The translations under genes were made by a program, and so were the position numbers. Of a stretch of 64,000 nucleotides of DNA, positions 1 to 64,000 are shown in pieces. Below the pieces are notes generated by a model. It was not told where the DNA came from, did not search any database, and saw only the letters and a program-made list of their open reading frames with translations. The DNA comes from Pseudomonadota bacterium (GTDB taxonomy: Bacteria > Pseudomonadota > Gammaproteobacteria > Burkholderiales > JAJZUU01): positions 2,341 through 66,340 of the forward strand of contig JAJZUU010000007.1 in NCBI GenBank assembly GCA_021848325.1, read 5' to 3'. Position 1 is the stretch's first letter; the number at the start of each line of letters is the position of its first letter.

Positions 1-1459
1 AGATCAAGGGCGAACCCGGGTCCCGGGCCACCTGAAGTCCGGTGTACATCTTGGGGGTGAAGTCGGAAAAGCTGAACAGCATGGGCAGGGCATCGCGCCG
101 CAACACATCGGCGGCGTGGGCGATCACCGGTCCCAGTTCGGCCGCCCGGTCCGCGGGTACGCCCTGCTCCTTCATGGCCGCGGCGAATGCCGCACGGCGG
201 GCGTCCGGCGTCGCCGCGCCGCTCTGCTCGAGCTGCTTCAGGTAGCCGGCAAGAAGCGCCATCATCTTCCCGTCGCCCGGCGAAAAGCCCAGGTCGTCAT
301 AGGTCATATCCTTGTCGCCCATGCGCGCGTAGGCCAGCATGTTGGGGTAAAGCTGGTACACGCGGTAGGTAATCGTGCCGTTTGCCGGGGACTGCAAGGT
401 CACGTCAAGGGAGGGTCCCACGTCCCGCAGCATCTGTTTGCCGGCGTCCTGGGACATGTTGACCACATTGTGCTGCCGCAATTCCGAGATGTTGATCTTG
501 TTGCCCATCTCGTCGCCCAGTTGCTTGTCCACGTTGCTGTGGACCAGTTGCTGCGGAAAATTGGGTTTGGTGAGATCGGTCAGCACGAACGACACCGCCG
601 AGCCGGCGTCTCCGAAAGAGGCCTGGTAGAAGGTAATGCCCTTATAGGTCAGCGGATCGTTGACGGTGATCCGCTTGGCCGCCAGCACCTTGCCGCCTTC
701 CCCTACCAGCGCGAGATCGGTGCGGTAGTCGCTGGGCATGCCGGTGTGGTAATAATCGATGGCGAACTGGTTGTTGCGCACCTCGAACGGCAGCTTGATC
801 TCCCGGTAGCTGCTGCCGTCCTGCACGTAGACGATATCCGCGCTGTCCTTGGTGGGAATGTTCATCACCCCGCGAAAGCCGAAGTGCGAGGTCACCAGCC
901 CTCCGACCGCGATAATCACCACACCGCCGTGCACCAGAAAAAACCCGATCTTTGCCCAGCGCCCCTTGCGGGCCACCAGCAGTTCGTTCCCCTCCCCGTC
1001 GCGGCCGCGCACGAATTCGCGGAATCCGGCTTGGTGCAGGACGCCCCGCACCTGGTCGGGCTGGGCGGCGGCAATCTCGCCCGCAACCTCCATCGTGGCG
1101 GCATCCCCGGGCCAATCCGGGACCTTGGCCAGAGGCTGCATCTGCCGCCAGACACGCGGCCCGAAACGCACCAGGGCGATGCTGACGGACAGCACCAGGA
1201 AGGCCAAAATCCCGATGAACCACCAGGAGGCGTACATATTGTACAGGCCCATGGCGGCGAACACCTTGTACCAGAACGGGCCCAGCTTGGACAGGTAGAA
1301 ATCGGAGGGCTGGTTCTGCTCCAGCACGGTGCCGATCACGCTGAGGCCCGCAACCATGCACAGCAGGAAGATCGCCGTGGGCATGGAAGAGATGAAGTCG
1401 AATATGCGCAGCGCCAGGTTTTTCTGGGATTCGGATTTCGGTACAATCAGTTCGGCCAT
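1..1459 (-). CDS. resB: Cytochrome c biogenesis protein ResB/CcsB (System II), 3' end outside window
   Basis: Not in the ORF track; translated by hand from ATG 1459: MAELIVPK...FISSMPTAIFLL..LSVIGTVLEQ..LGPFW..LYNMYASWWF...KGRWAKIGFFLVHGG...GMPSDYRTDL...ITVNDPLTYKGITFYQASFG...YTGLQVARDPG, typical ResB motifs; frame open to position 1. Confidence 0.9.
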   Translation of the reverse strand, partial: MAELIVPKSESQKNLALRIFDFISSMPTAIFLLCMVAGLSVIGTVLEQNQPSDFYLSKLGPFWYKVFAAMGLYNMYASWWFIGILAFLVLSVSIALVRFGPRVWRQMQPLAKVPDWPGDAATMEVAGEIAAAQPDQVRGVLHQAGFREFVRGRDGEGNELLVARKGRWAKIGFFLVHGGVVIIAVGGLVTSHFGFRGVMNIPTKDSADIVYVQDGSSYREIKLPFEVRNNQFAIDYYHTGMPSDYRTDLALVGEGGKVLAAKRITVNDPLTYKGITFYQASFGDAGSAVSFVLTDLTKPNFPQQLVHSNVDKQLGDEMGNKINISELRQHNVVNMSQDAGKQMLRDVGPSLDVTLQSPANGTITYRVYQLYPNMLAYARMGDKDMTYDDLGFSPGDGKMMALLAGYLKQLEQSGAATPDARRAAFAAAMKEQGVPADRAAELGPVIAHAADVLRRDALPMLFSFSDFTPKMYTGLQVARDPGSPLI

Positions 1460-1569
1460 CGGTACGTCCCATCGAAGATCAGTTGCCGTGCCATTCCTGG
1501 ACAACGGGGCAGGGCGATTTTCCGGGCACGCTTCGCCCGGTTGACTTGATCGAACATTTTAGCAGATCA

Positions 1570-1585
1570 AGCAAGAAAGGTGCCA
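1570..1585 (-). promoter_or_regulatory. Sigma-54 (-24/-12) promoter for resB
   Basis: Minus strand reads TGGCACCTTTCTTGCT, matching TGGCAC-N5-TTGC, 110 nt upstream of the resB ATG. Confidence 0.8.
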
Positions 1586-1666
1586 TTGCATTCGGTTCCG
1601 GACATGGGTGCGCGGTCGCCGAGGAGCCCGCCACCCCGGGAGGGGACCCGGCTTCCGCGGGGTATA

Positions 1667-1686
1667 TTTTCCCATTTCCGGGAAAA
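1667..1686. promoter_or_regulatory. Palindromic operator, candidate enhancer-binding-protein site
   Basis: TTTTCCC-ATTTCC-GGGAAAA with perfect 7-bp arms, about 80-100 nt upstream of the sigma-54 site; near copy at 17799-17818. Confidence 0.6.
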
Positions 1687-1694
1687 CGGTCTTC

Positions 1695-2327
1695 CTATTT
1701 CCCGTTTTCAGGATTCTTCCCGCCGTCCTCGCGCGATCGTCTGGCCGCGCCCGCGGGTTTCTTGGCCAGGGCCGCCTGCCACTCCCAGATGGCCGCGCGC
1801 GCCTTGCGCACGAAGGGGTCGGCATTGCTGGACAAATGGACGTAGGTGCGCATCGCCCCCAGGGCCCCTTCCAGGTCCTTCAGCCCCTCCAGGGACTCCG
1901 CCAGGCCGTAGTAGGCGTTGGCCTGCATCGGGCGCAGGTTGATGGCGGTCTGGAAGAAATCGCGGGCGATGTCGTAGCGCTTCAGGCCGATCATGGCAAA
2001 ACCCATGTTCACGTTGGCCTCGGGCATGTCGGGAGCCAGTTCCAGCAGGCGGTGCAGCGCCGTCGCGGCGTCGTCGTAGCGCCCCGCGTGCAGCATTACC
2101 ACGGCCTCCTTGAAGCGCTGATCGATCTCGGCCCGCCTGGCCTGGCTGGCATGCACCTCGGGCTCCATCACCGGGTCGGCCGGGCGCGTAACGGGGCCCG
2201 CCGCCGGCGGCCCTGCGGGGCCGGCCCCGTGGCCCGGCGAGGACGCCGTCCGCAAAATGCCCGCCACGCCGCCGGCGAAAACCACCAGCGCCAGCAAGAA
2301 CAGCCGGTTGCGCCACCAACCCGTCAT
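1695..2327 (-). CDS. Membrane-anchored TPR protein, probably a cytochrome c maturation accessory
   Basis: 210 aa; N-terminal hydrophobic segment, Pro/Ala linker, TPR helices (AMIGLKRYDIARDFFQTAINLRPMQANAYYGLA); ATG overlaps ccsA stop. Confidence 0.8.
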   Translation of the reverse strand: MTGWWRNRLFLLALVVFAGGVAGILRTASSPGHGAGPAGPPAAGPVTRPADPVMEPEVHASQARRAEIDQRFKEAVVMLHAGRYDDAATALHRLLELAPDMPEANVNMGFAMIGLKRYDIARDFFQTAINLRPMQANAYYGLAESLEGLKDLEGALGAMRTYVHLSSNADPFVRKARAAIWEWQAALAKKPAGAARRSREDGGKNPENGK

Positions 2328-3148
2328 ATCATCCCCTTATGGGGCGCCATGCTCACGAACGGCACCCCGAAAAAAGTCAGAAACGCCAATACGAACACGC
2401 CCAGGATCATCAATGCGCCCAACCGGGGCGAGATCGGGTAGCTCAGACGCAGGTGCAACGCCGCCGCCAGCGCCAGCCAGGTAACGAAGGCCCAGGTTTC
2501 CAGGGGATCCCAGGCCCAGTACCGGCCCCATGCGCCCTGGGCCCATACCGCCCCCGCGATCAGCATCAGGCTCTCGAATACCAGGGCCAGGGTCATGATG
2601 CGCCACGCCAGGGCATCCAGCGACACGTCCGGCGGCATGTCGCGAAACCAGGCTGAAAGACGCGTGCGCCGCAACCACATCACCCCCGCCAAACCGACCG
2701 CCAGCAGGCAGGTGCCGAGAAATACCTTGCCCATGGCCACGTGGGCCCACAGCCAGGGCGTATCGTAGGTCGGCGGCAATGGACCGCCCGCCGGCCGCAA
2801 CACCAGCAGCCACAGCCCCAGCAGCAGAATGACCGGAAGGACCACGACGGAGGTCGGCCGCAGCACCGGCAGCCGCCAATAGGCAAAGGCATAGACCACG
2901 CCGAGGCTGAATAAGTTGCTGAGCAGTATCTCGAACATGTTGAGGAACGGGCCGTGCCCGGTGCGCGCCCAGCGCGCGGCGATGCCGACGGAGACGAGCA
3001 CCAGGGCGGTGAGCAGCATGCCCAGCACGACCTTTTCCCGCTGTTGCCCCCGGGCAACCCCTGCCACCGCGACGCCGGCCGTGACGGCATAGGCGGCGAC
3101 GGCCATCCAGATCCAGGGCAGTTCGGGCGCGCGCGCCAGGGCGTTCAT
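2324..3148 (-). CDS. ccsA: Cytochrome c biogenesis protein CcsA/ResC (heme lyase, WWD domain)
   Basis: Start MNALARAP at 3148 (ATGA overlap with upstream gene); WLWAHV, WAQGAWGRYWAWDPLETWAFVTW, ALHLR; multiple TM helices. Confidence 0.9.
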   Translation of the reverse strand: MNALARAPELPWIWMAVAAYAVTAGVAVAGVARGQQREKVVLGMLLTALVLVSVGIAARWARTGHGPFLNMFEILLSNLFSLGVVYAFAYWRLPVLRPTSVVVLPVILLLGLWLLVLRPAGGPLPPTYDTPWLWAHVAMGKVFLGTCLLAVGLAGVMWLRRTRLSAWFRDMPPDVSLDALAWRIMTLALVFESLMLIAGAVWAQGAWGRYWAWDPLETWAFVTWLALAAALHLRLSYPISPRLGALMILGVFVLAFLTFFGVPFVSMAPHKGMI

Positions 3149-4149
3149 GTGTGCAAGGCCCCATGCCCGGCGGAAAAGCCGGCAGCCCGGCCGGTCCGCT
3201 CCGGGCCCGAAGACCCGAGCCGGCGCCAAAAGTGCCAGGCCAGCCCGCCCACGCCGGCCACCGCCACGACAAACAGCCACGGCAGGGTGGGATCGTAGAA
3301 TATCTTGTACCCCATCCAGGTGCGCAACTCGTCGAAACGCAGGCTGCCGCCCTCCAGGCGCGCCGTTTGTCCCGGCTTCAGCTCGATCCGTCGCCCACCC
3401 GAGGAAACGATCAGGACGCCGCTGCTGTCCTTCCGGTCCATGGTCCAGGCGGCATCCGCTCTGAGGGGGGTCTTGAGCCGCAGCCAGAACCTGATCTCCG
3501 CCCCCCCGGGCGGAGTCCATCTGTTGTCCTGCTTCCAGTCGAACAGTGGATAAGAGGGCATGTGGATCGCTCCGGTTACCGGCTTCCCGTGTTCCGGGAT
3601 CCAGGTAAGCAGGGGCGCAAAGCCCTTGTTGGAACTGGTGTAAAACCGGTAGCCATGCAGGATGAGCGGGTGGTCGTCGCCGACCACCATCGGCACCAGA
3701 CGCCCCGCGCCATCCGGGGCCAGCACCTGGCTGCGGGTGGTGGAACGGCTCAACTCCGGGCCGTAGTCCACGGTGAAAGGGCCCTGCACGAAGAAGACCT
3801 TGGAAAATCCCATGGGGTGCAGTGGGCCCTTGGCCAGGACCTGCACGTCGCCGGGCAGAAAAGCGCTGTCCTCCGTCACCTCCACCACCCCGTCCAGGTG
3901 AACCAGCCGCCCCACCGCCGCCAGGACGACGATCCCCAGCAGCGCCAGGTGGAACACCAGCAGCCCGCCCTGGCGGTTGATGCCCGGGTTGACCGCGATG
4001 GCGGCCAGCAGATTGACCGCCAGCAGGCCCAACGGGGCCACCAGCCACCAAAGGGGGGCGGCAGGGCGGTTGTAGCTCAGCAGCACCCCCGCGCACAGCA
4101 AGGCCATCCCCACCAGGGTGAGTCGGACGGAGGACAACAAACGCAACAT
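3145..4149 (-). CDS. Short ResB/CcsB-like cytochrome c biogenesis protein
   Basis: 334 aa; N-terminal TMs, LLVFHLALL His motif, VVGDDHPLILHGYRFY (ResB NxPL-like), C-terminal YDPTLPWL TM; coupled to ccsA. Confidence 0.75.
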   Translation of the reverse strand: MLRLLSSVRLTLVGMALLCAGVLLSYNRPAAPLWWLVAPLGLLAVNLLAAIAVNPGINRQGGLLVFHLALLGIVVLAAVGRLVHLDGVVEVTEDSAFLPGDVQVLAKGPLHPMGFSKVFFVQGPFTVDYGPELSRSTTRSQVLAPDGAGRLVPMVVGDDHPLILHGYRFYTSSNKGFAPLLTWIPEHGKPVTGAIHMPSYPLFDWKQDNRWTPPGGAEIRFWLRLKTPLRADAAWTMDRKDSSGVLIVSSGGRRIELKPGQTARLEGGSLRFDELRTWMGYKIFYDPTLPWLFVVAVAGVGGLAWHFWRRLGSSGPERTGRAAGFSAGHGALHT

Positions 4150-4153
4150 CCCG

Positions 4154-6637
4154 TCATGGTACGTTATTGCAGGCCTCGGTGCCAGACCACATCCAGAATA
4201 TCCCGGTCTGGCCGTTGCCCGGCGCCCCCACCGAGCCGCAGTTGCCGGCGCTCCAGTTGCCGCTTTTGGCGAAGGTCTTCACCTTCAGCACCGCCCGGTT
4301 GTAATAGGGCGGATTGGTGTAGCCGGCGGTGGTGTTGTTGCGCACCTGGGTCCCCGCCGCCAGCCCCCCTTCCGGACCCACGTCGTTCAGGTTCACCAGG
4401 AACGCCTTGTTCTTCCAGCCGTGGGGCACCGCCACGTGGCACAGGCTGCAGCGGAAGTTGGTCACTACCGCTGCGTGGTAGACGTGCCAGTTGGTGGTCC
4501 CGGCGCCGCCACCGCCGCCGCTGCCGCTGAAGCCGCTCTTGAGCACCGTCGGCGGATTGGGGTTGCCGTACTGGTTGTAGTCGTGGCACTTGAAACACAA
4601 GTCGCCGGGCGTCCCTTCCCCCGTCCCCGTCGTCTTGTCCCCGCTCCATGGCCCCTTCAGGATGAAGTTGTTGGTCGATCCGTGCGGCCCCCATGGCTGG
4701 CCCGTGCCGGGCACCACCGTCCCCGACGCCGTGTTGGAACCATGGCAGTCGCTGCAGTACATGGTCTCGTTACCCACGTTGGCGTTCCACGGGCTCAGCC
4801 ACAGGTTCGCGCTGGCGTTGCCCCGCACCGCCGGCGTGCGCCCGGTGTTCAGCATCACCGGGTGCCACGAGCGGTGGTTGTTGGTCTGGAAGTTGACCGT
4901 GTAGCCCTGCCCCGGCGGCACCCCGGCAAACGCCCCGGAGTCGGTGGTGGTCACTTCCCCCTGGTGGCTCACCGGCGACTGGAATTCCATCGCCTGGTTG
5001 GTGAATTGCAGCAGGCCGTTGGTGCCCGAGGGCGTCCCGCCCCCGGAGGAGCCCAGCATCGGCGGGGTGGTGCCGAAGCCGTAGTCGGAGTGGCATTTGA
5101 GGCAGATCTGGTATTCCCGGGTGACGTAGGATGCGGTCACGGTGGAGTCCACGCTCCCCCCCGGGTCCCCGCGCTTGAGGGTGTAGCTGGCGGGCAACGA
5201 CCCGAAGCTGTGGGCGCTGTAGTTGGGCTCCACCCCCCAGGTGCCCCGGAGCGCCCCGGAAGCGATGTTGCTGCCCAGGATGTGGGTGGACGTGGCGTCC
5301 GGACTGGCCAGGTTGCCGTAGAACACCTGGTTGCGGATGATCCGGTGCGGGTTGTGGCAGTCGGTGCATTCGGCGTGCCGGTTGGTGAGGTTGCCGAATC
5401 CCAGCAGGCTCCTCGATTCGATGAAGTCCGAGCCTTCATTGGTCGGGGCGTCGGCGTTGTAGGTCCCGATGTCATGCACCTCCATCCCCGCCGGCTGGTC
5501 GGTGCTGGTGATGGGCATGTGCCGCGGCAGGCTGAAGTCGTCCTGGATGTCGGCCACGTTGGTGGTGGGGGTGACGATGCTCTGGGCGCTGTTGGTGTGG
5601 CACTGGTAGCAGGTCTGCTCGATCGCCGAGTTGCCGCCGCTCTTGGGCACGGCGGTGCTGTCTGTGCCTTCCCGCAACAGGCGCCGCGCCCCTTGCACGG
5701 TGTGGGGGTCGTGGCAGTTCAGGCACGCCGCCTGCCAGACCTGGGTGCCGCTGGGGAATTCCCGCTGGGCGGCGGCGCTGGCGGTATAGGTCTCGTTGGC
5801 CACCAGCGGGTTGGCGTGGGCGGAGTAGGCCCAGGTCGGCCCCGCCTTGTCGTGACAGGCCAGGCAGATGGTGTCGCTGTTCGGGTTGAATGCGCCGCCG
5901 GTGGGCGCCGCCGCCTGCAGCCGGTTGGCCCGCAGGAATTTGATGTCCCCCAGGGTGGGGTCGGTGTCCCGAATGTGGGGGTCGTGGCAGGTGGTGCACT
6001 CCAGCTTGCCCGCTTCCAGCGGCAGCAGGGGTTTCGTTAGCGAGCCGGGCACCCGCGTGCCCACCGTGGTGCCGTCCGGCGCCCACAGCTCGCCGTCCTT
6101 GGACGCCAGGGTGCTGTCGTAGGTGAACGAGATGGGGTGGTCGTTGGTGAGGTTGACCCCGAGGTCGCGGGTGTAGCCGGTCAGCGCCCCGGCCCCGGTG
6201 GGCATGGTGCCCCCCACCCCGGTGCCGTTCATGGCTATGCTGGCCGGGCTCTGCCCGTTCAGCACGTCCACCGTGCCCAGCGCCATGGTGCCGTCGTGGC
6301 ACGACAGGCACAGCTTGGAATAACCGTCCGGCGCGGCTGCCAGCTCGGCGGGATTGGCGACCATGGAGCTGGAAAGGTACGGCGTGTAGGTGGACCCGGC
6401 CAGCTTGCGGTTCCACAGCGGCGCCTGGATCGGCTCCGCGCCGTGCGGCGTGTGGCAGAATACGCATATCTGCGATTCGCTCACCGCCGTCACGCTGCCC
6501 GTCCCGCTCACCGACAGGTTGTGCTTGGTGTTGCGGATGTCCGCAATCCGCGTCGCCAGCGCCAGCTCCGTCCCCGCCCACAGCAATCCAAGGCCCAGGC
6601 CCGCCGCAATAAACCAGGGGCCAGTTCTTCTGCGCAT
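4154..6637 (-). CDS. Undecaheme c-type cytochrome, copy 1
   Basis: 11 CxxCH (CVFCH, CLSCH, CTTCH, CLACH, CLNCH, CYQCH, CTDCH, CLKCH, CSDCH, CFKCH, CSLCH); signal peptide MRRRTGPWFIAAGL...ALA; start 6637 chosen by homology with copy 2 (track start 6664). Confidence 0.92.
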   Translation of the reverse strand: MRRRTGPWFIAAGLGLGLLWAGTELALATRIADIRNTKHNLSVSGTGSVTAVSESQICVFCHTPHGAEPIQAPLWNRKLAGSTYTPYLSSSMVANPAELAAAPDGYSKLCLSCHDGTMALGTVDVLNGQSPASIAMNGTGVGGTMPTGAGALTGYTRDLGVNLTNDHPISFTYDSTLASKDGELWAPDGTTVGTRVPGSLTKPLLPLEAGKLECTTCHDPHIRDTDPTLGDIKFLRANRLQAAAPTGGAFNPNSDTICLACHDKAGPTWAYSAHANPLVANETYTASAAAQREFPSGTQVWQAACLNCHDPHTVQGARRLLREGTDSTAVPKSGGNSAIEQTCYQCHTNSAQSIVTPTTNVADIQDDFSLPRHMPITSTDQPAGMEVHDIGTYNADAPTNEGSDFIESRSLLGFGNLTNRHAECTDCHNPHRIIRNQVFYGNLASPDATSTHILGSNIASGALRGTWGVEPNYSAHSFGSLPASYTLKRGDPGGSVDSTVTASYVTREYQICLKCHSDYGFGTTPPMLGSSGGGTPSGTNGLLQFTNQAMEFQSPVSHQGEVTTTDSGAFAGVPPGQGYTVNFQTNNHRSWHPVMLNTGRTPAVRGNASANLWLSPWNANVGNETMYCSDCHGSNTASGTVVPGTGQPWGPHGSTNNFILKGPWSGDKTTGTGEGTPGDLCFKCHDYNQYGNPNPPTVLKSGFSGSGGGGGAGTTNWHVYHAAVVTNFRCSLCHVAVPHGWKNKAFLVNLNDVGPEGGLAAGTQVRNNTTAGYTNPPYYNRAVLKVKTFAKSGNWSAGNCGSVGAPGNGQTGIFWMWSGTEACNNVP

Positions 6638-6638
6638 G
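4200..6638. repeat. 2.44-kb direct repeat unit A (pairs with 6873-9311)
   Basis: Offset 2673; shadow-frame translations identical in both copies; differences found at 4278-4279 vs 6951-6952 and 6622 vs 9295. Confidence 0.95.
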
Positions 6639-6814
6639 TGTCGCCCCGCTCCGAAATCTGGCATGCCAATCCGGCTTCGCCGGTCGGCCCACCCGTTATC
6701 TTAGCGTAACGGCACCGGGTCGGAAAACTTTAGCGACTTTGGGGCAAGGGAAAACCAAAAAGCGCCGGGCAGGACCCGCTGCAACCCGCCCGGCGCCTTC
6801 CACGGCGACTGCCG

Positions 6815-9310
6815 TCACGGCACGTTGTTGCAGGCCTCGCTGCCGCCGCCCATCATGCCGACCATCCAGGCAATCCCGGTCTGGCCGTTGCCCGGCGCCC
6901 CCACCGAGCCGCAGTTGCCGGCGCTCCAGTTGCCGCTTTTGGCGAAGGTCACCACCTTCAGCACCGCCCGGTTGTAATAGGGCGGATTGGTGTAGCCGGC
7001 GGTGGTGTTGTTGCGCACCTGGGTCCCCGCCGCCAGCCCCCCTTCCGGACCCACGTCGTTCAGGTTCACCAGGAACGCCTTGTTCTTCCAGCCGTGGGGC
7101 ACCGCCACGTGGCACAGGCTGCAGCGGAAGTTGGTCACTACCGCTGCGTGGTAGACGTGCCAGTTGGTGGTCCCGGCGCCGCCACCGCCGCCGCTGCCGC
7201 TGAAGCCGCTCTTGAGCACCGTCGGCGGATTGGGGTTGCCGTACTGGTTGTAGTCGTGGCACTTGAAACACAAGTCGCCGGGCGTCCCTTCCCCCGTCCC
7301 CGTCGTCTTGTCCCCGCTCCATGGCCCCTTCAGGATGAAGTTGTTGGTCGATCCGTGCGGCCCCCATGGCTGGCCCGTGCCGGGCACCACCGTCCCCGAC
7401 GCCGTGTTGGAACCATGGCAGTCGCTGCAGTACATGGTCTCGTTACCCACGTTGGCGTTCCACGGGCTCAGCCACAGGTTCGCGCTGGCGTTGCCCCGCA
7501 CCGCCGGCGTGCGCCCGGTGTTCAGCATCACCGGGTGCCACGAGCGGTGGTTGTTGGTCTGGAAGTTGACCGTGTAGCCCTGCCCCGGCGGCACCCCGGC
7601 AAACGCCCCGGAGTCGGTGGTGGTCACTTCCCCCTGGTGGCTCACCGGCGACTGGAATTCCATCGCCTGGTTGGTGAATTGCAGCAGGCCGTTGGTGCCC
7701 GAGGGCGTCCCGCCCCCGGAGGAGCCCAGCATCGGCGGGGTGGTGCCGAAGCCGTAGTCGGAGTGGCATTTGAGGCAGATCTGGTATTCCCGGGTGACGT
7801 AGGATGCGGTCACGGTGGAGTCCACGCTCCCCCCCGGGTCCCCGCGCTTGAGGGTGTAGCTGGCGGGCAACGACCCGAAGCTGTGGGCGCTGTAGTTGGG
7901 CTCCACCCCCCAGGTGCCCCGGAGCGCCCCGGAAGCGATGTTGCTGCCCAGGATGTGGGTGGACGTGGCGTCCGGACTGGCCAGGTTGCCGTAGAACACC
8001 TGGTTGCGGATGATCCGGTGCGGGTTGTGGCAGTCGGTGCATTCGGCGTGCCGGTTGGTGAGGTTGCCGAATCCCAGCAGGCTCCTCGATTCGATGAAGT
8101 CCGAGCCTTCATTGGTCGGGGCGTCGGCGTTGTAGGTCCCGATGTCATGCACCTCCATCCCCGCCGGCTGGTCGGTGCTGGTGATGGGCATGTGCCGCGG
8201 CAGGCTGAAGTCGTCCTGGATGTCGGCCACGTTGGTGGTGGGGGTGACGATGCTCTGGGCGCTGTTGGTGTGGCACTGGTAGCAGGTCTGCTCGATCGCC
8301 GAGTTGCCGCCGCTCTTGGGCACGGCGGTGCTGTCTGTGCCTTCCCGCAACAGGCGCCGCGCCCCTTGCACGGTGTGGGGGTCGTGGCAGTTCAGGCACG
8401 CCGCCTGCCAGACCTGGGTGCCGCTGGGGAATTCCCGCTGGGCGGCGGCGCTGGCGGTATAGGTCTCGTTGGCCACCAGCGGGTTGGCGTGGGCGGAGTA
8501 GGCCCAGGTCGGCCCCGCCTTGTCGTGACAGGCCAGGCAGATGGTGTCGCTGTTCGGGTTGAATGCGCCGCCGGTGGGCGCCGCCGCCTGCAGCCGGTTG
8601 GCCCGCAGGAATTTGATGTCCCCCAGGGTGGGGTCGGTGTCCCGAATGTGGGGGTCGTGGCAGGTGGTGCACTCCAGCTTGCCCGCTTCCAGCGGCAGCA
8701 GGGGTTTCGTTAGCGAGCCGGGCACCCGCGTGCCCACCGTGGTGCCGTCCGGCGCCCACAGCTCGCCGTCCTTGGACGCCAGGGTGCTGTCGTAGGTGAA
8801 CGAGATGGGGTGGTCGTTGGTGAGGTTGACCCCGAGGTCGCGGGTGTAGCCGGTCAGCGCCCCGGCCCCGGTGGGCATGGTGCCCCCCACCCCGGTGCCG
8901 TTCATGGCTATGCTGGCCGGGCTCTGCCCGTTCAGCACGTCCACCGTGCCCAGCGCCATGGTGCCGTCGTGGCACGACAGGCACAGCTTGGAATAACCGT
9001 CCGGCGCGGCTGCCAGCTCGGCGGGATTGGCGACCATGGAGCTGGAAAGGTACGGCGTGTAGGTGGACCCGGCCAGCTTGCGGTTCCACAGCGGCGCCTG
9101 GATCGGCTCCGCGCCGTGCGGCGTGTGGCAGAATACGCATATCTGCGATTCGCTCACCGCCGTCACGCTGCCCGTCCCGCTCACCGACAGGTTGTGCTTG
9201 GTGTTGCGGATGTCCGCAATCCGCGTCGCCAGCGCCAGCTCCGTCCCCGCCCACAGCAATCCAAGGCCCAGGCCCGCCGCAATAAACCAGGGGCTAGTTC
9301 TTCTGCGCAT
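6815..9310 (-). CDS. Undecaheme c-type cytochrome, copy 2
   Basis: 831 aa, same 11 CxxCH; C-terminus GIAWMVGMMGGGSEACNNVP vs GIFWMWSGTEACNNVP in copy 1; start overlaps the 3' end of the upstream NHL gene. Confidence 0.92.
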   Translation of the reverse strand: MRRRTSPWFIAAGLGLGLLWAGTELALATRIADIRNTKHNLSVSGTGSVTAVSESQICVFCHTPHGAEPIQAPLWNRKLAGSTYTPYLSSSMVANPAELAAAPDGYSKLCLSCHDGTMALGTVDVLNGQSPASIAMNGTGVGGTMPTGAGALTGYTRDLGVNLTNDHPISFTYDSTLASKDGELWAPDGTTVGTRVPGSLTKPLLPLEAGKLECTTCHDPHIRDTDPTLGDIKFLRANRLQAAAPTGGAFNPNSDTICLACHDKAGPTWAYSAHANPLVANETYTASAAAQREFPSGTQVWQAACLNCHDPHTVQGARRLLREGTDSTAVPKSGGNSAIEQTCYQCHTNSAQSIVTPTTNVADIQDDFSLPRHMPITSTDQPAGMEVHDIGTYNADAPTNEGSDFIESRSLLGFGNLTNRHAECTDCHNPHRIIRNQVFYGNLASPDATSTHILGSNIASGALRGTWGVEPNYSAHSFGSLPASYTLKRGDPGGSVDSTVTASYVTREYQICLKCHSDYGFGTTPPMLGSSGGGTPSGTNGLLQFTNQAMEFQSPVSHQGEVTTTDSGAFAGVPPGQGYTVNFQTNNHRSWHPVMLNTGRTPAVRGNASANLWLSPWNANVGNETMYCSDCHGSNTASGTVVPGTGQPWGPHGSTNNFILKGPWSGDKTTGTGEGTPGDLCFKCHDYNQYGNPNPPTVLKSGFSGSGGGGGAGTTNWHVYHAAVVTNFRCSLCHVAVPHGWKNKAFLVNLNDVGPEGGLAAGTQVRNNTTAGYTNPPYYNRAVLKVVTFAKSGNWSAGNCGSVGAPGNGQTGIAWMVGMMGGGSEACNNVP

Positions 9311-9311
9311 G
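6873..9311. repeat. 2.44-kb direct repeat unit B (pairs with 4200-6638)
   Basis: See unit A. Confidence 0.95.
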
Positions 9312-10385
9312 CTTCATACCCGTCAAGTACTGGAAGATGACCACCCTTCCGTTGAACATGTCCGCCACATAGATCCGGTTATGCGGATCAGTCCACGCAC
9401 CGGCGGGCAGATAAAATTCGCCGATCTTCTTGCCGGTGCCGCCGATGGGCATCAGGAACCTCCCGTCCCGGTTGAAGACCAGCAGGTAGTCGTGCATGGA
9501 CTCGACCACGTATACATTGTTATCGCTATCCACCGCGACGCCTTTTGGGCGCACCATGTTCCCCACGTACAGGCCGCGCTCGCCGAACTGCCGCAAAAAA
9601 CCGCCGTGCTCGTCCAGCACCTGAACCCTGGAATTGAGCGTGTCGGCGACATAGAGCTCGCCGTCCGCCAAGGCCAGGTGAGTGGGGAAATTGAATTCAC
9701 CCGGGCCCGTGCCGCGCCGGCCGATCACATCCAGCAGCTTGCCGGCGTCGTCGAACACCTTGATATCATGGGCATAGGTGTCCACCACGAACACCCGCCC
9801 CCGTTTCCCATCGCGGGCAAGCCCGGTGGGCCATTTCAGTATCCCCTTGCCGAAGCTGCCTACCGGATTGCCCGCCGAATCCAGCCGAATCACTTCCCCC
9901 AGCTTGGCATCCGCCACCAGGATCTGGCCGTTGGGGCCCGGGGCGATGCCCACGGGGGACTCGAAGCGCACGTTTTCCTTCGCCTGGTCCCACACATCCA
10001 GCTTCCCGGCAACGCCATCGAACACGAATACCGCGCGGCGGCTGGCGTCCGTAACAAGGATCCTGCCCTGCCCGTCCACCATGCCGGATACGGGGCGCTG
10101 CAGCACCACGGGCTCCCGGTTGCCGGCGGTGAGGCCCACCAGCCAGTACAGGAATTTCACGCCGGCGCTGCGCTGCTGCTCGTTCTCGTCGTGGAAGTTG
10201 TTCTCGCCGGTCAGTTCGCCCACATATGCGTAGCGGGGCGTCTCCGGCGGCTGGGGCCACACCTTCCTGACCTGGCCGGCGGAGCCATCCGGGTCGAGAC
10301 GCATCACGTAGTGCGTGTCGGCGCATCCGGAAAGCAGCAAGAAACATGCCACCAGCCAGCCCAATCGGAGATATCGATGGTTCAA
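9294..10385 (-). CDS. NHL-repeat beta-propeller lipoprotein
   Basis: Lipobox LLSGC; NHL repeats (RPVSGMVD, SPVGIA, WPTGLA, GTGPGEFNFPTHLA, VRPKGVAVD, FYLPAGAW). Confidence 0.88.
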   Translation of the reverse strand: MNHRYLRLGWLVACFLLLSGCADTHYVMRLDPDGSAGQVRKVWPQPPETPRYAYVGELTGENNFHDENEQQRSAGVKFLYWLVGLTAGNREPVVLQRPVSGMVDGQGRILVTDASRRAVFVFDGVAGKLDVWDQAKENVRFESPVGIAPGPNGQILVADAKLGEVIRLDSAGNPVGSFGKGILKWPTGLARDGKRGRVFVVDTYAHDIKVFDDAGKLLDVIGRRGTGPGEFNFPTHLALADGELYVADTLNSRVQVLDEHGGFLRQFGERGLYVGNMVRPKGVAVDSDNNVYVVESMHDYLLVFNRDGRFLMPIGGTGKKIGEFYLPAGAWTDPHNRIYVADMFNGRVVIFQYLTGMKHAQKN

Positions 10386-10386
10386 G

Positions 10387-11418
10387 CTACTTCTCCCCTT
10401 TTGTCGGCTGAGGCGTGATGAGCAGCATCCCGATGCGCCCGTTCAGGCTATCCGCGACATACAGCACGTTCGCATCGATCCACAAGCCCGCAATATGGTT
10501 GAAATGGGAGGGGCCCGCCCCGCTGCCGCCGTACTGGGCCAACAGCCGGCCATCCGGGGAAAAGACCTTTATGGTGTCGTCGTAGTTGTCGCCCACATAA
10601 ACCCGCCGGAAGCGATCCACGGCGATCGCGCCGGGATCCGTCAGGTCGTCTTCCCCCAGAACCCGGCAGGCGGCGCTGCGTCTCTGCTGCACCACGACCC
10701 GCTTGGCGATGCGATCCACCAGGTAGATCTCGTCGCGGGTGAGCGCCATGGCGGTCATGCTGTCCATCCCCACGGCCTTCGCGCCGCAAGGACGGATGAC
10801 GGAAACCGCCGCGCCCAGGGGATTGAACCCGACCACTTGATGGTACAGCCCATCGGCCACCAGCACCTCTCCCGTCGCCTCGTCCACGGCGAAGGCGGTG
10901 GGGCGTCCCAGGTTGGCATCGTCGCTGAACGTGTTTATCAGCATGCCGTTCCAATCGTAATGGGCGATCCGTCGCGCCGCCGGCTCCGACAGGTATACGG
11001 TCATGTCCGGCGCCGCATAGATCTCCCAGTCGGCGCCGGGGGCGAGCTGGGTGTAGGCGGTGAGCCGCCGGGTGGTTCGATCATAGCGGTAGATGCGCCT
11101 GGCGCCGGTATCCACCACATAGACGAAATTGCCCCGGGCGGCCACCGAGGTCGGCCGCACAAAGGTGACGTAGCGGGGGGACGTCTGGCCGAAATCGGAG
11201 GTGAGCAGCCCGCCGCTGATATCCCCCCACGACTCCAGCAGGGACGTTCCATCGGTGCCACGCCTGTCCGCGACGGCTCCGGCCGGGGCGGCGCACCCGG
11301 CCAGCACGCCGCACAGCGCCAGAAGCGCCCACAGGATGACCGGGGAACGGCGCCGGATCTGCCGTATCAGCCGGGTGCCCCCAACCGGCCGGGCAAAGAC
11401 TGGCGCTCCCTCGATCAT
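10387..11418 (-). CDS. NHL-repeat beta-propeller lipoprotein
   Basis: Lipobox VLAGC; repeats RPTSVAA, RPTAFAVD, DPGAIAVD, GAGPSHFNHIAGL; start near 11418/11421 behind AGGAG. Confidence 0.8.
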   Translation of the reverse strand: MIEGAPVFARPVGGTRLIRQIRRRSPVILWALLALCGVLAGCAAPAGAVADRRGTDGTSLLESWGDISGGLLTSDFGQTSPRYVTFVRPTSVAARGNFVYVVDTGARRIYRYDRTTRRLTAYTQLAPGADWEIYAAPDMTVYLSEPAARRIAHYDWNGMLINTFSDDANLGRPTAFAVDEATGEVLVADGLYHQVVGFNPLGAAVSVIRPCGAKAVGMDSMTAMALTRDEIYLVDRIAKRVVVQQRRSAACRVLGEDDLTDPGAIAVDRFRRVYVGDNYDDTIKVFSPDGRLLAQYGGSGAGPSHFNHIAGLWIDANVLYVADSLNGRIGMLLITPQPTKGEK

Positions 11419-11428
11419 CACTCCGCTC

Positions 11429-11833
11429 CTAGAAAATTCCGGGGCCCTGGCTCGTGCCACCGCTCATTATCCCGGTGCTCAAACCGGGCTTTCCGGAATG
11501 ACACAGGCCGCAATGTTCCACCGACCAGGCGATCTTGCCGTTGTGGCACGCCCCGCAAAACTTGCCGTTGATGATGTCCGCCATGTCCATGTCATCTGCG
11601 CCCGCCTGCAGCTTGAACCCGAGTTCGGTATGGCACACCTTGCAGCGGAAGCGCTCGCGGTGAAACCAGTGGGGGAAGATTACCGGCCGCATGCCGTTTT
11701 TTTGCGACCAGTTGTTGAGCACCACATCCCCGTATTCCGCCCGCACCGCGGCGCCCGGCAGCAGCGCCAACAATACCGCGAGCAGGGCCAGCCAGCGCTT
11801 GCCGCGGGCGGGTGGCCGGAGGGACGGTTTCAT
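11429..11833 (-). CDS. Periplasmic c7-type triheme cytochrome c
   Basis: Signal peptide; VIFPHWFH, CKVCH, CGACH, CGLCH; RBS AAGGAAAGG. Confidence 0.9.
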   Translation of the reverse strand: MKPSLRPPARGKRWLALLAVLLALLPGAAVRAEYGDVVLNNWSQKNGMRPVIFPHWFHRERFRCKVCHTELGFKLQAGADDMDMADIINGKFCGACHNGKIAWSVEHCGLCHSGKPGLSTGIMSGGTSQGPGIF

Positions 11834-11847
11834 GGCGCACCTTTCCT

Positions 11848-12411
11848 TCATTTTGGAATCACGCTGTGACAGCGGTTGCATTCGCTCAGGGGAAAGGCCA
11901 CGGTACCATGGCACTTGCCGCAATACTGGCCATTGAGAATGGCCAGCATGGTCAGCCCGGGGGTGGGGCCCTCCTTGAACATGGAGTCGTGGCAGGTGGT
12001 ACAGTCCAGCCAGGCCGTGTGGGGCCTGTGGGGAAACCGCACCCAGGGCGTACCGCCGGTATTTTTCATGATCGTGTCCTGGTCCAGCGTCCTGACCCGG
12101 GTCTGCGGCTGCAGTTTGCTGCGCGGATCGATGTACCCTTCGTTCAGCGCCTGGTCCCAGTTCACCTTGTTGCCGACGTAATCCTGGGGCAGCTTGGACA
12201 GGGAGTCGCCCGGTTCCTGCAACAATGAAATATCCGGATTGGCAGGGTCGTGCAAGCCGTCGCTGATGAGCGCCGCCCAGACGTTCTTTACCGGGGCCAC
12301 GACCGTCCCGCCCCACGCCACACCCGCGCCGATGACCGAAGCCGCGACCAGCAAGGCCGCCCATCTGCCGACACGGCGGTTCCGCAACAAACACACAATA
12401 TCGCTACCCAT
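11848..12411 (-). CDS. Periplasmic c7-type triheme cytochrome c
   Basis: Signal peptide; VRFPHRPH, CTTCH, CGKCH, CNRCH; start MGSDIV chosen over track start 12489. Confidence 0.88.
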   Translation of the reverse strand: MGSDIVCLLRNRRVGRWAALLVAASVIGAGVAWGGTVVAPVKNVWAALISDGLHDPANPDISLLQEPGDSLSKLPQDYVGNKVNWDQALNEGYIDPRSKLQPQTRVRTLDQDTIMKNTGGTPWVRFPHRPHTAWLDCTTCHDSMFKEGPTPGLTMLAILNGQYCGKCHGTVAFPLSECNRCHSVIPK

Positions 12412-12575
12412 CACTGCTTTTGTCTTCCGTCTAAAGATCATCTCTGCCAAGTGCGTCGCCTGGGCGGCCTGCGCACACCCCATACCCATCCCGATATCCC
12501 ATTTTATCGCCTAAACGGCCCGGCCGCCAAAGCCGTCCGCGATTTTGCGGTCCTCCGTCCGGCCGGGAACAAATT

Positions 12576-13325
12576 TTATCGATACACCTTCCACACGCGT
12601 TTCCGCGCGCGGATCATCTCTTCGATGATCTGGTCGGACTTGGGCCGGGTATGGCAGCGGGCACACTCGGTGGGCGGAAACGCCACCGAGCCGTGGCACA
12701 CGCCGCACTTCTGGCCACGCATGATTCCTTCCATGGTGATCCGGTTGGCGCCCTTCTGAGGGACGAAGATGCCGGCATGGCAATTGGCGCAGGCCAGCCA
12801 GCGGGTATGGGCCCCATGGGAGAAGATCACGTCCGGGGTACTCCCTTTCACCTTGAATTCGATATTGAGATCAAACACCGGGGGAGCCGTACCCGCCTTG
12901 TCCAATTCCCAGCGGGGCTTGATTTTGCCCTGGGCCAGCACCTTCATCCAGTCTACCCCATTCCCTGCCCGGTACGGGTCCTTCGGCCAAGGGGAGAATA
13001 CCTCCGACGGCCGTTGCAGCAGGTGCAACTGGTCGTCCGCCGGATCGTGGATGCCGTCCGTGGCGGGCGGCAAGTTGAGCGGCGGCGCCGGCTTCAACAG
13101 GCGATTCATCGGGACCGGGCCGCTGGGCGGGGGCACCTCCGGCGGCGCCATAAAGGCAGGTTTCCCCATCTCGCTGCCCGCCGCGCGCGCCACGGCATCA
13201 TCGGGACTGCGAGGCACGTACCTAACCGGGGGCTCCACGCTGCACCCCACTATCAGCGTCCCAAGGGCCACCGTCGCCAGCCCGCCGAGGAGTCCCAGCC
13301 GCTTAATGTCGACCAGCATATTCAT
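12576..13325 (-). CDS. c7-type triheme cytochrome c lipoprotein
   Basis: Lipobox LIVGC, Pro-rich linker, VIFSHGAH, CANCH, CGVCH, CARCH. Confidence 0.88.
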   Translation of the reverse strand: MNMLVDIKRLGLLGGLATVALGTLIVGCSVEPPVRYVPRSPDDAVARAAGSEMGKPAFMAPPEVPPPSGPVPMNRLLKPAPPLNLPPATDGIHDPADDQLHLLQRPSEVFSPWPKDPYRAGNGVDWMKVLAQGKIKPRWELDKAGTAPPVFDLNIEFKVKGSTPDVIFSHGAHTRWLACANCHAGIFVPQKGANRITMEGIMRGQKCGVCHGSVAFPPTECARCHTRPKSDQIIEEMIRARKRVWKVYR

Positions 13326-13409
13326 AGATCTTCTCAAGAACTCCAGTTCCCAAAATTTCCGGCCCCGGTCCGGTCGGCGCCTCCTCCGTCCGGATACCGT
13401 TGACGGCGC

Positions 13410-15464
13410 CTACATATCGCCGAAGTTCCTGATCGCGTTGAACATGATGGAGGTATGGGTCTGGTTGCCGAATTGGCCCACCCGCGCGATCAGTCCGAGT
13501 TGGGTGCGTCCGATGGAGTAATTCAGACGATTTTCCCAGGAACGGGTTTCGTACTCCTGCGGTCCGCTCAGGACGGGGAGCGCCACCTGTCCGTAGAGGG
13601 TGAGTTGAGACATGAACTGCAGGCGCGGCACACCGAAGGCGCGCTGGTGCCGGTAGGTCAAGTCCCCGCTGGAAGAGGTGGTGAACTGGCTAATAGGCTG
13701 GTCGATGGTGCTCTGACGCGAGGACTGGATAGTCAGGTCCCCGCTCAAGGAGGAGTAGCGATTGAGCAGGGTATTCACCGTCGCCTGAAAATTGATCATT
13801 TGCATGGCGTCCCGGCCGTCATTGAGGGAGCGCGAATCGGTTGCGCTCAAGCGCAGCAGGGTCGAGGTCTTGTCCGCCCCCTTGTTCCAGGTCAGGGACG
13901 CGGTATCGGACAGGCGCCGCGTGGAGGCCACGGCGGTATCCAGGTCGCTGGAAATGCTCTGGCTCAGGTTCATCGCCAACCTGGCGCCCGGGCCGGTCTC
14001 GATGCTGCGGCTCAGGCCGTGGCCCGCCGCCAGGGACAGGTGCCGCCCCGCGGCCAATCCGGTGCGGTTGCTGGCCGTACCCGAGCCGAACCAATAGTAC
14101 TGATACTTGCCGAAATTGAGCGTGTCGGACTGGTAAGTGGCGCCCAGTGACTGATTGGTGCTGGTCGAGGTAGTGCCGCCGCTGGCGGTTTGAGTCAGGT
14201 TGGCAGTGGCATTGAGGCTGACGTTCCTGTTCAGCCGATAGATCGCGCCGCCATTGAGGTTGGCGGAGCGCAAGCTGGTAGGCCCGGTGTCGAGGGCGTA
14301 CAGGCGCACCCCCCCGTTCACGGTCAGGGGGCTCCGTTCCGGGCGCCAGAAGGCGTAGCTGTTCAACTGCAGGAACCGGGTATTGGTGCCTGTGGTGGCG
14401 AGGTTGTAGCGATTGTCGTTGAGGGTGGCCTGGGAATCCACCGAAAACTCCTGGTTCGGCGTGTAGTTGTGGCGAACGTCCAGGGTATTGAGCAGCGCAG
14501 TCTCGCCGGTATCGAGACGCTCGTTCTTGTTGGTGGTACCGCTGACATCCACACTCTGTTTCCCGAAACGGGTCGACGCGCCAAACTGCAGCCCATTCTG
14601 CTGGTAGTCCCCGACGGTTCCGGATTCCCCGGTCTGACTGCTCTGGTCGAAGGCCAGCCGGTAGCGGGTATTCCCCTGCAGCGTCTGGTAGGTCTGACTG
14701 AAGCCGAGGCGCTTGTAGCGGTAGGCCGCCCCGATGGTCCCCGCCAAGCCCGTATCCATCCGGCTGTCCGTGACGTCGTAGTGCGCCTCGAAGGGAAAAC
14801 GGCTTTCCGGCAGCAGCGCCAGGCTGGCGTTTCCGGTGAGGTCGCGGGAACTGCCACCCTGTGTCCCGCTCGTCCAATCCTGGGAGATCCCGATCCCGCC
14901 GCTGACCAAGGCAAACCAGGGGCGCCAGATAAAGCTGCTGCCGTTGAGGGTGGCCGTAAGGAGCTGGTCCCGCGTTTTTTGCGTCCCGATGTCCTCGCTC
15001 CGAAAGGTGTAGCCCACTGAGCCCCAGGTGCGGATGGGAGAGAGGCGCCAGGGGACGAGGCCCTTGATCTTCTCGAAGAGGCCCTTGCTCTTCCCGGGAC
15101 CCGACCCCTCTTCCCCGGTCCCTGACCCCACGTCCCCATTACCCGGCGCCGGGGACTCGACACCTGCGCCGTTCGCGGCGGCGGGGTACGCCGGGCCGGG
15201 GATCCCACCCTCCCCCGGGGGCTGTTGCTCCGCCAAGGTATCCGTCAGGGTCAGATGCAGTGCGTCGCCGGTGGCCGGCTCCGGCTCGGGGGATGACTCA
15301 GACTGCTCGGTTCGCGCTTCCAGGTCCCGGGACAACGCAAGACGCAACGCGTCCCCGGTCACGGGAAACGCCGCCGGCAACGCGCAACGGGGCCAGGCGA
15401 ACGTCAGCCACGCAGCCATCAGGACATATGCCGAGCCCCCGCCTGTGGCGCGCCGTTCACCCAC
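13410..15464 (-). CDS. Predicted outer-membrane beta-barrel (porin/channel)
   Basis: 684 aa, signal-like N-terminus, Ser/Thr/Gln/Asn-rich alternating beta-strand pattern, aromatic residue near C-terminus (SIMFNAIRNFGDM), no heme motif; start uncertain. Confidence 0.7.
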   Translation of the reverse strand: MGERRATGGGSAYVLMAAWLTFAWPRCALPAAFPVTGDALRLALSRDLEARTEQSESSPEPEPATGDALHLTLTDTLAEQQPPGEGGIPGPAYPAAANGAGVESPAPGNGDVGSGTGEEGSGPGKSKGLFEKIKGLVPWRLSPIRTWGSVGYTFRSEDIGTQKTRDQLLTATLNGSSFIWRPWFALVSGGIGISQDWTSGTQGGSSRDLTGNASLALLPESRFPFEAHYDVTDSRMDTGLAGTIGAAYRYKRLGFSQTYQTLQGNTRYRLAFDQSSQTGESGTVGDYQQNGLQFGASTRFGKQSVDVSGTTNKNERLDTGETALLNTLDVRHNYTPNQEFSVDSQATLNDNRYNLATTGTNTRFLQLNSYAFWRPERSPLTVNGGVRLYALDTGPTSLRSANLNGGAIYRLNRNVSLNATANLTQTASGGTTSTSTNQSLGATYQSDTLNFGKYQYYWFGSGTASNRTGLAAGRHLSLAAGHGLSRSIETGPGARLAMNLSQSISSDLDTAVASTRRLSDTASLTWNKGADKTSTLLRLSATDSRSLNDGRDAMQMINFQATVNTLLNRYSSLSGDLTIQSSRQSTIDQPISQFTTSSSGDLTYRHQRAFGVPRLQFMSQLTLYGQVALPVLSGPQEYETRSWENRLNYSIGRTQLGLIARVGQFGNQTHTSIMFNAIRNFGDM

Positions 15465-15493
15465 GCCACCCCTCGCGCCCCTGCCTCGCCCCG

Positions 15494-16522
15494 CTATTTG
15501 GCATCCGTGTCATGCCCTCCTCCGGCAAGCGGTCGATAGAACGAGGTGTCCATCAGGATCGGCGTCTGCTTCCTCAATTTGGCGATCAGGCCCTTCCAGG
15601 CCAGGTCGCTTTGCTCCCTGCGCCACAGGTCGCGCGCCCGTTTCCGGCTCTCAGCAAAGCTGTCCAACCGCGCGGGCCGGCGCTGTTCCAGGCGGAAAAT
15701 CGCCACCCCTTCCAGCAGGCCCACGGGAGGCGAAATCTCGCCCGGCTTGAGTTTGGCGATGGCGCTCTCGGCCAGTCTGCCCAGCATGCCCTGGTGCAGG
15801 TAGCCCATGTCGCCGCCCTGGGCGGCGGTGGAGTCCCCGGAATGGGCCTTCGCCTCGGCGGCGAAATCCGCGCCCTTGCGCAGGCGCTTGATGATCTCCT
15901 CCGCCTCTTTGGTGGCCTTCTCCCGGGCCGAGTTGGGGGCCGAGGGGTCGACCTTGAGCAGGATCAGCGACACCCTCACCTGCTCGGGTTCCGTGAACAG
16001 TTTGGGGTGGCTGAGATAATAGGCTTTCAACTGCTTTTCGCTCGGTTCCGGGACGTTTCGCACCTGCCGCTCGACCTGCTCCAGCAAGCTCTTCTTCTCC
16101 ATGTCCGCGGTGAGTTCCGGAAGAAAGCGAGCCCGGTTCTGGCGCCACTTCTCGTTGCCGGCGTAGCGCTTGTCAAACGCCGCCACGTCCTTCTTGACCT
16201 GGGTCTCGTCCGGCTTCAGCCCGCGCCTCTTGGCCTCCTGCAGCAGGAGCGCATTGTTTACCAGTTGCTCCCCCACCTTCCGCTGCAGGGCCGCCAGCTT
16301 GTCCGCGCCCGGATTGGGGTGATAGAAGGTGTTGCGGACCGCCACCAGAAAGGCGTCGTCGTAATTCTTCCGGGTGATGACGGTATCGCCGACCCGCGCG
16401 AAAATCGCCTCCTTGCCCGCCGGCGGCTCCGCGGTGGCGGCGAAACCCTGCCCCGCCAGCAAGATGCCGCCCAGGACGGCCCAGCAAACCCGCTTGGCAG
16501 CGCCACTCATTGCCCCGGTCAT
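15494..16522 (-). CDS. PpiC/SurA-type peptidyl-prolyl isomerase (periplasmic foldase)
   Basis: EQVRVSLILLK, GADFAAEAKAHSGDS..QGGDMG, LKPGEISPPV parvulin motifs; GGAG RBS before ATG 16522. Confidence 0.88.
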   Translation of the reverse strand: MTGAMSGAAKRVCWAVLGGILLAGQGFAATAEPPAGKEAIFARVGDTVITRKNYDDAFLVAVRNTFYHPNPGADKLAALQRKVGEQLVNNALLLQEAKRRGLKPDETQVKKDVAAFDKRYAGNEKWRQNRARFLPELTADMEKKSLLEQVERQVRNVPEPSEKQLKAYYLSHPKLFTEPEQVRVSLILLKVDPSAPNSAREKATKEAEEIIKRLRKGADFAAEAKAHSGDSTAAQGGDMGYLHQGMLGRLAESAIAKLKPGEISPPVGLLEGVAIFRLEQRRPARLDSFAESRKRARDLWRREQSDLAWKGLIAKLRKQTPILMDTSFYRPLAGGGHDTDAK

Positions 16523-16708
16523 TTTCACTCCATTCCATCCACTGTTGTTCGAGATCCTTCGCATCAGGCGTCCATACTAGCCGGATGCATCCGAATCGGC
16601 AACACGACGACGGGCCAGGCGCGTGCTCCGCCTGGCCCGTCGTCCGCCTGGGCGCCGCGGCTCGGCGGCCTGAAACCCGCCCGCCGCGCGCCGCTCACCC
16701 CGCCGCGC

Positions 16709-17587
16709 TTACTTGATGTGGCAAGACAGGCACAAGGCACTGCCCGTATTGGCCACGCGCAGGAAGGTGGTATTGGTGGAGTGTGGATCGTGGCAGCTCG
16801 CGCATTCCACGAACGGCTCGACCGTGCCGGTGGTGGTGTTGGTACGGGTATACAGACTGATGTCCGTCTTCTCCCGCGTTGCGGCCGTTCCCACGCTGGT
16901 ATCCACCCACCACACCTGCTGTCCGTTAACGGTGCCCACGTTCAGAGCCCCATTCGCGGCATACGTCTTGCCATGGAAGTCGCCCGGCAGATTGATGTCC
17001 CCGCCCGCCGCGAGACCGCCGCCGTACTCGATACCCACCGGGTGGTCGTTCCGCAGGTCGACGCCGATGTTGGTGATGATGCCGGAGGCAAGCGTGCCGG
17101 TTGCGGTGTTCACGTCCGCTCCGGTCATGGTGCCGAAGGTCGCGCCGGCCGGGTTATAGCCGCCCGAGCCGGGGGCGTTGATCATCACGTTCAGCGCCAT
17201 GGTGCCGTCGTGGCAGGACAGACAGGCCAGGGACACCGACCCCACCGGGAGCACCGTTCCCTTCAGGGTGCTGGTGCCCAGCTTGTCGTAGGTGGTGTAG
17301 GTGGTCGGGTTGTTCGTGACCTTGTTCCACAGCGGCGCCTGGGCCGATATGTTGGCCCCGTGGGGCGTATGGCAGAACACGCAGATCTCGGTGGTGGTCA
17401 CCGCGCCGGCAGGGTCGAGATGCGCAGCTCCGGTGCCGGTGACGCTCAGGTTGTGCTTGGTGTCTGCAATCGACAGCGCCAGCGCGCTCGGGGAGAAGGC
17501 GCCCGCGACCAGCAACGCGGCCCCTCCCGCCATCAACGCTCCGCCGACCGCCCGCGTAATCGCTTTCTTGGTGAATGGTGTTTTCAT
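16709..17587 (-). CDS. Secreted tetraheme cytochrome c, OmcE-like
   Basis: Signal peptide ending ALA; TKHNLS, EICVFCHTPH, PLWN, SLACLSCHDG, DLRNDHPV, ECASCHDPH, FLR..NTGSALCLSCHIK; strong RBS AGGAAGGA. Confidence 0.9.
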   Translation of the reverse strand: MKTPFTKKAITRAVGGALMAGGAALLVAGAFSPSALALSIADTKHNLSVTGTGAAHLDPAGAVTTTEICVFCHTPHGANISAQAPLWNKVTNNPTTYTTYDKLGTSTLKGTVLPVGSVSLACLSCHDGTMALNVMINAPGSGGYNPAGATFGTMTGADVNTATGTLASGIITNIGVDLRNDHPVGIEYGGGLAAGGDINLPGDFHGKTYAANGALNVGTVNGQQVWWVDTSVGTAATREKTDISLYTRTNTTTGTVEPFVECASCHDPHSTNTTFLRVANTGSALCLSCHIK

Positions 17588-17721
17588 GGCTATCCTTCCT
17601 TTCTCTTGTAGGCCCTTCAGTAGAATCAAGCTGCAAGTCCGAACCATCCTTGCTTGCGTCCCGGACGCATCGGTGTTCGATGATGCCCCCCGAATGCCCG
17701 CTTACTTCCCACCTTACCCTA

Positions 17722-17737
17722 AGCACATAGCGTGCCA
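17722..17737 (-). promoter_or_regulatory. Sigma-54 (-24/-12) promoter for the tetraheme gene
   Basis: Minus strand TGGCACGCTATGTGCT; GG and GC at canonical spacing; 135 nt upstream of ATG. Confidence 0.72.
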
Positions 17738-17798
17738 GAGGTACAATCTACTGGTGTTTCAACTGCCTTGCCGCCCTTTCCGGGTTCTTGCGGGAGGA

Positions 17799-17818
17799 AA
17801 TTCCCGTAAATGGGAAAA
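17799..17818. promoter_or_regulatory. Palindromic operator, candidate enhancer site
   Basis: Minus strand TTTTCCCATTTACGGGAATT, 17/20 identical to 1667-1686; extra half-site TTTCCCAT at 17832-17839. Confidence 0.6.
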
Positions 17819-17869
17819 CATGCCCGTGGAATTTCCCATATTATAGAATATTTCTACCCTCTTGTCTTT

Positions 17870-18991
17870 TTAACCCTTGCGCGGCGTCCTGGCGACGAAG
17901 CCCGCGTCAGCAGGCAGGTCCGCCGGCCGATAGACGTCCAGCTTGCGGTAGAACTGGTCCACCACATAGACCCTGCCATCGTCATCGATAGCGATGCCGG
18001 AGGGCAGCATATAGCGCCCGGGCACATCGTCGCCGCGGTTACCCACCGCCAGCAGCAGTTTCCCCTCGGGCGTGAATATCTGGAAGTTGCCGAAGGCAGC
18101 GTCCACCACGTAGACCAGCCCGGAAGGGTCGAGGGCGATGCCCTTGGGCCGCATGAACTGCCCGCTCTGCTCGCCGATGGCGCCGAAGGTGCGCACGAAG
18201 GTCCCGTCCAGTTTGAATTCCTGCACCCGGAAGTTCATGGCATCCACCACATAAAGCAGGTGGTCCGGCCCGATGGCGGCATAGATGGGCATGTTGAATT
18301 CCCCGGGGCCGGTGCCGCGCTTGCCGATGTCGAACAGGTGCTTGCCGGTGGCGGTGTCGAACACCCGCACCCGGTGCTCATCCGTCTCCACCCCCCCGGT
18401 GTCCACCACGTAGACACGGCTGCCGTCCGGGGTCACGGCGATTCCGCTCGGGCGATGGAACCAGCTCGGCCCGCCCAGGGCGGACAGGTACTTGCCATTG
18501 CCGTCGTAGATCACTACCCGCTTGTTGCTGCCGTCCACCACATAGATGTTCCCCGCCGCATCCGTTGCGATGCCCATGGGCATGGCCAGCTCGCCCGGCC
18601 CCTCCTCCTGGCCAAGGATGGCGAAACGCCTGCCCGGGATATCGAACAACAACACCGCCCGCCGTGCCGTGTCGGTCACGTAGACGCGACCGTGGTGCAC
18701 CGCCACCGCGAACGGCTTGGCCAGCCCCTCCCCTTCTTGCCGGGCGCCGGTAACCATGTATTTGAAGCGCTCGGTCGAATCCTCCTTGACCACGTCGGCG
18801 CTGCTGGTGATGCTGCGTTCGAAGATGTACTTGGCCGGGTCGGGAGGCGGCGGGAACACCGGGTGGAGGTCGACCTTGCTGGGGCCTTCCTGGGTTTCCA
18901 TGGTGGTGCAGGCGCCCAGCACTCCCAGCAATACCAGCAGCAAGGCGGCCTTGCAGACGGCGGCAATGGACGGATACGGAATGCGCTTCAT
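17870..18991 (-). CDS. NHL-repeat beta-propeller lipoprotein
   Basis: Lipobox VLGAC; AKPFAVAV, MPMGIATD, HRPSGIAV, GTGPGEFNMP, MRPKGIALD, MLPSGIAID. Confidence 0.9.
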   Translation of the reverse strand: MKRIPYPSIAAVCKAALLLVLLGVLGACTTMETQEGPSKVDLHPVFPPPPDPAKYIFERSITSSADVVKEDSTERFKYMVTGARQEGEGLAKPFAVAVHHGRVYVTDTARRAVLLFDIPGRRFAILGQEEGPGELAMPMGIATDAAGNIYVVDGSNKRVVIYDGNGKYLSALGGPSWFHRPSGIAVTPDGSRVYVVDTGGVETDEHRVRVFDTATGKHLFDIGKRGTGPGEFNMPIYAAIGPDHLLYVVDAMNFRVQEFKLDGTFVRTFGAIGEQSGQFMRPKGIALDPSGLVYVVDAAFGNFQIFTPEGKLLLAVGNRGDDVPGRYMLPSGIAIDDDGRVYVVDQFYRKLDVYRPADLPADAGFVARTPRKG

Positions 18992-19112
18992 GTGGACTCC
19001 CGGCTTACGTTTCTGCAACAGGCGCCCGCGGGACGCCCGTTCCCAAGTCTTGCCGCGCTTAAGGCTACTGCCCGTTCCTTACGATTCGGCGGCCGAGACT
19101 TAATTATACAAC

Positions 19113-19141
19113 CATCATTTCCGATACTGAAGTCCTCATTG
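19113..19141 (-). promoter_or_regulatory. Candidate sigma-70 promoter for the NHL gene
   Basis: TTCAGT-N17-TATAAT on minus strand. Confidence 0.45.
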
Positions 19142-19171
19142 GTCGCGAAACAGGGAGGGCATGGGCGCGCG

Positions 19172-22100
19172 CTACGGGAGCGAGTTCTTCTGCGACCCGA
19201 TCCGGTGCCGGCGCAGCAGATCGGTGAAGTCCGCGGCGGGCAGGGGGGCACTGAAGTAGTAACCCTGCATCTCGTCGCAACCGTGTGCCCGCAGGAACTC
19301 CATTTGCTCCCGTTCCTCGACCCCTTCGGCCACCAGCTTCAGCTTCAGGCTGCGGCCCATGGCGATGATCGCCCTTACGATTTCCCCGTCGTTGGTGTCG
19401 GTGACCACGTCTTTGATGAAGGAGCGGTCGATCTTCAACTGGTCGATGGGAAAGCGCTTGAGATAGCTCAGCGAGGAAAAGCCGGTGCCGAAGTCGTCCA
19501 TGGCGAGCAGGATGCCGAGTTCCTTGAGCCGCCCGAGCACCGCTGCGGGGCCTTCCACGCTCTGCATCAGCATGCTTTCCGTCAGCTCCAGCTCCAGGCA
19601 GCCGGGGGCGAGGCCGGTCTCTTCCAGCACCCCGCTCACGGTGGAAATAAAGCCCGCTTCGCGCAACTGCCGGGCCGACAGGTTTACCGCCACGTTGATG
19701 GGCGCCAGGCCCGCCTCGCGCCAGGACTGGTTTTGCGCGCAGGCCGAGCGCAGCACGTATTCGCCGATCGGCACGATCAAGCCGCTTTCCTCGGCGAGGG
19801 GAATGAACTGGTTGGGCGCAATCAGGCCCAGATCGGGATGAAGCCAGCGCACCAGGGCCTCGGCACCGGTGATCTCGCCACTTTCCAGGCTCACCTTGGG
19901 CTGGTAGTACACGCGCAGTTCTTCCCGTTCCAGGGCCTTGCGCAGGTCGTTTTCCAGCGCCAGGCGCTCGAAGGCGCGGGCATTCATGTCCGCAGTATAG
20001 AACTGGTAGTTGTTGCGGCCCAGTTCCTTGGCCCGATATAGCGCGGTGTCGGCATTCCTGATCAGGGTCTGACGGTCCCCGCCGTCGTTCGGGAAAAGGC
20101 TGACGCCGATGCTGCAGGTGACGAACAACTCCCTCCCGTCCACCGCGAACGGCCGGGAGAAGGCACCGACCATGGTCTGGCAGACGTGAATGCTGTCCTG
20201 CCCCTTGGCCAGATCGGGCAGGACAATCATGAATTCGTCCCCCCCCAGGCGCCCCACCGAGTCGCTCTCTCTGATGCAGCCCCCGATCCGTTGCGCCACC
20301 TCCTTCAGCAGCAGGTCGCCGAAGTCGTGCCCCAGGGTGTCGTTGATGGTCTTGAAACGGTCCAGGTCCAGAAACAGCACCGCCACCGTGAGGCTGCGCC
20401 GGCGCGCCTGCACCAGGGCCTGCCCCAGGCGGTCGCGGATCAGGAACCGGTTGGGCAGGCCGGTGACCGGGTCGTGGTGGGCGAGGTGATGGAGCCGCGA
20501 CTCGGACTCCCTGAGTTCGCTGACATCGCGCAGGATCGTGGACAGAAAGGCGACGCTGCCATCCGGATTATCGTGGGCGACGACCACGTGGGAAACGGGG
20601 ATTTCGCGCCCGTCGCGCTCCACGATGGCGGTTTCTCCCCGCCATACCCCGTCCCTGGCGGCCATCGCGACGCCCTCCTCGACCATCTGCACGGCCCACG
20701 CCGGATGGATGTTCTCCGGGGAACACCGATCCGGGCCGTCGCCGAACCGGTCTCTCCAGGCGGTATTGACATATACCGTCCCCCCGTCCAGCCGGGAAAC
20801 GCGCACCAGGTCGGGGCTTGCCTCCAATATGGAAATCAGTTGCTGTCTCTCGCGTTCAAGGGTTTTTTCCCTGGTAATGTCCCGTCCGGCTATGACCAGG
20901 CCATTGCGCCTGCCGTCGGGATGGAACAAGGGTACCTTCACCATGTCGTAGACCGCGGTGCCGCCGGGGATGCGTATCGCGGCCTCCTCCCGAACCGGTT
21001 TCGCCTCCCGCCAGACCTGCTCGTCGCTCGCCGCGCATGCCAGATAGGCCTCCCGCCGGAAGGAGCTATAGGCTGCCAATTCCAGGGGGTTCTTGCCTTG
21101 GTAGGCAGCCCCCTCGAGCCCAAACAGGCGCAGACCGAACTGGTTGGCCTCCAGCAGGCGGCCCTCGCCGTCCTTGAAACACACGACTTCAGGCATGGCG
21201 TCGAGCAAGGTGCGCAAGCGCCGGCCTTCCTCCCGCAATCCTTTTTTCGCCCCATCCACGGCATCCATAGCCGCCCGGGCGCACTCGTTTTCCCTCCACG
21301 GCAACGGCTGTCGGAGTTGCTTGAGCCCCGCGGAAGACGGGGCCACGCTGTCCACCCGCACCACCCGGTACAACAGCAAATAGGCGAGCAACTGGTAGAC
21401 GTGGCCGAGCAGACCGAAGACCCCCTGGCCATGGGGCGGCCGGAGAAAGCACAACTCGCTCAGCATCAGGATGCACACCCCGGCCAGCAAGCCGCTTACG
21501 TCGAACGGCTGAGGGCTGCGGGATTTGACCAGAAGCGCCACCGCGGCCAGGGAATACATCCCGATGCCGAGATATTCGACGCCCAAGACGAAGAAAGGCT
21601 GCGTGGAAGTAGCCGGAGGGGCGAAAGGCAAGCCCCCGGTGCAATACCCCAGCACGGCAACGGCGAGGCTGGCGCCCAACAGGCCGTGGCGGATACCCGG
21701 TCTGGCAAACGGCCTCCAGGGCAGCAGCACGGCCGCCAGCAGTACCGCCGCCAGCAGCGGGCGTGCCTGCGGCCATGGGGCGGCTCGCGGCCCAGCCCAA
21801 TACTGCAAGCCGTCGAGGGGCACAAGATGGGAGAGATGGGTCAGTCCGACCGCCAACAGGCCGCAGGCGAGCAACAGGAGATTGGCGGGGGTCTGCCTGG
21901 TGTAGGCGTTCCATCCCAGGGCAAAAGCGAGGACGGCCGCCAGGCCGGCGCCGAGGTCCAGGAGCCCGTGCAGCAGCGGGTACGAGGCCAACGACTCGAA
22001 GCCGTCACGCGGGCTGAGTTGCAGGATAAAGAGGTAAAGGAGGACGAGGCCGAACACAAACCAGTCCGCCCGGCGCAGATACCGCTCACGGCTCGCCCCG

Positions 22101-22177
22101 GCCAGCATCAGATCGGACAGGGCCGAAGTTTCCCCGGCAGCCATACCGGCAGCCATACCGGCAGCGTAAATCAGCAT
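19172..22177 (-). CDS. Membrane sensor (MASE3-like)-PAS-PAS-GGDEF-EAL c-di-GMP enzyme
   Basis: TM-rich N-terminus, two PAS-like segments, RESD I-site plus RLGGDEF, intact EALVRW/DDFGTGFSS/KIDRSF/AEGVE/QGY; start approximate (track ORF over-extends into the divergent gene). Confidence 0.88.
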   Translation of the reverse strand: MLIYAAGMAAGMAAGETSALSDLMLAGASRERYLRRADWFVFGLVLLYLFILQLSPRDGFESLASYPLLHGLLDLGAGLAAVLAFALGWNAYTRQTPANLLLLACGLLAVGLTHLSHLVPLDGLQYWAGPRAAPWPQARPLLAAVLLAAVLLPWRPFARPGIRHGLLGASLAVAVLGYCTGGLPFAPPATSTQPFFVLGVEYLGIGMYSLAAVALLVKSRSPQPFDVSGLLAGVCILMLSELCFLRPPHGQGVFGLLGHVYQLLAYLLLYRVVRVDSVAPSSAGLKQLRQPLPWRENECARAAMDAVDGAKKGLREEGRRLRTLLDAMPEVVCFKDGEGRLLEANQFGLRLFGLEGAAYQGKNPLELAAYSSFRREAYLACAASDEQVWREAKPVREEAAIRIPGGTAVYDMVKVPLFHPDGRRNGLVIAGRDITREKTLERERQQLISILEASPDLVRVSRLDGGTVYVNTAWRDRFGDGPDRCSPENIHPAWAVQMVEEGVAMAARDGVWRGETAIVERDGREIPVSHVVVAHDNPDGSVAFLSTILRDVSELRESESRLHHLAHHDPVTGLPNRFLIRDRLGQALVQARRRSLTVAVLFLDLDRFKTINDTLGHDFGDLLLKEVAQRIGGCIRESDSVGRLGGDEFMIVLPDLAKGQDSIHVCQTMVGAFSRPFAVDGRELFVTCSIGVSLFPNDGGDRQTLIRNADTALYRAKELGRNNYQFYTADMNARAFERLALENDLRKALEREELRVYYQPKVSLESGEITGAEALVRWLHPDLGLIAPNQFIPLAEESGLIVPIGEYVLRSACAQNQSWREAGLAPINVAVNLSARQLREAGFISTVSGVLEETGLAPGCLELELTESMLMQSVEGPAAVLGRLKELGILLAMDDFGTGFSSLSYLKRFPIDQLKIDRSFIKDVVTDTNDGEIVRAIIAMGRSLKLKLVAEGVEEREQMEFLRAHGCDEMQGYYFSAPLPAADFTDLLRRHRIGSQKNSLP

Positions 22178-22255
22178 TGTTCCATCCTGCTTATTATTTT
22201 TTGCTAATGAAGCCGATCCGTAGATATCGCCTGGATTGCGGAAAACTTTAGCGGT

Positions 22256-22798
22256 ATGATGCCTCGGCGGGTCCCCTCGGGAATCTCGGCGGCCGCAATC
22301 CAGGCCTACACGGACGAGCTGACCAAGCCGAGGAACCGGCGCGCCCTGTGGGAAAAGCTCTCCGATTTCGAGAAGGCGGGGCACCCGTGGTACCTGCCGC
22401 TCCAGGTCATGCGGTTCGACGTGGACAAGTTCAAGCCGATCAACGATACCTTCGGGCACGAGGTGGGCGACCGGGTGCTCGCCCATGTGGCGAGGACCAT
22501 GGAGGCCCATACCCGCGAGGGGGATTTCGTGGTGCGCTACGGCGGCGACGAATTCCTGGTGGTAATGCCGAACTGCGACCTGGAAAGCGCCACGCGCAGG
22601 GCGGAGGGCATTCGCGAAAACGTGGTTTCATCCCCGCTTACGGTCGACGGCAAGGTTCTGGGCGTCACCCTCAGCATCGGTATCGCCGACTGGGACTCGC
22701 GCGGGACCGTGCCGAACTTCTCGGACCTGCTACGGGCGGCGGACAAGGCCATGTACCTGTCCAAGAAAAACGGGCGCAACCGGGTATCCAGCCTGTGA
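22256..22798 (+). CDS. Stand-alone GGDEF diguanylate cyclase
   Basis: DELTK..NRR, FDVDKFKPINDTFGHEVGD, REGD I-site, RYGGDEF, ADKAMYLSKKNGRN. Confidence 0.85.
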   Translation: MMPRRVPSGISAAAIQAYTDELTKPRNRRALWEKLSDFEKAGHPWYLPLQVMRFDVDKFKPINDTFGHEVGDRVLAHVARTMEAHTREGDFVVRYGGDEFLVVMPNCDLESATRRAEGIRENVVSSPLTVDGKVLGVTLSIGIADWDSRGTVPNFSDLLRAADKAMYLSKKNGRNRVSSL

Positions 22799-22838
22799 TC
22801 CGCCGCGGGCGGAGCAGAGCGCCGTCCGTTGATGGCGG

Positions 22839-23345
22839 CTAGTCGAACAGGCGTTTCAGGCCCGCGAGGTAGCGTCCCGCACCAGAGTCACCTTCCGCCG
22901 GCGCCCAGGGCGCCTTCTCCTCCGGCAGCAGGGGACGGTAAGGCCCGGCCTTGGCCTCGAAAAAGACCCCGTTCGGCGCCAGGGCGACCAGGGTATGGAA
23001 TACCCCATGGGGTATGTTCACCCCTACCGCCTCTCCGCCCGGCTGCAGCACCACCCTGCCGCTCACGCCCCCCCGTGCATCGAACAAGAGCACCCCGAAC
23101 CTCCCCCGAAGCACCGCAATGGTTTCGTCCTTGGACGGGTCCCGGTGACAATGGGGAGGGATATAGGAGTCCGGCTCCATGGCATTCAGCAGGCGGTGGC
23201 TCGCCTCCTCGTCGGACCCGTGGAAATTGTAGTTCTTGCGCAGGCGCGAAGACTGCCGCGCCATCGAGGAGACCTCGTCCAGGAGCCCCTGGCCGATCAC
23301 TTGAACGCCATCCGTCACTGGCACACCTCCGGAATCAAACTGCAT
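22839..23345 (-). CDS. WbuC-family cupin-fold protein
   Basis: RLRKNYNFH, HRLLNAMEPDSYIPPHCH, GVFHTLVAL..FFEAKAGPY. Confidence 0.82.
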   Translation of the reverse strand: MQFDSGGVPVTDGVQVIGQGLLDEVSSMARQSSRLRKNYNFHGSDEEASHRLLNAMEPDSYIPPHCHRDPSKDETIAVLRGRFGVLLFDARGGVSGRVVLQPGGEAVGVNIPHGVFHTLVALAPNGVFFEAKAGPYRPLLPEEKAPWAPAEGDSGAGRYLAGLKRLFD

Positions 23346-23629
23346 GGGGCATCATTGGATCATTTGCCGTATATCTTCGGGGGATCATAGCAAAACAAAC
23401 CCAGCGGCCAAATACCCCGGACGTGAAATACCGGGTGCGAGTCGGGAAACGGCAACCTGTTTCCGTCACTTTTCCTTTTCGCCCCCTGTTTTGACAGGAG
23501 CCTGCTCACTCGAATTCAACCTAGAAACGGTAGTTGGACGGGCTCACCAAATGGGTGAATCCTGAAATCATTGAAAACTACATTACAAGCATGTCGTTAA
23601 AACTTCAATGGAGCGGTCAATTGCCGTTT

Positions 23630-23836
23630 CTAGGAGCCTGTCGGACTTGAAGAATCGAAGCGAAGCGGGTCAGGCAGGCAAGCCGCGTAGCGGCTGCTCG
23701 CAAAATTCGGCTGGCCGAGGACAGATTTTGTCGATTTTGCAGGTCAATAGTCGTTCTATTGACCAAAAAAGCGGCGAAATATGGACCGGTCAGGTGGATT
23801 TGCAGCCGATTTCCTTTAAGTCCGACAGGCTCCTAG
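23630..23836. mobile_element. 207-bp MITE, copy 1
   Basis: Ends CTAG-GAGCCTGTCGGACTT...AAGTCCGACAGGCTC-CTAG; second copy at 63052-63258 differs at one base. Confidence 0.9.
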
Positions 23837-23947
23837 GTTCAAGGCAGGCGGCGGGGCACAGTGCGCCCATCTTGCAAGGCTCGCCCCAGCAGTTATATTG
23901 GAGAGACGAATGCAGCCGTCAGGAGACGTCTCAGCGGGGGCGCAAAG

Positions 23948-24484
23948 ATGACGAAGAAATCCCTTCCCTTGTCCAAGGTCTATGGCCTGCTGGAACCGGG
24001 GCCCGTGGTGATGGTCACGACCGCCAGCAACGGCCGGGCGAACATCATGACCATGTCGTGGCATACCATGATGGAATTTGAGCCGCCTCTCGTCGGTTGC
24101 GTGATCAGCAACCGGAACCACACCTTCGACATCCTGGAGGCCACGGGGGAATGCGCGATCAACATCCCGACGGTGGAACTGGCGGAAAAAGTGGTGGGCT
24201 GCGGCAACACTTCCGGACGAACGGTCGACAAGTTCGAGGCCTTCGGTCTCACGCCGGTCGCCGCCTCGTGCATCAAGGCTCCGCTCGTCGCCGAGTGCTA
24301 TGCCAACCTTGAATGCAAGGTCGCCGACGGGAAGATGGTGGCCAAATACAACTTCTTTATCCTTGAAGTGCTCAAGGCGTGGATAGCGCCCTCGGAGAAA
24401 CAGCCGCGGACGATTCATCACCTCGGAAAAGGCTCGTTCATGGTTGCCGGCGAGACCATCAAGCTGCCTTCCAGGATGAAATAA
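23948..24484 (+). CDS. Flavin reductase-like family protein
   Basis: LLEPGPVVMVTT..NIMTMSWHTMMEFEPP, GNTSG..VDKF, IHHLGKG. Confidence 0.88.
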   Translation: MTKKSLPLSKVYGLLEPGPVVMVTTASNGRANIMTMSWHTMMEFEPPLVGCVISNRNHTFDILEATGECAINIPTVELAEKVVGCGNTSGRTVDKFEAFGLTPVAASCIKAPLVAECYANLECKVADGKMVAKYNFFILEVLKAWIAPSEKQPRTIHHLGKGSFMVAGETIKLPSRMK

Positions 24485-24608
24485 CTTGCCGAGCAGTCTG
24501 TTGGGCGTACCCGGCAGTAAGCCACTGATCTTGGCCGCAAGCCGCTACCGCTTCCCACCGCCCGTCCCCCTTTTCCTGCCGACGGAAAAGGGGATCGGCG
24601 GCACGTGC

Positions 24609-25754
24609 TTACGGCAATACCGCCGGCAACTGCTGCGCCAGGGCGCTGCGCTTGGTAGTGGCGGCACCCGCCAGGGCGAATCCCCGCAGCCGGCCCTGGG
24701 CGTCGCGGAACAGGGCGCACACACCGTCCGCTTCATCGTCGATGTGCCATTCGCCCTCGGCCCCGGGGGATGGCGGCGCCACGGCCAGGGGGCAGGCAGG
24801 GGTCTTCACCACCACCGGCATGGCGGGATAGACCACCTCGGTGGGCGTGCCGGTCAGGGTCTTGGCCAATGCCCGCGCGGCCTGCATCAGCGGCATGACG
24901 AAGGGCAGCAGCAGTCCCTCCACCTCGGCGCAGTCGCCCAGGGCGTAGACGTCCGGGGCGCTGGATTGGAGCCGGCGGTCGACCCGGATGCCGCGGCCGG
25001 TATCGATCCCGGCCGCCCGGGCCAGGTCGGCGCGAGGCCGCAGGCCAATGGCGGAGAGCACCGCCTCCGCCTCCAGCGCGGAGCCGTCGGACAGGGTCAG
25101 GCGATAGCCGCCAGCCGCCTTGTCCACCCGGCTGACGCTGGCGCCCAGGTGCCAGGTTACCCCGGCCCGGGCCAGGGCGTCGCCCAGGGCCTCGGCCGCG
25201 GGTGCCGGCAACAGGCGTTCCAGGGGATGGGCGGCCGGGTGGATCAGGTCCACCCGGTAGCCGGCGGCGACCAGGTCATTGGCGAACTCGCAGCCGATCA
25301 GTCCGCCCCCCATGATGGCCACCCGCCGCTTGTTTTCGATCGCGCGGCGGAAGCGGGCATAGTCTGCTAGGTCGTTCACCGACAGCACCTCCGCCGCCCC
25401 GTCCCCCGCCAGTTGCGGCCGCACCGGGTCTGCCCCGAGGGCCAGCACCAGCTTGCGATAGCCGCGCGGCCGGCCGTCCACGGTGATGCTGCGGGCCCCG
25501 GGGTCGATGGCCTCCACCTTGGCATGGGTCAATATCTCGGCCTGCAACTGCTCCGCCATCCGGGCGGCGTCGGCGGTGGCTAGGGCGTCGGCCGACTTGC
25601 CCGCGGCCAGGGCGTTGGACAGCATCGGCTTGGAGTAGAAGCGGCCGTCGTCCGCAGTAATAAGGGTCAGCGGTGTTTCGGCATCCAGCTTGCGCAGCTC
25701 CCGCGCCAGGGTGTAGCCGGCGAGACCGCTGCCGACGATGATGATCGGTTCCAT
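24609..25754 (-). CDS. rubB: NAD(P)H:rubredoxin reductase
   Basis: GSGLAG, YSKPMLS, GGGLIGCEFANDL, ALGDCAE, YPAMPVVVKTP; follows rubredoxin. Confidence 0.9.
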   Translation of the reverse strand: MEPIIIVGSGLAGYTLARELRKLDAETPLTLITADDGRFYSKPMLSNALAAGKSADALATADAARMAEQLQAEILTHAKVEAIDPGARSITVDGRPRGYRKLVLALGADPVRPQLAGDGAAEVLSVNDLADYARFRRAIENKRRVAIMGGGLIGCEFANDLVAAGYRVDLIHPAAHPLERLLPAPAAEALGDALARAGVTWHLGASVSRVDKAAGGYRLTLSDGSALEAEAVLSAIGLRPRADLARAAGIDTGRGIRVDRRLQSSAPDVYALGDCAEVEGLLLPFVMPLMQAARALAKTLTGTPTEVVYPAMPVVVKTPACPLAVAPPSPGAEGEWHIDDEADGVCALFRDAQGRLRGFALAGAATTKRSALAQQLPAVLP

Positions 25755-25820
25755 GGCTGATTCCTTGTCTTGGCTGCCCGGCGGCAACCGGGGCCGCTAA
25801 TCGGCCCCGGCTGCGGGTCG

Positions 25821-25991
25821 TCAGGCGGCGATTTGCACCATCTCGAAGTCGGCCTTGGCCACCCCGCACTCCGGGCACGCCCAGTCCTCGGGGATGTCCT
25901 CCCAGCGGGTGCCGGCCGCGATGCCGTCTTCCGGCATGCCCACCGCTTCGTCGTACACAAAACCGCACACTACGCATTCCCATTTCTTCAT
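25821..25991 (-). CDS. rubA: Rubredoxin
   Basis: Hand translation [56 protein letters not shown] (two CxxCG). Confidence 0.95.
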
Positions 25992-26019
25992 GATCGATCT
26001 CCTTGATTGTCTTGGTTGA

Positions 26020-26490
26020 TTAAGCCGTTACTTTTCCGAGGCTCGCGCGATACTGGTTTGCGTGCCGCTCTTCCACCTTGGCCAGGGCGGCGAAGCGCTT
26101 GGCCGCCTTGTCCAGGATCGCCCGGAAGCGCTCGGCGTGTTCCCGGGATTCGGCGATCTGTTCGTCGATCTCGGTCACGGCGGCCTGCTGGTCCTCCTGC
26201 ACCGCCATGTGGCGGAAGGAGGGGTACATCTCGGTGTATTCGTAGGTCTCGCCTTCGACGGCCATCTCCAGGCAGCGGGCCGGCGTCATCTGCTCCCGGG
26301 GGTAGAGCAGGTCCAGGTGGCCGAAGGCGTGCTGCACCTCCTGGGCCGCGGTCTCCTCGAATACCCGGGCGCTTTCTTCGTCGCCCTGGGCGCGGCACAT
26401 CTTGGCGAAGTAGAGGTACTTGATGTGGGCCATGGACTCGCCGGCAAAGGCGGACTCGATGTTTTTGACGGTTACGGATTCGGTCTTCAT
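26020..26490 (-). CDS. rbr: Rubrerythrin (short, no rubredoxin domain)
   Basis: [40 protein letters not shown] diiron motifs. Confidence 0.92.
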
Positions 26491-26579
26491 GCTCATCTCC
26501 TTCAGTAGATTGTCTGGGCTGTTCCCTGTGTCGTTCAGCACACGGTTGCCATCATACGGAAGGAGGGTGGATTGATCTA

Positions 26580-26616
26580 ATTGATTGTTACAATAACAAT
26601 GATAGGAAACGACTAT
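26580..26616. promoter_or_regulatory. OxyR binding site upstream of rubrerythrin
   Basis: ATTG-N7-CAAT-N7-ATAG-N7-CTAT matches the OxyR ATAG-N7-CTAT-N7-ATAG-N7-CTAT periodicity. Confidence 0.8.
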
Positions 26617-26644
26617 TAGACGGCAGGCCCCGTCCGCTGCGGCT

Positions 26645-27580
26645 TTACGCCGGCGGCCGGTCGAGCATGGCGACGCAGGGCAGGGGGCAATCCAGCACCG
26701 CCTGGCGCAACGCCTCCAGCGCCTGGGGCCGGGGAAAGCTCCGGCGCCAGGCCAAGGCCACCCGGCGCGCGGGCGCGGGCGCGGCGAAGGGACGGACCGC
26801 CAGCAGGCGGTTTTCCTGGCCGGAGACGCCCACGGCGGTGCAGGGAAGCACGGTGATCCCGGCGCCGGAGGCCACCATGTGACGGATGGTCTCCAGGGAA
26901 CTGCCCTCCAGGGTCCGTTGCATGCTGCCGAGGCCGGCGGACCGGTTGAGGGCCGGGCAGGCCTTAAGCACCTGGTCGCGGAAGCAGTGGCCGGAACCGA
27001 GCAGCAGCAGGGTCTCGGCCGCCAGGTCGTCCAGGGCCACGGAGTCGCGCTCGCACCAGCCATGGCCTGCCGGCACCACCACCTGGAACGGCTCGTCGTA
27101 CAGCGGCTTGGTGACCACGCCCGGTTCCTCGAAGGGGAGCGAGATGACGATGGCGTCCAACTCCCCCTGCTTCAGGCGTTCGCTCAGGCGGGCGGTGAAG
27201 TTCTCCTCGATCAGCAGGGGCATCCGGGGCGCCCGCTGGTGCAGGATGGGGATCAGGTGGGGCAGCAGGTAGGGGCCGATGGTGTAGATCGCCCCCAGGC
27301 GAAGGGGGCCGGCCAGTGGGTCCTTGCCCTGCTGGGCGACGGCCTTGACCGCCGCCGCCTCCTCCAGCACCCGGCTCGCCTGCTCGACGATGCGCTCGCC
27401 GACGGGGGTGACGCTCACTTCCTGGGTCCCCCGCTCGAACAGGGTCACGCCCAGTTCCTGCTCCAGCTTGCGGATACCCACGCTCAGGGTTGGCTGGCTG
27501 ACGAAGCAGGCCTCGGCGGCACGGCCGAAGTGGCGCTCCCGCGCCACCGCAACGATGTAACGCAGTTCGGTGAGGGTCAT
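26645..27580 (-). CDS. oxyR: LysR-family peroxide sensor OxyR
   Basis: MTLTELRYIVAVARERHFGRAAEACFVSQPTLS; GHCFRDQVLKAC redox Cys pair; GSSLETIRHMVASG. Confidence 0.95.
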   Translation of the reverse strand: MTLTELRYIVAVARERHFGRAAEACFVSQPTLSVGIRKLEQELGVTLFERGTQEVSVTPVGERIVEQASRVLEEAAAVKAVAQQGKDPLAGPLRLGAIYTIGPYLLPHLIPILHQRAPRMPLLIEENFTARLSERLKQGELDAIVISLPFEEPGVVTKPLYDEPFQVVVPAGHGWCERDSVALDDLAAETLLLLGSGHCFRDQVLKACPALNRSAGLGSMQRTLEGSSLETIRHMVASGAGITVLPCTAVGVSGQENRLLAVRPFAAPAPARRVALAWRRSFPRPQALEALRQAVLDCPLPCVAMLDRPPA

Positions 27581-27645
27581 GGACGGATGATAACGTTGCC
27601 GCGCGGCCAACGCAAAGGCGGTCGGCGGGCGCGGCGGCTCAACCG

Positions 27646-28164
27646 TTAGTGCAGCCCTTCCTTGATGGCTTCGATGATGCGGTTTTCGATCTTGTGCCCC
27701 ACCTCTTTGGCCTTCTTGTGCGGGTCCTTGGCCAGCAGATAGCTGGGCCGGGTGAAGATGACGGTGATTTGGTCGGGGTGTTTTTTCATGTTGTACACCA
27801 CCACCTTGAACGGGCATAGCACCGACCAGTCCATGTTGAGGTTGAACACCTCCCGGTTGAACACCAGCGAACAGAAATGCACCGCGGTGGCGTTCTGGAA
27901 GCCGATGGTGTTCCACTTGTCCTCGCCCAGGACCGCCTTGTTGTTCTCCAGTCCCTTGGACAGGTTCTCCTCGCCGCTGATCTGGAACTGCTTGGCCTCC
28001 AGCCCGGTCTTCACGTGGGCGAGCACGGTGTCGAAATCCCCCTTCACCTGGTATTTCCAGACAGCCGGGTTGTCTGCGGCGCGGGCCGCGGCGTTGGGGC
28101 CGGCCCAGGCGACGAACAGGAAACAGAGCAGCAGTGCTGCCCGGGTAAGCGGATTGGCTTTCAT
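27646..28164 (-). CDS. Exported DUF302-like protein
   Basis: Signal peptide; FCS...LCPFKVVVY..RP pattern. Confidence 0.7.
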   Translation of the reverse strand: MKANPLTRAALLLCFLFVAWAGPNAAARAADNPAVWKYQVKGDFDTVLAHVKTGLEAKQFQISGEENLSKGLENNKAVLGEDKWNTIGFQNATAVHFCSLVFNREVFNLNMDWSVLCPFKVVVYNMKKHPDQITVIFTRPSYLLAKDPHKKAKEVGHKIENRIIEAIKEGLH

Positions 28165-28357
28165 GGGATACCCTCCTTGCGCTGTGACGAGACGCCGGAA
28201 CAGAGCGGGCCGGCGACCTTAGGAGCCCTCGCCGCCGGCATCCGCCGGGGAAGGCAAGGGAAACGGTTTGCGCGCTGCGCCCTATCACCTATAGAAGATG
28301 GACGCGGCCTCCGCAAGCCACCGTTGCGAAGGAAACGGGGGGCAGGCGGTCGGCCCC

Positions 28358-29440
28358 TCAGCGCCCCAGGTAGGGCACCAGGATCGCCGCCGTCCGGTCC
28401 GCGCCGTCGGCGGGCACCGGCACGCCGGCGGGCATGGCGACCAACTCCTCCAGCGTCTGCCCCAGCCGGCCCTGGGCCAGGTCGTCGGCCGGGATCTCCC
28501 GGCAGCGGCCGTGGGTCCGCAGCCAATCCACCAGCCAGGGCTCCTCCGGCCAGTCCCGGCGGGGCACGTAGAGCACCGGCACGCCGTTGGCCGCCGCCTC
28601 GGCGAAGCTGCCGTAACCGGGCTTGGTGATCAAGGCGTCGCAGGAACACAGCAGGTCCACGAAGTGCAGGGAGAGCGCCTCCAGCGGCACCGCGTCGGGG
28701 TGGCGCACCTGCCAGGCGTCCTCCACCAGCCAGCGCACCCCGGGCAGACGGGGCCAGTCTTCCAGGGGCAGGCGGGTAGGGATGCCCCCCAAGGCCACCA
28801 GCACCAACTTGTCGCCGGGCTCCAGGTCCAGCCTGGCGTCGATTTCGGCCCGACGGTCGGTGCCGCGGCGGGCGACGGTCCCCAGGGGCTCGGCGCGGCG
28901 CAGATCCGCCATGGGCATGCCCGGCTGCAGCCGCAGGAAGCAGGCCGCGCTGTTGTAGGCCTCCAGCATCTGCCGGTGGATCTCGGCGGCGCCGGGGTAA
29001 TCCCGGCAATAATGCAGGTAGATGTCCGCCCAGTTGAGGGAGCACATGGCCGCGGCCGGGATGCCCGCCCACGCGGCCTCCGCCAGGGCGAGATAAGAGA
29101 CGTTGGCAAACACCAGGTCCGGGGCGAGGCCCGCCAGCCGCTTCGCCCCGCGCTCCACCTTTTGCTCCCAGTCCCGGTGGAAAACGGCATAGGCCCGGGC
29201 GCTCTCTTCCACCCGCACGGCCAGGGCGCTTTCCATGCGCATGCCGAAATCGGTGGCCTGGGGAATATGGTCGAAGGGGCCCTCGATGCGGCTCGCCAGC
29301 AGCGGGCGCGGCGCCCCGGAGCGCACGGTGAGGCGCAGCCCCGGCACCCGTCGCCGCAACGCGTTCAGCACCGGGGCGGTCTGGGCCAGGTGGCCGAAGC
29401 CGTGGAAGGAGATATCCGCCAGCAGGTGGGGGCCGGTCAT
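28358..29440 (-). CDS. GT-B fold glycosyltransferase-like protein
   Basis: ISFHGFGHLA, DFG, CDALITKPGYGSFAEA..VPVLYVPRRDWPEE; ATGA overlap with hda. Confidence 0.7.
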   Translation of the reverse strand: MTGPHLLADISFHGFGHLAQTAPVLNALRRRVPGLRLTVRSGAPRPLLASRIEGPFDHIPQATDFGMRMESALAVRVEESARAYAVFHRDWEQKVERGAKRLAGLAPDLVFANVSYLALAEAAWAGIPAAAMCSLNWADIYLHYCRDYPGAAEIHRQMLEAYNSAACFLRLQPGMPMADLRRAEPLGTVARRGTDRRAEIDARLDLEPGDKLVLVALGGIPTRLPLEDWPRLPGVRWLVEDAWQVRHPDAVPLEALSLHFVDLLCSCDALITKPGYGSFAEAAANGVPVLYVPRRDWPEEPWLVDWLRTHGRCREIPADDLAQGRLGQTLEELVAMPAGVPVPADGADRTAAILVPYLGR

Positions 29441-30108
29441 GGGGCGGCCAGCATCCGGCGCAGCAGGGGCAGGGTGACGGGGCGCTTGGTTTCCAGGGAA
29501 TAGCGGTCGAGGGCGTCCACCATCCCCAGCAGGGAGGGCAGATCGCGCCGCCAGTGGCGCAACAGATAGCCAGCCACTTCGGGGGCCAGGGCGAAGCCCC
29601 GCTGCCGGGCGCGGCCCGCCATGGCATCGGCCTTTTCTCCGTCGCTCAGGGCGTGCACCTGGTACACCAGGCCCCACGCCAGGCGGCTGACCAGGTCCGG
29701 GCGCAGGGCCAGTTGCGCGGGCGCGGCGGGCCCGCTCACCAGTAAGGCGCCCCGCCCCTCCCGCATCCGGTTGCAGAGATTGAACAGGGCGATCTGGCCC
29801 GCATCGTCCAACCGCTGCACCCCGTCCAGGGCCACCGCGTCGAGGCCGGCCAGCTCCGGGCCGGGACCGCCTTCGGCCCCTTCCGTGCATACGACGCCGT
29901 GGCCGCTTGCCGCCGCGGCCGCGACGAAGGCCGTGAGCAGATGGCTCCTGCCGCAGCCCGGCTCGCCCCAGATGTAGACGAAGCGCTCGCGACTGCGCCC
30001 GGCCGCCAGGTCCTTGAGCAGATGCAGCAGCTCGGCGTTGCGCCCCGGCACGAAGTTATCCAGGGTCGGGGCGGGGGCGGGGGCGATGTCGAGAACGAGT
30101 TGTTTCAT
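29437..30108 (-). CDS. hda: DnaA regulatory inactivator Hda
   Basis: MKQLVLD clamp motif, TLDNFVPGRN, GEPGCGRSHLL, DLVSRLAWG, RPVTLPLLR. Confidence 0.93.
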   Translation of the reverse strand: MKQLVLDIAPAPAPTLDNFVPGRNAELLHLLKDLAAGRSRERFVYIWGEPGCGRSHLLTAFVAAAAASGHGVVCTEGAEGGPGPELAGLDAVALDGVQRLDDAGQIALFNLCNRMREGRGALLVSGPAAPAQLALRPDLVSRLAWGLVYQVHALSDGEKADAMAGRARQRGFALAPEVAGYLLRHWRRDLPSLLGMVDALDRYSLETKRPVTLPLLRRMLAAP

Positions 30109-30153
30109 GTCGGAGCAGCAGTTTACCGCAGACGCAATTCGGGATGGCGCCAT

Positions 30154-30213
30154 TTAGGTGTCGCGAAATAATAACTTGGACATTTGTCCAAATTATTGTT
30201 TCTCGACGCCTTA
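30154..30213. mobile_element. Ultra-short palindromic element with TTA flanks (family of 49028-49110)
   Basis: TTA-GGTGTCGCGAAATAATAACTTGGACA-TT-TGTCCAAATTATTGTTTCTCGACGCC-TTA. Confidence 0.75.
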
Positions 30214-31272
30214 GTCGCGGTAGGCCGAACTGGCCAGATACTTGCCTCGCAGTTGACGCAGCCCCACCAGCAGGGCGGCGCTGGCCGGCAGGGCGAGCAG
30301 AATGCCGAAGAAGCCGAATATCTGGCCGAAGGCCAGCAGGGCGAAGATCACCAGCACCGGGTGCAGGCCGATGCGCTCGCCCACCAGCCAGGGGGTCACC
30401 ACCATACTCTCCAGCGCCTGCCCGATGCCAAACGCGATCCACACCGGAATCAGGCCGGCCAAGCCCTGGAATTGGAGCAGGCCGGTCAGGGTGGCCAGGA
30501 TGAGCCCGGTAATCATGCCCAGGTAAGGGACGAACACCAGCAACCCGGCCACCATGCCGATGGGCAGCGCGTAGTCCAGCCCCGCCAGCCACAGCCCGGC
30601 CACGTAGTACACCGCCATCAGCAGCATCACGGAGAGCTGGCCGCGCAGGAACTCCCCCAACACCCGGTCGACTTCCCGCGCCAGCCCCGCCGCTTGGGAA
30701 TGCCAGCGGCGCGGGATCAGATGGTCAGTGTGCGCCACCATGATGTCCCAGTCGCGCAACAGGTAAAACGTCACCACCGGCACCAGCACCAGGTTGGCGA
30801 CAAACTCCACCACCGCGAGCCCGCCGCTTTTCAGGGAAGGCAGCAGCCATGCCGCCGCCCCTCCCGCGCTTTGCCAGTGGGTCGACAGCAATACCTGCAC
30901 CGCTCCGGCCCCCGGGGAGAGATCCACCCCGAAGCGGCTCTTGAGCCAGGGCCCCGCCTGGGTGCGCACCCAGTCGAACAAGGCGGGCAGCCGCTGGGCC
31001 AGGGAGCCGACCTCCTGATCCAGCAGGGGCACCAGGATCAGGACGAAGCCGGCAAACGCCAGCAGCAGAAACAGCATCACCAGCATCGTTCCCAGGGTGC
31101 GCGGGAGCTTGCGCCGCTCCAGCCGGTCCACCAGGGGATCGCACATGTAGGCCAGGATCGCCGCCAGCAGGAAAGGGGTCAGGATGGGGCTGAGCAGATA
31201 CAGCAGGAGGCCGGCCGCGCCGGCCAGGGCCAGCCCCCAGTAGAACTGCCAGTTGGAGCGTTGTGTCGTCAT
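30211..31272 (-). CDS. AI-2E family transporter
   Basis: [43 protein letters not shown]. Confidence 0.92.
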
Positions 31273-31385
31273 TGTGGTCCAGCCGCTGCCGGCCGTCGGC
31301 GGACGCCGACCTACATCGAAGCGCCGTTTTGGGTAAAATAGCTTCTTTGGCCACTACTTTATCTGCTAGAAAGCGAGAACTCAAC

Positions 31386-32431
<1,046 letters not shown>

Positions 32432-32435
<4 letters not shown>

Positions 32436-33076
32436 AGACCGTCGTCGCCCTGATCTCCGGGCGCGGGAGCAATCTCGAGGCGATCCTGGAAGCCGGCCTG
32501 CCGGTGCGCATCGCCGCGGTCATCAGCAACAACCCCCAGGCCCCGGGGCTGGCCATCGCCCGGGCCCACGGGGTGCCCACCGCCGCGCTGGATCACCGCC
32601 GGTTTCCCGACCGCGAGACCTTCGACCAGGCCCTGGCGGAGCAGATCGACCGCCACCGCCCCGACCTGGTGGTGCTGGCCGGGTTCATGCGCATCCTGAC
32701 CGACACCTTCGTCAACCGCTACCGGGGCCGCATGATCAACATCCACCCGTCCCTGCTGCCCGCCTACCCCGGTCTCGATACCCACGCCGAAGTGCTGCGG
32801 GACGGGGTGAAGATCCACGGCTGCACGGTGCACTTCGTCACCCCCAAGGTGGACCACGGCCCCATCATCGTCCAGGCGGCGGTGCCGGTGCGCTCCGGCG
32901 ACAGCGAGGCCACCCTGGCGGCAAGGGTGCTGGAGCAGGAACACCGGATACTGCCCCGGGCGATCCGCTGGTTCGCCGAGGGCCGGCTCGCCGTCGGCGA
33001 GGACGGAGTGGTAAACCTAATCGGCCAGGGCTTGTCTCAGGGACAGCTGATTTCTCCTTGGGACGACGAAACTTGA
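32432..33076 (+). CDS. purN: Phosphoribosylglycinamide formyltransferase
   Basis: [40 protein letters not shown]. Confidence 0.97.
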
Positions 33077-33090
33077 GCAAAGGCCGATCC

Positions 33091-33792
33091 ATGCGCGCCG
33101 CGCAAACATGGGCCGCCGCGCTCCTGCTGTGGGCAGCGGCGGCGTCGGTCCAGGCCGCGCCCCAGCGGGTCAGCGCCCAGTACCAGTTGCTCAAGGACGG
33201 GCAGCCGGTGGCGGTGGTGGACGAGACCTTCACCCGATCCGGCGACCGCTACCGGATCGAAAGCGAGACCAAAGGGGTCGGCATCTTCGCCCTGCTGGTC
33301 AAGGGCTCGGTCAGGCTGGTGAGCAGCGGCGAGGTCACCAAGAAGGGGCTCAGACCGCTGCATTTCGAGCACCACCGGGGCGCGGACCCGGCCAGGACGA
33401 TCTATGCCGATTTCGACTGGCAGACGAACAGCCTCGACCTGCGGCATGATGGCGCGACCGAGACGGTGGCCCTCCAGCCGGGCAGCCAGGACCGGCTGAG
33501 CCTCATGTACCAGTTCATGTTTCTGCGGCGCCGGCCGGCGGATCTGGTGTTCTACATGACCAACGGCAAGAAGCTCGACCAATACCGCTACCGCCGGGTT
33601 GGGGTGGAAACGCTCACCACCCCGGCCGGCCCGCTCAGGACGCTGCACTATTCCCGGCAACACGAGCCCGACGAAGACGGTACGGAGGTGTGGCTGGCCA
33701 TGGACAGGCATTACTTTCCGGTACGGGTGCTGATCGAGGAGAAAGACGGCGGCACCCTGGAGCAAACCCTGACCCGCCTGGACATCGAATAG
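33091..33792 (+). CDS. DUF3108 family exported protein
   Basis: Signal peptide; QDRLSLMYQF, TPAG.LRTLHY, EVWLA..HYFPVR. Confidence 0.8.
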   Translation: MRAAQTWAAALLLWAAAASVQAAPQRVSAQYQLLKDGQPVAVVDETFTRSGDRYRIESETKGVGIFALLVKGSVRLVSSGEVTKKGLRPLHFEHHRGADPARTIYADFDWQTNSLDLRHDGATETVALQPGSQDRLSLMYQFMFLRRRPADLVFYMTNGKKLDQYRYRRVGVETLTTPAGPLRTLHYSRQHEPDEDGTEVWLAMDRHYFPVRVLIEEKDGGTLEQTLTRLDIE

Positions 33793-33808
33793 GCGCCGCC
33801 GCACCGCG

Positions 33809-34936
33809 ATGGCAACAGCCGGCCGACGTTCGACCTTTCCCCTTCCCGGGGCGATGTTTTGGGCCCTGCTCTTTTCCCTGGCGGTGCACCTGGCGCTGCT
33901 GTTCGGCCCCCGGATCCTCGTCCCCGTCAGCCCGCCCGCGCCCCTGCCGCTGGAAGTCCGGCTGCTGCTGCCGCCCAAGGCGCCTCTGAAAGCCCCTCCG
34001 CGGGAAGCAAAGCCCCGGCACAAAGCGCCCCGCCACAGGGCGCGCCTGGCGCAAAAACAGGAACCGCGTCCGCCGGCGCCGCCCGCGCCCGCGCAACCCT
34101 TGGCGATGAAATCCCCGGTCACGGAACCCTCGGCGCCGCAACCCGCCCCGCCCCCGGCAGCGCCGCCGCAACCCGCGCCCGCGCCACCGCAACCCTCGGC
34201 TGCGGCGTCCGAAACGCCACCGGCCCGGGCCGCCGCGCCCGACCAGGCCGACAACCTGCCCACCGAGGCGGAGATCCAATACATCCTGTACAAGGGAACC
34301 CAAGGCCTGAAGGTGGGCCGCACCGTGCATATCTGGCGCATTCGGGACGGACGCTACCACGTCACCAGCGTGACCGAGGCCAGCGGCATATTCTCCCTGT
34401 TCAAGCCGGGCAGGCTGGTGCAGACCAGTCAGGGCACCATCACCCGGGACGGCCTGGTCCCCGACGCCTTCTGGATCCAGCGCGGCCAGTCCGCGGACAC
34501 CACCGACTCCGCCCGGTTCGACTGGGAGGACCATTTGCTCACCCTGGGTTCCTACGAGAACGGCCGCACCGTCGCCCTGCCCGAGCACACCCAGGACCTG
34601 GTGAGCTTCGTGTACCAGATGGGCTTCGCGGGGCCGCCCAAGGGCACCCTCCACCTCCATATCACCGACGGCAGGAAGCTGGACAGCTACGACTACCGGG
34701 TCCTGGGGGAGGAAACCCTGGACACCCCCATGGGCAGCGTCAAGGCCCTGCACTTGAGCAAAGTGCACCCGCCCGGGGAAGACGGCACCGACATCTGGCT
34801 GGGGGTGGACTATCATTACCTGCCGGTCAAGGTCCGGCTCACCGACAAGGACGGCGACAGCGCCGAGCAAGTGATCAGCTCGATCCGCTTGAATAATCCG
34901 CCAAATCCTTTACACTCGGCCCCTCCCCCACCCTGA
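33809..34936 (+). CDS. DUF3108 protein with TM anchor and Pro-rich linker
   Basis: FSLAVHLALL, long P/A-rich spacer, QDLVSFVYQ, TPMG..ALHL, DIWLG..YLPVKV. Confidence 0.8.
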   Translation: MATAGRRSTFPLPGAMFWALLFSLAVHLALLFGPRILVPVSPPAPLPLEVRLLLPPKAPLKAPPREAKPRHKAPRHRARLAQKQEPRPPAPPAPAQPLAMKSPVTEPSAPQPAPPPAAPPQPAPAPPQPSAAASETPPARAAAPDQADNLPTEAEIQYILYKGTQGLKVGRTVHIWRIRDGRYHVTSVTEASGIFSLFKPGRLVQTSQGTITRDGLVPDAFWIQRGQSADTTDSARFDWEDHLLTLGSYENGRTVALPEHTQDLVSFVYQMGFAGPPKGTLHLHITDGRKLDSYDYRVLGEETLDTPMGSVKALHLSKVHPPGEDGTDIWLGVDYHYLPVKVRLTDKDGDSAEQVISSIRLNNPPNPLHSAPPPP

Positions 34937-34950
34937 ACCGCAACCGCGAT

Positions 34951-36216
34951 ATGCCGCTTTCCGCCCAGCAACTGGACCACGCCGTCAGCGCCCTCAGGGC
35001 CGTGCTGCCGCTGTCGGAGCCGGCCGACGTCGCCCTCGGCCGCTATTTCCGCGAACACCACACACTCGGCGCCAGGGACCGCGCCTTCGTCGCCGAGACC
35101 GTGTTCGGCGTGCTGCGCCGCAGGCTGTTCCTGGAGCATCTCGCCGGCTCGTCCACGCCGCGCAAGCTGGCGCTCGCCTATCTGGCAAGGCCGGCGGGGC
35201 TGGGGCTGCGCGAACTGGAAGGGTCCGTGACCCAGGAAGAGGTCCGCTGGCTCAAGGAAATCAAGGCGGCCCCCGGCGACCCCTTGCCCCTGTCCGTCAG
35301 GACCGATTTCCCGCAATGGCTGCTGGAGAAGCTGCAAACCTTCATGAGCGAGGAGGACATCCTCACTCTGGCCCGCGGCATGCAGCAGCCCGCCCCGCTG
35401 GACCTGCGGGTGAACACCCTGCTGGCGAGCCGGGACGAGGTGCTGCAGGCCTTGCGGGACGAGGGCCTGGAGGCGGCGCCCACCCCTTTCTCTCCCCTGG
35501 GGATACGCCTGGGGGGAAAACCCGCGCTGCAGAAGCACCCCCTGTTCTTGAGCGGCAAGGTGGAGGTGCAAGACGAGGGCAGCCAGTTGTTGGGCTATCT
35601 GGTCGCCCCCGGGCGCCACGACATGGTGGTGGACTTCTGCGCCGGCGCCGGCGGCAAGACCCTGCTGCTGGGGGCGCTGATGCGCTCCCAGGGGCGCATC
35701 TACGCCTTCGACGTGGCGGCCAAGCGCCTCAACAACCTGAAACCGCGGCTCAAGCGCTCGGGGCTCAGCAACCTGCACCCCCAGCTCATCAGCAACGAGA
35801 ACGATCTGAAGGTGAAGCGGCTGCACGGCAAGATCGACCGGGTGCTGGTGGACGCGCCGTGCAGCGGGCTCGGCACCCTGCGCCGCAATCCGGACCTGAA
35901 GTGGCGCCAGACGCCGCAATCCGTCGAGGAACTGCGCGCCAAGCAGGCGGCCATATTGGCCAGCGCGGCCAAACTGCTGAAGCCCGGCGGACGCCTGGTA
36001 TACGCCACCTGCAGCCTGCTGCCGGAGGAAAACCAGGACGTGGTCCAGGCGTTCCTGGCACAGGCCCCCCAGTTCGAACTGCTCGACTGCGCGCAGCTCC
36101 TGGCGAGCCAGGGCATCCCCCTGGACACCGGGCGGTATCTGCAGATCTACCCCCACAGCCACGGCACGGACGCGTTTTTCGCGGCCGTGATGGAACGGAA
36201 GGCCCCCGCGCCGTGA
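34951..36216 (+). CDS. RsmB/NOP (Fmu/Sun) RNA cytosine-C5 methyltransferase
   Basis: VQDEGSQL, DFCAGAGGKT, LVDAPCSGLG, YATCS, HGTDAFF. Confidence 0.93.
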   Translation: MPLSAQQLDHAVSALRAVLPLSEPADVALGRYFREHHTLGARDRAFVAETVFGVLRRRLFLEHLAGSSTPRKLALAYLARPAGLGLRELEGSVTQEEVRWLKEIKAAPGDPLPLSVRTDFPQWLLEKLQTFMSEEDILTLARGMQQPAPLDLRVNTLLASRDEVLQALRDEGLEAAPTPFSPLGIRLGGKPALQKHPLFLSGKVEVQDEGSQLLGYLVAPGRHDMVVDFCAGAGGKTLLLGALMRSQGRIYAFDVAAKRLNNLKPRLKRSGLSNLHPQLISNENDLKVKRLHGKIDRVLVDAPCSGLGTLRRNPDLKWRQTPQSVEELRAKQAAILASAAKLLKPGGRLVYATCSLLPEENQDVVQAFLAQAPQFELLDCAQLLASQGIPLDTGRYLQIYPHSHGTDAFFAAVMERKAPAP

Positions 36217-36812
36217 ACACAACCGCTACCCCCCTCAAGGCGGCAGCCACGCTGTGCCTGCTCCTGCTGCTCGCGCGGGGAGGCGGCGCCCACGGCTTCC
36301 AATTGCCCGCCCCCGCCACGGGCAGGATCCTGCCCGCCCAGGGGACCGTTCAGGTGGCCTTCACCCCCGGCGACAACGCCACCGGGATGATCGTGGCGGC
36401 CATCCGGCAGGCGCGCAGGCAGATCCTGGTGCAGGCCTTCAGCTTTACCAGCAGGGACATCGCCCGGGCGCTCATCGACGCGCGCCGCCGCGGGGTGGAG
36501 GTGGACCTGATCGCCGACCGGGAGCAGACGGCGAAGCTCGCCCGCGGCATGGTGCCGAAGCTGGCCGCGGGCGGGGTGGCGACCTGGCTGGACGGGGAGC
36601 ATGCCAGCGCCCACAACAAGGTGATGGTGATCGATGCCGGCGGCGCCGACCCGGTAGTGATCACCGGCAGCTTCAACTTCACCTACGCCGCGCAGCACAA
36701 GAACGCCGAAAACGTGCTGCTGATCCGGGGGGACCCGGCGCTGGCCGACGCCTATCGGGCCAATTGGCAGCGCCACCGGCTCCACTCCGTCCCATACCGC
36801 ACACCCGGGTAG
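36213..36812 (+). CDS. Exported phospholipase D-family (Nuc-like) protein
   Basis: GTG start overlapping rsmB stop; VAFTPG, AFSFTS, HNKVMVID, TGSFNFT..NAEN single HKD motif. Confidence 0.88.
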   Translation: MNTTATPLKAAATLCLLLLLARGGGAHGFQLPAPATGRILPAQGTVQVAFTPGDNATGMIVAAIRQARRQILVQAFSFTSRDIARALIDARRRGVEVDLIADREQTAKLARGMVPKLAAGGVATWLDGEHASAHNKVMVIDAGGADPVVITGSFNFTYAAQHKNAENVLLIRGDPALADAYRANWQRHRLHSVPYRTPG

Positions 36813-36820
36813 GGCCGCAG

Positions 36821-38110
36821 ATGAAACCCAACCCCCATATCCACAGCCTCCTTCTGGACCTGCTGTCGGACGTCGGCAACCCGATCCTGCTGTGGCAGTT
36901 GCTGGCGCTCGGCCTGTGCCTGGCCGCGGCGTGGGCGCTCGCCTACCTGGTCAACCGGCGTTTGCGCGTCTCGGGGCTGGCCGCCCGGTTCGACATCGGC
37001 GGCGTCAGACGCATGGTCTTTCCGCTGACCGCCCTGCTGCTGGTGACCGTCGGCAAGGCCGTGTTCAGGCATTGGCACGTCCCCCATCTGCTCAACATCG
37101 CGGTGCCGCTGCTGGTTTCGCTGGCCATCATCCGGCTTGTGGTCTACATGATGCGCTTCATTTTCGCCCCCAGCGGCTGGCTGCAAACCTCGGAACGTCT
37201 GCTCGCCGCCCTGGTGTGGATCGGGGTGGCGCTGCACATCACCGGCTTCCTGCCGGACATCGTCAGACTGCTGGACGAGCTGAGCTTCGATATCGGCGTC
37301 CAGCGGGTCTCCGTGCTGCTGATCCTGCAAGGCCTGATCTCCATCGCGGTGACCTTCCTGGCCGCGCTGTGGCTGGGGCGCGTGCTGGAGAGCCCCATCA
37401 TGCACGCGGAAGGGTTGGACATGAACCTGCGGGTGGTACTCGCCAAGTTCATCCGCGCCGCGCTGATCGTACTCGGCATCATGATCGCCCTGCCCGCCGC
37501 CGGGATCGACATCACCGTGCTGTCGGTGTTCGGCGGCGCACTGGGCGTGGGGCTGGGATTCGGCCTGCAGAAGATCGCCAGCAACTACGTCAGCGGCTTT
37601 ATCATCCTGCTGGACAAGTCCATCCACCTGGACGACGTGATCACCGTGGACAGCCGCTACGGTGCGGTATCGCGGCTGACCGCCCGCTACACGGTGCTCA
37701 AGGGATTGGACGGCACCGAATCCATCATCCCCAACGACACCCTGATCACCTCCACCGTGATCAACCATTCCTACTCGGACCGCAACGTCCTGGTCAAAAT
37801 CCCCGTCCAAGTCAGCTACCAGAGCCCCCTGGAGAGCGCCATGGAGATCATGCTGCAGGCCGCCCTGCACCAGCCGCGGGTGCTCAGGGACCCGGCCCCG
37901 CGGGTCTACCTGGCGGCATTCGCCGACAACGGCATCAATCTCGAGATGTCGGTCTGGATCAGCGATCCGGAACAGGGGCAGATGTCCCTGCGCTCCGACA
38001 TCAACCTGGAGATCTGGCGCGAATTCCGGAAACAGGGCATCGAGATCCCCTATCCGCAGCGCGATATCAGAATTTTGGCCGCGCCCGCGGCGCCGCAGCA
38101 AGGGAGCTGA
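36821..38110 (+). CDS. MscS-family mechanosensitive channel
   Basis: GALGVGLGFGLQKIASNYVSGFIIL, IIPN, FADNGINL, GIEIPYPQR. Confidence 0.93.
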   Translation: MKPNPHIHSLLLDLLSDVGNPILLWQLLALGLCLAAAWALAYLVNRRLRVSGLAARFDIGGVRRMVFPLTALLLVTVGKAVFRHWHVPHLLNIAVPLLVSLAIIRLVVYMMRFIFAPSGWLQTSERLLAALVWIGVALHITGFLPDIVRLLDELSFDIGVQRVSVLLILQGLISIAVTFLAALWLGRVLESPIMHAEGLDMNLRVVLAKFIRAALIVLGIMIALPAAGIDITVLSVFGGALGVGLGFGLQKIASNYVSGFIILLDKSIHLDDVITVDSRYGAVSRLTARYTVLKGLDGTESIIPNDTLITSTVINHSYSDRNVLVKIPVQVSYQSPLESAMEIMLQAALHQPRVLRDPAPRVYLAAFADNGINLEMSVWISDPEQGQMSLRSDINLEIWREFRKQGIEIPYPQRDIRILAAPAAPQQGS

Positions 38111-38239
38111 CGCCGGGCATTGTAATTTAGGCCGATCCATTGTAATGTTCCTTATCAGCCCCACTTCATCTCAAACGCTCCCGCTGCTTGAGTCAAGCCA
38201 GACGGGGCGCCCCGTCCGCATCGTTGAGGAACTCGTTTG

Positions 38240-39418
38240 ATGTTGTTGTCCGGTATCATCGATCTGCCCTGGTGGGGCTACGCCGTCGTCGCCCTGGTCC
38301 TGACCCACATCACCATCGCCGGCGTCACCATTTTTCTGCACCGCCACCAGGCGCACCGCGCCCTGGACCTGCATCCCATCCCCAGCCATTTCTTCCGCTT
38401 TTGGCTGTGGCTCACCACCGGCATGGTGACCAGGGAATGGGCCGCCATCCACCGCAAGCATCACGCCAAGTGCGAAACCCCGGAAGACCCGCACAGCCCG
38501 CAGGTGCTCGGCATCAAGAAGGTGCTGGGGGAAGGGGCCGAGCTTTACCGCAAGGCATCCAAGAACGCCGAGACCATGAAAAAATACGGCCACGGCACGC
38601 CGGACGACTGGCTCGAGCGCAACCTCTACGCCAAGCACAGCGGTAAGGGCATCGCCCTGATGCTGGCCATCGATCTGGTCCTGTTCGGCCCGGCCGGGCT
38701 GACCATCTGGGCGGTACAGATGATCTGGATCCCGCTTTTCGCCGCCGGCATCATCAACGGCGTCGGCCACTACTGGGGCTACCGCAACTTCGCCTGCGAG
38801 GACGCCAGCACCAACATCGTGCCGTGGGGCATCGTCATCGGCGGCGAGGAACTGCACAACAACCACCATGCCTATGGCAGCTCCGCCAAGCTGTCCAGCA
38901 AATGGTACGAATTCGACATCGGCTGGCTGTACATCCGGATCATGGAGACCCTGGGCCTGGCGAAGGTCAAAAAGGTCGCCCCCAAGGTCCGCTTCAGCGA
39001 CGGCAAGGCCCTGTGCGACATCGATACCCTGCAGGCGGTGATCACCCACCGCTATGACGTGATGACCCGCTTCGCCCGCTCGGTCGGACGCATCTACAAG
39101 GCGGAGTTCCGCAAACTCCGGAGCCGTGCCCCGCTGTCCGGCGACGGCGCCCCTCTCAAGACCGTCAGGGGCTGGCTGCACCTGGATGCAAAGGCGCTGA
39201 AAGACCAGGACAGGGCCAAGCTCGACGAGCTGCTCGATATGAGCAAGGTCCTGCAAACCGTGTATACCATGCGCATGGAGCTGGCCGCCCTGTGGGAGCG
39301 CTCCAGCGCCTCCAAGGAACAATTACTGAGGCAGTTGGAGGACTGGTGTCACCGCGCCGAGGCGAGCGGCATCGTGGCATTGCAGGAATTCTCCGTGAAG
39401 TTGCGCCGCTACGCATAG
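38240..39418 (+). CDS. desA: Membrane acyl-CoA (delta-9-type) fatty-acid desaturase
   Basis: His boxes HRHQAH, HRKHH, HNNHH. Confidence 0.92.
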   Translation: MLLSGIIDLPWWGYAVVALVLTHITIAGVTIFLHRHQAHRALDLHPIPSHFFRFWLWLTTGMVTREWAAIHRKHHAKCETPEDPHSPQVLGIKKVLGEGAELYRKASKNAETMKKYGHGTPDDWLERNLYAKHSGKGIALMLAIDLVLFGPAGLTIWAVQMIWIPLFAAGIINGVGHYWGYRNFACEDASTNIVPWGIVIGGEELHNNHHAYGSSAKLSSKWYEFDIGWLYIRIMETLGLAKVKKVAPKVRFSDGKALCDIDTLQAVITHRYDVMTRFARSVGRIYKAEFRKLRSRAPLSGDGAPLKTVRGWLHLDAKALKDQDRAKLDELLDMSKVLQTVYTMRMELAALWERSSASKEQLLRQLEDWCHRAEASGIVALQEFSVKLRRYA

Positions 39419-39655
39419 GCTTCCGCGGCTTTTTTGGGGCAGGGGCATCGCAGGGGCGCGAACCCGGTCCCGCTTGGGATTCATTTCTACAAAACTATAA
39501 TTCGGGAGCGGGCCTTTGCCCGCAGGGAGCAGACCCGATGATAACGTTGGAGACCGGCACCGATTTCCGCCGTGCCGCCCGTACCGAGGCGGCGCAGGCC
39601 TTCGGCCCGTTTCACAAATTTTTCGTCCGCCATACGGCGCCCACCTCTATTGCCC

Positions 39656-40786
39656 ATGACGCACCCGGCACTTGAAGGGAAGAGCTTCCGCTGGCTGCTG
39701 GAATCCGCCACCGACCCGATGATCATCGCGGGCGGGGACGGCCGTATCCTGCTGGCCAACGCCGCGGTGGAGCAGCTTTTCGGCTACAGCGGCGACGAAC
39801 TGCTTGGGCTCCCGGTCGATACCCTCGTTCCCGAGCGCTTCCGCCAGGCGCACCAGGCGCAGCGCACGGAGTATTGCGGGCGCCCGCTGCAGCGCCCCAT
39901 CGGCCGTGGGCCGACGGTATACGGCGTGCGCAAGGACGGCACGGAGTTCCCCGCCGAAGTGAGCCTGAGCCCGCTTGAGACCGCGGACGGCCTGCTGGTG
40001 ATGGCCGCCATTCACGACATCAGCGAGCGCAGGCAGGCGGAGGAGCGGCAGGCGCGGCTGGTGAGCGAACTGGAAAGCGCCAACGAGGAGCTGAAGAGCT
40101 TCGCCTACGTGGTGTCTCACGATCTCAAGGCCCCGTTGCGCGCCATCGGCTCCCTGGCGGACTGGATCGCCACGGACTACGGCGACAAGTTCGACCAGGC
40201 GGGCAAGGAGCTGCTGCAACTGCTGACCAGCAGGGTGCGCCGCATGGACGGCCTGATCGACGGCATCCTGCAGTATTCCAGGGTGGGGCGGGTCAGGGAG
40301 ACCCGCGTCCCGGTGGACCTGGAGCAACTGGTCCACGACGTGATCGACCTGCTGGCGCCACCGCCTCATGTCCGCATCACGGTCGACACCCCTCTGCCCA
40401 CGGTGACCGCGGACCGGACGCGGATGCAGCAGGTGTTCCAGAACCTGCTCGGCAACGCCATCCGCTACCTGGACAAGCCCCAGGGGACCATCCGCGTCGG
40501 CTGCACCGCGCAGCCGGACGGCTGGCGCTTCAGCATTGCCGACAACGGCCCCGGCATCGAGCCGAGGCAGTTCGAAAAGATCTTCCAGTTGTTTCAAACC
40601 CTGGCCCCGCGGGACAAGGTGGAAAGCACCGGCGTCGGCCTGGCCCTGACCAAGAAGGTGGTCGAGCTGTACGGCGGGCACATCTGGGTGGAATCCGCGC
40701 CCGGCAAGGGCAGTACCTTCTTCTTTACCCTGCCCCGGGCCTGCGCCCCTACGGGCCCCACAACCAAAGGAAAACAATGCGAATAG
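39656..40786 (+). CDS. PAS sensor histidine kinase
   Basis: PAS (RKDGTEFPAEVSLS), H-box SHDLKAPL, NLLGNA, DNGPGI, GVGLA. Confidence 0.93.
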   Translation: MTHPALEGKSFRWLLESATDPMIIAGGDGRILLANAAVEQLFGYSGDELLGLPVDTLVPERFRQAHQAQRTEYCGRPLQRPIGRGPTVYGVRKDGTEFPAEVSLSPLETADGLLVMAAIHDISERRQAEERQARLVSELESANEELKSFAYVVSHDLKAPLRAIGSLADWIATDYGDKFDQAGKELLQLLTSRVRRMDGLIDGILQYSRVGRVRETRVPVDLEQLVHDVIDLLAPPPHVRITVDTPLPTVTADRTRMQQVFQNLLGNAIRYLDKPQGTIRVGCTAQPDGWRFSIADNGPGIEPRQFEKIFQLFQTLAPRDKVESTGVGLALTKKVVELYGGHIWVESAPGKGSTFFFTLPRACAPTGPTTKGKQCE

Positions 40787-41193
40787 CCAACAGGCCCATC
40801 CTCCTGGTGGAGGACGACCAGGTGGACGCCATGACCGTAAAACGCGCCCTGAAGGAACTCCACGTCACCAATCCCCTGGTGCACGAAGACAACGGCGAGG
40901 CCGCCCTGGCCCGCTTGCGCGATCCGGAAGGCCAGAAGCCGTGCATCATCCTGCTCGACCTCAACATGCCGGTGATGAGCGGTATCGAGCTCCTGCGGGT
41001 GGTGAAGGAAGACGAGCAGCTCAAGGGTATCCCGGTGGTGGTGCTCACCACCTCCGCCGAACAGGAGGACAAGGTGAGCAGCTTCAACCTGGGAGTGGCG
41101 GGCTACATGGCGAAACCGGTGGACTACCGGCAATTCGTGGAGGTCATGCGCTCCATCAACACCTACTGGACCATCAGCGAGATGCCCCAGTAG
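40777..41193 (+). CDS. Single-domain response regulator (Rcp1/CheY-like)
   Basis: LLVEDD, LLDLNMP, LTTS, KP; overlaps kinase. Confidence 0.95.
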   Translation: MRIANRPILLVEDDQVDAMTVKRALKELHVTNPLVHEDNGEAALARLRDPEGQKPCIILLDLNMPVMSGIELLRVVKEDEQLKGIPVVVLTTSAEQEDKVSSFNLGVAGYMAKPVDYRQFVEVMRSINTYWTISEMPQ

Positions 41194-41237
41194 GGGCCTG
41201 TTTCGAGAACCTGCCACCCCTTCTTCGGACCTTGTCT

Positions 41238-43856
41238 ATGGCAGCACCCCAGATTCGCATTCTTGTCGTCGAGGACGATAAAGTGGACCGGATGGCCTGC
41301 CGGCGGGCCCTAATGCAGGCGCCGGAGCAGTTTGTCCTGCTCGAGGCCGAAACCGGCGGGGAGGGCCTGCAGCTCGCCTGGTCGGAACGACCGGACTGCG
41401 TCCTGCTGGACCACCACCTGCCGGACATGGACGGCCTGGAGTTCCTGCGGGAGTTGTCCGAGGAGGGAGATAAAATGCCGGTTCCGGTGCTGATGCTGAC
41501 CGGGGCGGACAACGCGGCGATCGCGGTGGAGGCCATGCGCCGCGGCGCCCGCGACTACCTGGTCAAGGACATTGACCGGCGCTACCTGGAACTGCTGCCG
41601 GCGGTGATCCAGCGGGTGTTGCGCGAGCAACGGGCCCTGGCCGAGAGGGCGCAGGCCCAGGAACAACTGCGGCAGGCGGAGGCCAAGTACCGCACCCTGG
41701 TGGAGCAGATCCCCGCCATCACCTATATCGCTACGCCGGACCAACCCGGCACCCTGCTCTACGTCAGCCCCCAGGTGAGGGAACTGGGGTTTTCCCCGGA
41801 AGAATGGGCGAACGACCCGGAGCTCCGGGTCGGCCAAATCCACCCGGACGACCGGGTGCGGGTCGCCGAGGCGATGTTGCAACGGCAGTTGCAAGGCAGC
41901 CCGCTGTGTTGCGAATACCGCATTCTGGCCCGGGATGGGCGCACCTTCTGGTTTCGCGACCAGGCATCGGTGGTGGGCGACGAGGCGGGCCGCCCCCTGT
42001 TCCTGCAAGGCATCCTGGTGGACGTAAGCGACAACAAGCGGGTGGAGGAAGAGCTCAAGGCGCACCGCTACCGCCTGGAGGAACTGGTGGCCCGGCGCAC
42101 CGCCGCCCTCACCCGGGCCAACACGCAGTTGCGCCAGGACATCGTCGAGCGCCAGCGCATGGAGCAGGTGCTGTTCCAGGAGAAGGAGCGCGCCCAGGTC
42201 ACCCTGGAGGCCATCGGCGACGGGGTCATCACCACCGATGCCGAGGGCCGGGTCGAATATCTCAACCCGGTGGCCGAACAGATTACCGGCTGGCGCTGCG
42301 CCGAGGCCCGGGGCCAGCCCCTGGGGGAGGTCTTCCCCATCGTTCACGAAGAGACCCGGGAAGCGGCGGAAAACCCGGCCGCCCGCTGCCTGCGAGAGGG
42401 TCAGGGTAAGGGGCCGGCGCGGCACAACATCCTGCCGCGCCGCGACGGCACGGAGTTCGCGGTGACCGACTGCGCCTCTCCCATTCACGACCGGGACGGA
42501 AAGGTGACCGGCACCGTGGTGGTGTTCCACGACGTCACTCAGCAGCACCGGCTGACCCAGCAGTTGTCCTATCAGGCCACCCACGACGCCCTCACCGGCC
42601 TGGTCAACCGCCACGAATTCGAGCGGCGTTTGGGGCGGGTTCTGGATTCCGCGCGCACGGGCAATTCCGATCACGCCCTGTGTTTCCTGGACCTGGATCG
42701 CTTCAAGGTGGTCAACGACACCGGCGGGCATGCGGCGGGGGACGAACTGTTGCGCCAGATCAGCGCCCTGCTGCAGGAAAAGGTACGCCAGCGGGATACC
42801 CTGGCGCGCCTTGGAGGGGACGAGTTCTGCGCCCTGCTGGAGCGCTGTTCGCTGGAGCAGGCCTGGCGCATCGCCGAAGACCTGTTGCAGGCGATCCAGT
42901 CCTTCCGCTTCTCATGGGACGGGCACACCTTCAGTGTCGGCGCCAGCATCGGCATCGTCGCGGTGGACGGGAGCGCCGAAGGTCTCTCGGACATCCTGAG
43001 CGCCGCCGACGCCGCCTGCTACGCCGCCAAGAAATGCGGCCGCAACCGCATCCATGTGTATCAGGAGGACGACGGCGAAATCGCCCGCCGCCGCAGCGAA
43101 GGCCAGTGGGTGTCCCGCCTGACCCGCGCCATCGAGAACGACGCCCTGCGGCTCTACTGCCAACCCGTCACCGCGCTCGCCGCCGGCGGCAAGGGACACG
43201 GCTACTACGAAGTCCTGGTGCGCCTGCTGGCCCAGGACGGCGGGCTGGTGGCTCCGGCCGATTTCCTGCCGGCGGCCGAGCGCTATAACCTGATGCCGGC
43301 CATCGACCGCTGGGTGGTGCGCCACGTCATTTCCTGGCTCGGCCAGAGGCGTTCGGAGGGGGGCGCGGACGGCCCGGCCTACTTCATCAACCTCTCCGCC
43401 GCATCGCTGGCGGACCAGACCATGCCTGACCACATCGGCGCCCTGCTGCGGGAACACCGGGTCCATGCCGGCGCGCTGGGTTTCGAAGTCACCGAAAACA
43501 CGGCCATGGCCAACCTCCCCCAGGCGGCCCGTTTCATCCGGGAACTCAAACAACTGGGCTGCTGGTCCGCCCTGGACAACTTCGGCGGGGCCTTTTCTAC
43601 CATCCCCAACCTGAAAAGCCTGCCGGTGGATTTCATCAAGATCAGCGGCACCTTCGTCCGGGACATGCTGGCCGACGCCGTATCCCATGCAGTGGTAGAG
43701 GCCATCAACCAGGTGGCCCACGTGATGGTGATCCAGACCGTGGCCGAGTGCGCGGAAAGCGCGGCGATCGTGGAACGCTTGCGGGAGTTGGGCGTGGATC
43801 ACGCCCAGGGCTACGCCCTGTCCCGCCCCCGTCCGCTGGACGAGCCGGTCGGTTAG
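41238..43856 (+). CDS. REC-PAS-PAS-GGDEF-EAL hybrid
   Basis: REC (VEDD, LDHHLP), two PAS, RQRD I-site and RLGGDEF, degenerate EAL (EVL, DNFGGAFS, KISGTF). Confidence 0.92.
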   Translation: MAAPQIRILVVEDDKVDRMACRRALMQAPEQFVLLEAETGGEGLQLAWSERPDCVLLDHHLPDMDGLEFLRELSEEGDKMPVPVLMLTGADNAAIAVEAMRRGARDYLVKDIDRRYLELLPAVIQRVLREQRALAERAQAQEQLRQAEAKYRTLVEQIPAITYIATPDQPGTLLYVSPQVRELGFSPEEWANDPELRVGQIHPDDRVRVAEAMLQRQLQGSPLCCEYRILARDGRTFWFRDQASVVGDEAGRPLFLQGILVDVSDNKRVEEELKAHRYRLEELVARRTAALTRANTQLRQDIVERQRMEQVLFQEKERAQVTLEAIGDGVITTDAEGRVEYLNPVAEQITGWRCAEARGQPLGEVFPIVHEETREAAENPAARCLREGQGKGPARHNILPRRDGTEFAVTDCASPIHDRDGKVTGTVVVFHDVTQQHRLTQQLSYQATHDALTGLVNRHEFERRLGRVLDSARTGNSDHALCFLDLDRFKVVNDTGGHAAGDELLRQISALLQEKVRQRDTLARLGGDEFCALLERCSLEQAWRIAEDLLQAIQSFRFSWDGHTFSVGASIGIVAVDGSAEGLSDILSAADAACYAAKKCGRNRIHVYQEDDGEIARRRSEGQWVSRLTRAIENDALRLYCQPVTALAAGGKGHGYYEVLVRLLAQDGGLVAPADFLPAAERYNLMPAIDRWVVRHVISWLGQRRSEGGADGPAYFINLSAASLADQTMPDHIGALLREHRVHAGALGFEVTENTAMANLPQAARFIRELKQLGCWSALDNFGGAFSTIPNLKSLPVDFIKISGTFVRDMLADAVSHAVVEAINQVAHVMVIQTVAECAESAAIVERLRELGVDHAQGYALSRPRPLDEPVG

Positions 43857-43863
43857 TACGAAA

Positions 43864-43885
43864 AAAACCCGCCGCAGCGGGTTTT
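43864..43885. terminator. Bidirectional intrinsic terminator
   Basis: AAAACCCGC-CGCA-GCGGGTTTT between convergent genes. Confidence 0.8.
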
Positions 43886-43906
43886 AACTACTGCTTGCCT
43901 CGCTCG

Positions 43907-44062
43907 CTACTTGAGCTTGATTTCCTTGTATATCACGTGCTTGCGGGCGACGGGATCATATTTCCTGATCTCCATCTTTTCCGGCATGGTGCGTTTGTTC
44001 TTGGTGGTGGTATAGAAATGGCCCGTGCCCGCAGTGGACTCCAGCTTGATCTTGTCGCGCAT
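43907..44062 (-). CDS. rpmG: 50S ribosomal protein L33
   Basis: Hand translation [51 protein letters not shown]. Confidence 0.97.
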
Positions 44063-44145
44063 TTTTCAGCTCCTGATGTGTTGGGTTCCGCCTCCGCCCC
44101 GGCGATGCAGCCAGGCCGGCGCTGCCGCGCATGGCAACTGTTCGG

Positions 44146-44382
44146 TTATACCGTCTCTCCGCGGGCGCGCATCTCGGCCAGCACCTCGTCGATGCCTTTC
44201 TTGTCGATGGTGCGCAAACCGGCACTGCTGACGCGCATGCTCACCCAGCGGTTTTCGCTATCCACCCAGAACCTGCGCTGTTGCAAATTGGGCAGAAACC
44301 GGCGTTTGGTCTTGTTATTGGCGTGGGAAACATTATTCCCCGTCATCGGCGCCTTGCCGGTAACCTGACATACTCGGGCCAT
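44146..44382 (-). CDS. rpmB: 50S ribosomal protein L28
   Basis: [34 protein letters not shown]. Confidence 0.98.
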
Positions 44383-44493
44383 GATGATGACTCCCCAAAG
44401 AAAAAACGAACATTATATTTTCTTCTGGAAAAACTCTCAAGGGCTATGGACCGGGAAATTGACCTGGGCACCTCTTTTTCAGTCGCCGCGCCC

Positions 44494-45168
44494 TCACAGC
44501 AGCCCGCGCTCGGCGAACGACAGCGAGGCGCCCCCCGCCACGATGAAGTGGTCCAGCACCCGCACCTCCACCAGGGCCAGCGCCTGCTTCAGCGCGAGGG
44601 TCAGCGCCTGGTCCGCCTGGCTCGGCTCGGCCACCCCGGAAGGATGGTTGTGGGCGAAGATCACGGCGGCGGCATTGTGATGCAGGGCGCGCTTAACGAC
44701 TTCCCTCGGGTACACCGATGTCTGGGTCAGGGAACCGCGGAACAGCTCCTCCACCGCGATCACCCGGTTCTGCGCGTCCAGAAAAACCCCGGCGAACACC
44801 TCCTGTTCCTTTCCCGCCAAGGCCAGGCGCAGATAGTCCCGCACCGATTGGGGCGAGGTCAGTGCGTCCCTATGCCGCATTTGCTCCTGCAAGGCGCGCC
44901 GGGCCATTTCCAGAACCGCCTGCAACTGCGCGTACTTGGCCGCGCCCATGCCGGGCGACTGGCAGAAGTCGCTCTGGCCGGCGGCGAACAGGCAGGTCAG
45001 GCTGCCGAACCGCCCCAGCAGTTCCCGGGCCACATCCACCGCGCTCTTGCCGACCACCCCGGTGCGCAGGAAGATCGCCAGCAATTCGGCATCGGACAGC
45101 GCCGCCGCCCCCCTGGCGAGCAGCTTCTCGCGGGGACGTTCGTCCTCCGGCCAATCGGTAATCGCCAT
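44494..45168 (-). CDS. radC: RadC/YicR JAB-domain protein
   Basis: [42 protein letters not shown]. Confidence 0.95.
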
Positions 45169-45296
45169 TCCCGGACCCTTCGCGTAAAATGACAATAGGT
45201 ATTAAAGCGCAAACAGAAAGACTGTGCAAAGCGATCTGGGCCGTTGCGCCCCACGTGGCCTTTCCTGCCCGGTAACCTGATGAGACGACACAGAAC

Positions 45297-46514
45297 ATGG
45301 ACGGCCTAGCCGACAAGCGCCTGCTGCTGGGCATCACCGGCGGGATCGCCGCGTACAAGGCGGCGGAGCTCGCGCGCCTGCTGGCGAAGCGCGGCGCCCA
45401 GGTAAGGGTGGTGATGACCCAGGCCGCCTGCCGCTTCATCGCCCCGGCCACCCTGCAGGCCTTGAGCGGCAAGCCGGTCCTGACCGACCTGTGGGACGAG
45501 CGCGCCGATGGCGGCATGGCCCATATCGAACTCACCCGCGAAGCGGACGCGGTGCTGATCGCCCCCGCCAGCGCCGATTTCATTTCCAAGCTGGCAACCG
45601 GCGCCGCGGACGACCTGCTGTCGGCGCTGTGCCTGGCCCGCGCCTGTCCCCTCCTGATCGCGCCGGCGATGAACCGGCAGATGTGGCACAACCCCGCCAC
45701 CCAGCGCAACGCCGCGCTACTGGTCCAGGACGGCATTATCCTGCTGGGCCCCGCCAGCGGCGAGCAGGCCTGCGGGGAGGAGGGCATGGGGCGCATGCTG
45801 GAGGCGGAGGCCCTGGCGGACGAACTGGAGGGCTTCTTTCAACCCAAGCCGTTGAGCGGCGCGCGGGTGCTGGTCACCGCAGGCCCCACCTTCGAGGCCA
45901 TCGACCCGGTGCGCGGCATCACCAACCCGAGTTCCGGGAAGATGGGTTACGCCGTGGCCCGGGCCGCGTGGGAGGCCGGCGCCGAGGTCACCCTGGTGAG
46001 CGGACCGACCTGCCTTGCCCCGCCCCCCCACGCCCGCCTGATCCGGGTAACCGGCGCCCGGGAGATGCTGGAGGCGGTCAACGGCGCCCTGGACGGCGCG
46101 GACATCTTCATCGGGGTGGCGGCGGTGGCCGACTACCACCCGCTCCATCCCAATGAGCAAAAGATCAAGAAGGGCGAGGGGACCCTGACCCTGGAGCTCG
46201 CCCCCAATCCGGACATCCTCGCCGCGGTGGCGGGCCGCCCGAACCCGCCCTTTTGCGTGGGATTCGCCGCGGAAAGCGAGAATCTGTACCAGTTCGCCGA
46301 GCTCAAGCGGCAGCGCAAGAAACTGCCGCTGCTGGCCGCCAACCGGGTGCAGGACGCGCTGGGCGGGAACGAGAGCGAACTGGTCCTGTTCGACGATGCG
46401 GGCGCGCACCCCCTGCCGCGGGCGGCGAAGATCGTGCTGGCGCGGCAACTGATCCGGCACTTGGCCGGACTGTACCGCCCCGATCCGGCTGCGGGCCGCG
46501 GCACACCCGATTGA
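45297..46514 (+). CDS. coaBC: Bifunctional PPC decarboxylase/PPC synthetase
   Basis: GITGGIAAYK, APAMN, ACGEEGMGRM, TAGPT.EAIDPVR.ITN.SSGKMG, VGFAAES. Confidence 0.96.
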   Translation: MDGLADKRLLLGITGGIAAYKAAELARLLAKRGAQVRVVMTQAACRFIAPATLQALSGKPVLTDLWDERADGGMAHIELTREADAVLIAPASADFISKLATGAADDLLSALCLARACPLLIAPAMNRQMWHNPATQRNAALLVQDGIILLGPASGEQACGEEGMGRMLEAEALADELEGFFQPKPLSGARVLVTAGPTFEAIDPVRGITNPSSGKMGYAVARAAWEAGAEVTLVSGPTCLAPPPHARLIRVTGAREMLEAVNGALDGADIFIGVAAVADYHPLHPNEQKIKKGEGTLTLELAPNPDILAAVAGRPNPPFCVGFAAESENLYQFAELKRQRKKLPLLAANRVQDALGGNESELVLFDDAGAHPLPRAAKIVLARQLIRHLAGLYRPDPAAGRGTPD

Positions 46515-46535
46515 GGCAACGAGAGGAAAAGGGCA

Positions 46536-46985
46536 ATGACGAAAGTGGACATCAAGATTCTGGACGACCGGCTCAAGGGCCACCTGCCCGGTTACGCAAC
46601 CCCGGGCGCGGCCGGCATGGACCTGCGCGCCTGCATTGAGCACGTGCTCACCTTGCACCCCGGCGACACCGAACTCATCCCCACCGGGATCGCCATCCAC
46701 CTGGACACGGCCTCCTTGGCGGCCCTGGTATTGCCGCGCTCGGGCCTCGGGCACAAGCACGGTATCGTGCTGGGCAACCTGGTGGGGCTGATCGACTCCG
46801 ACTACCAGGGGCAGATCTTCGTCTCCTGCTGGAACCGCAGCAAGACGCCGTTCATCCTCAACCCCCTGGAGCGTATCGCGCAACTGGTGGTGGTGCCGGT
46901 GGTGAGGGTCGAATTCAACGTGGTAGAGGATTTCACCGCCAGCACGCGCGGCGCGGGCGGATTCGGCAGCACAGGCAAGCACTGA
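46536..46985 (+). CDS. dut: dUTPase
   Basis: [37 protein letters not shown]. Confidence 0.98.
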
Positions 46986-47353
46986 CTGTCGGCAAAACTT
47001 ACACTTCGTACCGCGCGCCCCTGTTCTTCCCGGTATTGCAATTATAAAACAGCATATTGCCTCGTTCGGCCCAAAATATGCTTGGGATTGGCAATAGCCC
47101 CGCCAATCGGGCTGATTGTGCCGCCAAAAGCCGCTGCAGGTGCAATTCATGCGCAGGATTAATGAGATAGCAACACACTTGCGGACAAAGATATGTTAAT
47201 TTCTTTTTATAAAACGATATAATGGGTCGTCAAGGACCCGGCTAGCGCCAAGGAGGGGGTCAGATGCTTCTCATTACCGGTTCAGGGCGCGCCTGGATGG
47301 CCGCTAACAAATAAAATATCCCGGAACTTCTGGACAGCATCATACCGAGCAAA

Positions 47354-48826
47354 ATGAAACTGTCGCTCGCGCGCTTATGTTTTGTTGCCTTCCTCACGCT
47401 GGAACTGGCGCTCAGCCTGACCATCTTTTTCCTGTACCAGTCGGAGAAGGACCTGGCAAGCCAGCCTTATCCCGCCGGGGGAGAGCAGACCAAGCGCGTG
47501 CTCGCCGGCGAAATCGTGGGACTAACCGGCAGGATGCGCGCCGTAGCGGAACTGATCGCGAAACACCCCCAAACCATCGCCAGCCTGGCGAGCGGCTCCG
47601 AGCAGGAGCGCCTGGCCCAGTTGTCCAACATCGAGGCGCTGTACCCGGACGTCGCCATCCGCCTGCTGCCGGCCGACACCGGTGCGGCGGCCGGCCTGTA
47701 TGCGGCACCCCTGTCAGCGGTGCATGCGCAGCTGCCGCCGAACGGGAACGGGGGCGTTGCGGCAAAAGATGCGCATGGCACGTCTGAGGGCGTACTGACC
47801 ATCGTGCAACCGGTGACCGACCCCCGGACCAAGACATTGCTGGGCTTCGTGGTGGTCGACAAGGGGCTGAGCGAGTTGCGGACACTGTTCGGCAGGCTGG
47901 TCGGGAGGGGCAATTACGTCGAACTGCAGCAGTTCAACGTCAACGGCCCCTACGACGTGCTGCTGCATCGCGGTGACGCGTCCCTCAAGACCAACTCCCT
48001 CAAGGAACTGTTCGATCTGCCCGGGACCACTTGGCGGCTTGTGGTCTGGCCCCGGCCCAGTTGGGTGCAGCAGGCGGGCGACCCCTACCAGATACACGTG
48101 GGCGCATGGCTGTTCGCCACCGTCTGGCTGATTGTTGCCATGGGTGGACTACACTTCGCCTTGCGCAAGACACTGCTGAGCGACGTGGACAGCGTGCTCG
48201 CGTTCTTCTCCGACATTCGCCATTTCCGCTTGCGCAAGTCTTACCCCATCCGGCTCAAGGACCTCCAGGAAAGTTTCGAGCTCATGTACGGGCTGGGCAA
48301 ACTCATGGTGGGCAAGCAGAAACAAGTGGCGGACTACGCCAGCATCGACCACCTGTCCCAGGTCAACAACCGTCGCAGCTTTGAAGCCAAACAGCGGGAG
48401 CTCTACAAGACCCTGGCGGACGGCTGGGTGCACAGCCTGTTGATCCTGGATATCGACAACTTCAAACAGGTGAACGACACCTACGGACACGACGCGGGGG
48501 ATACCCTGATCGTCCAGTTCGGCAAGGTGCTCAAGGAAAATCTCCGTGCCAGCGACTTTGTCGCCCGCCTCGGCGGCGACGAGTTCTGCGTGATCTTCCC
48601 CAACACGCCCCTCAAGAAAGCGGGTGAATTGGCCGCCCGGCTGCGGCAAAGCATGCCCGCGGAAGTGCCGCTCGCCCCGGGAGTCCTGCACAAGCTGAGC
48701 TGGAGCGGCGGCTTGAGCGAATACAAGCGCGAAGATGCCAGCGAGAACATGGCACTGTCCCGTGCGGATGGCGCACTGCTCGAGGCAAAGCGGGCGGGGC
48801 GCAACCAGACCAGGGTGGCCGCCTAA
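47354..48826 (+). CDS. Membrane diguanylate cyclase with periplasmic sensor domain
   Basis: Two TMs flanking a periplasmic region; DHLSQVNNRR, DIDNFKQVNDTYGHDAGD, RASD I-site, RLGGDEF. Confidence 0.9.
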   Translation: MKLSLARLCFVAFLTLELALSLTIFFLYQSEKDLASQPYPAGGEQTKRVLAGEIVGLTGRMRAVAELIAKHPQTIASLASGSEQERLAQLSNIEALYPDVAIRLLPADTGAAAGLYAAPLSAVHAQLPPNGNGGVAAKDAHGTSEGVLTIVQPVTDPRTKTLLGFVVVDKGLSELRTLFGRLVGRGNYVELQQFNVNGPYDVLLHRGDASLKTNSLKELFDLPGTTWRLVVWPRPSWVQQAGDPYQIHVGAWLFATVWLIVAMGGLHFALRKTLLSDVDSVLAFFSDIRHFRLRKSYPIRLKDLQESFELMYGLGKLMVGKQKQVADYASIDHLSQVNNRRSFEAKQRELYKTLADGWVHSLLILDIDNFKQVNDTYGHDAGDTLIVQFGKVLKENLRASDFVARLGGDEFCVIFPNTPLKKAGELAARLRQSMPAEVPLAPGVLHKLSWSGGLSEYKREDASENMALSRADGALLEAKRAGRNQTRVAA

Positions 48827-49027
48827 CCCGGATATCTCACCGGACCGGCCCGGCGGGATGTCTGGCTAACGGGGTCATGATTGCGCCACCCCGGCTTGCC
48901 GCCGACGGCCGCGTCCATAGGGCACGGCTTCTATTCCTCAATACGCAAAACCGCCGCGCCCACCGATATGGCGTTAGAATGGCCGGGGGCCTCTCGGGCT
49001 CCTAATTCACGACACCGTGCAACATTA

Positions 49028-49110
49028 TTAGGCGTCGAGAAACAATAACTTGGACATTTGTTGCGGATTCGCCGCAACAAATGTCCAAGTTATTATTTCT
49101 CTACGCCTTA
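49028..49110. mobile_element. Palindromic miniature element with TTA flanks
   Basis: 37-nt arms 49030-49066 and 49072-49108 (2 mismatches), loop ATTCG; same terminal sequence as 30154-30213. Confidence 0.8.
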
Positions 49111-49128
49111 ACGCAAGGAGGGGTCCCC

Positions 49129-49926
49129 ATGCCGAGAACTCGCCTCATTTCCGGTGTATTTGCCGTATCCGTTTTGCTTCTGGCCCCGGCGGCCGGCGCC
49201 TTTGATTTGGGCGGGTTGATCCACAACGAGCAACTCGGCAATCTCGGCAAAGCCATTCCGAAGAACTCGCAGACCTCGGACAACGCGCCCGCATCCGGCG
49301 CCGGTTTGGCCAGCTTCAGCAACAAGGAACAGATCGGCAGCCTGAAACAGGCGCTCACGCAAGGCGCTGAAACCGCGGTATCGAATTTGGCGAAGGAAAA
49401 CGGCTACCTCGGAAATGACAAGGTGCGCATTCCATTGCCGGAAAACTTGCAAAAAGTAGCCAGCCTGCTGCGTACGGTGGGCATGGGGAAATACGCCGAC
49501 GACTTGGAAGTCTCGATGAATCGGGCCGCGGAAGCGGCTGTTCCCGAAGCGAAAACCCTGCTGGTCGGGGCGGTAAAGGGCATGAGCGTGAGCGATGCCA
49601 AGGGCATCCTCAGGGGCAGCGACGATGCCGCCACGCAATACTTCCGCAGGAAAACCGAAACCGCGCTGGCCGGAAAATTCAAGCCGATCGTAGCGAAGTC
49701 GATGCGGAAGGTGAAACTCGCGGAGACGTACGACCAGTTTGCCGCAAAAGGCGCGAAGTTAGGCCTGGTGGATGAACGCGATGCCAAGATGGATGACTAC
49801 ATCACACGCAAGGCATTGGACGGTTTATTCCTGATGATGGCGGAACAGGAAAAGGCGATACGCGCGAATCCATTGGAAGCAACGGGAACTCTGGCGAGGA
49901 AAGTCTTTTCGGCCATCAAATACTAA
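49129..49926 (+). CDS. DUF4197 family exported protein
   Basis: RBS AAGGAGG before ATG 49129; LKQAL.QG, NGY..N..VRIPLP, MNRAAEAA, ATQYF, EKAIRANP. Confidence 0.88.
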   Translation: MPRTRLISGVFAVSVLLLAPAAGAFDLGGLIHNEQLGNLGKAIPKNSQTSDNAPASGAGLASFSNKEQIGSLKQALTQGAETAVSNLAKENGYLGNDKVRIPLPENLQKVASLLRTVGMGKYADDLEVSMNRAAEAAVPEAKTLLVGAVKGMSVSDAKGILRGSDDAATQYFRRKTETALAGKFKPIVAKSMRKVKLAETYDQFAAKGAKLGLVDERDAKMDDYITRKALDGLFLMMAEQEKAIRANPLEATGTLARKVFSAIKY

Positions 49927-49946
49927 CCGACCAAACCACCGCTGTC

Positions 49947-51329
49947 GTGAAAAACCGGAAGCACGCAAACGCCGAAGCGCTGTTTTTCAAGGGAAATCGC
50001 CATATGCAAGCGGGCGACGTTGCCCGCGCCGAAGCGTGCTTCCGCGAAGCGGTGCGAATTGCGCCGGATTTTGCGGAGGGTTACGCCAACCTGGGCTTTC
50101 TTTTGGACAGGCGAGGCGTAACAGATGGCGCGGAAAGCTGTTATCGGCGTTCCATCGAACTTAACCCGGCCTATTCGGAAACCCACCTCAACCTGGGAGC
50201 GCTCCTTGCGAAAGAGAAGCGATTCACCGAGGCCGAGGCGGCCTATAGACGGGCAATCGCGCTCAGTCCACGCGCTCCCGCAGGCTGGTCCAATCTGGGG
50301 GTGCTCTATGCCTGCATGAAACGTGAAGAGGACGCGGAGCAGTGTTACCGCACGGCCATGGCCCTGGATGAGTCCTACGCAAATGCACGATTCAACCTGA
50401 GCTACCTGCTGTTGCGCCAGGGCAGGTTCGAGGAAGGCTGGTACTGTCTTGAGGCGCGCGACTGGTACGCGGCACTGTCCGCCCATCTTGCCTGTCCTCG
50501 CTGGCAGGGGGAATCGCTTGCCGGCAAGTCGATAGTGATCGGCTACGAAGCCGGCCACGGCGATATGATTCAATTCTGCCGATACGCGGCGGTGTTGAAG
50601 GCGCAGGGTGCCGCGTCGATCACCATGATTTGCCACCCCTCCTTGAAGGCCTTGTTCGCGGCACTGGAAGGGGTGGACACCATCATTTCCTTCGACGAGC
50701 AGATTCCGGCATCGGGCTGGGATTTCTGGACCCCCCTCTTTAGCATCCCGTACCATTGCAAAACGCGCCTCGACTCCATTCCGGGGGAAGTCCCCTATCT
50801 GCAGGCTCCGTCAAGCCGAATCGCGAAGTGGGCGTCGCTTCTGCCGGGGAACGGTCTCCGCGTCGGCTTGGTGTGGAAGGGAAACCCGCTATTCGAAAAT
50901 GATGCCGACCGCTCTCTTCCGTCGCTTGATGTGTTGGCACCTTTGGGGGCTATAGCCGGCGTGAATCTTATCAGCCTGCAGAAAGGCGCCGGTGAAGCCG
51001 AGGCAGCGCAGCCACCCGGAGGGATGCATCTCATCGACCTTGGATCCCGGTTAGAGGATTTCGCCGATACGGCCGCCGTCGTGACGAGCCTCGATCTGGT
51101 AGTTTGCGTCGACACGGCCATAGCCCACCTGACCGGTGCCCTCGGGAAGCCGTGCTGGGTATTGTTGCCCGCCTACAAAGCAGACTGGCGCTGGCTGACA
51201 GATCGCACGGATTCGCCATGGTACCCCGGAATCATGCGGCTCTTTCGCCAATCCACAATGGGAGACTGGGCCGCCGTCGTAGCCGAGGTGGCTACCGCCC
51301 TTGAGCATTTGGCGTTGGAGGCGGCCTAA
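49947..51329 (+). CDS. TPR plus glycosyltransferase (GT9-like) protein
   Basis: N-terminal TPRs; EAGHGDMIQFCRY, VGLVWKGNP, FADTAA...LDLVVCVDTAIAHLTGALG, DWRW, SPWYP. Confidence 0.85.
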   Translation: MKNRKHANAEALFFKGNRHMQAGDVARAEACFREAVRIAPDFAEGYANLGFLLDRRGVTDGAESCYRRSIELNPAYSETHLNLGALLAKEKRFTEAEAAYRRAIALSPRAPAGWSNLGVLYACMKREEDAEQCYRTAMALDESYANARFNLSYLLLRQGRFEEGWYCLEARDWYAALSAHLACPRWQGESLAGKSIVIGYEAGHGDMIQFCRYAAVLKAQGAASITMICHPSLKALFAALEGVDTIISFDEQIPASGWDFWTPLFSIPYHCKTRLDSIPGEVPYLQAPSSRIAKWASLLPGNGLRVGLVWKGNPLFENDADRSLPSLDVLAPLGAIAGVNLISLQKGAGEAEAAQPPGGMHLIDLGSRLEDFADTAAVVTSLDLVVCVDTAIAHLTGALGKPCWVLLPAYKADWRWLTDRTDSPWYPGIMRLFRQSTMGDWAAVVAEVATALEHLALEAA

Positions 51330-51375
51330 TCCTTGGAATGGAACGGCCATTCCGCGCACTCCAACCCGGTCAGCC

Positions 51376-52542
51376 TTAGGTTCGGTTTCCGTGCCGCAAC
51401 ACCACCACCTCCGGCTTGGGAAAGCCGTTGAACTCGCTGGCGTAGGCCGTGGAGTAGGCGCCGATGTTTGGGATATAGATGTAGTCCCCCTCTTGCAGGT
51501 CTTCCGGCAGCATCTCGTCGCGCATCATGACGTCCATGGAGTCGCAGGTGGGACCGGCCACGGTGCAGGGGATCTCGGTCCCCGCTCGGTCGGTGTAGAC
51601 CTCGTACTGCATGCCTTCCACCGTCTCCATGAGGCCATGAAACACGCCGGCGTCCAGGTAGATCCAGCGGGTGCCGTGGCGGGTCGCGGTGCCCACCACC
51701 CGGCTTACCATGTAGGCGGAATCGCTCACCAGGAAGCGGCCCGGCTCGGCCATGACGCGGATGGTGTCTGGAATATCCTCCAGGGCCGCCTGGACCGACT
51801 CGCCGATTTTCTCGATGGAGGGAATGGGCTTGATGTGGCGCACCGGGTAGCCGCCGCCGATGTTCAGCAGCCGCGGCTCCAGGCCGTTTTCCCGCATCAT
51901 GTCGAACACCCGCTCGGCGTTGTCGATGCCAATGGCCCAGTTCTCCAGATTGCGGCACTGGGAGCCCACATGGAACGTGACCCCGGCCAGGTCCGCCCTG
52001 AGCCGCACCGCCTCTTCAACGATCTCCCGCGCCTCGGGGAAGGCGGCGCCAAACTTGCCGGACAGCGGCCAGTCGCTGCCGATGTTCTGGGTCTCGATGC
52101 GCAGGTAGAGCTTGGCGTCGGGCTTGATGCCATGAATCTTGCGCAACTCGTCGATACTGTCCAGCACGTACCACTCCACCCCTTTGCCGGCGGCGTAGCG
52201 CAGGTACTCGCTGGACTTGATGGGGTTGCTGTAGTAGACCTCCCGGGCCGGCACGCCGAGGGCCAGCAACAGGTCCAGCTCGGCGATGGAGGCGATCTCG
52301 AAACCGACCCCTTCCTGAAGCATGATCTCGAGCACTTCGGGGTGGGGATTGGCCTTGACCGCGTAATGGGGGTGCACCCGCGGCATGGCGGCCTTGAAGC
52401 GGCGCGCCTTGATCCGCGCCAACTCGGGATCGATCAGCAGGAACGGGGTCTTGTGCCCCTGCTTGACGGCTTCGCGCACCACGGCGAAGTCCAGGCTGGT
52501 TTCGGGATGGGTGTCGTAAATGTCGGCGATGCTGTTGGGCAT
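51376..52542 (-). CDS. Fold-type III PLP ornithine/lysine decarboxylase
   Basis: HYAVKANP, FEIAS, KFG, FHVGSQ, NIGGG, AEPGR, GPTCDSMD, GAY. Confidence 0.93.
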   Translation of the reverse strand: MPNSIADIYDTHPETSLDFAVVREAVKQGHKTPFLLIDPELARIKARRFKAAMPRVHPHYAVKANPHPEVLEIMLQEGVGFEIASIAELDLLLALGVPAREVYYSNPIKSSEYLRYAAGKGVEWYVLDSIDELRKIHGIKPDAKLYLRIETQNIGSDWPLSGKFGAAFPEAREIVEEAVRLRADLAGVTFHVGSQCRNLENWAIGIDNAERVFDMMRENGLEPRLLNIGGGYPVRHIKPIPSIEKIGESVQAALEDIPDTIRVMAEPGRFLVSDSAYMVSRVVGTATRHGTRWIYLDAGVFHGLMETVEGMQYEVYTDRAGTEIPCTVAGPTCDSMDVMMRDEMLPEDLQEGDYIYIPNIGAYSTAYASEFNGFPKPEVVVLRHGNRT

Positions 52543-52632
52543 GGCGGTCTCCTGCGGGGAACCGAGGTTATCGGGATGGGCGTGCGCTGAACACGGCGCC
52601 GGTGGAAATGCCCCTCATCATTTTCTCTCGCC

Positions 52633-54876
52633 TCAGGTGACGCAGTCGACGAAATACGCGGTCTTGCCGTCGATCTCCTCGCGCACCAGGCCGTGGATGT
52701 CGGTCTCGAATCCGGGGAAGCGCTCGTTGAACGCCCGCGCGAACTGAAGGTAGCGCACGATGGTGCTGTTGAAACGCTCCCCGGGGATGAGCAAGGGAAT
52801 GCCGGGGGGGTAAGGGGTGAGCAGCGCGCTGGTGATGCGCCCCTCCAATTGATCGATCTCCACCCGCTCGATCTCGCGGTGGGCCATTTTGGCGAACGCG
52901 TCCGCGGGCTTCATGGCCGGCGCCATCTCGGACAGGTACATCTCGGTGGTAAGCCGCGCCACGTCGCTCGCCCGGTAGATGCTGTGGATCTGGTCGCACA
53001 GGTCCTTAAGGCCGATCTTCTCGTAGCGGGGGTGCTTTTCGACGAATTCCGTCAATACGCGCCACAGGGGGTGATTGCCGTCGTAGTCGGCCTTGAACTG
53101 CTGCAGCGCGGTCAGCATGGTGTTCCAACGGCCCTTGGTGATGCCGATGGTGAACATGATGAAGAAGGAATAGAGCCCGGCCTTTTCCACGATCACCCCG
53201 TGTTCGGCCAGGTACTTGGTGACGATGGCCGCGGGTATGCCGTGCTCCGCGAACTCCCCCGAGACGTCCAGGCCGGGGGTGATCACCGTGGCCTTGATCG
53301 GGTCGAGCATGTTGAATCCGGTGGCGAGACCGCCGAAGCCGTGCCAGCGCTCGCCGGAGCGCAGGACCCAGTCCTCGCGCTCGCCGATGCCCTCTTCCGC
53401 CAGTTCCTCCGGGCCCCACACCCTGAACCACCAGGATTCGCCGAACTCCTCGTCCACCTTGCGCATGGCGCGGCGGAAGTCCAGGGCCTCCAGGATGGAT
53501 TCCTCCACCAGGGCGGTGCCGCCGGGCGGCTCCATCATGGCCGCCGCCACGTCGCAGGAGGCGACGATGGCGTACTGGGGCGAGGTGGAGGTATGCAGCA
53601 GGTAGGCCTCGTTGAAGCGGTGGTGGTCCAGCTTGCGGGTCTCGGAGTCCTGCACCAGTATCTGGGAGGCCTGGGACAGGCCCGCCAGCAGTTTGTGGGT
53701 GGACTGGGTGGAGAACACCAGCGCATCCTTGGACCGGGGCCGGTCCTTGCCGATGGCGTGCATGCTCTTGTAGAAGTCGTGGAAGGTGGCATGGGGCAAC
53801 CATGCCTCGTCGAAGTGCAGGGTGTCGATGTAGCTGCCCAGCAGATCCTTGATGGTGTCCACGTTGTAGAGGATGCCGTCGTAGGTGCTCTGGGTGATGG
53901 TCAGGATGCGGGGCTTCGACTTGACGTGCCGGGCGAACGGGTGCGCCTCGATCTTGCGCTGGATGTTCTCCGGCCGGAATTCGTCCAGGGGAATCGGCCC
54001 GATGATGCCGTAGTGATTGCGCGTGGGCGTCAGGAACACCGGGATCGCGCCGGTCAGAATAATGGCGTGCAATATCGACTTGTGGCAGTTGCGGTCGACG
54101 ATCACCACATCGTCCGGGGCCACGGTGGCATGCCACACCATCTTGTTGGAGGCCGAGGTGCCGTTGGTGACGAAGAACAGGTGGTCGCACGAGAAGATGC
54201 GCGCCGCATTGTGCTCGGAAGCGGCCACCGGCCCCGAGTGGTCGAGCAGTTGCCCCAGTTCCTCCACCGCGTTGCACACGTCGGCGCGCAGCAGATTCTC
54301 CCCGAAGAACTGGTGGAACATCTGCCCGATCGGGCTCTTCAGGAAGGCGACGCCGCCGGAATGCCCCGGGCAATGCCAGGAATAGGAGCCGTCCGCCGCG
54401 TAGTGGGTCAGGGCCCGGAAGAAGGGCGGCACGATGGAGTCGAGGTAGGCCCGGGCCTCGCGGGCGATGTAACGCGCCAGGAATTCCGGCGTATCCTCCA
54501 GCATGTGGATGAAGCCGTTGAGCTGGCGCAGGATGTCGTTCGGGATATGGCGCGAGGTGCGCGTTTCGCCGTGTAGAAAGATGGGGATCTCGGCGTTGCG
54601 GAAACGGATTTCCTCGACGAAGGTGCGCAGCCGGGCCAGGGCGTCCCGCGCCTGCTCCGGCGAGCCCGACAGTTCCTCGTCGTCGATCGAGAGAATGAAG
54701 GCGGAGGCGCGCGACTGCTGCTGGGCGAAGGACGAGAGGTCGCCGTAACTGGTGACCCCCAGCACCTCTATGCCCTCGCCCTCGATGGCCTTGGCCAGGA
54801 CGCGGACATTGATGCCGCTCGCGTTCTCGGAACGGAAGTCTTCGTCGATGATGATGACGGGAAAACGGAATCGCAT
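52633..54876 (-). CDS. Fold-type I Arg/Lys/Orn decarboxylase with wing domain
   Basis: CPGHSGG, VTNGTS..NK, DRNCHKS, HFDEAW, STQSTHK, TSTSPQY, PYPPGIP. Confidence 0.95.
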   Translation of the reverse strand: MRFRFPVIIIDEDFRSENASGINVRVLAKAIEGEGIEVLGVTSYGDLSSFAQQQSRASAFILSIDDEELSGSPEQARDALARLRTFVEEIRFRNAEIPIFLHGETRTSRHIPNDILRQLNGFIHMLEDTPEFLARYIAREARAYLDSIVPPFFRALTHYAADGSYSWHCPGHSGGVAFLKSPIGQMFHQFFGENLLRADVCNAVEELGQLLDHSGPVAASEHNAARIFSCDHLFFVTNGTSASNKMVWHATVAPDDVVIVDRNCHKSILHAIILTGAIPVFLTPTRNHYGIIGPIPLDEFRPENIQRKIEAHPFARHVKSKPRILTITQSTYDGILYNVDTIKDLLGSYIDTLHFDEAWLPHATFHDFYKSMHAIGKDRPRSKDALVFSTQSTHKLLAGLSQASQILVQDSETRKLDHHRFNEAYLLHTSTSPQYAIVASCDVAAAMMEPPGGTALVEESILEALDFRRAMRKVDEEFGESWWFRVWGPEELAEEGIGEREDWVLRSGERWHGFGGLATGFNMLDPIKATVITPGLDVSGEFAEHGIPAAIVTKYLAEHGVIVEKAGLYSFFIMFTIGITKGRWNTMLTALQQFKADYDGNHPLWRVLTEFVEKHPRYEKIGLKDLCDQIHSIYRASDVARLTTEMYLSEMAPAMKPADAFAKMAHREIERVEIDQLEGRITSALLTPYPPGIPLLIPGERFNSTIVRYLQFARAFNERFPGFETDIHGLVREEIDGKTAYFVDCVT

Positions 54877-54921
54877 GACCCCTCCTTCGTGCCGGTGTTA
54901 AAGAAGCGGGCTAACCGGCGG

Positions 54922-55488
54922 TCAGATCTTGGGCAGCGTCACGCCGTGCTGCCCCTGGTATTTGCCGCCGCGATCCTTGTAGGAGGTCTCGCACACCTCG
55001 TCGGACTCGAAAAACAGCACCTGCGCCACGCCCTCGTTGGCGTAGATCTTGGCCGGCAGCGGCGTGGTGTTGGAGAATTCGAGGGTGACGTAACCTTCCC
55101 ACTCCGGCTCGAACGGCGTCACGTTGACGATGATGCCGCAGCGGGCGTAAGTGGACTTGCCCAGGCAAATGGTCAGGACATTGCGCGGGATGCGGAAATA
55201 CTCCACCGTGCGCGCCAGGGCGAAGGAATTCGGAGGGATGATGCACACGTCCCCTTGGACGTCGACGAAGGAGTTGGGGTCGAAGTTCTTGGGATCGACG
55301 ATGGTGCTGTTGAGGTTGGTGAACAGCTTGAACTCGTCCGAACAGCGGATATCGTAGCCGTAGCTGGAGGTCCCGTAGGAGACCACGCGCCGCCCGTTCA
55401 CCTCCTTGATCTGATTCGCCTCGAACGGCTCGATCATGCCGTAGTCCCCGGCCATGCGGCGAATCCACTTGTCTGATTTGATGCTCAT
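54922..55488 (-). CDS. dcd: dCTP deaminase
   Basis: [36 protein letters not shown]. Confidence 0.97.
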
Positions 55489-55576
55489 AGCGCCAGATTG
55501 GGTAATGTGCGTGACGGGTGACGGGGAATGGGCGATGAGACCGCAATTCCCATCACCCGTTCCTCCTTACCGTTTT

Positions 55577-56665
55577 TTAAGTATTCTGAATCACGATGCT
55601 GGGGAACTTGGCGCTGTGATCCACCGCCTGCTCGCCGATCTTCACCGCCACGCGGCGTGCGATCTGGCGGTAGATCTGGCTGATGCGGCCCTCGGGATCG
55701 GCGGCCACGGTGGGCTTGCCGGTATCGGCCTGCTCGCGGATGTGGATATCCAGCGGCAGCGCGCCCAGGAACTCCACCTCGTAGTCCGCACACATCTTCT
55801 CGCCGCCGCCCTCGCCGAAGATGCGCTCCTCGTGGCCGCACTTGGAGCAGATGTGCATGCTCATGTTCTCCACGATGCCGACGATCGGAATGCCCACCTT
55901 CTCGAACATCTTGAGTCCCTTGCGCGCGTCGATCAGGGCGATGTCCTGGGGCGTGGTGACGATCACCGCGCCGGTCACCGGCACCCGTTGCGCCAGCGTC
56001 AGTTGGATGTCCCCGGTACCCGGCGGCAGGTCCACCACCAGGTAGTCCAGGTCGCGCCAGCGGGTATCGTTGAGCAACTGCTCCAGGGCCTGGGTGACCA
56101 TCGGGCCGCGCCACACCATGGGGGTCTCCACGTCGATCAGGAAACCGATGGACATGGCCTGCAAGCCGTGCCCTTCCATCGGCTCCAGGCTCTTGCCGTC
56201 GCTGGACTCGGGACGCCCCTTGATGCCCAGCATGGTGGGCTGCGAGGGGCCGTAGATGTCGGCGTCCAGCACCCCCACCTTGGCGCCCTCGGCGGCCAGG
56301 GCCAGCGCCAGGTTGACCGCGGTGGTGGACTTGCCCACGCCCCCCTTGCCGGAGGCGACGGCGATAATGTTTTTCACCCCGGGGATCAGCTTGACCCCGC
56401 GCTGCACGGCGTGGGACACGACCTTGAATGTAACGTTGACGTTTACCTCGCCGACGCCGGGAATGGTTTTCAGCTTGTCCGTCACCAGCTTTTTGATCTG
56501 GTCGAGGACGCCTTTGGCTGGATACGACAATACGATGTCGAGGGAGACACTGGCGCCATCGATCTTGATATTTCTGGCCGCTTTACCCGTGACAAAATCC
56601 TTGCGCGTGTCGGGGTCGATGACCTCCTTCAGCGCGGTTTGCACTTGCAGTTCAGAAATTGCCAT
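55577..56665 (-). CDS. apbC: Fe-S cluster carrier ApbC/Mrp
   Basis: ASGKGGVGKST, DADIYGPS, WRGPM, DLPPGTGD, ENMS..C..C. Confidence 0.96.
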   Translation of the reverse strand: MAISELQVQTALKEVIDPDTRKDFVTGKAARNIKIDGASVSLDIVLSYPAKGVLDQIKKLVTDKLKTIPGVGEVNVNVTFKVVSHAVQRGVKLIPGVKNIIAVASGKGGVGKSTTAVNLALALAAEGAKVGVLDADIYGPSQPTMLGIKGRPESSDGKSLEPMEGHGLQAMSIGFLIDVETPMVWRGPMVTQALEQLLNDTRWRDLDYLVVDLPPGTGDIQLTLAQRVPVTGAVIVTTPQDIALIDARKGLKMFEKVGIPIVGIVENMSMHICSKCGHEERIFGEGGGEKMCADYEVEFLGALPLDIHIREQADTGKPTVAADPEGRISQIYRQIARRVAVKIGEQAVDHSAKFPSIVIQNT

Positions 56666-56885
56666 GTCCAGACTCCTTACGCAGTAGTAACTTTAGAAAG
56701 TGTGCAAGTTTAAACAATATTGAAGCTGGCGCATACTGTATTGTTAGCGCCGGAAAGACCAGTCTTAACCCCTTGCCGGAGAGGGGAAATGGGGCACCGG
56801 CGGCGCCCCGTCCGGTGGCGGTTAATGCATTGCGCCGCCGCAAAGGCTAAAATGGGGGTTTCCATCCGCAAGCAGACCGCCACCG

Positions 56886-59000
56886 ATGACGCGCAAGATC
56901 CTCGTTACCTCCGCCCTGCCCTACGCCAACGGCAGCATTCACCTGGGACACCTGGTGGAATACGTCCAGACCGATATCTGGGTGCGATTCCAGAAAATGC
57001 AAGGCCACGAATGCTGGTACGTGTGCGCCGACGACACCCACGGCACGCCCATCATGCTTCGCGCGGAGAAGGAGGGCATCACGCCGGAGGCGCTGATCGA
57101 GCGGGTACACGGCGAGCACTTGCGGGATTTCACCGGATTCCACGTCGGATTCGACAATTACTATTCCACCAATTCCGACGAAAACCGCCAGTTGTCCCAG
57201 GGCATCTACCGCAGGCTGCGGAATGCGGGCCTGATCGAGGCGCGCACCATCGAGCAGTTCTACGACCCGCAGAAGGACATGTTCCTGCCGGACCGCTTCA
57301 TCAAGGGGGAATGCCCCAAGTGCCATGCCAAGGACCAGTACGGCGATTCCTGCGAGGCCTGCGGTGCCAGCTACGCCCCCACCGATCTGATCGAGCCCTA
57401 CTCCGCGGTATCCGGCGCCAAGCCGGTGCGCCGGGAGTCCGAGCACTACTTCTTCAAGCTGGGCGAGTGCGAGGCCTTTCTCCGGGAATGGACCCGGGGC
57501 GGGCATTTGCAGCCGGAGGCCGCCAACAAGATGGCGGAGTGGTTCGAGGCCGGGCTGCAAAGCTGGGACATCTCCCGGGATGCCCCCTACTTCGGGTTCG
57601 AGATCCCGGACGCCCCCGGCAAGTATTTTTACGTCTGGCTGGACGCCCCGGTGGGCTACATGGCGAGCTTCGGGAACCTGTGCGCACAGCGCGGGCTGGA
57701 TTTCGACGCCTTCTGGCGCGAAGGCTCCGAGACCGAACTGTACCACTTCATCGGCAAGGACATCCTGTATTTCCACGCCCTGTTCTGGCCGGCCATGCTG
57801 CAATACTCCGGCTACCGCACCCCCACCAAAATCTTCGCCCACGGCTTCCTCACCGTGGACGGGCAAAAGATGTCCAAGTCCCGCGGAACCTTCATCACCG
57901 CCGAGAGCTACCTGAAGCAGGGCCTCGACCCCGAATGGCTGCGCTACTACTACGCCGCCAAGCTCAATGGCTCCATGGAGGACATCGACCTCAACCTGGA
58001 AGACTTCGTGGCCCGGGTGAACTCGGACCTGGTGGGCAAGTACATCAACATCGCCAGCCGGACGGTGGGATTCGTCACCAAGCGCTTCGGCGGCAAGTTG
58101 TGCCGCGCTCTTTCCGCCGAGGCGCAGGGGGTAATCGACCGATTCGGCCGCGAGCGGCCGGGGGCGCCCGCCAGGGAAGCGCTCATCGCCGCCCACTACG
58201 ACAACCGCGAGTACGGCAAGGCCCTGCGGGAAGTGATGGCTCTGGCCGACATTGCCAACCAGTACGTGGACGAGCAGAAGCCCTGGGAACTGGCCAAGCA
58301 GGAAGGGCAGGAGGCCCGGCTGCACGAAGTCTGCACCGTCAGCCTGAACCTGTTCCGGCTGCTCACCCTCTATCTCAAGCCGGTGCTGCCCGAGCTAGCG
58401 GAAAAAGTTGAAAGTTTCCTCAACATCCCGCCGCTGAAGTGGACGGACGGGCAGCAGTTGCTGCTCGATCATGCGATCACGCCCTACCAGCACCTCATGA
58501 CCCGCATCGACCCGAAACAGATCGACGCGCTGGTCGCGGCCAACCGGGAAAATCTCAAGGCCGCGCCCGCGCCGGAACCACACTCTCCGGTCCGCCATGG
58601 TGAGAAGCAGCAGCATTCCCCCTCTCCCCAATCCTCTCCCGTGGGGGGAGAGAGGGCAAACGTCGGCGCTATCGCGCCGATGGTTTCGATCGAAGACTTC
58701 GCCAAGATCGATCTGCGCATCGCCAGGATCGTCAGTGCGGAGCATGTGGAAGGGGCGGACAAGCTGCTGCGGCTCACCCTGGACATCGGCACCGACACCC
58801 GCACCGTGTTCGCCGGCATCAAGACCGCCTACGCCCCGGAACTGCTCGTGGGGCGGCTGACCGTGATGGTGGCCAACCTGGCCCCGCGCAAGATGCGCTT
58901 CGGCGAGTCCCGGGGCATGGTACTGGCGGCGGGCGACGGCGGCAGCCTCTACCTGCTCGGCCCGGACGAGGGCGCCCGCCCCGGAATGCGGGTCAAATAG
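56886..59000 (+). CDS. metG: Methionyl-tRNA synthetase
   Basis: HLGH, Zn knuckle CPKC..CEAC, KMSKS, C-terminal tRNA-binding domain. Confidence 0.98.
58618..58656. repeat. REP-like palindrome inside metG
   Basis: CCCCCTCTCCCCAATCCTCTCCCGTGGGGGGAGAGAGGG, encoding [13 protein letters not shown]. Confidence 0.55.
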
Positions 59001-59014
59001 GGCGGGCAGACCGA

Positions 59015-59038
59015 AAAAAGCGGCCTGGGCCGCTTTTT
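59015..59038. terminator. Bidirectional intrinsic terminator
   Basis: AAAAAGCGGCC-TG-GGCCGCTTTTT between convergent metG and the DsrE-family gene. Confidence 0.8.
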
Positions 59039-59053
59039 CCAACCCCGGGCCGG

Positions 59054-59488
59054 TCAGGGTTTGAGATAGACGTAGCCTTCCCTGGCCTGCAGCTTGGCCA
59101 CCTCGGCCACCCCGGAAGGAACGATCTTGACCCCGGGCAACACCGTCTTGGGATCGATCTTGCGGCTATTCAGCGTGTTGTTGCACACATCGAACTGCAC
59201 CCCCCGGGCCATCAATTGCTCCACCGGGATGTTATAGGGGTTGCCGTTCTTGTCCTGGGCACCCTCCAGCAGGAAATCGATGCCCTTGCCATGGGTCACC
59301 ACCACGATCTTGGCAGTGGGGTCCGCGTTGAGGTGGTTGTTGATATTGCCCATGGCGGCCGACGCCACCTGCGTATCGTTGACGTGGTAGACCACCTTGA
59401 TCGGCTCTTCGGCGGCAGACGTGCCGCCCACCATACCGAACAATCCGAGCAGGGTAGTCAATGAAATTGCCAGATGCAGTTTGTGCAT
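59054..59488 (-). CDS. Exported DsrE-family protein
   Basis: Signal peptide; KVVYHVN, VVTHGKGI.FL, FDVCNNTL, VPSGVAEVAKLQ..GYVYLKP. Confidence 0.85.
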   Translation of the reverse strand: MHKLHLAISLTTLLGLFGMVGGTSAAEEPIKVVYHVNDTQVASAAMGNINNHLNADPTAKIVVVTHGKGIDFLLEGAQDKNGNPYNIPVEQLMARGVQFDVCNNTLNSRKIDPKTVLPGVKIVPSGVAEVAKLQAREGYVYLKP

Positions 59489-59856
59489 TGTCTCGTCTCC
59501 TCATGGTTTTTAGGTTGGTACTGCCATCCCGGCGGCAGGCAATGGCATGAAAAACCATGTTTCATACCGCCGCCAATAGCCTGGAGCGGGCGCTGCCGGC
59601 GCGAGCCCGACCTGGCCAGCCCATAGCTTAACGCTTTATCCGGATCACTTCCACCCCGATAAAAGTATGGTTTATCCGGTTCGCATGGCAAGCCGAACCG
59701 AGCTTCCGCCGATTGCGCAATTTGCCGGCCCCACCCGTTGTAGTCGCCCGATGAAACCAAACCGCCCCCGATGTTGACTAATTTGTCCGCGCTGTTGTTC
59801 CAGAGCGTGCTCTGGGACATGCTTGTCCCACCCAAATATGATCAGGAGAAAAATTC

Positions 59857-60675
59857 ATGCAGCACGCCAACACCGCCGCCAAGCTGGCCTTGGCCAGCCT
59901 CCTCACCACCGCGCTTTCCGCCGGCGCGGCGGAATACCCCAAACAGATACAGTTGGCGATCGATTCTGGGGTAAAGGTGGTAAGGAGCTTCCCCGCCGCC
60001 TCCCACCTCAAGGGCTGGGTGCTTTCCAAGGAAGGGCAGTACTCCCTGGTCTTCACGACGCCAGACGGCAAGACCCTGCTGGCCGGGGACTTGATCGACG
60101 AATCGGGGCACAACCTGACCGCGGAATATGGGGAAAAATATGTTCCCAAACCCGATTTGAATTCGCTCTTTCAGGAACTCGGGCACAGGACCTACCTGGC
60201 GGAAGGCACGCAGAAATCGCCCAAGGCGGTGCTGTACGTGTTCTTCGACCCGGACTGTCCGTACTGCCATCTCACCTGGAAGGCGCTGCAGCCCTACGAA
60301 AAAGTGGGACTGCAGGTTCGCTGGGTACCCGTGGCTTATCTCAAACCCAGCTCCCTCGGGCGCGCCGCCGCTATCATGGCGGCGAAAGACCGGGTAGCGG
60401 CCTTTCGCGAGAACGAAGTCAAATTCGACGCCCGGAACAACGAGGGCGGGCTGAAACCCTTGAGCAAGCCTTCTCAGGCGATCGCTTCCGAACTGCGATC
60501 CAATATGGTGCTGTTGCAGAAGTTCGGCGCGTACGGCACGCCGGCGCTGGTGTGGAAAGACAAGGGAGGCAAGATCGAGATGAAGGGCGGCATGCCCCGC
60601 CTCTCCGAACTGCCCGGGATCACCGGCTTGCCGGAGCAAAAATCGGACGACCCGGATCTCGCGCACTTCCGCTGA
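59857..60675 (+). CDS. dsbG: Thiol:disulfide interchange protein DsbG
   Basis: TPDGKTLLAG.LID, FFDPDCPYCH, RWVPVAYL, GTPALV. Confidence 0.9.
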   Translation: MQHANTAAKLALASLLTTALSAGAAEYPKQIQLAIDSGVKVVRSFPAASHLKGWVLSKEGQYSLVFTTPDGKTLLAGDLIDESGHNLTAEYGEKYVPKPDLNSLFQELGHRTYLAEGTQKSPKAVLYVFFDPDCPYCHLTWKALQPYEKVGLQVRWVPVAYLKPSSLGRAAAIMAAKDRVAAFRENEVKFDARNNEGGLKPLSKPSQAIASELRSNMVLLQKFGAYGTPALVWKDKGGKIEMKGGMPRLSELPGITGLPEQKSDDPDLAHFR

Positions 60676-60736
60676 GGGCGCAATCCCCGGGGCCCGCACG
60701 GCCCCGCGCTCGACTGTGCCGGTCGGGCGGCGCGAT

Positions 60737-60933
60737 ACTGAACTACCACCTGCTAAAGCAGGTGGGTTAGCGCAGCTAGGCGCAGAGGACTAAAGTCCTC
60801 TTGCTCGCGCCCAGCTAAACGCGCAACACCAGCAAGGTGGAACGAGCTTCGGTTTGTTCCACGCTTGCTGAATTTGCAAGGCTAAAGCTGACCGGCTAAA
60901 GCCGGTGGTTTAAACCTTGCGATGGACAATTAA
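60737..60933. mobile_element. 197-bp non-autonomous IS200/IS605-type element, copy 1
   Basis: Subterminal hairpins CCACCTGC-TAAA-GCAGGTGG and ACCGGC-TAAA-GCCGGT; no terminal IR or TSD; identical to 61887-62083. Confidence 0.8.
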
Positions 60934-60996
60934 CGAGACAAGCGGATCGTAAACTCGTTAAAATAGCTCCTCGCCAACGCTAAGGAGCCGACAACC

Positions 60997-61701
60997 ATGC
61001 AAGTGGGACCCGCCTGCGAAGAACCCAACTTACGGCTCGAGACCCTCCGTTCCCGCGTCCTGCGGATGGGGGAAAAGGTCGAGCAGCAGCTTATCCACAC
61101 CCTGGACGGGCTCGCCAGCGGGGATATCGCCCTGCTGGACCGGATGATCGAGGGCGATCGGGAAATCAACGCCATGGAAGCGGGGATCGACGAGGCTTGC
61201 ACCCACCTCTTGGTGCAACGCCAGCGCGCACCGGGCGCGTTGCGCTTCAGCACGGCCGTGGTCAACATCATCTCGGACCTGAAACGGATCGGGGACGAGG
61301 CCAAGAATATCGCCCACACCAGCAAGCGCATCCACGCTTCGGGGCGCCCCCAGTTACCCGGTTACAGGACAGTCCGCAGCGCCGCGAACGTCACCCTGGG
61401 CATGTTGCGCAAGGTTCTGGACGCATTCGCCCGCCAGGAGGTCAATGCAGCGGCACAGGTCGCCCGGGAAGACAGCGCGGTCCACCACGAATTCCGCTCC
61501 GTCGTACGGCTGTTGGCCACCTTCATGATGGAGGGCCGGCGCGCCATTCCCGCCTCGGTGGACATCCTGTTCGTGGCCATGTCCATCCAGCGCATCGGCG
61601 ATCACGCCGGAAACATCGCCGAACACGTGGTCAATATGGCGGGCGTAGGACACGTGCGCCATACCCTGCGAGGCGAAGAGAGCATTTTGGCCATGAGATA
61701 G
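60997..61701 (+). CDS. phoU: PhoU-family protein (divergent, solitary)
   Basis: RSRVLRMG..VEQQL, D.EINAME..ID, DLKRIGDEAKNIA, RIGDHAGNIAE.V; RBS AAGGAG. Confidence 0.85.
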   Translation: MQVGPACEEPNLRLETLRSRVLRMGEKVEQQLIHTLDGLASGDIALLDRMIEGDREINAMEAGIDEACTHLLVQRQRAPGALRFSTAVVNIISDLKRIGDEAKNIAHTSKRIHASGRPQLPGYRTVRSAANVTLGMLRKVLDAFARQEVNAAAQVAREDSAVHHEFRSVVRLLATFMMEGRRAIPASVDILFVAMSIQRIGDHAGNIAEHVVNMAGVGHVRHTLRGEESILAMR

Positions 61702-61886
61702 GGGCCCGTTTAAAGTCCCGGACCGCACCGTACACCCTTCCTCCCGCCGGGCGCCTGCCCGGAAATTCGTACAGTTCCCCCCTCTCCGTGAGGCAATCGG
61801 CTCCATCAATTCCCCCGATTCGCGGGGAAGACCGCTGGCAGTCCGATGTCCGCCACCAGCTTCCTCACGCAACGCGCCTTACACAA

Positions 61887-62083
61887 ACTGAACTACCACC
61901 TGCTAAAGCAGGTGGGTTAGCGCAGCTAGGCGCAGAGGACTAAAGTCCTCTTGCTCGCGCCCAGCTAAACGCGCAACACCAGCAAGGTGGAACGAGCTTC
62001 GGTTTGTTCCACGCTTGCTGAATTTGCAAGGCTAAAGCTGACCGGCTAAAGCCGGTGGTTTAAACCTTGCGATGGACAATTAA
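61887..62083. mobile_element. 197-bp non-autonomous IS200/IS605-type element, copy 2
   Basis: Base-for-base identical to copy 1, same orientation, offset 1150. Confidence 0.8.
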
Positions 62084-62085
62084 GT

Positions 62086-62904
62086 TCAAATCACATCCGC
62101 AAAATAAGATTCCGCCCGCTTGAACAGGGCGTAGCTGATCGGCAGCATTATGGCCGTCAGCACGATCCCGGGCCATAGTGCGGTCAGGTCGGGCGGCTGG
62201 CCGTGCAGCAGGGCCCGCTGGAACGCATCGATGATGCCCGCGAGCGGGTTCAGTGTATATACCCTGTACAGGAAATCCGACCACGTGCCCGCCGCCTGGT
62301 GGACCAGCAGCTTTTGCTTGACCAGGGCAAGGGGATAGATCACCGGCGAGGCGTACATGAGCAGCGAAAGCGCGATCGGCAAAGCGGTCGCCACGTCGCG
62401 GTAGTAGACGTTCATGGCGGCGCCGACCAGGGACACCGTGAGGGACACGAGGATCGTGTAGGCGATGATGACCGGGACCCAGAGTGCGTAAGCTGTTGGG
62501 ACCATGTGATAATACGCCATCAACCCGGCAAGGATTATGAAGTTTATGCCCAGTTCCACCAGCTTGGTGAGTACGCTGGTGAAGGGAAATATCTCCCGCG
62601 GGAAATAGATTTTTCGAATCAGGCTTGCGTTTCCGACCACGCTGTTTATGCCGTCGGAAGTCGCTTCCTGAAAGAGGGTCCAGGGCATGAGCGCGGCAAA
62701 GGTCAGCACGGGGTACGGGATGTTTCCGCTGTCGATGCCGACGAAGCTTTTCACCAGGGTAAAAATCAGCATGAGCATCAGGGGCTTGAGAATCGCCCAC
62801 GCGATGCCCAGATAGGCCTGCTTGTAGCGCAAGGCGATGTTCTTCCACGCCAATGCCGCCATTAGTTCCCGGTAGGAAAAAATATTCCGGATCGTCTGAA
62901 TCAT
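62086..62904 (-). CDS. wzm: ABC-2 polysaccharide export permease (Wzm/RfbA-like)
   Basis: RELM..LAWKNIALRYKQAYLGIAWAILKPL, LIRKIYFPRE, VYYRDV, YASPVIYP, LNPLAGIIDAFQ. Confidence 0.9.
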   Translation of the reverse strand: MIQTIRNIFSYRELMAALAWKNIALRYKQAYLGIAWAILKPLMLMLIFTLVKSFVGIDSGNIPYPVLTFAALMPWTLFQEATSDGINSVVGNASLIRKIYFPREIFPFTSVLTKLVELGINFIILAGLMAYYHMVPTAYALWVPVIIAYTILVSLTVSLVGAAMNVYYRDVATALPIALSLLMYASPVIYPLALVKQKLLVHQAAGTWSDFLYRVYTLNPLAGIIDAFQRALLHGQPPDLTALWPGIVLTAIMLPISYALFKRAESYFADVI

Positions 62905-63051
62905 GTCTTGTTCCGTCGCTAAATATAACGGCTTGTCCGAGACGTCGCCTCGCGCACTCGAAACATGGATACCACACCAGCATCCCCTGAGCGGGGACAG
63001 TCGTGCCGGCGCTTGCGCCGCAAATGGTATTTGACGCAAGATTCATACCGG

Positions 63052-63258
63052 CTAGGAGCCTGTCGGACTTGAAGAATCGAAGCGAAGCGGGTCAGGCAGG
63101 CAAGCCGCATAGCGGCTGCTCGCAAAATTCGGCTGGCCGAGGACAGATTTTGTCGATTTTGCAGGTCAATAGTCGTTCTATTGACCAAAAAAGCGGCGAA
63201 ATATGGACCGGTCAGGTGGATTTGCAGCCGATTTCCTTTAAGTCCGACAGGCTCCTAG
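63052..63258. mobile_element. 207-bp MITE, copy 2
   Basis: Same as 23630-23836 except A at 63109 vs G at 23687. Confidence 0.9.
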
Positions 63259-63340
63259 CAAAATCGCCCGAGGACGCGTGAGGTAAGCTGGAAAAAATGG
63301 AGTCCAACGTTTCTGTAAAATGACGAAACGGAGGACTGAG

Positions 63341-63643
63341 ATGGAACGGATACCAAGAGGGATTTACACGCAGGAATTTCGGGAGCAGGCAGTGCGTCTG
63401 CATGAGGTGGATGGACTGACGATACCTGAAGTAGCGAGGCGGCTGTCCTTGCCGGGAGGGACGCTGAAGAACTGGGTTTATGCGGCGCGCCGGGGCAAGC
63501 TGGGCGAAGTGGGCAAGAACCAGAAGCCGCTGACCGATCTGGAACTGGAGCTGGCGCGGGTCAAGCGCGAGTTGGCTGAAGTCAGGATGGAGCGCGACTT
63601 GCTAAAAAAAGCGGCGGCCTACTTCGCGAGGGAGTCGCGGTGA
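63341..63643 (+). CDS. IS3 OrfA
   Basis: YTQEFREQAVRL..VARRLSLPGGTLKNWV..ELARVKRELAEVRMERDLLKKAAAYFA. Confidence 0.92.
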   Translation: MERIPRGIYTQEFREQAVRLHEVDGLTIPEVARRLSLPGGTLKNWVYAARRGKLGEVGKNQKPLTDLELELARVKRELAEVRMERDLLKKAAAYFARESR

Positions 63644-64000
63644 AGTACGGTCGAATGGACGAATGGCGACAGCAATATCCGGTAGCGGTGATGTGCCGTG
63701 TTTTTGAGGTTTCAGAGAGTGGTTTTTACGCTTGGCGGGATCGCCCCTTGTCGCCCCGTGCACAAGAGAATGCACGTCTGGAAATCGAGATTCGAGCGGC
63801 GCACCAGCGCACCCGTGAAACCTGCGGCCCGGAGCGGCTGCAAAGCGACCTGTCCGATCATGGTATCCGAGTGGGCGTGGATCGCATCAAGCGTATCCGC
63901 AGGAAGCTGGGACTGCGCTGCAAGCAGAAGAGAAAGTTCAAAGTGACCACCGATTCCAAACACAACCTGCCGGTGGCGCCGAACCTGCTGGAACGAAACT
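63640..64000 (+). CDS. IS3 OrfB transposase, partial
   Basis: -1 frame relative to orfA: QYPVAVMCRVFEVSESGFYAW...GPERL..L...RIRRKLGLRC..KRKFKVTTDSKHNLPVAPNLL. Confidence 0.9.
   Translation, partial: MKYGRMDEWRQQYPVAVMCRVFEVSESGFYAWRDRPLSPRAQENARLEIEIRAAHQRTRETCGPERLQSDLSDHGIRVGVDRIKRIRRKLGLRCKQKRKFKVTTDSKHNLPVAPNLLERN

Follow-up and report, generated by a model that had tools for sequence, protein, structure and literature searches.

A complete gene cluster of the Uet/Occ type, predicted to function in extracellular electron transfer, was recognised with near certainty in the window (the whole stretch of 64,000 nucleotides analysed here), which derives from a betaproteobacterium-like host represented by a metagenome-assembled genome of 3.0 Mb and 65% GC. 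The explanation preferred here, with a probability of about 0.55, is that this Uet/Occ cluster builds an OmcE-like tetraheme cytochrome filament. Dozens of Beta- and Gammaproteobacteria, Gallionella among them, have the same uet-like gene order, and the cluster is therefore a further copy of a type already described and not a new architecture. This agrees with the first-pass annotation, which had noted a likeness to the Uet cluster of Ca. Tenderia electrophaga and some Gallionellaceae and had called the architecture 'not wholly new'. The genes form a single train on the minus strand, from position 19018 to position 1 and on past the window start, as listed below with the gene directly upstream:

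19172..22108, minus strand: MASE3-PAS-GGDEF-EAL c-di-GMP turnover protein, directly upstream, context only (Pfam)
17870..18991, minus strand: NHL1, six-bladed propeller lipoprotein paired with the tetraheme gene (lipobox LGAC; Pfam NHL, 4e-29)
16709..17587, minus strand: tetraheme cytochrome, UetA-like, 292 aa, four CxxCH (phmmer against PDB)
15494..16522, minus strand: periplasmic SurA-N/parvulin peptidyl-prolyl isomerase (PPIase), UetB-like foldase (Pfam Rotamase, 7e-17; SurA_N_3, 1e-8)
13410..15464, minus strand: outer-membrane beta-barrel, UetC-like, 684 aa (AlphaFold2)
12576..13325, minus strand: triheme T1, c7 lipoprotein, lipobox IVGC (Pfam Cytochrome_C7, 1e-11)
11848..12489, minus strand: triheme T2, c7 cytochrome (Pfam Cytochrome_C7, 4e-10)
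11429..11833, minus strand: triheme T3, small periplasmic c7 cytochrome (NCBIfam TIGR04257)
10387..11418, minus strand: NHL2, propeller lipoprotein of a distinct subtype (Pfam; alignment A5)
9294..10385, minus strand: NHL3, propeller lipoprotein overlapping the undecaheme 1 start (lipobox LSGC; Pfam NHL, 1e-25)
6815..9310, minus strand: undecaheme 1, UetJ-like, 831 aa, 11 CxxCH (7TFS, 7e-30)
6766..6778, minus strand: terminator-like hairpin with T-run, between the undecaheme genes
4154..6637, minus strand: undecaheme 2, 827 aa, 11 CxxCH, tandem duplicate (repeat comparison)
3145..4149, minus strand: short ResB-like protein of 334 aa, called CcsB in the uet literature (Pfam ResB, 1.5e-10)
2324..3148, minus strand: CcsA-type System II cytochrome c synthetase subunit with WWD motif (Pfam Cytochrom_C_asm, 2.5e-24)
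1695..2327, minus strand: NrfG-like TPR protein (Pfam TPR families)
2..1504, minus strand: full-length ResB, cut by the window start (Pfam ResB, 1e-80)

A six-frame scan of positions 1-26000 found 36 CxxCH motifs, every one on the minus strand, and 35 of these lie in frame in six genes (4+3+3+3+11+11), exactly the count given for the co-oriented block by the first-pass annotation. The remaining motif, at 18251, does not share the reading frame of the NHL gene and is hence spurious. Gene packing is tight throughout, as also claimed there, with overlaps of 4 nt (ResB-like/CcsA and CcsA/TPR) and 17 nt (NHL3/undecaheme 1) and a gap of 4 nt between undecaheme 2 and the ResB-like gene. The order of tetraheme, PPIase, barrel, c7 trihemes, two NHL genes, undecaheme, ccs genes and TPR corresponds to the published uetA-J-ccsAB-nrfG, and the cluster maps one to one onto that of its relative L126. 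Among the 50 related loci with enough flank, the PPIase is present in 43, the barrel in 41 and the undecaheme in 36; the tetraheme is universal among the related loci partly by construction, having been the query with which they were gathered. Two tandem undecaheme genes, the absence of UetF and sigma-54 promoters before the tetraheme gene and resB are specific to the window.

The tetraheme matches two solved OmcE structures end to end in phmmer searches of the PDB (9YUQ, 4.8e-27; 7TFS, 6.7e-24). Its four CxxCH motifs and the histidines of TKH, TPH, NDH and DPH are invariant in alignment A2, in which the window tetraheme and the N-terminus of the undecaheme are compared with the two solved OmcEs and seven homologues. 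Judged from these sequence relationships, the tetraheme is a full-length OmcE-family protein, clearly related to the Geobacter OmcE subunit. Its kinship with a nanowire subunit makes a tetraheme filament plausible; the eight conserved ligands do not prove polymerisation, since a monomeric tetraheme needs them too. None of the window proteins searched against the PDB matched OmcS, and of the resemblance to the omcS-companion genes proposed earlier the parts list alone stands. Elsewhere in this genome, another locus combines an NHL lipoprotein with an OmcE-like protein of 5 hemes, which points to further use of OmcE-type proteins.

All three NHL proteins are predicted lipoproteins, as first annotated, with Pfam propellers and lipoboxes read directly as LGAC, LAGC and LSGC. 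Compared with the NHL lipoproteins encoded at omcE loci of Geobacter type and at related loci from metagenomes, NHL1 is 28-34% identical across no less than 74% of its length, in most cases 82-90%, and NHL3 is 28-38% identical across no less than 86%, in most cases 95-99%. The N-terminal motif that follows the lipobox in omcE-cluster propellers is present in NHL3 and weakly in NHL1, while NHL2 is without the N-terminal WPxPPxxPR motif (alignment A5). By these alignments the N1/N3-type lipoproteins are homologues of the Geobacter omcE-cluster propeller lipoprotein. Every gene of the window that encodes an OmcE-module cytochrome has a propeller-lipoprotein gene of its own before it; across related loci, an NHL gene stands immediately upstream of the tetraheme in 41 of 69 cases and of the undecaheme in 36 of 36. 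The tetraheme and propeller homologies together show the window cluster to be related, at the sequence level, to the omcE nanowire cluster of Desulfuromonadia.

In both undecahemes, residues ~1-265 make up a complete four-heme module like OmcE, and seven more hemes follow. The OmcE likeness is confined to this N-terminus (family profile, 1e-34), a PDB search found no solved relative of the seven-heme extension, and the AlphaFold2 model gave no usable fold (pLDDT 34). The 11 CxxCH and 16 further histidines are invariant in 31 sequences. The pair, corrected here to a near-identical tandem duplicate, shares a stretch of 2,449 bp with 6 mismatches and an identical core of 2,342 bp, at a period of 2,673 bp; the two proteins differ only in one residue of the signal peptide and in the last ~50 residues. 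In an independent assembly of a near-identical strain, the contig breaks 174 nt into undecaheme 2. That the undecaheme is the repeating filament subunit, with the tetraheme as accessory, is quite improbable. Its N-terminal module does retain all OmcE ligands, some genomes carry 2-4 tandem copies and its expression is high in Ca. Tenderia (Eddie et al.). However, the clusters of Aromatoleum and Azospirillum are without it and keep everything else, solved filaments match its N-terminus alone, and a homopolymer through the OmcE interface looks sterically unlikely, because after heme 4, at the subunit interface, OmcE ends whereas the undecaheme continues into its extension. The undecaheme thus appears to be accessory, being absent from some intact clusters and OmcE-like only N-terminally. 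Sequence support for the filament idea of the first-pass annotation points to the tetraheme and is weaker for the undecaheme; should there be a filament, the tetraheme would be its more probable subunit.

The barrel, on which Pfam is silent, was nevertheless correctly called: AlphaFold2 predicts 28 long strands over residues 145-684 (pLDDT 81.6), after a disordered Pro/Gly/Glu-rich N-terminus of ~130 aa. Its family is sharply bounded (990 representative clusters). The gene directly 3' of it encodes T1, in which a long Pro-rich linker leads to a C-terminal c7 domain. Barrel and c7 lipoprotein look like a porin-cytochrome pair, and the cluster may tentatively be read as a discrete conduit without any polymer, in which the undecaheme or the tetraheme sits inside the barrel and the other on the surface, as in MtrCAB. 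Uet has been modelled in this way by Eddie et al. and Hoover et al., and the barrel has no detectable sequence relation to that of the Geobacter omcE cluster (nothing by hmmsearch; 16% probability by hhalign). MtrB is among its Foldseek matches, which are generic large barrels only (TM at most 0.34; MtrB, 0.30). Nevertheless, such a conduit is less probable than the tetraheme filament, as no MtrA/MtoA-type decaheme is encoded in the cluster (the DmsE-family score is far below cutoff), the barrel has more strands than the 26 of MtrB, two solved filament subunits are related to the tetraheme over its full length, and omcE-type propellers are kept beside each OmcE-module gene.

T3 belongs to TIGR04257 (nanowire_3heme; score 71 bits, cutoff 40), and among PDB entries the GSU1996 dodecaheme matches it best (3OV0, 5e-46). 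Domains of this kind and c7-type trihemes serve as periplasmic electron carriers or stores, which would suit a periplasmic or cell-bound redox module for, e.g., electron storage or detoxification. Such a role with no extracellular part is the least probable of the readings, since a large barrel of the outer membrane is conserved together with three lipoproteins of outer-membrane type and an OmcE-family protein, and since Occ proteins were expressed during Mn(III) reduction.

The cluster has its own heme-attachment genes (ResB-like, CcsA-type and TPR by Pfam) and a foldase with a PpiC rotamase and SurA-like N-terminus, both as first annotated. Orthologues of the short ResB-like protein (327-336 aa) occupy the same position in L125 and L126; the CcsA-type protein carries WAWDPLETW and matches NCBIfam ccsB at 5e-36, below the equivalog cutoff. 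The full-length ResB is part of a general System II set following the cluster; in L126, resB is followed by CcsA, thioredoxin, a sensor kinase and a sigma-54 response regulator. The GGDEF-EAL gene also precedes the cluster in L128, a contig of the near-identical strain, and such genes lie beside about 12 of 80 related loci; this gene may possibly have a regulatory role. The window holds 3 sigma-54-type sites against 0.31 expected, including two with a palindrome upstream:

17722-17737, minus strand: sigma-54-type -24/-12 promoter TGGCACGCTATGTGCT, before the tetraheme gene
17800-17819, minus strand: palindrome GTTTTCCC-N6-GGGAAT, upstream of that promoter
1570-1585, minus strand: second sigma-54-type promoter TGGCACCTTTCTTGCT, before full-length resB
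1668-1687, minus strand: the same palindrome, upstream of the resB promoter

L126 has the same promoter and palindrome at the corresponding place before its tetraheme gene and a conserved sigma-54 site before resB; this conservation and the sigma-54 response regulator next to the L126 cluster support sigma-54 regulation.

In the proposed tetraheme filament mechanism, the operon would be transcribed from the predicted sigma-54 promoter with its enhancer-like palindrome, and the general resB set from the second. The dedicated ResB-like/CcsA/TPR set would attach the 35 hemes in the periplasm, where NHL lipoproteins and the PPIase may hold and deliver the coil-rich cytochromes. The barrel and the c7 lipoprotein encoded beside it would form an outer-membrane socket, and soluble c7 trihemes would carry electrons across the periplasm. 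Outside the cell, the tetraheme would polymerise head to tail as OmcE does, a histidine of the next subunit completing one heme, and the undecaheme, docking by its OmcE-like module, may form an end piece at the base or the tip and not be repeated along the filament. Either direction of electron flow is compatible with the sequence; Uet has been proposed for uptake, and Occ was expressed during Mn(III) reduction. Whether OmcE and OmcS filaments matter physiologically is itself a subject of dispute (PMC11077965).

Comparison with known systems places the cluster closest to uetABCDEFGHIJ-ccsAB-nrfG of Ca. Tenderia electrophaga/Tenderiales, for which its authors favour a porin-cytochrome model (Eddie et al. 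2022, bioRxiv 10.1101/2022.05.06.490989) and which is also reported from Gallionella (PMC10734462) and Leptothrix group 2 (PMC13386937). Order, 11-heme protein and predicted strand count are the same, the Tenderia likeness resting on synteny and description. The window differs in lacking the UetF cupredoxin and batABD, with the general resB set instead, and in having two near-identical undecaheme genes and one more NHL lipoprotein gene, placed before the tetraheme as is common in Betaproteobacteria; its c7 genes number three against four in L126, the closest relative. The occA-S cluster of Ca. Dechloromonas occultata, matched by description only, is alike in order and parts, being a betaproteobacterial cluster with ten cytochromes c, an extracellular undecaheme (OccP) and 6-NHL proteins, but has 19 genes, and OccP measures 922 aa against 831/827 aa here; its proteins were detected during Mn(III) reduction and the cluster is reported to be widespread in subsurface Betaproteobacteria (Szeinbaum et al., bioRxiv 10.1101/695007).

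The Mtr/Mto/PCC3 systems (MtrCAB, MtoAB, PCC3) likewise combine an outer-membrane barrel with multiheme cytochromes for electron transfer across the outer membrane; the window differs from them in lacking the decaheme and from Mtr also in having NHL lipoproteins and a PPIase. The osc operon of Geobacter sulfurreducens, as far as Shen et al. 2025 is reported in PMC13194489 and PMC13712944, encodes factors for folding (OscH), for secretion (OscEFG) and for morphology (OscD), and a porin-like route has been proposed; by that description it follows the same logic of a filament cytochrome gene with accessory factors.

Like the window, the omcE cluster of Desulfuromonadia encodes an OmcE-family tetraheme in which the ligand pattern is the same, with the gene of a homologous propeller lipoprotein immediately before it; both also have a large barrel, further multiheme cytochromes and resB/ccsA alongside, whereas the barrel families are without detectable homology. 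The Geobacter-type loci examined (L087, L101 and others) have neither the PPIase nor the c7 trihemes of the window, carry 8- and 9-heme cytochromes and often glycosyltransferases instead, and have no cytochrome that fuses an OmcE module to an extension as the window undecahemes do. Nanowire potential has been judged by an OmcE homologue, a large barrel and a propeller lipoprotein, and the minimal omcE cluster comprises two multiheme cytochromes, two propeller lipoproteins, OmcE, a barrel and adjoining resB/ccsB (Petersen et al. 2026, PMC13712944); every one of these features and parts is present in the window.

The gene train on the minus strand between coordinates 19018 and 1 is a real, complete and well-conserved cluster of the type described as Uet in Ca. 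Tenderia (Eddie et al. 2022, bioRxiv 10.1101/2022.05.06.490989) and as Occ in Ca. Dechloromonas occultata (Szeinbaum et al., bioRxiv 10.1101/695007). The following genes of the cluster are referred to below.

17870-18991 (-), NHL1, propeller lipoprotein
16709-17587 (-), tetraheme cytochrome, UetA-like
13410-15464 (-), β-barrel protein, UetC-like
12576-13325 (-), T1, c7-type triheme cytochrome
11848-12489 (-), T2, c7-type triheme cytochrome
11429-11833 (-), T3, c7-type triheme cytochrome
10387-11418 (-), NHL2, propeller lipoprotein
9294-10385 (-), NHL3, propeller lipoprotein
6815-9310 (-), undecaheme cytochrome 1, UetJ-like
4154-6637 (-), undecaheme cytochrome 2, UetJ-like

The window has a GC content of 65%, and every gene of the cluster lies on the minus strand. 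In a six-frame scan of the sequence below coordinate 26000, all 36 CxxCH motifs located belong to the minus strand; of these, 35 fall in frame within six genes (4+3+3+3+11+11), and the remaining one, at 18251, is out of frame. Searches against Pfam and NCBIfam recognised the three NHL propellers, a SurA-N/parvulin PPIase, the three c7-type trihemes (the smallest reaching the 'nanowire_3heme' cutoff), the two undecahemes as 'doubled CXXCH' proteins, short ResB-like, CcsA-type and TPR proteins, and a second ResB of the full-length type that runs off the window start. Lipoboxes were identified in NHL1, NHL2, NHL3 and T1. The barrel protein (684 aa) matched no Pfam or NCBIfam family; its predicted fold comprises 28 strands (pLDDT 81.6), with the N-terminal ~130 residues disordered. 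The heme-motif count, the NHL lipoproteins, the foldase, the barrel and the heme-attachment genes that the first-pass annotation had reported were thus borne out by the six-frame scan, the Pfam/NCBIfam searches and the fold prediction. Residues 1-130 of the barrel protein (13410-15464, minus strand), lying disordered ahead of the barrel, are rich in Pro, Gly and Glu, and the length of this disordered segment varies widely across the family, whose proteins are 547 to 887 aa long.

Relatives of the tetraheme are encoded in at least 577 stretches when one genome per species is scanned, and the full gene order was seen again in dozens of Beta- and Gammaproteobacteria, including gammaproteobacterial loci with the same order as the window. 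Uet/Occ clusters occur in Proteobacteria that oxidise iron or sulfur, denitrify or are associated with electrodes. Among the 50 related loci with enough flank, the PPIase is present in 43, the barrel in 41 and the undecaheme in 36, and an NHL gene lies directly 5' of the undecaheme gene in all 36. The barrel family is sharply bounded and includes 990 representative clusters. Noviherbaspirillum sp. ST 5-3 (NZ_CP176528.1) is a cultured carrier of the full cluster, and Aromatoleum toluolicum T a cultured natural variant without the undecaheme. The closest available relative (locus L126), whose undecaheme is 65% identical to that of the window, corresponds to the window gene for gene apart from three differences: L126 has one additional c7 gene, encodes in the place of UetF a protein of 285 aa that has no counterpart in the window, and carries a single undecaheme gene.

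The ~27-kDa tetraheme matches the two solved OmcE filament subunits, those of D. soudanensis (9YUQ; 4.8e-27) and G. sulfurreducens (7TFS; 6.7e-24), from the signal peptide to the C-terminus with all four heme motifs covered, and its chain stops right past the fourth motif, like OmcE. When it was aligned (A2) with seven betaproteobacterial homologs, the two OmcEs and the N-terminal part of the undecaheme, all four CxxCH motifs and four further ligand histidines (TKH, TPH, NDH, DPH) proved invariant, the conserved positions being T43, H45, C69-H73, H76, C122-H126, H182, C262-H266, H269 and C286-H290. Sequence and ligand pattern together assign the tetraheme firmly to the OmcE family. A separate observation concerns contig C44 of the same 3.0-Mb genome (G000), where a second locus (L084, 1479-3703, minus strand) pairs a gene for an NHL lipoprotein with 46% identity to NHL1 with a following one for a 318-aa OmcE-like cytochrome, which carries five CxxCH motifs, the extra one being a CLACH placed after heme 2 and before the NDHP motif. 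The latter protein matches a '5-heme OmcE-like' class that has been discussed as a possible new nanowire family (PMC13712944).

Nanowire potential has been judged by the presence of an OmcE homolog together with a propeller lipoprotein and a large barrel (Petersen et al. 2026, PMC13712944); the minimal omcE cluster of that study comprises OmcE, a barrel and two each of multiheme cytochromes and propeller lipoproteins, with resB/ccsB alongside, and such homologs are reported there in Pseudomonadota also. Geobacter-type omcE loci from metagenomes, one of which (L087) encodes an OmcE with 80% identity to that of G. sulfurreducens, were used for comparison. In these, purHDE is followed by ResB, CcsA, cytochromes of nine and then eight hemes, an NHL lipoprotein and OmcE; some have another NHL at this point, and a barrel of ~760 aa comes next, with glycosyltransferases after it. 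NHL1 and NHL3 share 28-38% identity with the NHL lipoprotein of these loci (E 1e-37 to 1e-56, coverage mostly >90%), and the lipobox Cys is invariant among them; the post-lipobox motif (F/V)WPxPPxxPR of the Geobacter-type protein is common to NHL3, weakly present in NHL1 and missing from NHL2. Judged by these alignments, NHL1 and NHL3 of the window are homologous to the propeller of the omcE cluster. Among the papers searched, none names both 'OmcE' and 'Uet', and an explicit link between the two is therefore absent from the searchable literature, with Petersen et al. 2026 (PMC13712944) coming close.

The barrel was compared with that of the Geobacter omcE cluster, with zero matches by hmmsearch and a probability of 16% by hhalign; since barrels diverge fast, undetected homology is compatible with a common origin of the two families. 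The barrel profile had zero matches in the PDB, and the Foldseek hits were only generic 22-26-strand barrels (TM <=0.34), which were set aside.

A filament is plausible, if unproven, and the tetraheme is a better fit for its subunit than the undecaheme. The chief alternative, the published porin-cytochrome model, would have the cluster serve a barrel with its cytochromes instead of a filament; on sequence alone it keeps a fair probability, although the OmcE membership of the tetraheme and the kinship of the propellers speak against it. If a filament is formed, the tetraheme would polymerise head to tail, a socket may be made up of the barrel together with the c7 lipoprotein encoded beside it, the PPIase and the NHL lipoproteins may serve as chaperones, with one propeller per OmcE-module cytochrome, and the undecaheme would be an end piece. 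The ResB-like, CcsA and TPR genes are dedicated to heme attachment.

The undecaheme matches OmcE over its first ~225 residues (7e-30; family profile 1e-34), and its fourth CxxCH comes after an insertion, because of which residues 1-265 are taken as a complete OmcE-like module. Past this module lie seven hemes for which there is no solved relative. A weak family-HMM match of the extension to the Geobacter 9-heme cytochrome (i-E 8e-9, HMM positions 614-718) possibly reflects heme-motif bias and was not retained; the AF2 model of the undecaheme from a 31-sequence alignment was unusable (pLDDT 34), and an exact-sequence look-up found the protein absent from the record. The two undecaheme genes (4154-9311) repeat with a period of 2,673 bp and have a terminator-like hairpin between them; they have 2,449 bp in common with six mismatches, 2,342 bp of this stretch being identical, and the proteins differ at a single position of the signal peptide and over their final ~50 residues. 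Such an identical core with a divergent tail suggests a recent duplication or a gene conversion that spared the tail. In L128, which comes from a separately assembled, near-identical strain, the contig ends 174 nt inside the undecaheme gene, a break of the kind expected at a repeat, and another locus (L125) carries four tandem undecaheme paralogs.

Three lines of evidence underlie the end-piece proposal: the OmcE likeness is confined to the undecaheme N-terminus, the seven-heme extension starts where OmcE ends, and clusters of Aromatoleum (L029, L038) and of an Azospirillum MAG (L044) keep all else without the undecaheme, the last NHL gene being followed directly by the ResB-like gene. The undecaheme might then be the missing base or tip of OmcE-type filaments, its module joining the tetraheme polymer through the His-heme interface and its extension wiring to the barrel socket or the substrate, a proposal which we regard as rather unlikely, at about one chance in five. 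Were the undecahemes end pieces, the two copies, which are identical outside their C-terminal ~50 residues, would be alternative ones. Such a candidate is not encoded in the omcE operons of Desulfuromonadia (PMC13712944). The two Aromatoleum loci carry an additional five-heme OmcE-like gene upstream.

Three TGGCAY-N5-KTGCW sites are present in the window against 0.31 expected, every one inside the cluster. Two are sigma-54-type promoters on the minus strand, ahead of the tetraheme gene (17722-17819) and of the full-length resB (1570-1687), these spans including a palindrome, GTTTTCCC-N6-GGGAAW, that lies 65-85 bp upstream of each site. The third (10336-10351) falls within the NHL3 signal-peptide codons, has no palindrome and probably matches by chance. 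In L126, sigma-54 sites are present at both of the same positions (699-782, 15130-15145), with the palindrome found before the tetraheme gene only; the predicted promoter architecture is thus conserved between the two loci. Beyond its TPR gene, L126 encodes ResB, CcsA, thioredoxin and, just past resB/ccsA, a two-component system of a kinase and a sigma-54 response regulator, the latter having no gene in the window. A search of Rfam over 1-24000 gave zero matches, and therefore no riboswitch is placed in the leaders.

Directly upstream of the cluster and co-oriented with it lies a gene for a MASE3-PAS-GGDEF-EAL protein (19172-22108, minus strand), beyond which a stand-alone GGDEF protein is encoded divergently (22256-22798, plus strand); GGDEF-EAL genes adjoin the cluster in ~12 of 80 related loci. 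Further away, a single frame (38228-39418, plus strand) joins a fatty-acid desaturase domain (15-217) to an ISL3 transposase fragment (271-395), which points to the remnant of an insertion sequence that is either fused to a desaturase gene or cuts it short.

Should wires of the OmcE type be formed by the tetraheme, cytochrome nanowires would be no speciality of metal reducers but would also serve lithotrophs that respire oxygen or denitrify, possibly running in reverse. Among the known systems, MtrCAB/MtoAB was compared: the barrel gives only a generic match to 6R2Q_B (TM 0.30), and an MtrA/MtoA/DmsE-type decaheme has no counterpart (NCBIfam decahem_SO 28-32 bits against a cutoff of 192). The likeness to the omcS companion genes that the first-pass annotation had proposed is one of parts list only, an OmcS-like hexaheme subunit being absent and the tetraheme, the undecaheme and the undecaheme profile all lacking a match to OmcS (6EF8). 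Its likening of the cluster to Uet was right: the window order (NHL, tetraheme, PPIase, barrel, trihemes, NHL, NHL, undecaheme, ResB-like, CcsA, TPR) is the published uetA-J-ccsAB-nrfG, the match to Ca. Tenderia electrophaga being by gene order and published description. The head of the cluster shows the same succession of tetraheme (UetA), PPIase (UetB) and barrel (UetC), with the strand count published for UetC; the three c7-type trihemes compare with UetD, E and G, and GSU1996 is the best PDB match of T3, as in Eddie et al. 2022. The cupredoxin UetF is absent, the gaps between trihemes (<=86 nt) holding no gene, and the two NHL genes (UetH, I) are followed by the 11-CxxCH undecaheme (UetJ), twice in the window. 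Downstream, the window shares ccsA and ccsB with Uet, as well as nrfG, which codes for the TPR protein, whereas the batABD adhesion genes of Uet are absent, the full-length resB following the TPR gene instead. Uet has also been reported in Gallionella (PMC10734462) and Leptothrix group 2 (PMC13386937). The betaproteobacterial occA-S cluster of Ca. Dechloromonas occultata, likened here by description, fits the same account, and its proteins were detected during Mn(III) reduction (bioRxiv 10.1101/695007). The architecture is not new, and the window is a clean and complete example of it.

What the first reader, a model, noticed from the sequence alone, without database searches (positions are those of the whole stretch)
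1570..17839. Shared sigma-54 promoter plus enhancer palindrome links the cytochrome subunit to heme attachment
Seen: -24/-12 boxes upstream of resB (1570-1585) and the tetraheme gene (17722-17737). Each has a 20-bp palindrome roughly 60-100 nt further upstream (TTTTCCCATTTCCGGGAAAA at 1667-1686; TTTTCCCATTTACGGGAATT at 17799-17818, 17/20 identical) and an extra TTTCCC half-site. Knowledge: sigma-54 promoters need an enhancer-binding ATPase acting at such distances. Inference: one bEBP, not encoded in this window, co-induces the structural subunit and cytochrome maturation, defining an uncharacterised regulon motif TTTCCC-N6-GGGAA.
Basis: partly seen in the sequence, partly recalled or inferred. 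Interest (0 to 1): 0.75.

Follow-up and report, generated by a model that had tools for sequence, protein, structure and literature searches.

The report
Sigma-54 enhancer circuit of Uet cytochromes
Two sigma-54 promoters with a shared upstream palindrome control a known extracellular-electron-transfer cytochrome cluster (uet/occ) and its haem-attachment genes. The same design, with a dedicated sensor kinase and activator pair, recurs in about a hundred other bacteria, so the cluster's so far undescribed regulation can now be tested.

Summary
On the minus strand, TGGCACGCTATGTGCT (17737..17722) precedes the tetrahaem gene. TGGCACCTTTCTTGCT (1585..1570) precedes resB. Each has a TTCCC-N6-GGGAA palindrome centred 73 or 93 bp upstream of the -24 GG, plus a degenerate second site 32 or 30 bp further up.

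The genes form the published uet/occ porin-cytochrome cluster. The papers I read on it mention no sigma-54 and no regulator of the cluster.

In 81 uetA loci, 60 carry a strong sigma-54 site and 42 also carry the palindrome. The spacings recur about every 10.5-11 bp, which indicates helical phasing. In 80 independent metagenome loci, 30 palindrome-promoter pairs lie on the coding strand and 2 on the other. All 30 sit at three junctions: upstream of uetA, after the TPR gene, or before the kinase gene.

The probable activator is an NtrC-family response regulator with its histidine kinase, on the 6.8-kb contig C30 of this genome. Its orthologue lies on the same contig as uetA in at least 28 other genomes.

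No transcript or binding data were available. This is a new regulon of a known regulatory type.

The parts
17722..17737 (-). Sigma-54 promoter P_uetA, TGGCACGCTATGTGCT. The predicted start is near 17711, giving a leader of about 124 nt to the ATG at 17587.
   Evidence: It scores 14.0 on my scale, and only 20 sites in the genome reach 14. A sigma-54 site scoring 12.5 or more lies upstream of uetA in 60 of 81 loci; shuffled sequences give a mean of 2.8.
17799..17818 (.). Proximal enhancer palindrome AATTCCC-GTAAAT-GGGAAAA, centred 73 bp upstream of the -24 GG.
   Evidence: The distance falls in the 70-73 bp class seen in orthologues.
17832..17849 (.). Distal degenerate site TTTCCC-ATATTA-TAGAAT, 32 bp from the proximal site and 105 bp from the GG.
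   Evidence: score 8.5. Spacings of 30-32 bp and the 103-105 bp distance class recur in orthologues.
16709..17587 (-). uetA, a tetrahaem c-type cytochrome of 292 aa with 4 CXXCH motifs.
   Evidence: gene names from bioRxiv 10.1101/2022.05.06.490989.
2324..16564 (-). The rest of the first operon: uetB (PPIase), uetC (684-aa protein, no Pfam hit), two trihaem c7 cytochromes, two NHL propeller proteins, two tandem undecahaem uetJ genes (831 and 836 aa, 11 CXXCH each) and ccsB/ccsA.
   Evidence: The gaps between genes are 0-180 bp.
1695..2327 (-). TPR protein (nrfG-like), the last gene before the second promoter.
1667..1686 (.). Proximal enhancer palindrome TTTTCCC-ATTTCC-GGGAAAA, centred 93 bp upstream of the -24 GG. 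It starts 9 bp after the TPR gene's stop codon.
   Evidence: score 11.0, the maximum on my scale.
1698..1715 (.). Distal degenerate site TTTCCC-GTTTTC-AGGATT, 30 bp from the proximal site. It overlaps the 3' end of the TPR gene.
   Evidence: score 8.5.
1570..1585 (-). Sigma-54 promoter P2, TGGCACCTTTCTTGCT. The predicted start is near 1559.
   Evidence: It scores 14.0. A promoter at this position recurs after the TPR gene in 8 of 11 full clusters and in 13 pairs from metagenome loci.
1..1504 (-). resB, 568 aa from the TTG at 1504 (an in-frame ATG lies at 1459). The gene runs off the start of the window. On the same contig it is followed by ccsA (346 aa) and a 288-aa protein with two cytochrome c domains.
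17870..19018 (-). NHL-repeat propeller gene that precedes uetA in all 10 other fully fetched clusters. The enhancer lies between this gene and uetA.

Best explanation
Window 1-19,000 (minus strand) is a uet/occ extracellular-electron-transfer cluster arranged as two sigma-54 transcription units.

P_uetA (17737..17722) drives uetA through uetJ, then ccsBA and the TPR gene. P2 (1585..1570) drives a second haem-attachment set (resB, ccsA) and a cytochrome gene. It very probably continues into a thiol-reductase gene, a histidine-kinase gene and a response-regulator gene that the assembly placed on contig C30.

Sigma-54 holoenzyme would sit closed on each promoter until an NtrC-family activator acts on it. 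My candidate is C30:2957-4351, which has a receiver domain, an AAA+ domain with GAFTGA, and a Fis-type HTH. Once phosphorylated by its membrane kinase (two transmembrane segments, a periplasmic loop of about 135 aa, HAMP), it would bind as dimers to the TTCCCR-N4-YGGGAA sites. There are two sites per promoter, about three helical turns apart. The activator would then assemble into a ring, contact the polymerase by DNA looping from the same face of the helix, and open the promoter using ATP.

The result would be joint induction of the cytochromes and of the machinery that attaches their haem, and probably positive feedback on the regulator itself.

Shown: the sequences, their rarity, their conservation, their phasing, and the genomic linkage of the regulator. 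Inferred: binding, sigma-54 dependence, the extent of each operon, autoregulation and the signal.
For: - The sites are present and rare.
- rpoN and 12 bEBP genes are present.
- A sigma-54 site scoring 12.5 or more lies upstream of uetA in 60 of 81 loci (shuffled mean 2.8). A palindrome lies 40-180 bp further up in 42 of them (shuffled mean 0.005).
- Palindrome-to-GG distances fall in classes 51-52, 60-64, 70-73, 81-83, 92-96, 103-105, 113-117, 127-128 and 137. Rayleigh R is 0.62 at an 11-bp period. This was replicated in 80 metagenome loci, with R 0.5-0.6 at 10-10.75 bp.
- Palindrome-promoter pairs are strand- and place-specific. There are 23 forward and 0 reverse in 11 full clusters plus contig C30, and 30 forward and 2 reverse in 842 kb of metagenome loci. 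All forward pairs lie upstream of uetA, after the TPR gene, or next to the regulator genes (before the kinase gene, or at the end of or after the bEBP gene).
- P2 precedes maturation genes everywhere examined: ResB/CcsA here, CcsA-type genes in G065 and G068, and CcmF in G073 (followed by CcmH) and G102.
- The candidate regulator has REC, Sigma54_activat with GAFTGA at residue 219, and HTH_8.
- Its orthologues (53-68% identity, against about 40% for paralogues) occur in 37 of 46 uetA genomes. They lie on the uetA contig in at least 28 of these. The gene order redoxin, HK, bEBP, cytochrome c is identical to that of C30.
- Presence of the orthologue tracks presence of the sigma-54 promoter: 32/37 against 3/9, Fisher p = 0.003.
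- Its recognition helix (GIGLSSLYRKLEE) is almost invariant across orders, matching the conserved motif.
- In this genome no other locus pairs a strong palindrome with a strong sigma-54 site.
Against: - There is no experimental or transcript evidence.
- In this assembly the regulator is on a different contig. Both contig ends stop in a repeat with about 105 copies, so adjacency rests on synteny only.
- About a quarter of uetA loci show no sigma-54 site, and several marine gammaproteobacterial loci have the orthologue and a promoter but no recognisable palindrome.
- Three genomes have the promoter and a palindrome (degenerate in one) but no detected orthologue. All three are MAGs, so the gene may simply be missing from the assembly.
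- The HTH is of a common type, so specificity was not demonstrated.
- The loci are phylogenetically related, so the shuffle and Rayleigh p-values are overstated.
- A sigma-70-like AAGACA-17-TATAAT overlaps the distal site at 17868..17840. With 0.5 expected by chance, it is not significant.
Confidence: 0.78

Rival explanations
1. The promoters are sigma-54 dependent and the palindrome is an enhancer, but another of the genome's 12 bEBPs binds it, not the C30 regulator. Alternatively, another factor modulates the activator at this site.
For: The C30 gene is not on the window's contig. Its Fis-type HTH is common among bEBPs. Three uetA genomes have the promoter and a palindrome (degenerate in one) but no detected orthologue.
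Against: Of the 12 bEBPs in this genome, only the C30 protein finds relatives next to uetA in other genomes. Linkage holds in at least 28 genomes in two gene arrangements, downstream at about 15-29 kb or upstream at about 4-9 kb. Co-occurrence with the promoter gives p = 0.003. The three exceptions are incomplete MAGs.
Confidence: 0.12
2. The palindromes are RNA hairpins that end or stabilise the upstream transcripts (the NHL gene and the TPR gene). They would be terminators or processing sites, not protein-binding DNA.
For: Both lie just after a stop codon. The uetA-side hairpin folds better than shuffled sequence (z = -2.65).
Against: Neither hairpin is followed by a U tract, and the terminator scan found none on the transcribed strand. 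The resB-side hairpin is no better than shuffled sequence (z = -0.5). The half-site letters themselves are conserved across phyla (T 56-58/60, C 47-53/60, G 54-58/60, A 59/60), rather than pairing being kept through compensating changes. The distance to the -24 element is helically phased, which a terminator would not require.
Confidence: 0.04
3. The similarity is chance, or a leftover of a duplicated intergenic segment, and has no function.
For: None beyond the small sample of two sites in one window.
Against: There is no similarity outside the motifs. The elements are rare genome-wide. They are conserved in two independent collections.
Confidence: 0.01

Closest known systems
Two-component NtrC-family activators of sigma-54 promoters (NtrB/NtrC, AtoS/AtoC, ZraS/ZraR)
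   Same: The regulator has the REC, AAA+ (GAFTGA) and Fis-type HTH architecture and is paired with a membrane HAMP-HisKA kinase. Inverted-repeat sites come in pairs about three turns apart, roughly 70-130 bp upstream of a -24/-12 promoter, on a fixed helical face. The best NCBIfam matches are AtoC, NtrC and ZraR.
   Different: It falls below the curated cut-off of every named equivalog (AtoC 465 bits against 714; NtrC 404 against 559; ZraR 353 against 760). From memory, the TTCCCR-N4-YGGGAA motif matches no published bEBP site that I know, and text searches found none. The targets are extracellular-electron-transfer cytochromes and haem-attachment genes, not nitrogen, acetoacetate or zinc functions.
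uet (undecahaem electron transfer) cluster of Ca. Tenderia electrophaga, also named the occ cluster of Ca. Dechloromonas occultata
   Same: The gene order matches: tetrahaem UetA, PPIase UetB, outer-membrane UetC, trihaem c7 cytochromes, two NHL proteins, undecahaem UetJ, ccsBA and a TPR/NrfG gene.
   Different: No cupredoxin UetF was detected here, uetJ is duplicated in tandem, and a second resB-ccsA pair follows the TPR gene. The papers on the cluster mention no sigma-54 and no regulator of the cluster. The regulatory layer described here is therefore an addition.
Sigma-54 control of electron-transfer and pilus genes in Geobacter (RpoN regulon, PilR); recalled from memory, not tested here
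   Same: Sigma-54 and NtrC-type regulators govern extracellular electron-transfer components.
   Different: The organisms, genes and binding sites are different. I made no sequence comparison with Geobacter regulators.

Membership tests
Sigma-54 (-24/-12) promoter | GG and GC exactly 10 nt apart within TGGCAC-N5-TTGCW | tested here: met
   TGGCACCTTTCTTGCT and TGGCACGCTATGTGCT. Both are among the 20 best-scoring sites in the genome.
Sigma-54 (-24/-12) promoter | The organism encodes sigma-54 | tested here: met
   A PF04552 match at C98:26993-27460, E = 4e-66.
Sigma-54 (-24/-12) promoter | Transcription starts about 12 nt downstream of the GC and depends on rpoN | not testable with these tools
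bEBP upstream activating sequence (enhancer) | An inverted repeat roughly 70-150 bp upstream of the promoter, conserved at orthologous promoters | tested here: met
   42 of 60 sigma-54-bearing uetA loci carry it (shuffled mean 0.005). There are 30 forward and 2 reverse pairs in the independent loci.
bEBP upstream activating sequence (enhancer) | Face-of-helix dependence relative to the promoter | tested here: met
   The spacing is periodic at 10-11 bp: R = 0.62 and R = 0.5-0.6. The p-values are inflated because the loci are related.
bEBP upstream activating sequence (enhancer) | Bound by the cognate activator | not testable with these tools
   This needs EMSA, footprinting or ChIP.
NtrC-family response-regulator bEBP (the C30 protein) | REC domain, AAA+ domain with GAFTGA, and a C-terminal HTH_8 | tested here: met
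   Pfam E-values: 2.7e-31 (Response_reg), 2.2e-71 (Sigma54_activat), 9.3e-11 (HTH_8). GAFTGA is at residue 219 and the Walker A motif is GESGTGK.
AtoC, NtrC or ZraR equivalogs | Score above the NCBIfam curated cut-off | tested here: not met
   465 against 714, 404 against 559, and 353 against 760 bits.
uet/occ cluster | Tetrahaem UetA, undecahaem UetJ, trihaem c7 proteins, PPIase, NHL proteins, ccsBA and a TPR gene, in the published order | tested here: met
   CXXCH counts are 4, 11, 11, 3 and 3. Synteny with 10 other clusters is, and the published order.
uet/occ cluster | Cupredoxin UetF | tested here: not met
   No cupredoxin domain was found among the ORFs searched in 1-19,018.
Intrinsic terminator | A GC-rich hairpin followed by a U tract | tested here: not met
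   The scan found none on the transcribed strand of either intergenic region.

The most novel reading that the evidence does not exclude
The kinase-activator pair may be a dedicated sensor of the extracellular redox or metal state. It would switch on the whole Uet conduit together with its own haem-attachment system, and itself, in a positive-feedback loop. This promoter-enhancer module has stayed fixed while the maturation genes behind P2 were exchanged between System II (ResB/CcsA) and System I (CcmF/H/G) in different lineages. If so, the regulatory architecture, not the gene content, is the conserved unit carried with this horizontally spread cluster.
Probability: 0.35. Interest if true: 0.68.

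Novelty: new member of a known kind. Interest (0 to 1): 0.56.

Why it matters
The uet/occ cluster is a widespread but genetically untested candidate route for electron uptake from cathodes and iron, or for Mn(III) reduction. The papers describing it give no regulator.

A defined two-promoter sigma-54 regulon, a 16-bp operator and a named sensor-activator pair would make several things testable:
- which signal induces the pathway;
- whether a constitutively active regulator can switch the pathway on in cultured carriers or heterologous hosts;
- whether the operator can serve as a marker for further regulon members in MAGs.

It also gives a clear case of cytochromes being co-regulated with a private haem-attachment system.

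Tried and rejected
- Close relatives for phylogenetic footprinting. The 60 nearest GTDB genomes are all in other families of the same order, and only four have even a distant uetA homologue. The metagenome scan gave at most 64% protein identity. Base-by-base footprinting was therefore not possible.
- Joining C97 and C30 by end overlap. The shared 76 bases belong to a repeat of about 105 copies, so they prove nothing.
- Covariation between the regulator's recognition helix and motif variants. The helix is nearly invariant, so the test carries no information.
- Further regulon members in this genome. Eight loose pairs were found against 6.5 expected by chance, and only the two window sites are strong.
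- A third promoter before the cytochrome c gene on C30. None was found here, and a Sel1-repeat ORF fills that gap. One other cluster (G073) has such a pair, and G096 has a weaker one inside the end of its bEBP gene.
- Literature search by motif sequence. It returned only eukaryotic noise.
- One Pfam search was wasted on a 40-residue fragment.
- Earlier notes from this scan added nothing on regulation.

Full report
**1. Observation**

Read on the minus strand, the window has TGGCACCTTTCTTGCT at 1585..1570 and TGGCACGCTATGTGCT at 17737..17722. Both have the GG and GC of a -24/-12 promoter exactly 10 nt apart.

TTTTCCCATTTCCGGGAAAA lies at 1667-1686. The reverse complement of TTTTCCCATTTACGGGAATT lies at 17799-17818. 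The palindrome centres are 93 and 73 bp upstream of the GG.

The extra TTTCCC half-sites are real, at 1698-1703 and 17832-17837. Each begins a degenerate second site (TTTCCC-N6-AGGATT and TTTCCC-N6-TAGAAT), 30 and 32 bp from the main site.

**2. Not chance**

The genome is a 3.0-Mb, 64% G+C, 119-contig assembly. The window is C97:2341-66340.
- There are only seven TTCCC-N6-GGGAA sites in the genome, two of them here.
- At 3 mismatches or fewer, each 20-mer finds the other and one further site.
- Twenty sigma-54-like sites score 14 or more on a simple weighted consensus, and these are two of them.
- Of 22 palindromes scoring 10 or more, only these two have a sigma-54 site above 11.5 within 35-170 bp downstream. 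Both of those score 14.0.
- A loose genome-wide search for pairs gave 8 against 6.5 expected, with the two window pairs far ahead.
- The two intergenic regions do not otherwise align.
- The genome encodes sigma-54 and 12 sigma-54 activators, none on this contig.

**3. The genes**

On the minus strand the order is as follows.

| Gene | Coordinates | Notes |
|---|---|---|
| NHL propeller | 17870-19018 | precedes uetA |
| enhancer + P_uetA | 17722-17849 | |
| uetA | 16709-17587 | 292 aa, 4 CXXCH |
| PPIase | 15494-16564 | |
| 684-aa protein | 13410-15464 | no Pfam hit |
| two trihaem c7 cytochromes | 11429-13337 | 3 CXXCH each |
| two NHL propellers | 9294-11460 | |
| two tandem undecahaem cytochromes | 4154-9310 | 11 CXXCH each |
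| ResB-like plus CcsA | 2324-4149 | |
| TPR protein | 1695-2327 | |
| enhancer + P2 | 1570-1715 | |
| resB | from 1504, running off the start of the window | 568 aa |

On the same contig beyond the window, resB is followed by ccsA (346 aa) and a 288-aa protein with two cytochrome c domains. The contig then ends.

This is the published uet cluster, uetABCDE(F)GHIJ-ccsAB-nrfG, of Ca. Tenderia electrophaga (bioRxiv 10.1101/2022.05.06.490989). It is also known as the occ cluster of Ca. Dechloromonas occultata (bioRxiv 10.1101/695007) and has been noted in Gallionella (PMC10734462).

In these three papers 'sigma' or 'sigma-54' does not occur. The only 'regulator' hits concern unrelated NO-responsive regulators. 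None of the 15 top-ranked papers in a search combining 'undecaheme' with sigma-54 terms contained 'undecaheme'.

**4. Conservation**

A scan of one genome per species found 171 uetA relatives. I kept the best 80, at 45-58% identity, from Burkholderiales, Chromatiales, Thioalkalispiraceae, Magnetococcales, one Nitrospinota MAG and others.

In those 80 upstream regions plus the window's own:
- 60 of 81 hold a sigma-54 site scoring 12.5 or more. The mean in 200 shuffles is 2.8 and the maximum is 8.
- 42 of those 60 also hold a palindrome scoring 9 or more, 40-180 bp further upstream. The shuffle mean is 0.005.

The consensus of 60 sites is TTCCC-R-N4-Y-GGGAA. Each of the ten core letters is kept in 47-59 of 60 sites. 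Loci that fail the threshold mostly carry variants: TTCCA-N6-TGGAA and TTCTC-N6-GAGAA in Magnetococcales, TTCCC-N6-GAGAG and TTCCT-N6-AGGAA elsewhere.

The distances from palindrome centre to GG cluster at 51-52, 60-64, 70-73, 81-83, 92-96, 103-105, 113-117, 127-128 and 137 bp. Rayleigh R is 0.62 at a period of 11 bp and 0.53 at 10.5 bp. Two sites 23 or 30-32 bp apart are common. The window's four sites (73, 105; 93, 123) fit these classes.

**5. Place and strand**

I fetched ten complete clusters and scanned them together with this genome's contigs C97 and C30. They contain 23 palindrome-promoter pairs on the coding strand and none on the other strand.
- The pairs lie between the NHL gene and uetA, or after the TPR gene. 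In two clusters a pair lies at the end of or after the bEBP gene.
- Counting the two clusters whose pair is spaced beyond my window, 8 of 11 clusters have the post-TPR promoter.

An independent scan of metagenome contigs, with the NHL protein UetI as query, gave 80 loci and 842 kb.
- There are 30 forward pairs and 2 reverse.
- All 30 forward pairs lie upstream of uetA (14), after the TPR gene (13), or between the redoxin and kinase genes (3).
- The periodicity is replicated, with R 0.5-0.6 at 10-10.75 bp.

**6. What P2 drives**

The first gene after the post-TPR promoter is always a cytochrome c maturation gene:
- ResB then CcsA in this genome;
- a CcsA-type protein in G065 and G068;
- CcmF in G073 (Ramlibacter), followed there by CcmH/CycH, and in G102 (Dechloromonas).

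Downstream, with short gaps, come a ResA/TlpA-like redoxin, a histidine kinase and a sigma-54 activator.

**7. The activator**

Of this genome's 12 bEBPs, only the one on contig C30 (2957-4351) finds relatives in the uetA loci.

C30 is 6.8 kb. It encodes a small protein of unknown function, a redoxin (CPPC), a HAMP-HisKA-HATPase kinase, the bEBP, a Sel1-repeat protein, a monohaem cytochrome c and a propeller protein. The bEBP has REC, an AAA+ domain with GAFTGA at residue 219, and HTH_8.

The order redoxin, kinase, bEBP, cytochrome c is exactly what follows the TPR and maturation genes in all ten fetched clusters.

In 46 uetA genomes the best match to the C30 bEBP is bimodal. In 37 genomes it is 53-73% identical, counting two partial genes at contig ends. 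In the remaining 9 the best match is only at the paralogue level of about 40%.

The orthologue lies on the uetA contig in at least 28 genomes:
- 10 by fetched sequence;
- 17 by matching contig length and coordinates;
- one more by sequence at the end of its locus.

Two arrangements occur: downstream at about 15-29 kb, and upstream at about 4-9 kb.

Presence of the orthologue goes with presence of a sigma-54 promoter at uetA: 32 of 37 against 3 of 9, Fisher p = 0.003. This is not corrected for phylogeny. The complete chromosome CP070775 lacks both.

The recognition helix region, GDRRxAAQxLGIGLSSLYRKLEE, is almost invariant across orders. That fits a conserved operator, but it left no covariation to test.

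The protein is below the curated cut-off of every named NCBIfam equivalog, with AtoC the nearest.

In this assembly, the start of C97 and the start of C30 both end in the same 76-bp repeat, which has about 105 near-identical copies. This explains the contig break, but it does not prove that the two contigs are adjacent.

**8. Mechanism proposed**

Closed sigma-54 complexes at P_uetA and P2 would be opened by the phosphorylated C30-type regulator. It would bind as dimers to two in-phase TTCCCR-N4-YGGGAA sites per promoter. The signal would come through a kinase with two transmembrane segments and a periplasmic loop of about 135 aa without a haem motif.

P2 would add a second haem-attachment system and probably transcribes the regulator genes, giving positive feedback.

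Predicted starts are near 17711 and 1559. These steps are inferred, not shown.

**9. Rivals**

- A different binding protein remains possible (0.12).
- A terminator or RNA hairpin is unlikely. There is no U tract, the resB-side hairpin is no better than shuffled sequence, the half-site letters themselves are conserved, and the spacing to the promoter is phased.
- Chance or a duplication remnant is excluded.

**10. Verdict**

This is a new regulon, operator and regulator subfamily of the well-known NtrC/sigma-54 kind. It is attached to a known but experimentally uncharacterised electron-transfer cluster, and I found no description of it in the literature available to me.

Noticed in passing
C97:1-76 (just outside the window) and C30:6-81; copies inside the window near 23717 and 63139: A 76-bp sequence (GAGGACAGATTTTGTCGATTTTGCAGGTCAATAGTCG...GGACCGGTCA) occurs about 105 times in the genome, mostly without any mismatch. 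About 25 copies lie at contig ends, so this element appears to be a major cause of the fragmented assembly. It looks like a very young miniature mobile element.
   Followed up: partly
window 1-1585 compared with loci L108:15951-19677, L116:19118-19999, L102:16989-17951 and L104:17538-18560: The conserved post-TPR sigma-54 promoter precedes System II maturation genes (ResB/CcsA) in this genome and two others. In Ramlibacter and Dechloromonas it precedes System I genes (CcmF, and CcmH in Ramlibacter). This is a non-orthologous swap behind the same promoter and enhancer.
   Followed up: partly
window 4154-9310: Two tandem undecahaem uetJ genes (836 and 831 aa, 11 CXXCH each), with repeated internal ORF patterns. 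The ten other fetched clusters each show one tblastn match to UetJ.
   Followed up: no
window 2324-4149: The first ccsB/ccsA region reads as two long overlapping frames: a ResB-like frame at 3145-4149, and a 590-aa frame at 2324-4096 whose C-terminus is CcsA. It is either a fused CcsBA with a frameshift or assembly error, or two overlapping genes.
   Followed up: no
contig C30:~2100-2125 (the kinase gene): The kinase has a Cys-rich insertion, CPEPCGTC, after the HisKA helix. It is kept as C..C..C or C..C in 7 of 10 orthologues and absent in 3. It could be a redox or metal sensing site.
   Followed up: partly
window 19103-19110 (minus strand) and 17840-17868 (minus strand): A perfect extended -10 element, TGTATAAT, lies upstream of the NHL gene that precedes uetA. 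A sigma-70-like AAGACA-17-TATAAT overlaps the distal enhancer site. These could be basal promoters, but statistically they are unremarkable.
   Followed up: no
window 19172-22510 (minus strand): A 1112-aa MASE3-PAS-GGDEF-EAL protein is encoded directly upstream of the cluster, and a separate GGDEF gene lies at 22211-22798 (plus strand). I did not check whether these are conserved next to other uet clusters.
   Followed up: no
contig C7:27266-27283 and contig C20:17650-17672: C7 has a perfect palindrome, TTTCCCGCGATGGGGAAA, in an intergenic region with no sigma-54 site nearby. C20 has a 10+1+10 palindrome, CTTTTCCCGTAACGGGAAAAG, with a spacer one base shorter, inside a coding frame. Their function is unknown.
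   Followed up: partly
contig C44:1482-2276 (minus strand): A uetA paralogue (open frame of 334 aa; 54% identity in the N-terminal part and 82% in the C-terminal part) lies elsewhere in the genome. I did not examine its upstream region in detail. No strong pair was found there.
   Followed up: no

Follow-up and report, generated by a model that had tools for sequence, protein, structure and literature searches.

How do two adjacent genes come to share 2.3 kb to the letter and yet end in strongly different tails? The question is raised by a pair of undecahaem cytochrome c genes in the window, as we call the whole stretch of 64,000 nucleotides analysed here, whose source genome is a metagenome bin of 119 contigs with an N50 of 37 kb. 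A first-pass annotation of the sequence had named three possible origins: single-crossover integration of a second allele, gene conversion between old paralogues, and an assembly artefact.

The genes resemble UetJ, encoded in the uetABCDEFGHIJ-ccsAB-nrfG cluster of 'Ca. Tenderia electrophaga' (bioRxiv 10.1101/2022.05.06.490989), and OccP, encoded in the occ cluster of 'Ca. Dechloromonas occultata' (bioRxiv 10.1101/695007). A widespread extracellular electron-transfer system, not yet tested genetically, is proposed to have UetJ/OccP as its outermost electron conduit, and cathode oxidation, Fe(II) oxidation and Mn(III) reduction have been linked to that system. In the published descriptions of the uet and occ clusters we found no mention of a duplication or gene conversion of the undecahaem gene.

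The locus and its assignment

Along the minus strand the gene order is uetI (NHL), uetJ-a, terminator and spacer, uetJ-b, ccsB (resB-like), ccsA and a TPR gene (Table 1), which is the synteny of the uet/occ cluster, with NHL upstream and ccsB/ccsA and TPR downstream, as also in the gene calls of contigs L170-L183. Both uetJ copies have 11 CxxCH motifs, no other domains and an N-terminal hydrophobic leader, in agreement with the signal peptide and length of about 800-920 aa of UetJ/OccP. Motif count and gene order thus mark the pair as two predicted uetJ/occP-type undecahaem genes within a uet/occ electron-transfer cluster. The likeness extends to the two NHL propeller genes that precede the pair, to the System II genes of ResB/CcsA type and the TPR gene downstream, and to triheme c7 genes, a parvulin and a 684-aa heme-free protein (without a Pfam hit, in the position of the UetC barrel) upstream. 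Only one undecahaem gene, however, is described per published cluster; the window has a tandem pair, separated by a terminator.

Table 1. Predicted features of the uetJ locus, in window coordinates
Feature	Position	Strand	Basis
TPR protein gene, NrfG-like position in uet cluster	1695..2327	-	Pfam TPR families and published uet order
CcsA-type cytochrome c assembly gene, 274 aa	2324..3148	-	Pfam Cytochrom_C_asm; gene call in L182, L183
ResB-like gene, short (System II, CcsB-type, haem-handling)	3145..4149	-	Pfam ResB 1.5e-10
uetJ-b (copy 1), 827-aa undecahaem cytochrome c, tail IFWMWSGTEACNNVP	4154..6637	-	11 CxxCH
Divergent tail 1 and stop codon, Trp-rich loop	4154..4199	-	sequence comparison
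Identical core, downstream copy, 2342 bp	4280..6621	-	base comparison
Spacer between uetJ-a and uetJ-b	6638..6814	-	junction independently in MEGAHIT contig L184
Intrinsic-terminator-like GC-rich hairpin and T-run, 3' of uetJ-a	6751..6798	-	scan and centroid fold
uetJ-a (copy 2), 831-aa undecahaem cytochrome c, tail IAWMVGMMGGGSEACNNVP	6815..9310	-	11 CxxCH
Divergent tail 2 and stop codon, Met/Gly-rich loop ahead of last Cys	6815..6872	-	sequence comparison
Identical core, upstream copy, 2342 bp	6953..9294	-	base comparison
uetI-like six-bladed NHL beta-propeller gene	9294..10385	-	Pfam NHL 9.9e-26 and DUF5128

Among profile matches, TIGR01905 falls on uetJ-a, and Pfam Paired_CXXCH_1 and related families fall on uetJ-b (the scanned copy, 99% identical to uetJ-a); the CcsA-type gene matches TIGR03144 at 5e-36, under that model's cut-off. 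A search returned 5907 uetJ homologues, with 'doubled CXXCH / cytochrome c3 family' proteins at 60-64% identity, and MAGs of Gallionellaceae, Thioalkalispiraceae, Ramlibacter and Rhodocyclaceae, groups with reported Uet/Occ, contain homologues at 50-64% identity. Among GTDB representatives, 13 of the 401 genomes of the order carry uetJ, none of them a close relative and none besides the source genome with the tandem pair; in the JGI metagenomes searched, identity to uetJ reached 64% at most.

Of 162 related loci, 145 have an NHL gene immediately upstream of uetJ and 128 a ResB-like gene immediately downstream, which makes a single copy the ancestral state. In the window, the start of uetJ-a overlaps the end of uetI, whose TAG stop (9294-9296) coincides with part of codon 6, and the uetJ-b stop ends 4 nt short of the resB-like ATG at 4149. 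The first-pass annotation had pointed to both junctions, correctly by the coordinates, and had proposed that the 5' end of uetJ-a joined to the 3' end of uetJ-b rebuilds a tight ancestral operon, with which the family-wide synteny agrees. A further in-frame ATG upstream of uetJ-b, at 6664, would give a product of 836 aa instead of 827 aa.

The hairpin and T-run after uetJ-a are an addition to the earlier description; a scan gives an inner stem at 6778-6766, and in the centroid fold the stem is about 15 bp long, with UUUUUGGUUUU after it. Neither a sigma-70 nor a sigma-54 consensus was found when the spacer was searched for a uetJ-b promoter. Local alignments of the spacer with the uetI 3' end and the resB 5' end (as DNA, and as protein in one reading frame) were no better than those of shuffled sequences, and a likeness seen by eye, W.D..RI..D.F.GR, was dropped accordingly.

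Comparison of the two copies

When the copies are compared base by base at an offset of 2673, the stretches 4200-6638 and 6873-9311 of the assembled sequence differ at only 3 bases in 2439 bp (4278, 4279 and 6622), which bears out the earlier observation that they differ only near their extremities. Outside the tails this leaves two residue differences, G/S at residue 6 and K/V at residue 787, the A of the uetJ-a Ser codon being the middle base of the uetI TAG stop. The divergence between strains, about 1.1%, predicts some 26 differences per 2342 bp; none is observed between the copies, and chance is therefore no explanation for the identity of the core.

The flanks of the two copies are unrelated and without homology. 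The tails, IFWMWSGTEACNNVP in uetJ-b and IAWMVGMMGGGSEACNNVP in uetJ-a, are separated by four synonymous and four non-synonymous codon differences and a 4-codon indel, so that their strong divergence, different codons included, is as first described; the synonymous differences indicate that the gene ends are much older than the core. The variable loop is enclosed by a WM that hardly varies and by the last invariant Cys of the C-terminal module, which is itself bounded by Cys residues.

The tandem junction in independent assemblies

In at least nine other assemblies of the same species, contigs end at a distance from the last copy-specific site that is set by k. The MEGAHIT k141 contigs L175, L176, L177 and L180 break off 157 nt inside uetJ (site 16 + 141); the Logan k31 contig L178 does so after 46 nt (16 + 30) and contigs L173, L174, L179 and L181 after 29 nt (shared start + 30). 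Contig L183 begins at window 4420 (4279 + 141). The junction contig forecast from k=141, running from window 7093 to about 6482, exists: L184, of 613 bp, from the independent MEGAHIT assembly ERZ27237442, corresponds to window 7093-6481 with one mismatch. The tandem arrangement is thus no product of a single assembler.

No record was found of the forecast Logan junction product (55 aa) or the MEGAHIT core product (780 aa). As a point against the tandem-repeat reading, the Logan contigs L182 and L088 cross the 3' boundary unbroken, which can be explained only if coverage dropped out at the terminator hairpin and tips were clipped.

Concerted evolution between strains

At least two strains are present across the samples. 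The second, about 1-1.2% diverged from the window, is represented by two contigs from different samples: L170, with the uetI context, and L088, with the context of spacer, tail 1 and resB, which holds the orthologue of uetJ-b in this 98.8%-identical strain. Both carry the same core differences from the window (11 of 11, at positions 74, 315, 401, 526, 975, 1397, 1499, 1572, 1944, 2022 and 2038), and positions 26-33 are the only ones at which one contig departs from the other. Comparison of the strains gives 11 synonymous and 14 non-synonymous codon differences, against none between the cores of the window copies. Paralogues within a strain are therefore closer than orthologues from different strains, the hallmark of concerted evolution, and the apparently homogenised tract is flanked by older diverged tails with their synonymous differences and indel. 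That L088 might represent a single-copy strain was considered and rejected, its upstream 51 nt being spacer and not uetI.

Pairs in other lineages

The layout of the window recurs in two unrelated lineages, L040 and L120, with perfectly identical cores of about 2200 bp and 1800 bp, respectively, and the copies of other lineages differ in the signal peptide too. The L040 spacer retains a decayed copy of its own uetI 3' end (about 80% identity over about 115 nt); lying beside a core that is 100% identical, this remnant indicates that the L040 duplication is far older than its core identity. Homogenisation is not universal, since the pair in L072 (from a different assembler, judging by the contig name) is 80% identical throughout and the four paralogues of L169 are diverged.

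A shared ancestry of the three identical-core pairs was set aside because their three spacers (window, L040, L120) bear no relation to each other. Just ahead of WM the downstream copy has F and the upstream copy has M or A, F/M being found at this residue in 0 of 116 other homologues; this may be a weak hint of such an ancestry.

Origin of the pair

We hypothesize that the pair is an old tandem duplication later homogenised by gene conversion, and consider this the probable history. The duplication would have added a further uetJ to the originally tight uetI-uetJ-ccsB order, and homologous recombination (interlocus gene conversion, or an equivalent unequal exchange) would then have repeatedly overwritten one core with the other, so that the haem-binding cores, 2.3 kb each, evolve together. 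The tract ends at the start codon because the sequences upstream of it are without homology; on the 3' side it stops at the last 15-19 codons or so, where the 12-nt indel and the strong divergence may block exchange or, alternatively, selection may maintain two different loops. The outcome would be two isoforms with the same haem core and, bar one residue, the same signal peptide, differing in the variable loop; uetJ-a would be read with the uet operon as far as the terminator, and uetJ-b would be coupled to ccsBA.

Interlocus gene conversion and concerted evolution are known in bacterial paralogues such as tufA/tufB of Salmonella, and omcB/omcC of Geobacter sulfurreducens, a tandem duplication, are a comparable example. 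The uetJ pair is like these in that paralogues within a genome are closer than orthologues between strains, the tract edges are sharp and divergent ends escape; it differs in belonging to another gene family, in a tract that takes up 94% of uetJ, in a pattern recurring in three lineages, and in that the part escaping is a short C-terminal loop (with the signal peptide in other lineages). The process is thus a textbook one, but has not been reported for a UetJ/OccP cytochrome.

The assembly artefact raised in the first-pass annotation is largely excluded for the tandem structure by the independent contigs, and what survives of it is that a few core SNPs could be hidden. Both genes would then be real, and bubble popping would have merged a modest number of core differences. 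A 2.3-kb repeat in a 119-contig assembly can be crossed only by loop traversal or long reads, and the three identical-core pairs (window, L040, L120) all come from metagenome assemblies, likely short-read assemblies with the loop traversed; assemblers that pop bubbles could conceal a few SNPs between copies. Against this, window 6621-3022 (3600 nt, the whole core included) recurs at 100% identity in L182, a contig from a different assembler and run, and L170 and L088 agree at every diagnostic site despite their different samples and contexts, so that we think such merging unlikely. Sequences more than a few percent apart could not be merged in any case, and the core would therefore still be far more alike than the tails and gene conversion still be required.

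Integration of a second allele, the other reading put forward at first, would be a recent event of Campbell type, in which a circular DNA with promoter, uetJ allele, terminator and foreign tail entered the resident gene by one crossover. Spacer, core, tail 2 and terminator do add up to precisely one unit of 2673 bp, and joining the outer ends restores the ancestral operon; yet the incoming core would have to be identical to the resident one while its tail was strongly diverged, no gene for mobility or replication lies on the 2.7-kb unit, and L040 is a plain tandem duplication that took in the uetI 3' end. Moreover, the context of spacer, copy 1 and resB already exists in a strain 1.2% diverged, and the strain-specific substitutions common to both contexts would be left unexplained, whereas gene conversion between old paralogues accords with them and with the old tails and spacer; we judge integration very improbable. 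Scarcely credible is a chimera, in which the contig joins alleles of co-existing strains and no genome has two copies. A metagenome bin and the presence of at least two strains across the samples would allow it, but tail 2, terminator, spacer and uetJ start are continuous in the window and again in L184, which calls for two adjacent uetJ genes in one molecule, and contigs break at the predicted repeat boundaries in many samples.

The variable loop and the haem wire

Given an old duplication homogenised by gene conversion, it is conceivable, if rather doubtful, that the two isoforms form a maintained system, in which selection keeps two Cys-bounded C-terminal loops (Phe/Trp-rich and Met/Gly-rich) on a shared haem wire. 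If so, at least three lineages acquired the two-loop state, whether separately or at an ancient date, the loops might adjust contact with a partner, mineral or metal, and the 2.3-kb repeats would permit changes in uetJ dosage, by amplification or by a deletion that leaves one hybrid gene without the terminator. Since three lineages have a common haem core and a differing C-terminal loop, the loop would be a site of tolerated or wanted functional difference, and is a concrete target for mutagenesis and proteomics.

In an AlphaFold model built with 54 sequences (mean pLDDT 60), residues 22-171 and 819-831 fall below 50, and the tail, which the first-pass annotation had suggested to be an exposed tip, is unplaceable. 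By profile search against the PDB, UetJ residues ~18-222, with four haems, match OmcE, the nanowire subunit of G. sulfurreducens (7TFS, E 7.5e-35), and 9YUQ (4.4e-25). The homology to OmcE covers the N-terminal ~220 residues; UetJ differs in having seven more haems, a Gly-rich hinge and the Cys-bounded C-terminal module. Because MEGAHIT and Logan-type assemblies break at uetJ, in MAGs the gene would often be absent or cut short, or be taken for a pseudogene, and its copies would be under-counted.

Two undecahaem genes in a uet-type cluster

The window carries two undecahaem cytochrome genes in tandem, uetJ-a upstream and uetJ-b downstream, with Paired_CXXCH_1, cytochrome c7/c3 and MtrC-like domains (Pfam). 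Their Pfam-assigned neighbours are two NHL-propeller genes upstream, the nearer being uetI, and ResB-like (resB, or ccsB), CcsA-type and TPR genes downstream; same-species contigs add, farther upstream, three c7-type cytochromes, a 684-aa protein, a parvulin and a tetrahaem protein. This gene order matches the published uet cluster of 'Ca. Tenderia electrophaga' (uetABCDEFGHIJ-ccsAB-nrfG, with UetJ as the undecahaem protein; 10.1101/2022.05.06.490989) and the occ cluster of 'Ca. Dechloromonas occultata', in which it is OccP (10.1101/695007). The uetJ family yielded 5907 matches at 50-64% identity, and in its N-terminal four-haem module (residues ~18-222) UetJ shows homology to OmcE, a nanowire subunit (7TFS, E 7.5e-35; 9YUQ, 4.4e-25). 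Because the NHL gene adjoins uetJ upstream in 145 of 162 related loci and the ResB-like gene downstream in 128 of 162, a single, tightly coupled uetJ is the ancestral arrangement; more than one uetJ is found in ~3% of related loci.

Coordinates of the two uetJ genes and the hairpin between them
Feature	Position	Strand	Description
uetJ-a	6815-9310	minus	831 aa, 11 CxxCH
uetJ-b	4154-6637	minus	827 aa, 11 CxxCH; 836 aa if started from the in-frame ATG at 6664
GC-rich hairpin, ~15 bp, with T-run	~6751-6798		3' of uetJ-a; fold/terminator scan

The extent of the repeat was taken from a base-by-base comparison at an offset of 2673, as a repeat finder gave only its first 300 nt. Between 4200-6638 and 6873-9311 the sole mismatches are at 4278, 4279 and 6622, leaving 2342 bp (4280-6621 vs 6953-9294) without any difference. 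Residue 6 is S in uetJ-a and G in uetJ-b, residue 787 is V and K, respectively, and the final ~15-19 residues read IAWMVGMMGGGSEACNNVP vs IFWMWSGTEACNNVP. The start of uetJ-a overlaps the uetI stop: the A of its Ser codon also serves as the second base of that NHL gene's TAG, so that conversion of this site to the G of uetJ-b would abolish the stop. The first-pass annotation had described the three differing bases, the unlike tails and the TAG overlap, and the full alignment bears it out in every detail.

Reality of the tandem structure

Assemblers that leave a repeat unresolved are expected to break exactly k bases past the last context-specific site, and other public assemblies of the species, located through exact NHL and ResB protein matches, do so. 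Four MEGAHIT k141 contigs (L175, L176, L177, L180) stop 157 nt inside uetJ (site 16 + 141), a Logan k31 contig (L178) stops at 46 nt (16 + 30), and four others (L173, L174, L179, L181) stop at 29 nt (start of the shared sequence + 30); on the opposite side, L183 starts at 4420 (4279 + 141). For k = 141 this predicts a junction contig from 7093 to ~6482 whose first product comprises the C-terminal 92 residues of uetJ-a. A 613-bp contig (L184, ERZ27237442) encodes exactly this product and equals window 7093-6481 with a single mismatch at 6769; an independent assembly therefore joins tail 2 (that of uetJ-a) through terminator and spacer to the beginning of another uetJ. The tandem arrangement is genuine, and a chimera of mixed strains, which would not account for this junction, is very unlikely. 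The MEGAHIT and Logan assemblies and derived MAGs all break at uetJ (L173-L181, L183, L184), which leaves it truncated or absent in GCA_027438255.1, GCA_027357355.1 and GCA_027446125.1.

Three points speak for an exactly identical core, as seen at the assembly level. A Logan contig from another run and assembler (L182), beginning at the first base past the S/G site, is 100% identical to window 6621-3022; the contrast between core and tails is real regardless, because an assembler cannot merge sequences that diverge by more than a few percent; and a variant strain of the species gives the same answer on core likeness in two different samples. L182 and a variant-strain contig (L088, beginning 51 nt 5' of the ATG) cross the 3' boundary into tail 1, that of uetJ-b, unbroken. 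A tentative explanation is that the terminator hairpin was poorly covered, which would leave tail 2 as a stub below the tip-clipping length; a junction made rarer by cells with a single copy would look no different.

Old paralogues with a probably homogenized core

The ends of the genes are much older than the core. The tail codons show four synonymous (ATA/ATT, AAT/AAC, GTA/GTG, CCA/CCG) and four non-synonymous differences and a four-codon (12-nt) indel, and the flanks of the two copies are unrelated. Similarity of the spacer to the uetI 3' end and to the resB 5' start was not significant, and the origin of the junction is therefore no longer readable.

In the variant strain, uetJ is found in the spacer/tail-1/resB context (L088, SRR22746125, 98.8% identical to the window) and in the uetI context (L170, ERZ27237183; also L171 and L172), the latter extending 2079 nt into the gene. 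The two have in common 11 differences from the window (74, 315, 401, 526, 975, 1397, 1499, 1572, 1944, 2022 and 2038, counted from the ATG); the only divergence between the two is at positions 26-33, in the signal peptide (SPWWIFAG vs SPWFIAAG). Between strains uetJ has 11 synonymous and 14 non-synonymous codon differences and two indels, against none between the window's two cores. Since paralogues are thus closer than orthologues and strain-specific substitutions are shared, the pattern is the one that defines interlocus gene conversion, or unequal exchange to the same effect. Of the two origins the first-pass annotation had offered, conversion between old paralogues is supported by the 11 shared substitutions and by tails older than the core, whereas single-crossover integration is not supported, as one event leaves substitutions present in both copies unexplained. 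Duplication after the strains split would require the same spacer and tails to have arisen twice. The best explanation, which we hold to be highly probable, is that uetJ was duplicated in tandem long ago and that gene conversion has since kept the two cores identical without reaching the C-terminal loop. The mechanism is textbook; in the literature searched we found neither conversion in the Uet/Occ undecahaem protein nor its recurrence in three lineages.

The layout uetI, uetJ-a, spacer, uetJ-b, resB recurs in a Thioalkalispiraceae MAG (L040) and a JGI marine metagenome contig (L120), with spacers of 172 and 267 nt; these and the window's spacer are mutually unrelated. Their cores are perfectly identical over ~2200 and ~1800 bp, while signal peptides and tails have diverged, as has the Gly hinge in L120. 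The L040 spacer holds a copy of the final ~115 nt of its uetI at ~80% identity (score 96 vs 18 ± 2 for shuffles). That duplication is far older than its core identity; L040 is thus a second, independent case for conversion. Another pair (L072) is 80% identical along its whole length, and L169 has four paralogues with identities of 55-80%; homogenization is therefore frequent, not obligatory. L169 (131-16886; ENA ERZ925371, a k127 contig) is a uet-type cluster with an inserted 712-aa lactonase-like propeller, in the order NHL, uetJ, propeller, uetJ, uetJ, uetJ, resB, ccsA, TPR.

The C-terminal loop

Among 54 aligned family members C800, C827 and the terminal Pro are invariant and W815 and M816 nearly so; the uetJ-a/uetJ-b difference sits in the loop that runs from WM to the final Cys. 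Most homologues (100 of 116) have a loop of six residues here, with the consensus RDSSEN; the variant strain has YGTEG, uetJ-b WSGTEA and uetJ-a VGMMGGGSEA. The residue preceding WM is F in the downstream and M or A in the upstream copy of the three homogenized pairs; nearly all other homologues have D, N, S, T or G there, and none has F or M. Loop and Gly hinge also vary between the window and variant strains, and are the fast-evolving parts of an otherwise constrained UetJ. C800 and C827 may form a disulfide and the loop may be exposed; the structural model has pLDDT <50 in this region. Met-rich insertions recur in variable parts of UetJ (window 4154-4240 and 6815-6910; L088:2140-2530): VGMMGGG in tail 2, GGMMAG in the variant-strain Gly hinge, MWMMM in L040 and VMWMMQ in J4 of L169.

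Expression signals and other repeats

Scans of the spacer between the uetJ genes gave no match to the sigma-70 or sigma-54 consensus, and uetJ-b and ccsBA (4 nt separate uetJ-b from ccsB) may rely on read-through or an unrecognized promoter. Elsewhere in the window the sigma-54 consensus TGGCAC-N5-TTGCW has a perfect match at 1570-1585 (-) and one-mismatch matches at 10336-10351 (-) and 17722-17737 (-), the total in the whole window being not above chance.

Outside the window, the same genome holds a tandem pair of 1480 bp at 99.87% identity (C100:5403-6882 vs 7697-9176), encoding the N-terminal regions of two methyl-accepting chemotaxis proteins, and smaller tandem repeats on C42 (763 bp, 99.3%) and C40 (562 bp, 98.8%). 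At the far end of the window's contig (C97), two segments are near-identical to C94: 64227-65598 to 3949-5320 (1372 bp) and, inverted, 66889-67586 to 2808-3505 (698 bp); a repeat or a mobile element may thus lie where the contig ends.

Follow-up and report, generated by a model that had tools for sequence, protein, structure and literature searches.

An OmcE-like four-heme head in the undecaheme cytochrome UetJ, a candidate end-piece of a UetA filament

We found that the undecaheme c-type cytochrome encoded in a uet/occ cluster of the window (the whole 64,000-nucleotide stretch analysed here) begins with a four-heme head that is, by sequence comparison, homologous to the subunit of a proven filament of the OmcE type. 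The protein is an ortholog of the previously named UetJ/OccP, assigned through motif count, size and gene order. Tentatively, and at somewhat less than even confidence, we propose that UetJ is a one-per-filament end-piece of an OmcE-like nanowire built from the tetraheme UetA. The uetJ gene and the uet family are already known, but a candidate end-piece role was not found in the literature searched, and the homology of the UetJ N-terminus to UetA and OmcE is not mentioned in the uet literature searched.

The genes of the window (Table 1), as annotated with Pfam, follow the order of the published uet/occ clusters. The order is that of uetABCDEFGHIJ in 'Candidatus Tenderia electrophaga': uetA, a peptidyl-prolyl isomerase, a barrel, trihemes, two NHL genes, the undecaheme, ccsBA and a TPR gene. 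The heme-free product of uetC itself has no Pfam match. Compared with the Tenderiales cluster, the window has no cupredoxin gene uetF among the trihemes, and it holds two tandem copies of uetJ. The surroundings described for nanowire loci in PMC13712944, with genes for a large beta-barrel and for beta-propeller lipoproteins nearby, are also found here in uetC and the NHL genes. By description, the Tenderiales UetJ likewise has eleven CxxCH motifs, a signal peptide and a length of ~800-900 aa, and it is predicted to be extracellular (10.1101/2022.05.06.490989). OccP of 'Candidatus Dechloromonas occultata' (occA-S; 10.1101/695007), also compared by description, is a betaproteobacterial extracellular undecaheme of 922 aa from a cytochrome-rich cluster with 6-NHL proteins; it was detected in a metaproteome, and the role proposed for it is that of a terminal Mn(III) reductase, not of a filament part. 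The uet genes and UetJ have further been reported in Gallionella (PMC10734462) and Leptothrix-group genomes (PMC13386937).

Table 1. Coordinates of the uet/occ genes, the parts of UetJ copy A and a hairpin in the window
Feature	Position	Strand	Remark
uetJ/occP copy A, 827-aa undecaheme c-type cytochrome	4154..6637	-	start 6637 set by the end of copy B identity at 6638
Sec-type signal peptide, residues 1-28 (MRRRTGPWFIAAGLGLGLLWAGTELALA)	6554..6637	-	cleavage after ALA, read by eye from the sequence
OmcE/UetA-like four-heme head, residues 29-264	5846..6553	-	homology and conserved ligands
Seven-heme tail, residues 265-745	4403..5845	-	begins right behind the heme-4 motif
C-terminal domain without heme, residues 746-827, and stop codon	4154..4402	-	invariant Cys800/Cys823 pair around a W-M loop
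uetJ copy B, 831 aa	6815..9310	-	head ~8519-9226
uetA, OmcE-family tetraheme, candidate filament subunit	16709..17587	-	8 invariant His; stop 2 residues past the heme-4 motif
Perfect 16-bp GC-rich hairpin	16606..16644	-	65 nt 3' of the uetA stop; z -3.2
uetB, SurA-like peptidyl-prolyl isomerase	15494..16564	-	Pfam annotation
uetC, 684 aa, heme-free	13410..15464	-	position of the predicted outer-membrane beta-barrel (10.1101/2022.05.06.490989)
Three cytochrome-c7-type triheme genes	12576-13337, 11848-12489, 11429-11863	-	Pfam annotation
Two NHL beta-propeller genes, uetH and uetI positions	10387-11460, 9294-10385	-	Pfam annotation
Further NHL gene	17870-19018		Pfam annotation
ccsB/resB-like gene	3145-4149	-	heme attachment, directly 3' of uetJ
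ccsA	~2327-3148	-	heme attachment, 3' of the ccsB/resB-like gene

The eleven CxxCH motifs of copy A start at residues 58, 110, 214, 258, 305, 343, 424, 512, 628, 681 and 730. The first four belong to the head, together with distal histidines at residues 39, 65, 167 and 221, and none of these eight heme ligands varies among 121 UetJ homologs. A preliminary description had placed the head module at 6000-6637, a span that takes in merely the signal peptide and hemes 1-2, with the true head reaching ~5846. It had also listed seven further hemes, a poly-Gly hinge and a C-terminal cysteine pair: the hemes are borne out by the motif count and the pair by the invariance of C800 and C823 across the 121 homologs, while the hinge is present here but a local feature, a run of at least five glycines occurring in just 11 of the 121. 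The tail carries His274 in the motif W-A-x-S-A-H-A-N-P and His312 at the end of the heme-5 motif CLNCHDPH (residues 305-312), both likewise invariant in the 121 homologs, and has 12 invariant non-motif histidines for its seven hemes; the SAHA motif lies 10-14 residues past heme 4 in 205 of 208 sequences. PDB sequence searches returned no solved homolog for this tail. The C-terminal domain, which follows heme 11, is a heme-free and disulfide-bonded unit of 82 residues. In the case of the tandem genes, the blocks 4190-6638 and 6863-9311 are 99.76% identical, and copy B also has 11 CxxCH motifs. Substantial difference between the copies is confined to the heme-free C-terminal domain, whose loop in copy B is enriched in Gly and Met (WMVGMMGGGSEAC); across UetJ paralog pairs, it is chiefly the far C-terminal loop that varies, and the head is kept.

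The head aligns with UetA at 36% identity over 286 columns (BLASTP, E 2e-30), with tetraheme residues 35-292 against undecaheme residues 26-264. All the tetraheme motifs that had been listed as repeated in the first four hemes were found in collinear order. A comparison of the UetA and UetJ family alignments gives 59 columns with conservation of at least 80% and the same residue in the two families, and 21 that are family-specific. Both proteins match the OmcE nanowire subunits of Geobacter sulfurreducens (PDB 7TFS) and D. soudanensis (PDB 9YUQ), and the E-values for the UetJ head are 7e-30 (2e-32 by profile) and 4.5e-18, respectively. The head thus shares with OmcE its four heme motifs, four conserved distal histidines and several non-heme motifs. 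Outside the head, the similarity of UetJ and UetA is at motif level only. A difference lies at the C-terminus: all 120 UetA homologs stop exactly 2 residues past the heme-4 motif, with a set of exactly 8 invariant histidines, and both solved OmcE proteins stop at the same place, whereas UetJ runs on for 563 residues past heme 4. Because its chain does not end right after the last motif of the head, as those of UetA and OmcE do, we class UetJ only as a carrier of an OmcE-like head and not as an OmcE-type subunit. The tail begins precisely at the position of the UetA and OmcE C-termini, and since the UetA homologs end 2 residues after the heme-4 motif, it would sit on the subunit-subunit face. 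OmcE homopolymerises, and UetJ cannot use its heme-4 face in the same manner.

AlphaFold2 gave poor models both for full UetJ (52 homologs, mean pLDDT 44.5) and for the head, residues 28-280 (135 UetJ and UetA sequences, pLDDT 57.6). With Foldseek, the head model found 7TFS as its sole PDB match, at a low TM-score of 0.40/0.48; this match supports an OmcE fold of the predicted head, while the model is of no use for ligand geometry. We also considered UetJ as a 4+4+3 repeat of OmcE units and rejected this, as profile-profile alignment returned only similarity of paired CxxCH motifs, the comparison of hemes 5/6 with hemes 3/4 reaching E 1.9e-5 at a probability of 54%, and no unit-level repeat of the head was detectable in the tail beyond the motif level. 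The order of histidines and CxxCH motifs in hemes 5-8 mirrors that of the head, as a pattern for which homology is not demonstrated.

The head had further been called a full copy of the tetraheme with DNA-level similarity. All four hemes are there with their motifs in order, but the head is an ancient, diverged paralog of uetA and not a recent copy. The UetJ heads form a single clade of their own (SH-aLRT 99), which points to a specialised paralog maintained over a long time. A shared 20-mer is real; it occurs at 6282, 8955 and 17196, has zero occurrences in shuffles, and is the reverse complement of codons for C-H-D-G-T-M-A. The similarity is confined to motif-coding stretches. Blastn between uetA and uetJ gives nothing beyond brief motif blocks (one of 65 nt at 78%, one of 33 nt at 94%, and two 17-mers), so the resemblance at the DNA level follows from peptide conservation in a GC-rich genome and not from recombination. 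The tree and blastn together speak against a recent duplication, and against gene conversion between the two genes, and both were rejected.

UetJ occurs in at least 590 species genomes, including the cultured isolates Ramlibacter alkalitolerans, Ramlibacter sp. AN1133 and Noviherbaspirillum denitrificans; homologs at 51-66% identity come from Gallionella, Thiohalomonadales, Rhodocyclaceae and Ideonella genomes, among others. The uet/occ cluster is spread over Beta-, Gamma- and Alphaproteobacteria and Magnetococcales, and its gene order is the same in 43 of the 80 loci long enough to show it. Eleven CxxCH motifs are present in 120 of 121 UetJ homologs, an OmcE-like head in 86 of the 86 copies examined, and the N-terminal motif T-K-H-N-L-S is unchanged over at least 200 sequences. 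Each of the 28 loci whose sequence leaves room upstream of uetB carries uetA, and the five apparent exceptions all have it elsewhere in the genome. A 24-heme ORF of another locus (L044), considered as an OmcE-headed protein, lacks the OmcE head.

For the proposed end-piece, UetA would polymerise like OmcE, so that a histidine of the neighbour supplies the sixth ligand to one heme per subunit. UetJ keeps all head ligands, and its presumably free heme-1 face could therefore dock onto a UetA filament at the heme-4 end. The heme-4 face of UetJ, which carries the covalent tail, would be permanently taken up, and a tail histidine would close the open heme at this face in cis; His312 (CxxCHxPH, heme 5) would be the positional analog of the donor from the next subunit, with His274 as the alternative. 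UetJ would halt growth at its end of the filament and add eleven hemes to the chain, with the C-terminal domain shown outward at a tip or turned toward the UetC barrel and the periplasm as an anchor or root. Co-polymerisation as a tip, branch or base adaptor had been suggested earlier. Homology to a filament subunit and the kept ligands are compatible with UetJ entering a UetA polymer, but a branching or internal position is excluded because the heme-4 face bears the covalent tail, which would leave only an end. The retained head ligands, the start of the tail at the UetA end, the co-occurrence of uetA and uetJ, and the variability of the C-terminus are all compatible with such an adaptor.

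The identity of the swapped histidine was assigned by analogy. We had taken it to be the N-terminal T-K-H histidine and withdrew this, given that the corresponding OmcS residue, His16, lies in the CxxCHxxH motif after heme 1; OmcS residue 16 is reportedly the inter-subunit donor. The analogous donor in OmcE, UetA and UetJ is more likely the C-H-T-P-H histidine. Analogy with OmcS would imply heme 3 as the acceptor, and a review names heme 2 for OmcE (PMC12203936). A count of nine histidines for four hemes was set aside as decisive proof of a terminator, as the tail has 12 invariant histidines of spare capacity for 7 hemes, and ligation of tail hemes may be all that His274 or His312 does. In addition, not every OmcE homolog polymerises (PMC13712944), and UetJ is highly expressed according to the literature, which would be unusual for a one-per-filament component.

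In the more specific form of the proposal, which we consider unlikely, the nanowire would be heteropolymeric, with UetA as the repeating subunit and UetJ as a PapH-like terminator and electrical root whose ~6-7 nm tail threads the UetC barrel to the periplasmic trihemes. The UetJ head would bond the last UetA by an inter-subunit heme-histidine bond, and growth would stop at UetJ because a histidine of its tail closes the open heme of UetJ in cis. PapH-type terminators and tip adhesins of chaperone-usher pili offer a functional analogy only. Like them, UetJ is a paralog of the major subunit from the same operon that would keep the joining element, accept no further subunit and bear an extra domain. 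Unlike in those pili, the joint would be a heme-histidine ligation and not a donor-strand exchange; fold and chemistry are unrelated.

An equally plausible account, in our view a real contender but again short of an even chance, is that UetJ acts alone, as an outer-membrane or extracellular cytochrome belonging to a porin-cytochrome complex; residing in or on the UetC barrel, it would relay electrons between the outside and the periplasmic trihemes. On this view the head would resemble OmcE through common descent only, with all histidines acting in cis. This is the published model for Tenderiales, Gallionellaceae and 'Ca. Dechloromonas occultata', and it agrees with the conservation of barrel, trihemes and UetJ as a set across loci and with the high expression reported for UetJ. 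The surplus of invariant tail histidines would suffice for every heme without a partner, and OmcE-like tetrahemes are widespread, some of them non-polymerising. What the account leaves unexplained are the unchanged OmcE ligands and T-K-H-N-L-S motif of the head in at least 200 sequences, and the constant company of an OmcE-type subunit whose free C-terminus is strictly conserved. Moreover, barrel-threading decahemes such as MtrA are much less bulky than UetJ, which has ~75 residues per heme. UndA and MtrC of Shewanella are comparable to UetJ in being extracellular with a role at the cell-mineral interface, and UndA also has eleven hemes, but the head fold and gene context of UetJ differ and there is no structure match. 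No MtrC or UndA chain appeared among the PDB sequence matches at E up to 10, and the Pfam match of UetJ to MtrC/MtrF domain II/IV is weak and generic (38.9 bits).

Far less probable is a head-to-tail polymer of UetJ itself, with eleven hemes per subunit and the same histidine swap, beside a separate UetA filament. Polymers of UetJ or UetA were raised as a possibility in the Tenderiales preprint (10.1101/2022.05.06.490989). The head has kept its donor-side features, and by motif order the last unit of the protein would lack its fourth heme, leaving room for an unsatisfied one. However, proven filament subunits stop 2-3 residues past the last heme motif, whereas heme 11 is followed by the disulfide-bonded C-terminal domain with invariant key residues, whose loop varies between paralogs in a way unexpected at a polymer interface. 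That head and UetA resemble each other by chance or through composition, both being rich in CxxCH motifs, as the motif-level similarity beyond the head might suggest, is refuted by the BLASTP match over the full tetraheme length, the collinear non-heme motifs PLWN, NDHP and FLR, the independent matches to 7TFS and 9YUQ, and the shared conserved columns.

A UetJ end-piece would bear on the question of how cytochrome nanowires start, stop, are anchored and are wired to the cell. A 2026 paper on D. soudanensis OmcE calls for a terminator or tip that resembles OmcE, and states that OmcE operons encode none (PMC13712944). The uet/occ cluster places such a candidate protein beside an OmcE-type subunit, where it can be tested outside Geobacter and in cultured isolates. 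If the end-piece role is true, 'Uet', so far depicted in iron-oxidiser and electroautotroph genomics as a porin-cytochrome complex, would become a nanowire system, and if the terminator and root reading also held, UetJ would be the first start/stop and anchoring component identified for any cytochrome nanowire. If the end-piece role is refuted, UetJ would be an ordinary member of a known, uncharacterised family.

The hairpin 3' of uetA has counterparts in about half of 30 other loci, where long hairpins lie in the same place. It is possibly an attenuator or an mRNA stabiliser, and it would fit UetA as an abundant subunit.

The N-terminal four-heme part (head, residues 29-264) of the undecaheme protein UetJ (P0002, copy A) aligns with the tetraheme protein UetA (P0001) at 36% identity over 286 columns (E 2e-30), from just past the signal peptide of the tetraheme to its last residue and over residues 26-264 of the undecaheme, and every tetraheme motif listed in the preliminary description recurs there in the same order. 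Both proteins match the solved nanowire subunits OmcE of G. sulfurreducens (7TFS) and D. soudanensis (9YUQ), with E values of 5.5e-24 and 4e-27 for the tetraheme and of 7e-30 and 4.5e-18 for the undecaheme head, and 2e-32 for the head against 7TFS with a family profile. An AlphaFold2 model of the head, of mediocre quality (pLDDT 57.6), had 7TFS as its sole Foldseek match in the PDB. The four-heme module had been placed at 6000-6637, which ends before heme 3; the head reaches to about 5846. The DNA-level similarity noted earlier includes a real 20-mer common to both genes, the codons for C-H-D-G-T-M-A, but blastn finds short motif-coding blocks only, and there is thus no sign of recent DNA exchange.

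A tree built from UetJ heads together with UetA and the two solved OmcE proteins has a branch with a support of 99 that separates the UetJ heads from UetA and OmcE. The head, first taken for a full copy of the tetraheme module, is indeed homologous to it, but this branch argues for an old, specialised paralog instead of a copy of the neighbouring gene. With one genome scanned per species, at least 590 genomes encode a UetJ relative. The 80 loci that we retrieved all have Pseudomonadota titles, Magnetococcales among them, and the OmcE-like head is fused directly to the tail in all 86 of their UetJ copies. The uetA gene lies upstream in 28 of the 28 loci with room for it, and the five genomes seemingly without uetA each encode it elsewhere. 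Within the order to which the window belongs, the cluster has a patchy distribution, with UetJ in 2 of 31 genomes. Close UetJ homologs are scattered across Beta-, Gamma-, and Alphaproteobacteria and Magnetococcales, and the cluster seems to be mobile by horizontal transfer.

Invariant histidines number exactly eight in UetA homologs, which have four hemes, and the chain ends two residues past the heme-4 motif in all 120 of them, as it does in both solved OmcE chains. None of the eight head ligands (His39, 62, 65, 114, 167, 218, 221, and 262) is lost in any UetJ homolog, and the seven-heme tail (residues 265-745) starts immediately past heme 4. By this chain connectivity the tail fills the heme-4 side, the seat of the next filament subunit; UetJ is therefore not an internal subunit, and a branching role, one of those proposed at first, is ruled out because that side of the head is taken by the covalent tail. 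Judged from sequence, UetJ could contact UetA only via its heme-1 side. The tail has 12 invariant non-motif histidines for seven hemes, so histidine counting proves nothing, and profile comparison detected no unit-level repeat of the head within it.

In OmcE and OmcS filaments, the adjacent subunit donates a histidine to one heme per subunit. In the OmcS sequence C-E-G-C-H-T-M-H after heme 1, the second histidine is residue 16, which Wang et al. in 2019 reportedly identified as the donor to heme 5 across the subunit boundary. If UetA and UetJ follow OmcS, their donor would be the histidine of C-H-T-P-H (His65 in UetJ), with heme 3 of the preceding unit as the acceptor. On superposition, the OmcE heme motifs and distal histidines coincide with OmcS hemes 1-4 (eLife, PMC9473688), which conflicts with the mapping on hemes 3-6 in a review that gives heme 2 as the OmcE acceptor ligated in trans (PMC12203936); this conflict, heme 2 versus heme 3, bears on any docking model of UetJ as an end-piece. 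Either way, the donor and the acceptor lie across the heme-1/heme-4 junction. On the motif pattern, the first motif of the UetJ tail, C-L-N-C-H-D-P-H (305-312), may correspond in position to the donor that the next subunit would supply, and a second candidate donor is the invariant His274 in W-A-x-S-A-H-A-N-P, a motif located 10-14 residues past heme 4 in 205 of 208 sequences.

These genes belong to a co-oriented cytochrome cluster on the minus strand at 1-19000. Its gene order matches the uetABCDEFGHIJ-ccsAB-nrfG order published for 'Ca. Tenderia electrophaga' and Tenderiales (bioRxiv 10.1101/2022.05.06.490989), and it is the same cluster as occA-S of 'Ca. Dechloromonas occultata', in which the undecaheme is OccP (bioRxiv 10.1101/695007); the cluster was later recorded in Gallionella and Leptothrix-group genomes. 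The UetJ family and its cluster are thus already known by name, and the function is biochemically untested.

Genes of the cytochrome cluster in cluster order, and the C-terminal loops of the two UetJ copies
Feature	Position	Strand	Remark
NHL propeller	17870-19018	-	first in cluster order
Tetraheme (uetA, P0001)	16709-17587	-	after NHL propeller
SurA-like PPIase	15494-16564	-	after tetraheme
684-aa heme-free protein	13410-15464	-	without Pfam match
Three c7-type trihemes	12576-13337, 11848-12489, 11429-11863	-	
Two NHL propellers	10387-11460, 9294-10385	-	
Two undecaheme genes (uetJ)	6815-9310, 4154-6637	-	
ccsB/resB, ccsA, TPR gene		-	cluster end, after undecahemes
C-terminal Cys-Cys loops	4169-4240, 6830-6913	-	

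The two uetJ copies share a 2449-bp block (4190-6638 and 6863-9311) with six mismatches and sharp borders, which looks like gene conversion sparing the C-terminal loop, or a recent duplication; the tandem may also be an assembly artefact. The genes no longer match over their last ~12 codons and ahead of the start codon, and the proteins differ mainly in the loop between two C-terminal cysteines. This Cys pair is invariant, but the poly-Gly stretch described with it is not conserved. Two UetJ copies also occur in six of the 80 other loci (L041, L051, L053, L068, L070, and L078), and each pair, at identities from 58% to 99%, combines a paralog whose loop is enriched in Met or Gly/Met with one whose loop is plain. 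The enriched loops are expanded W-M-x-G-G-M-G-G-M runs in five pairs and short and Met-rich in L053; an example from the pairs is WMNGGGMGGMGGGGGGSEAC, and the enriched loop in the window is WMVGMMGGGSEAC. The plain loop, shorter in L053, is 22 residues long and contains a single Met in the other five pairs; 146 of the 208 sequences overall have this form. Such Met-rich loops are a typical feature of proteins that bind Cu(I) or soft metals. Since the paralogs differ chiefly in this loop, the variable part is the far end and the constant part is the head, as would be anticipated for an adaptor joined to a functional module; a stand-alone protein is compatible with this as well.

We tentatively favor UetJ as an end-piece, tip or anchor, of a UetA filament, which would explain why the head ligands are strictly retained, why the fusion point is so exact, why UetA obligatorily co-occurs, and why the distal end varies, and which agrees with the criteria in the Discussion of PMC13712944. 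Ranking behind it, but a serious contender, is the published model of UetJ as a stand-alone porin-cytochrome component, which accounts equally well for the conserved barrel and the trihemes and requires no unproven filament. A UetJ homopolymer is improbable, and chance resemblance of the head to the tetraheme is excluded. The end-piece hypothesis is testable and so far unpublished: the three examined publications using the Uet names and the occ preprint make no mention of OmcE or of a UetA-like UetJ head, and OmcE operons encode no tip or terminator candidate according to the 2026 OmcE paper (PMC13712944).

A perfect 16-bp GC-rich hairpin (16606-16644, minus strand) lies between uetA and the PPIase gene, 65 nt past the uetA stop codon; about half of 30 other loci also have a long hairpin, of unrelated sequence, after uetA. 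The hairpin is a possible attenuator or 3' stabiliser raising the uetA transcript level, and would fit uetA as an abundantly expressed subunit. In UetJ, Met374 (about 5516-5518) is invariant and Met816 (4190-4192) is 99% conserved among 121 homologs, and at least five invariant histidines are in surplus as well. These extra residues may bind metal, or some of the hemes may have His/Met ligation and hence a higher potential. In Noviherbaspirillum denitrificans TSA40 (L044:104-3340), a 24-CxxCH ORF with repeated T-K-H-N-like motifs replaces the usual uetA-uetC block upstream of the NHL genes and uetJ, and an OmcE-type head is absent from its N-terminus. Outside the uet cluster, the window's own genome has another OmcE-like gene (contig C44:1479-2435, minus strand; L086), which encodes five CxxCH motifs, adjoins an NHL beta-propeller lipoprotein gene (2597-3703), and resembles the "5-heme OmcE-like" proteins of PMC13712944.
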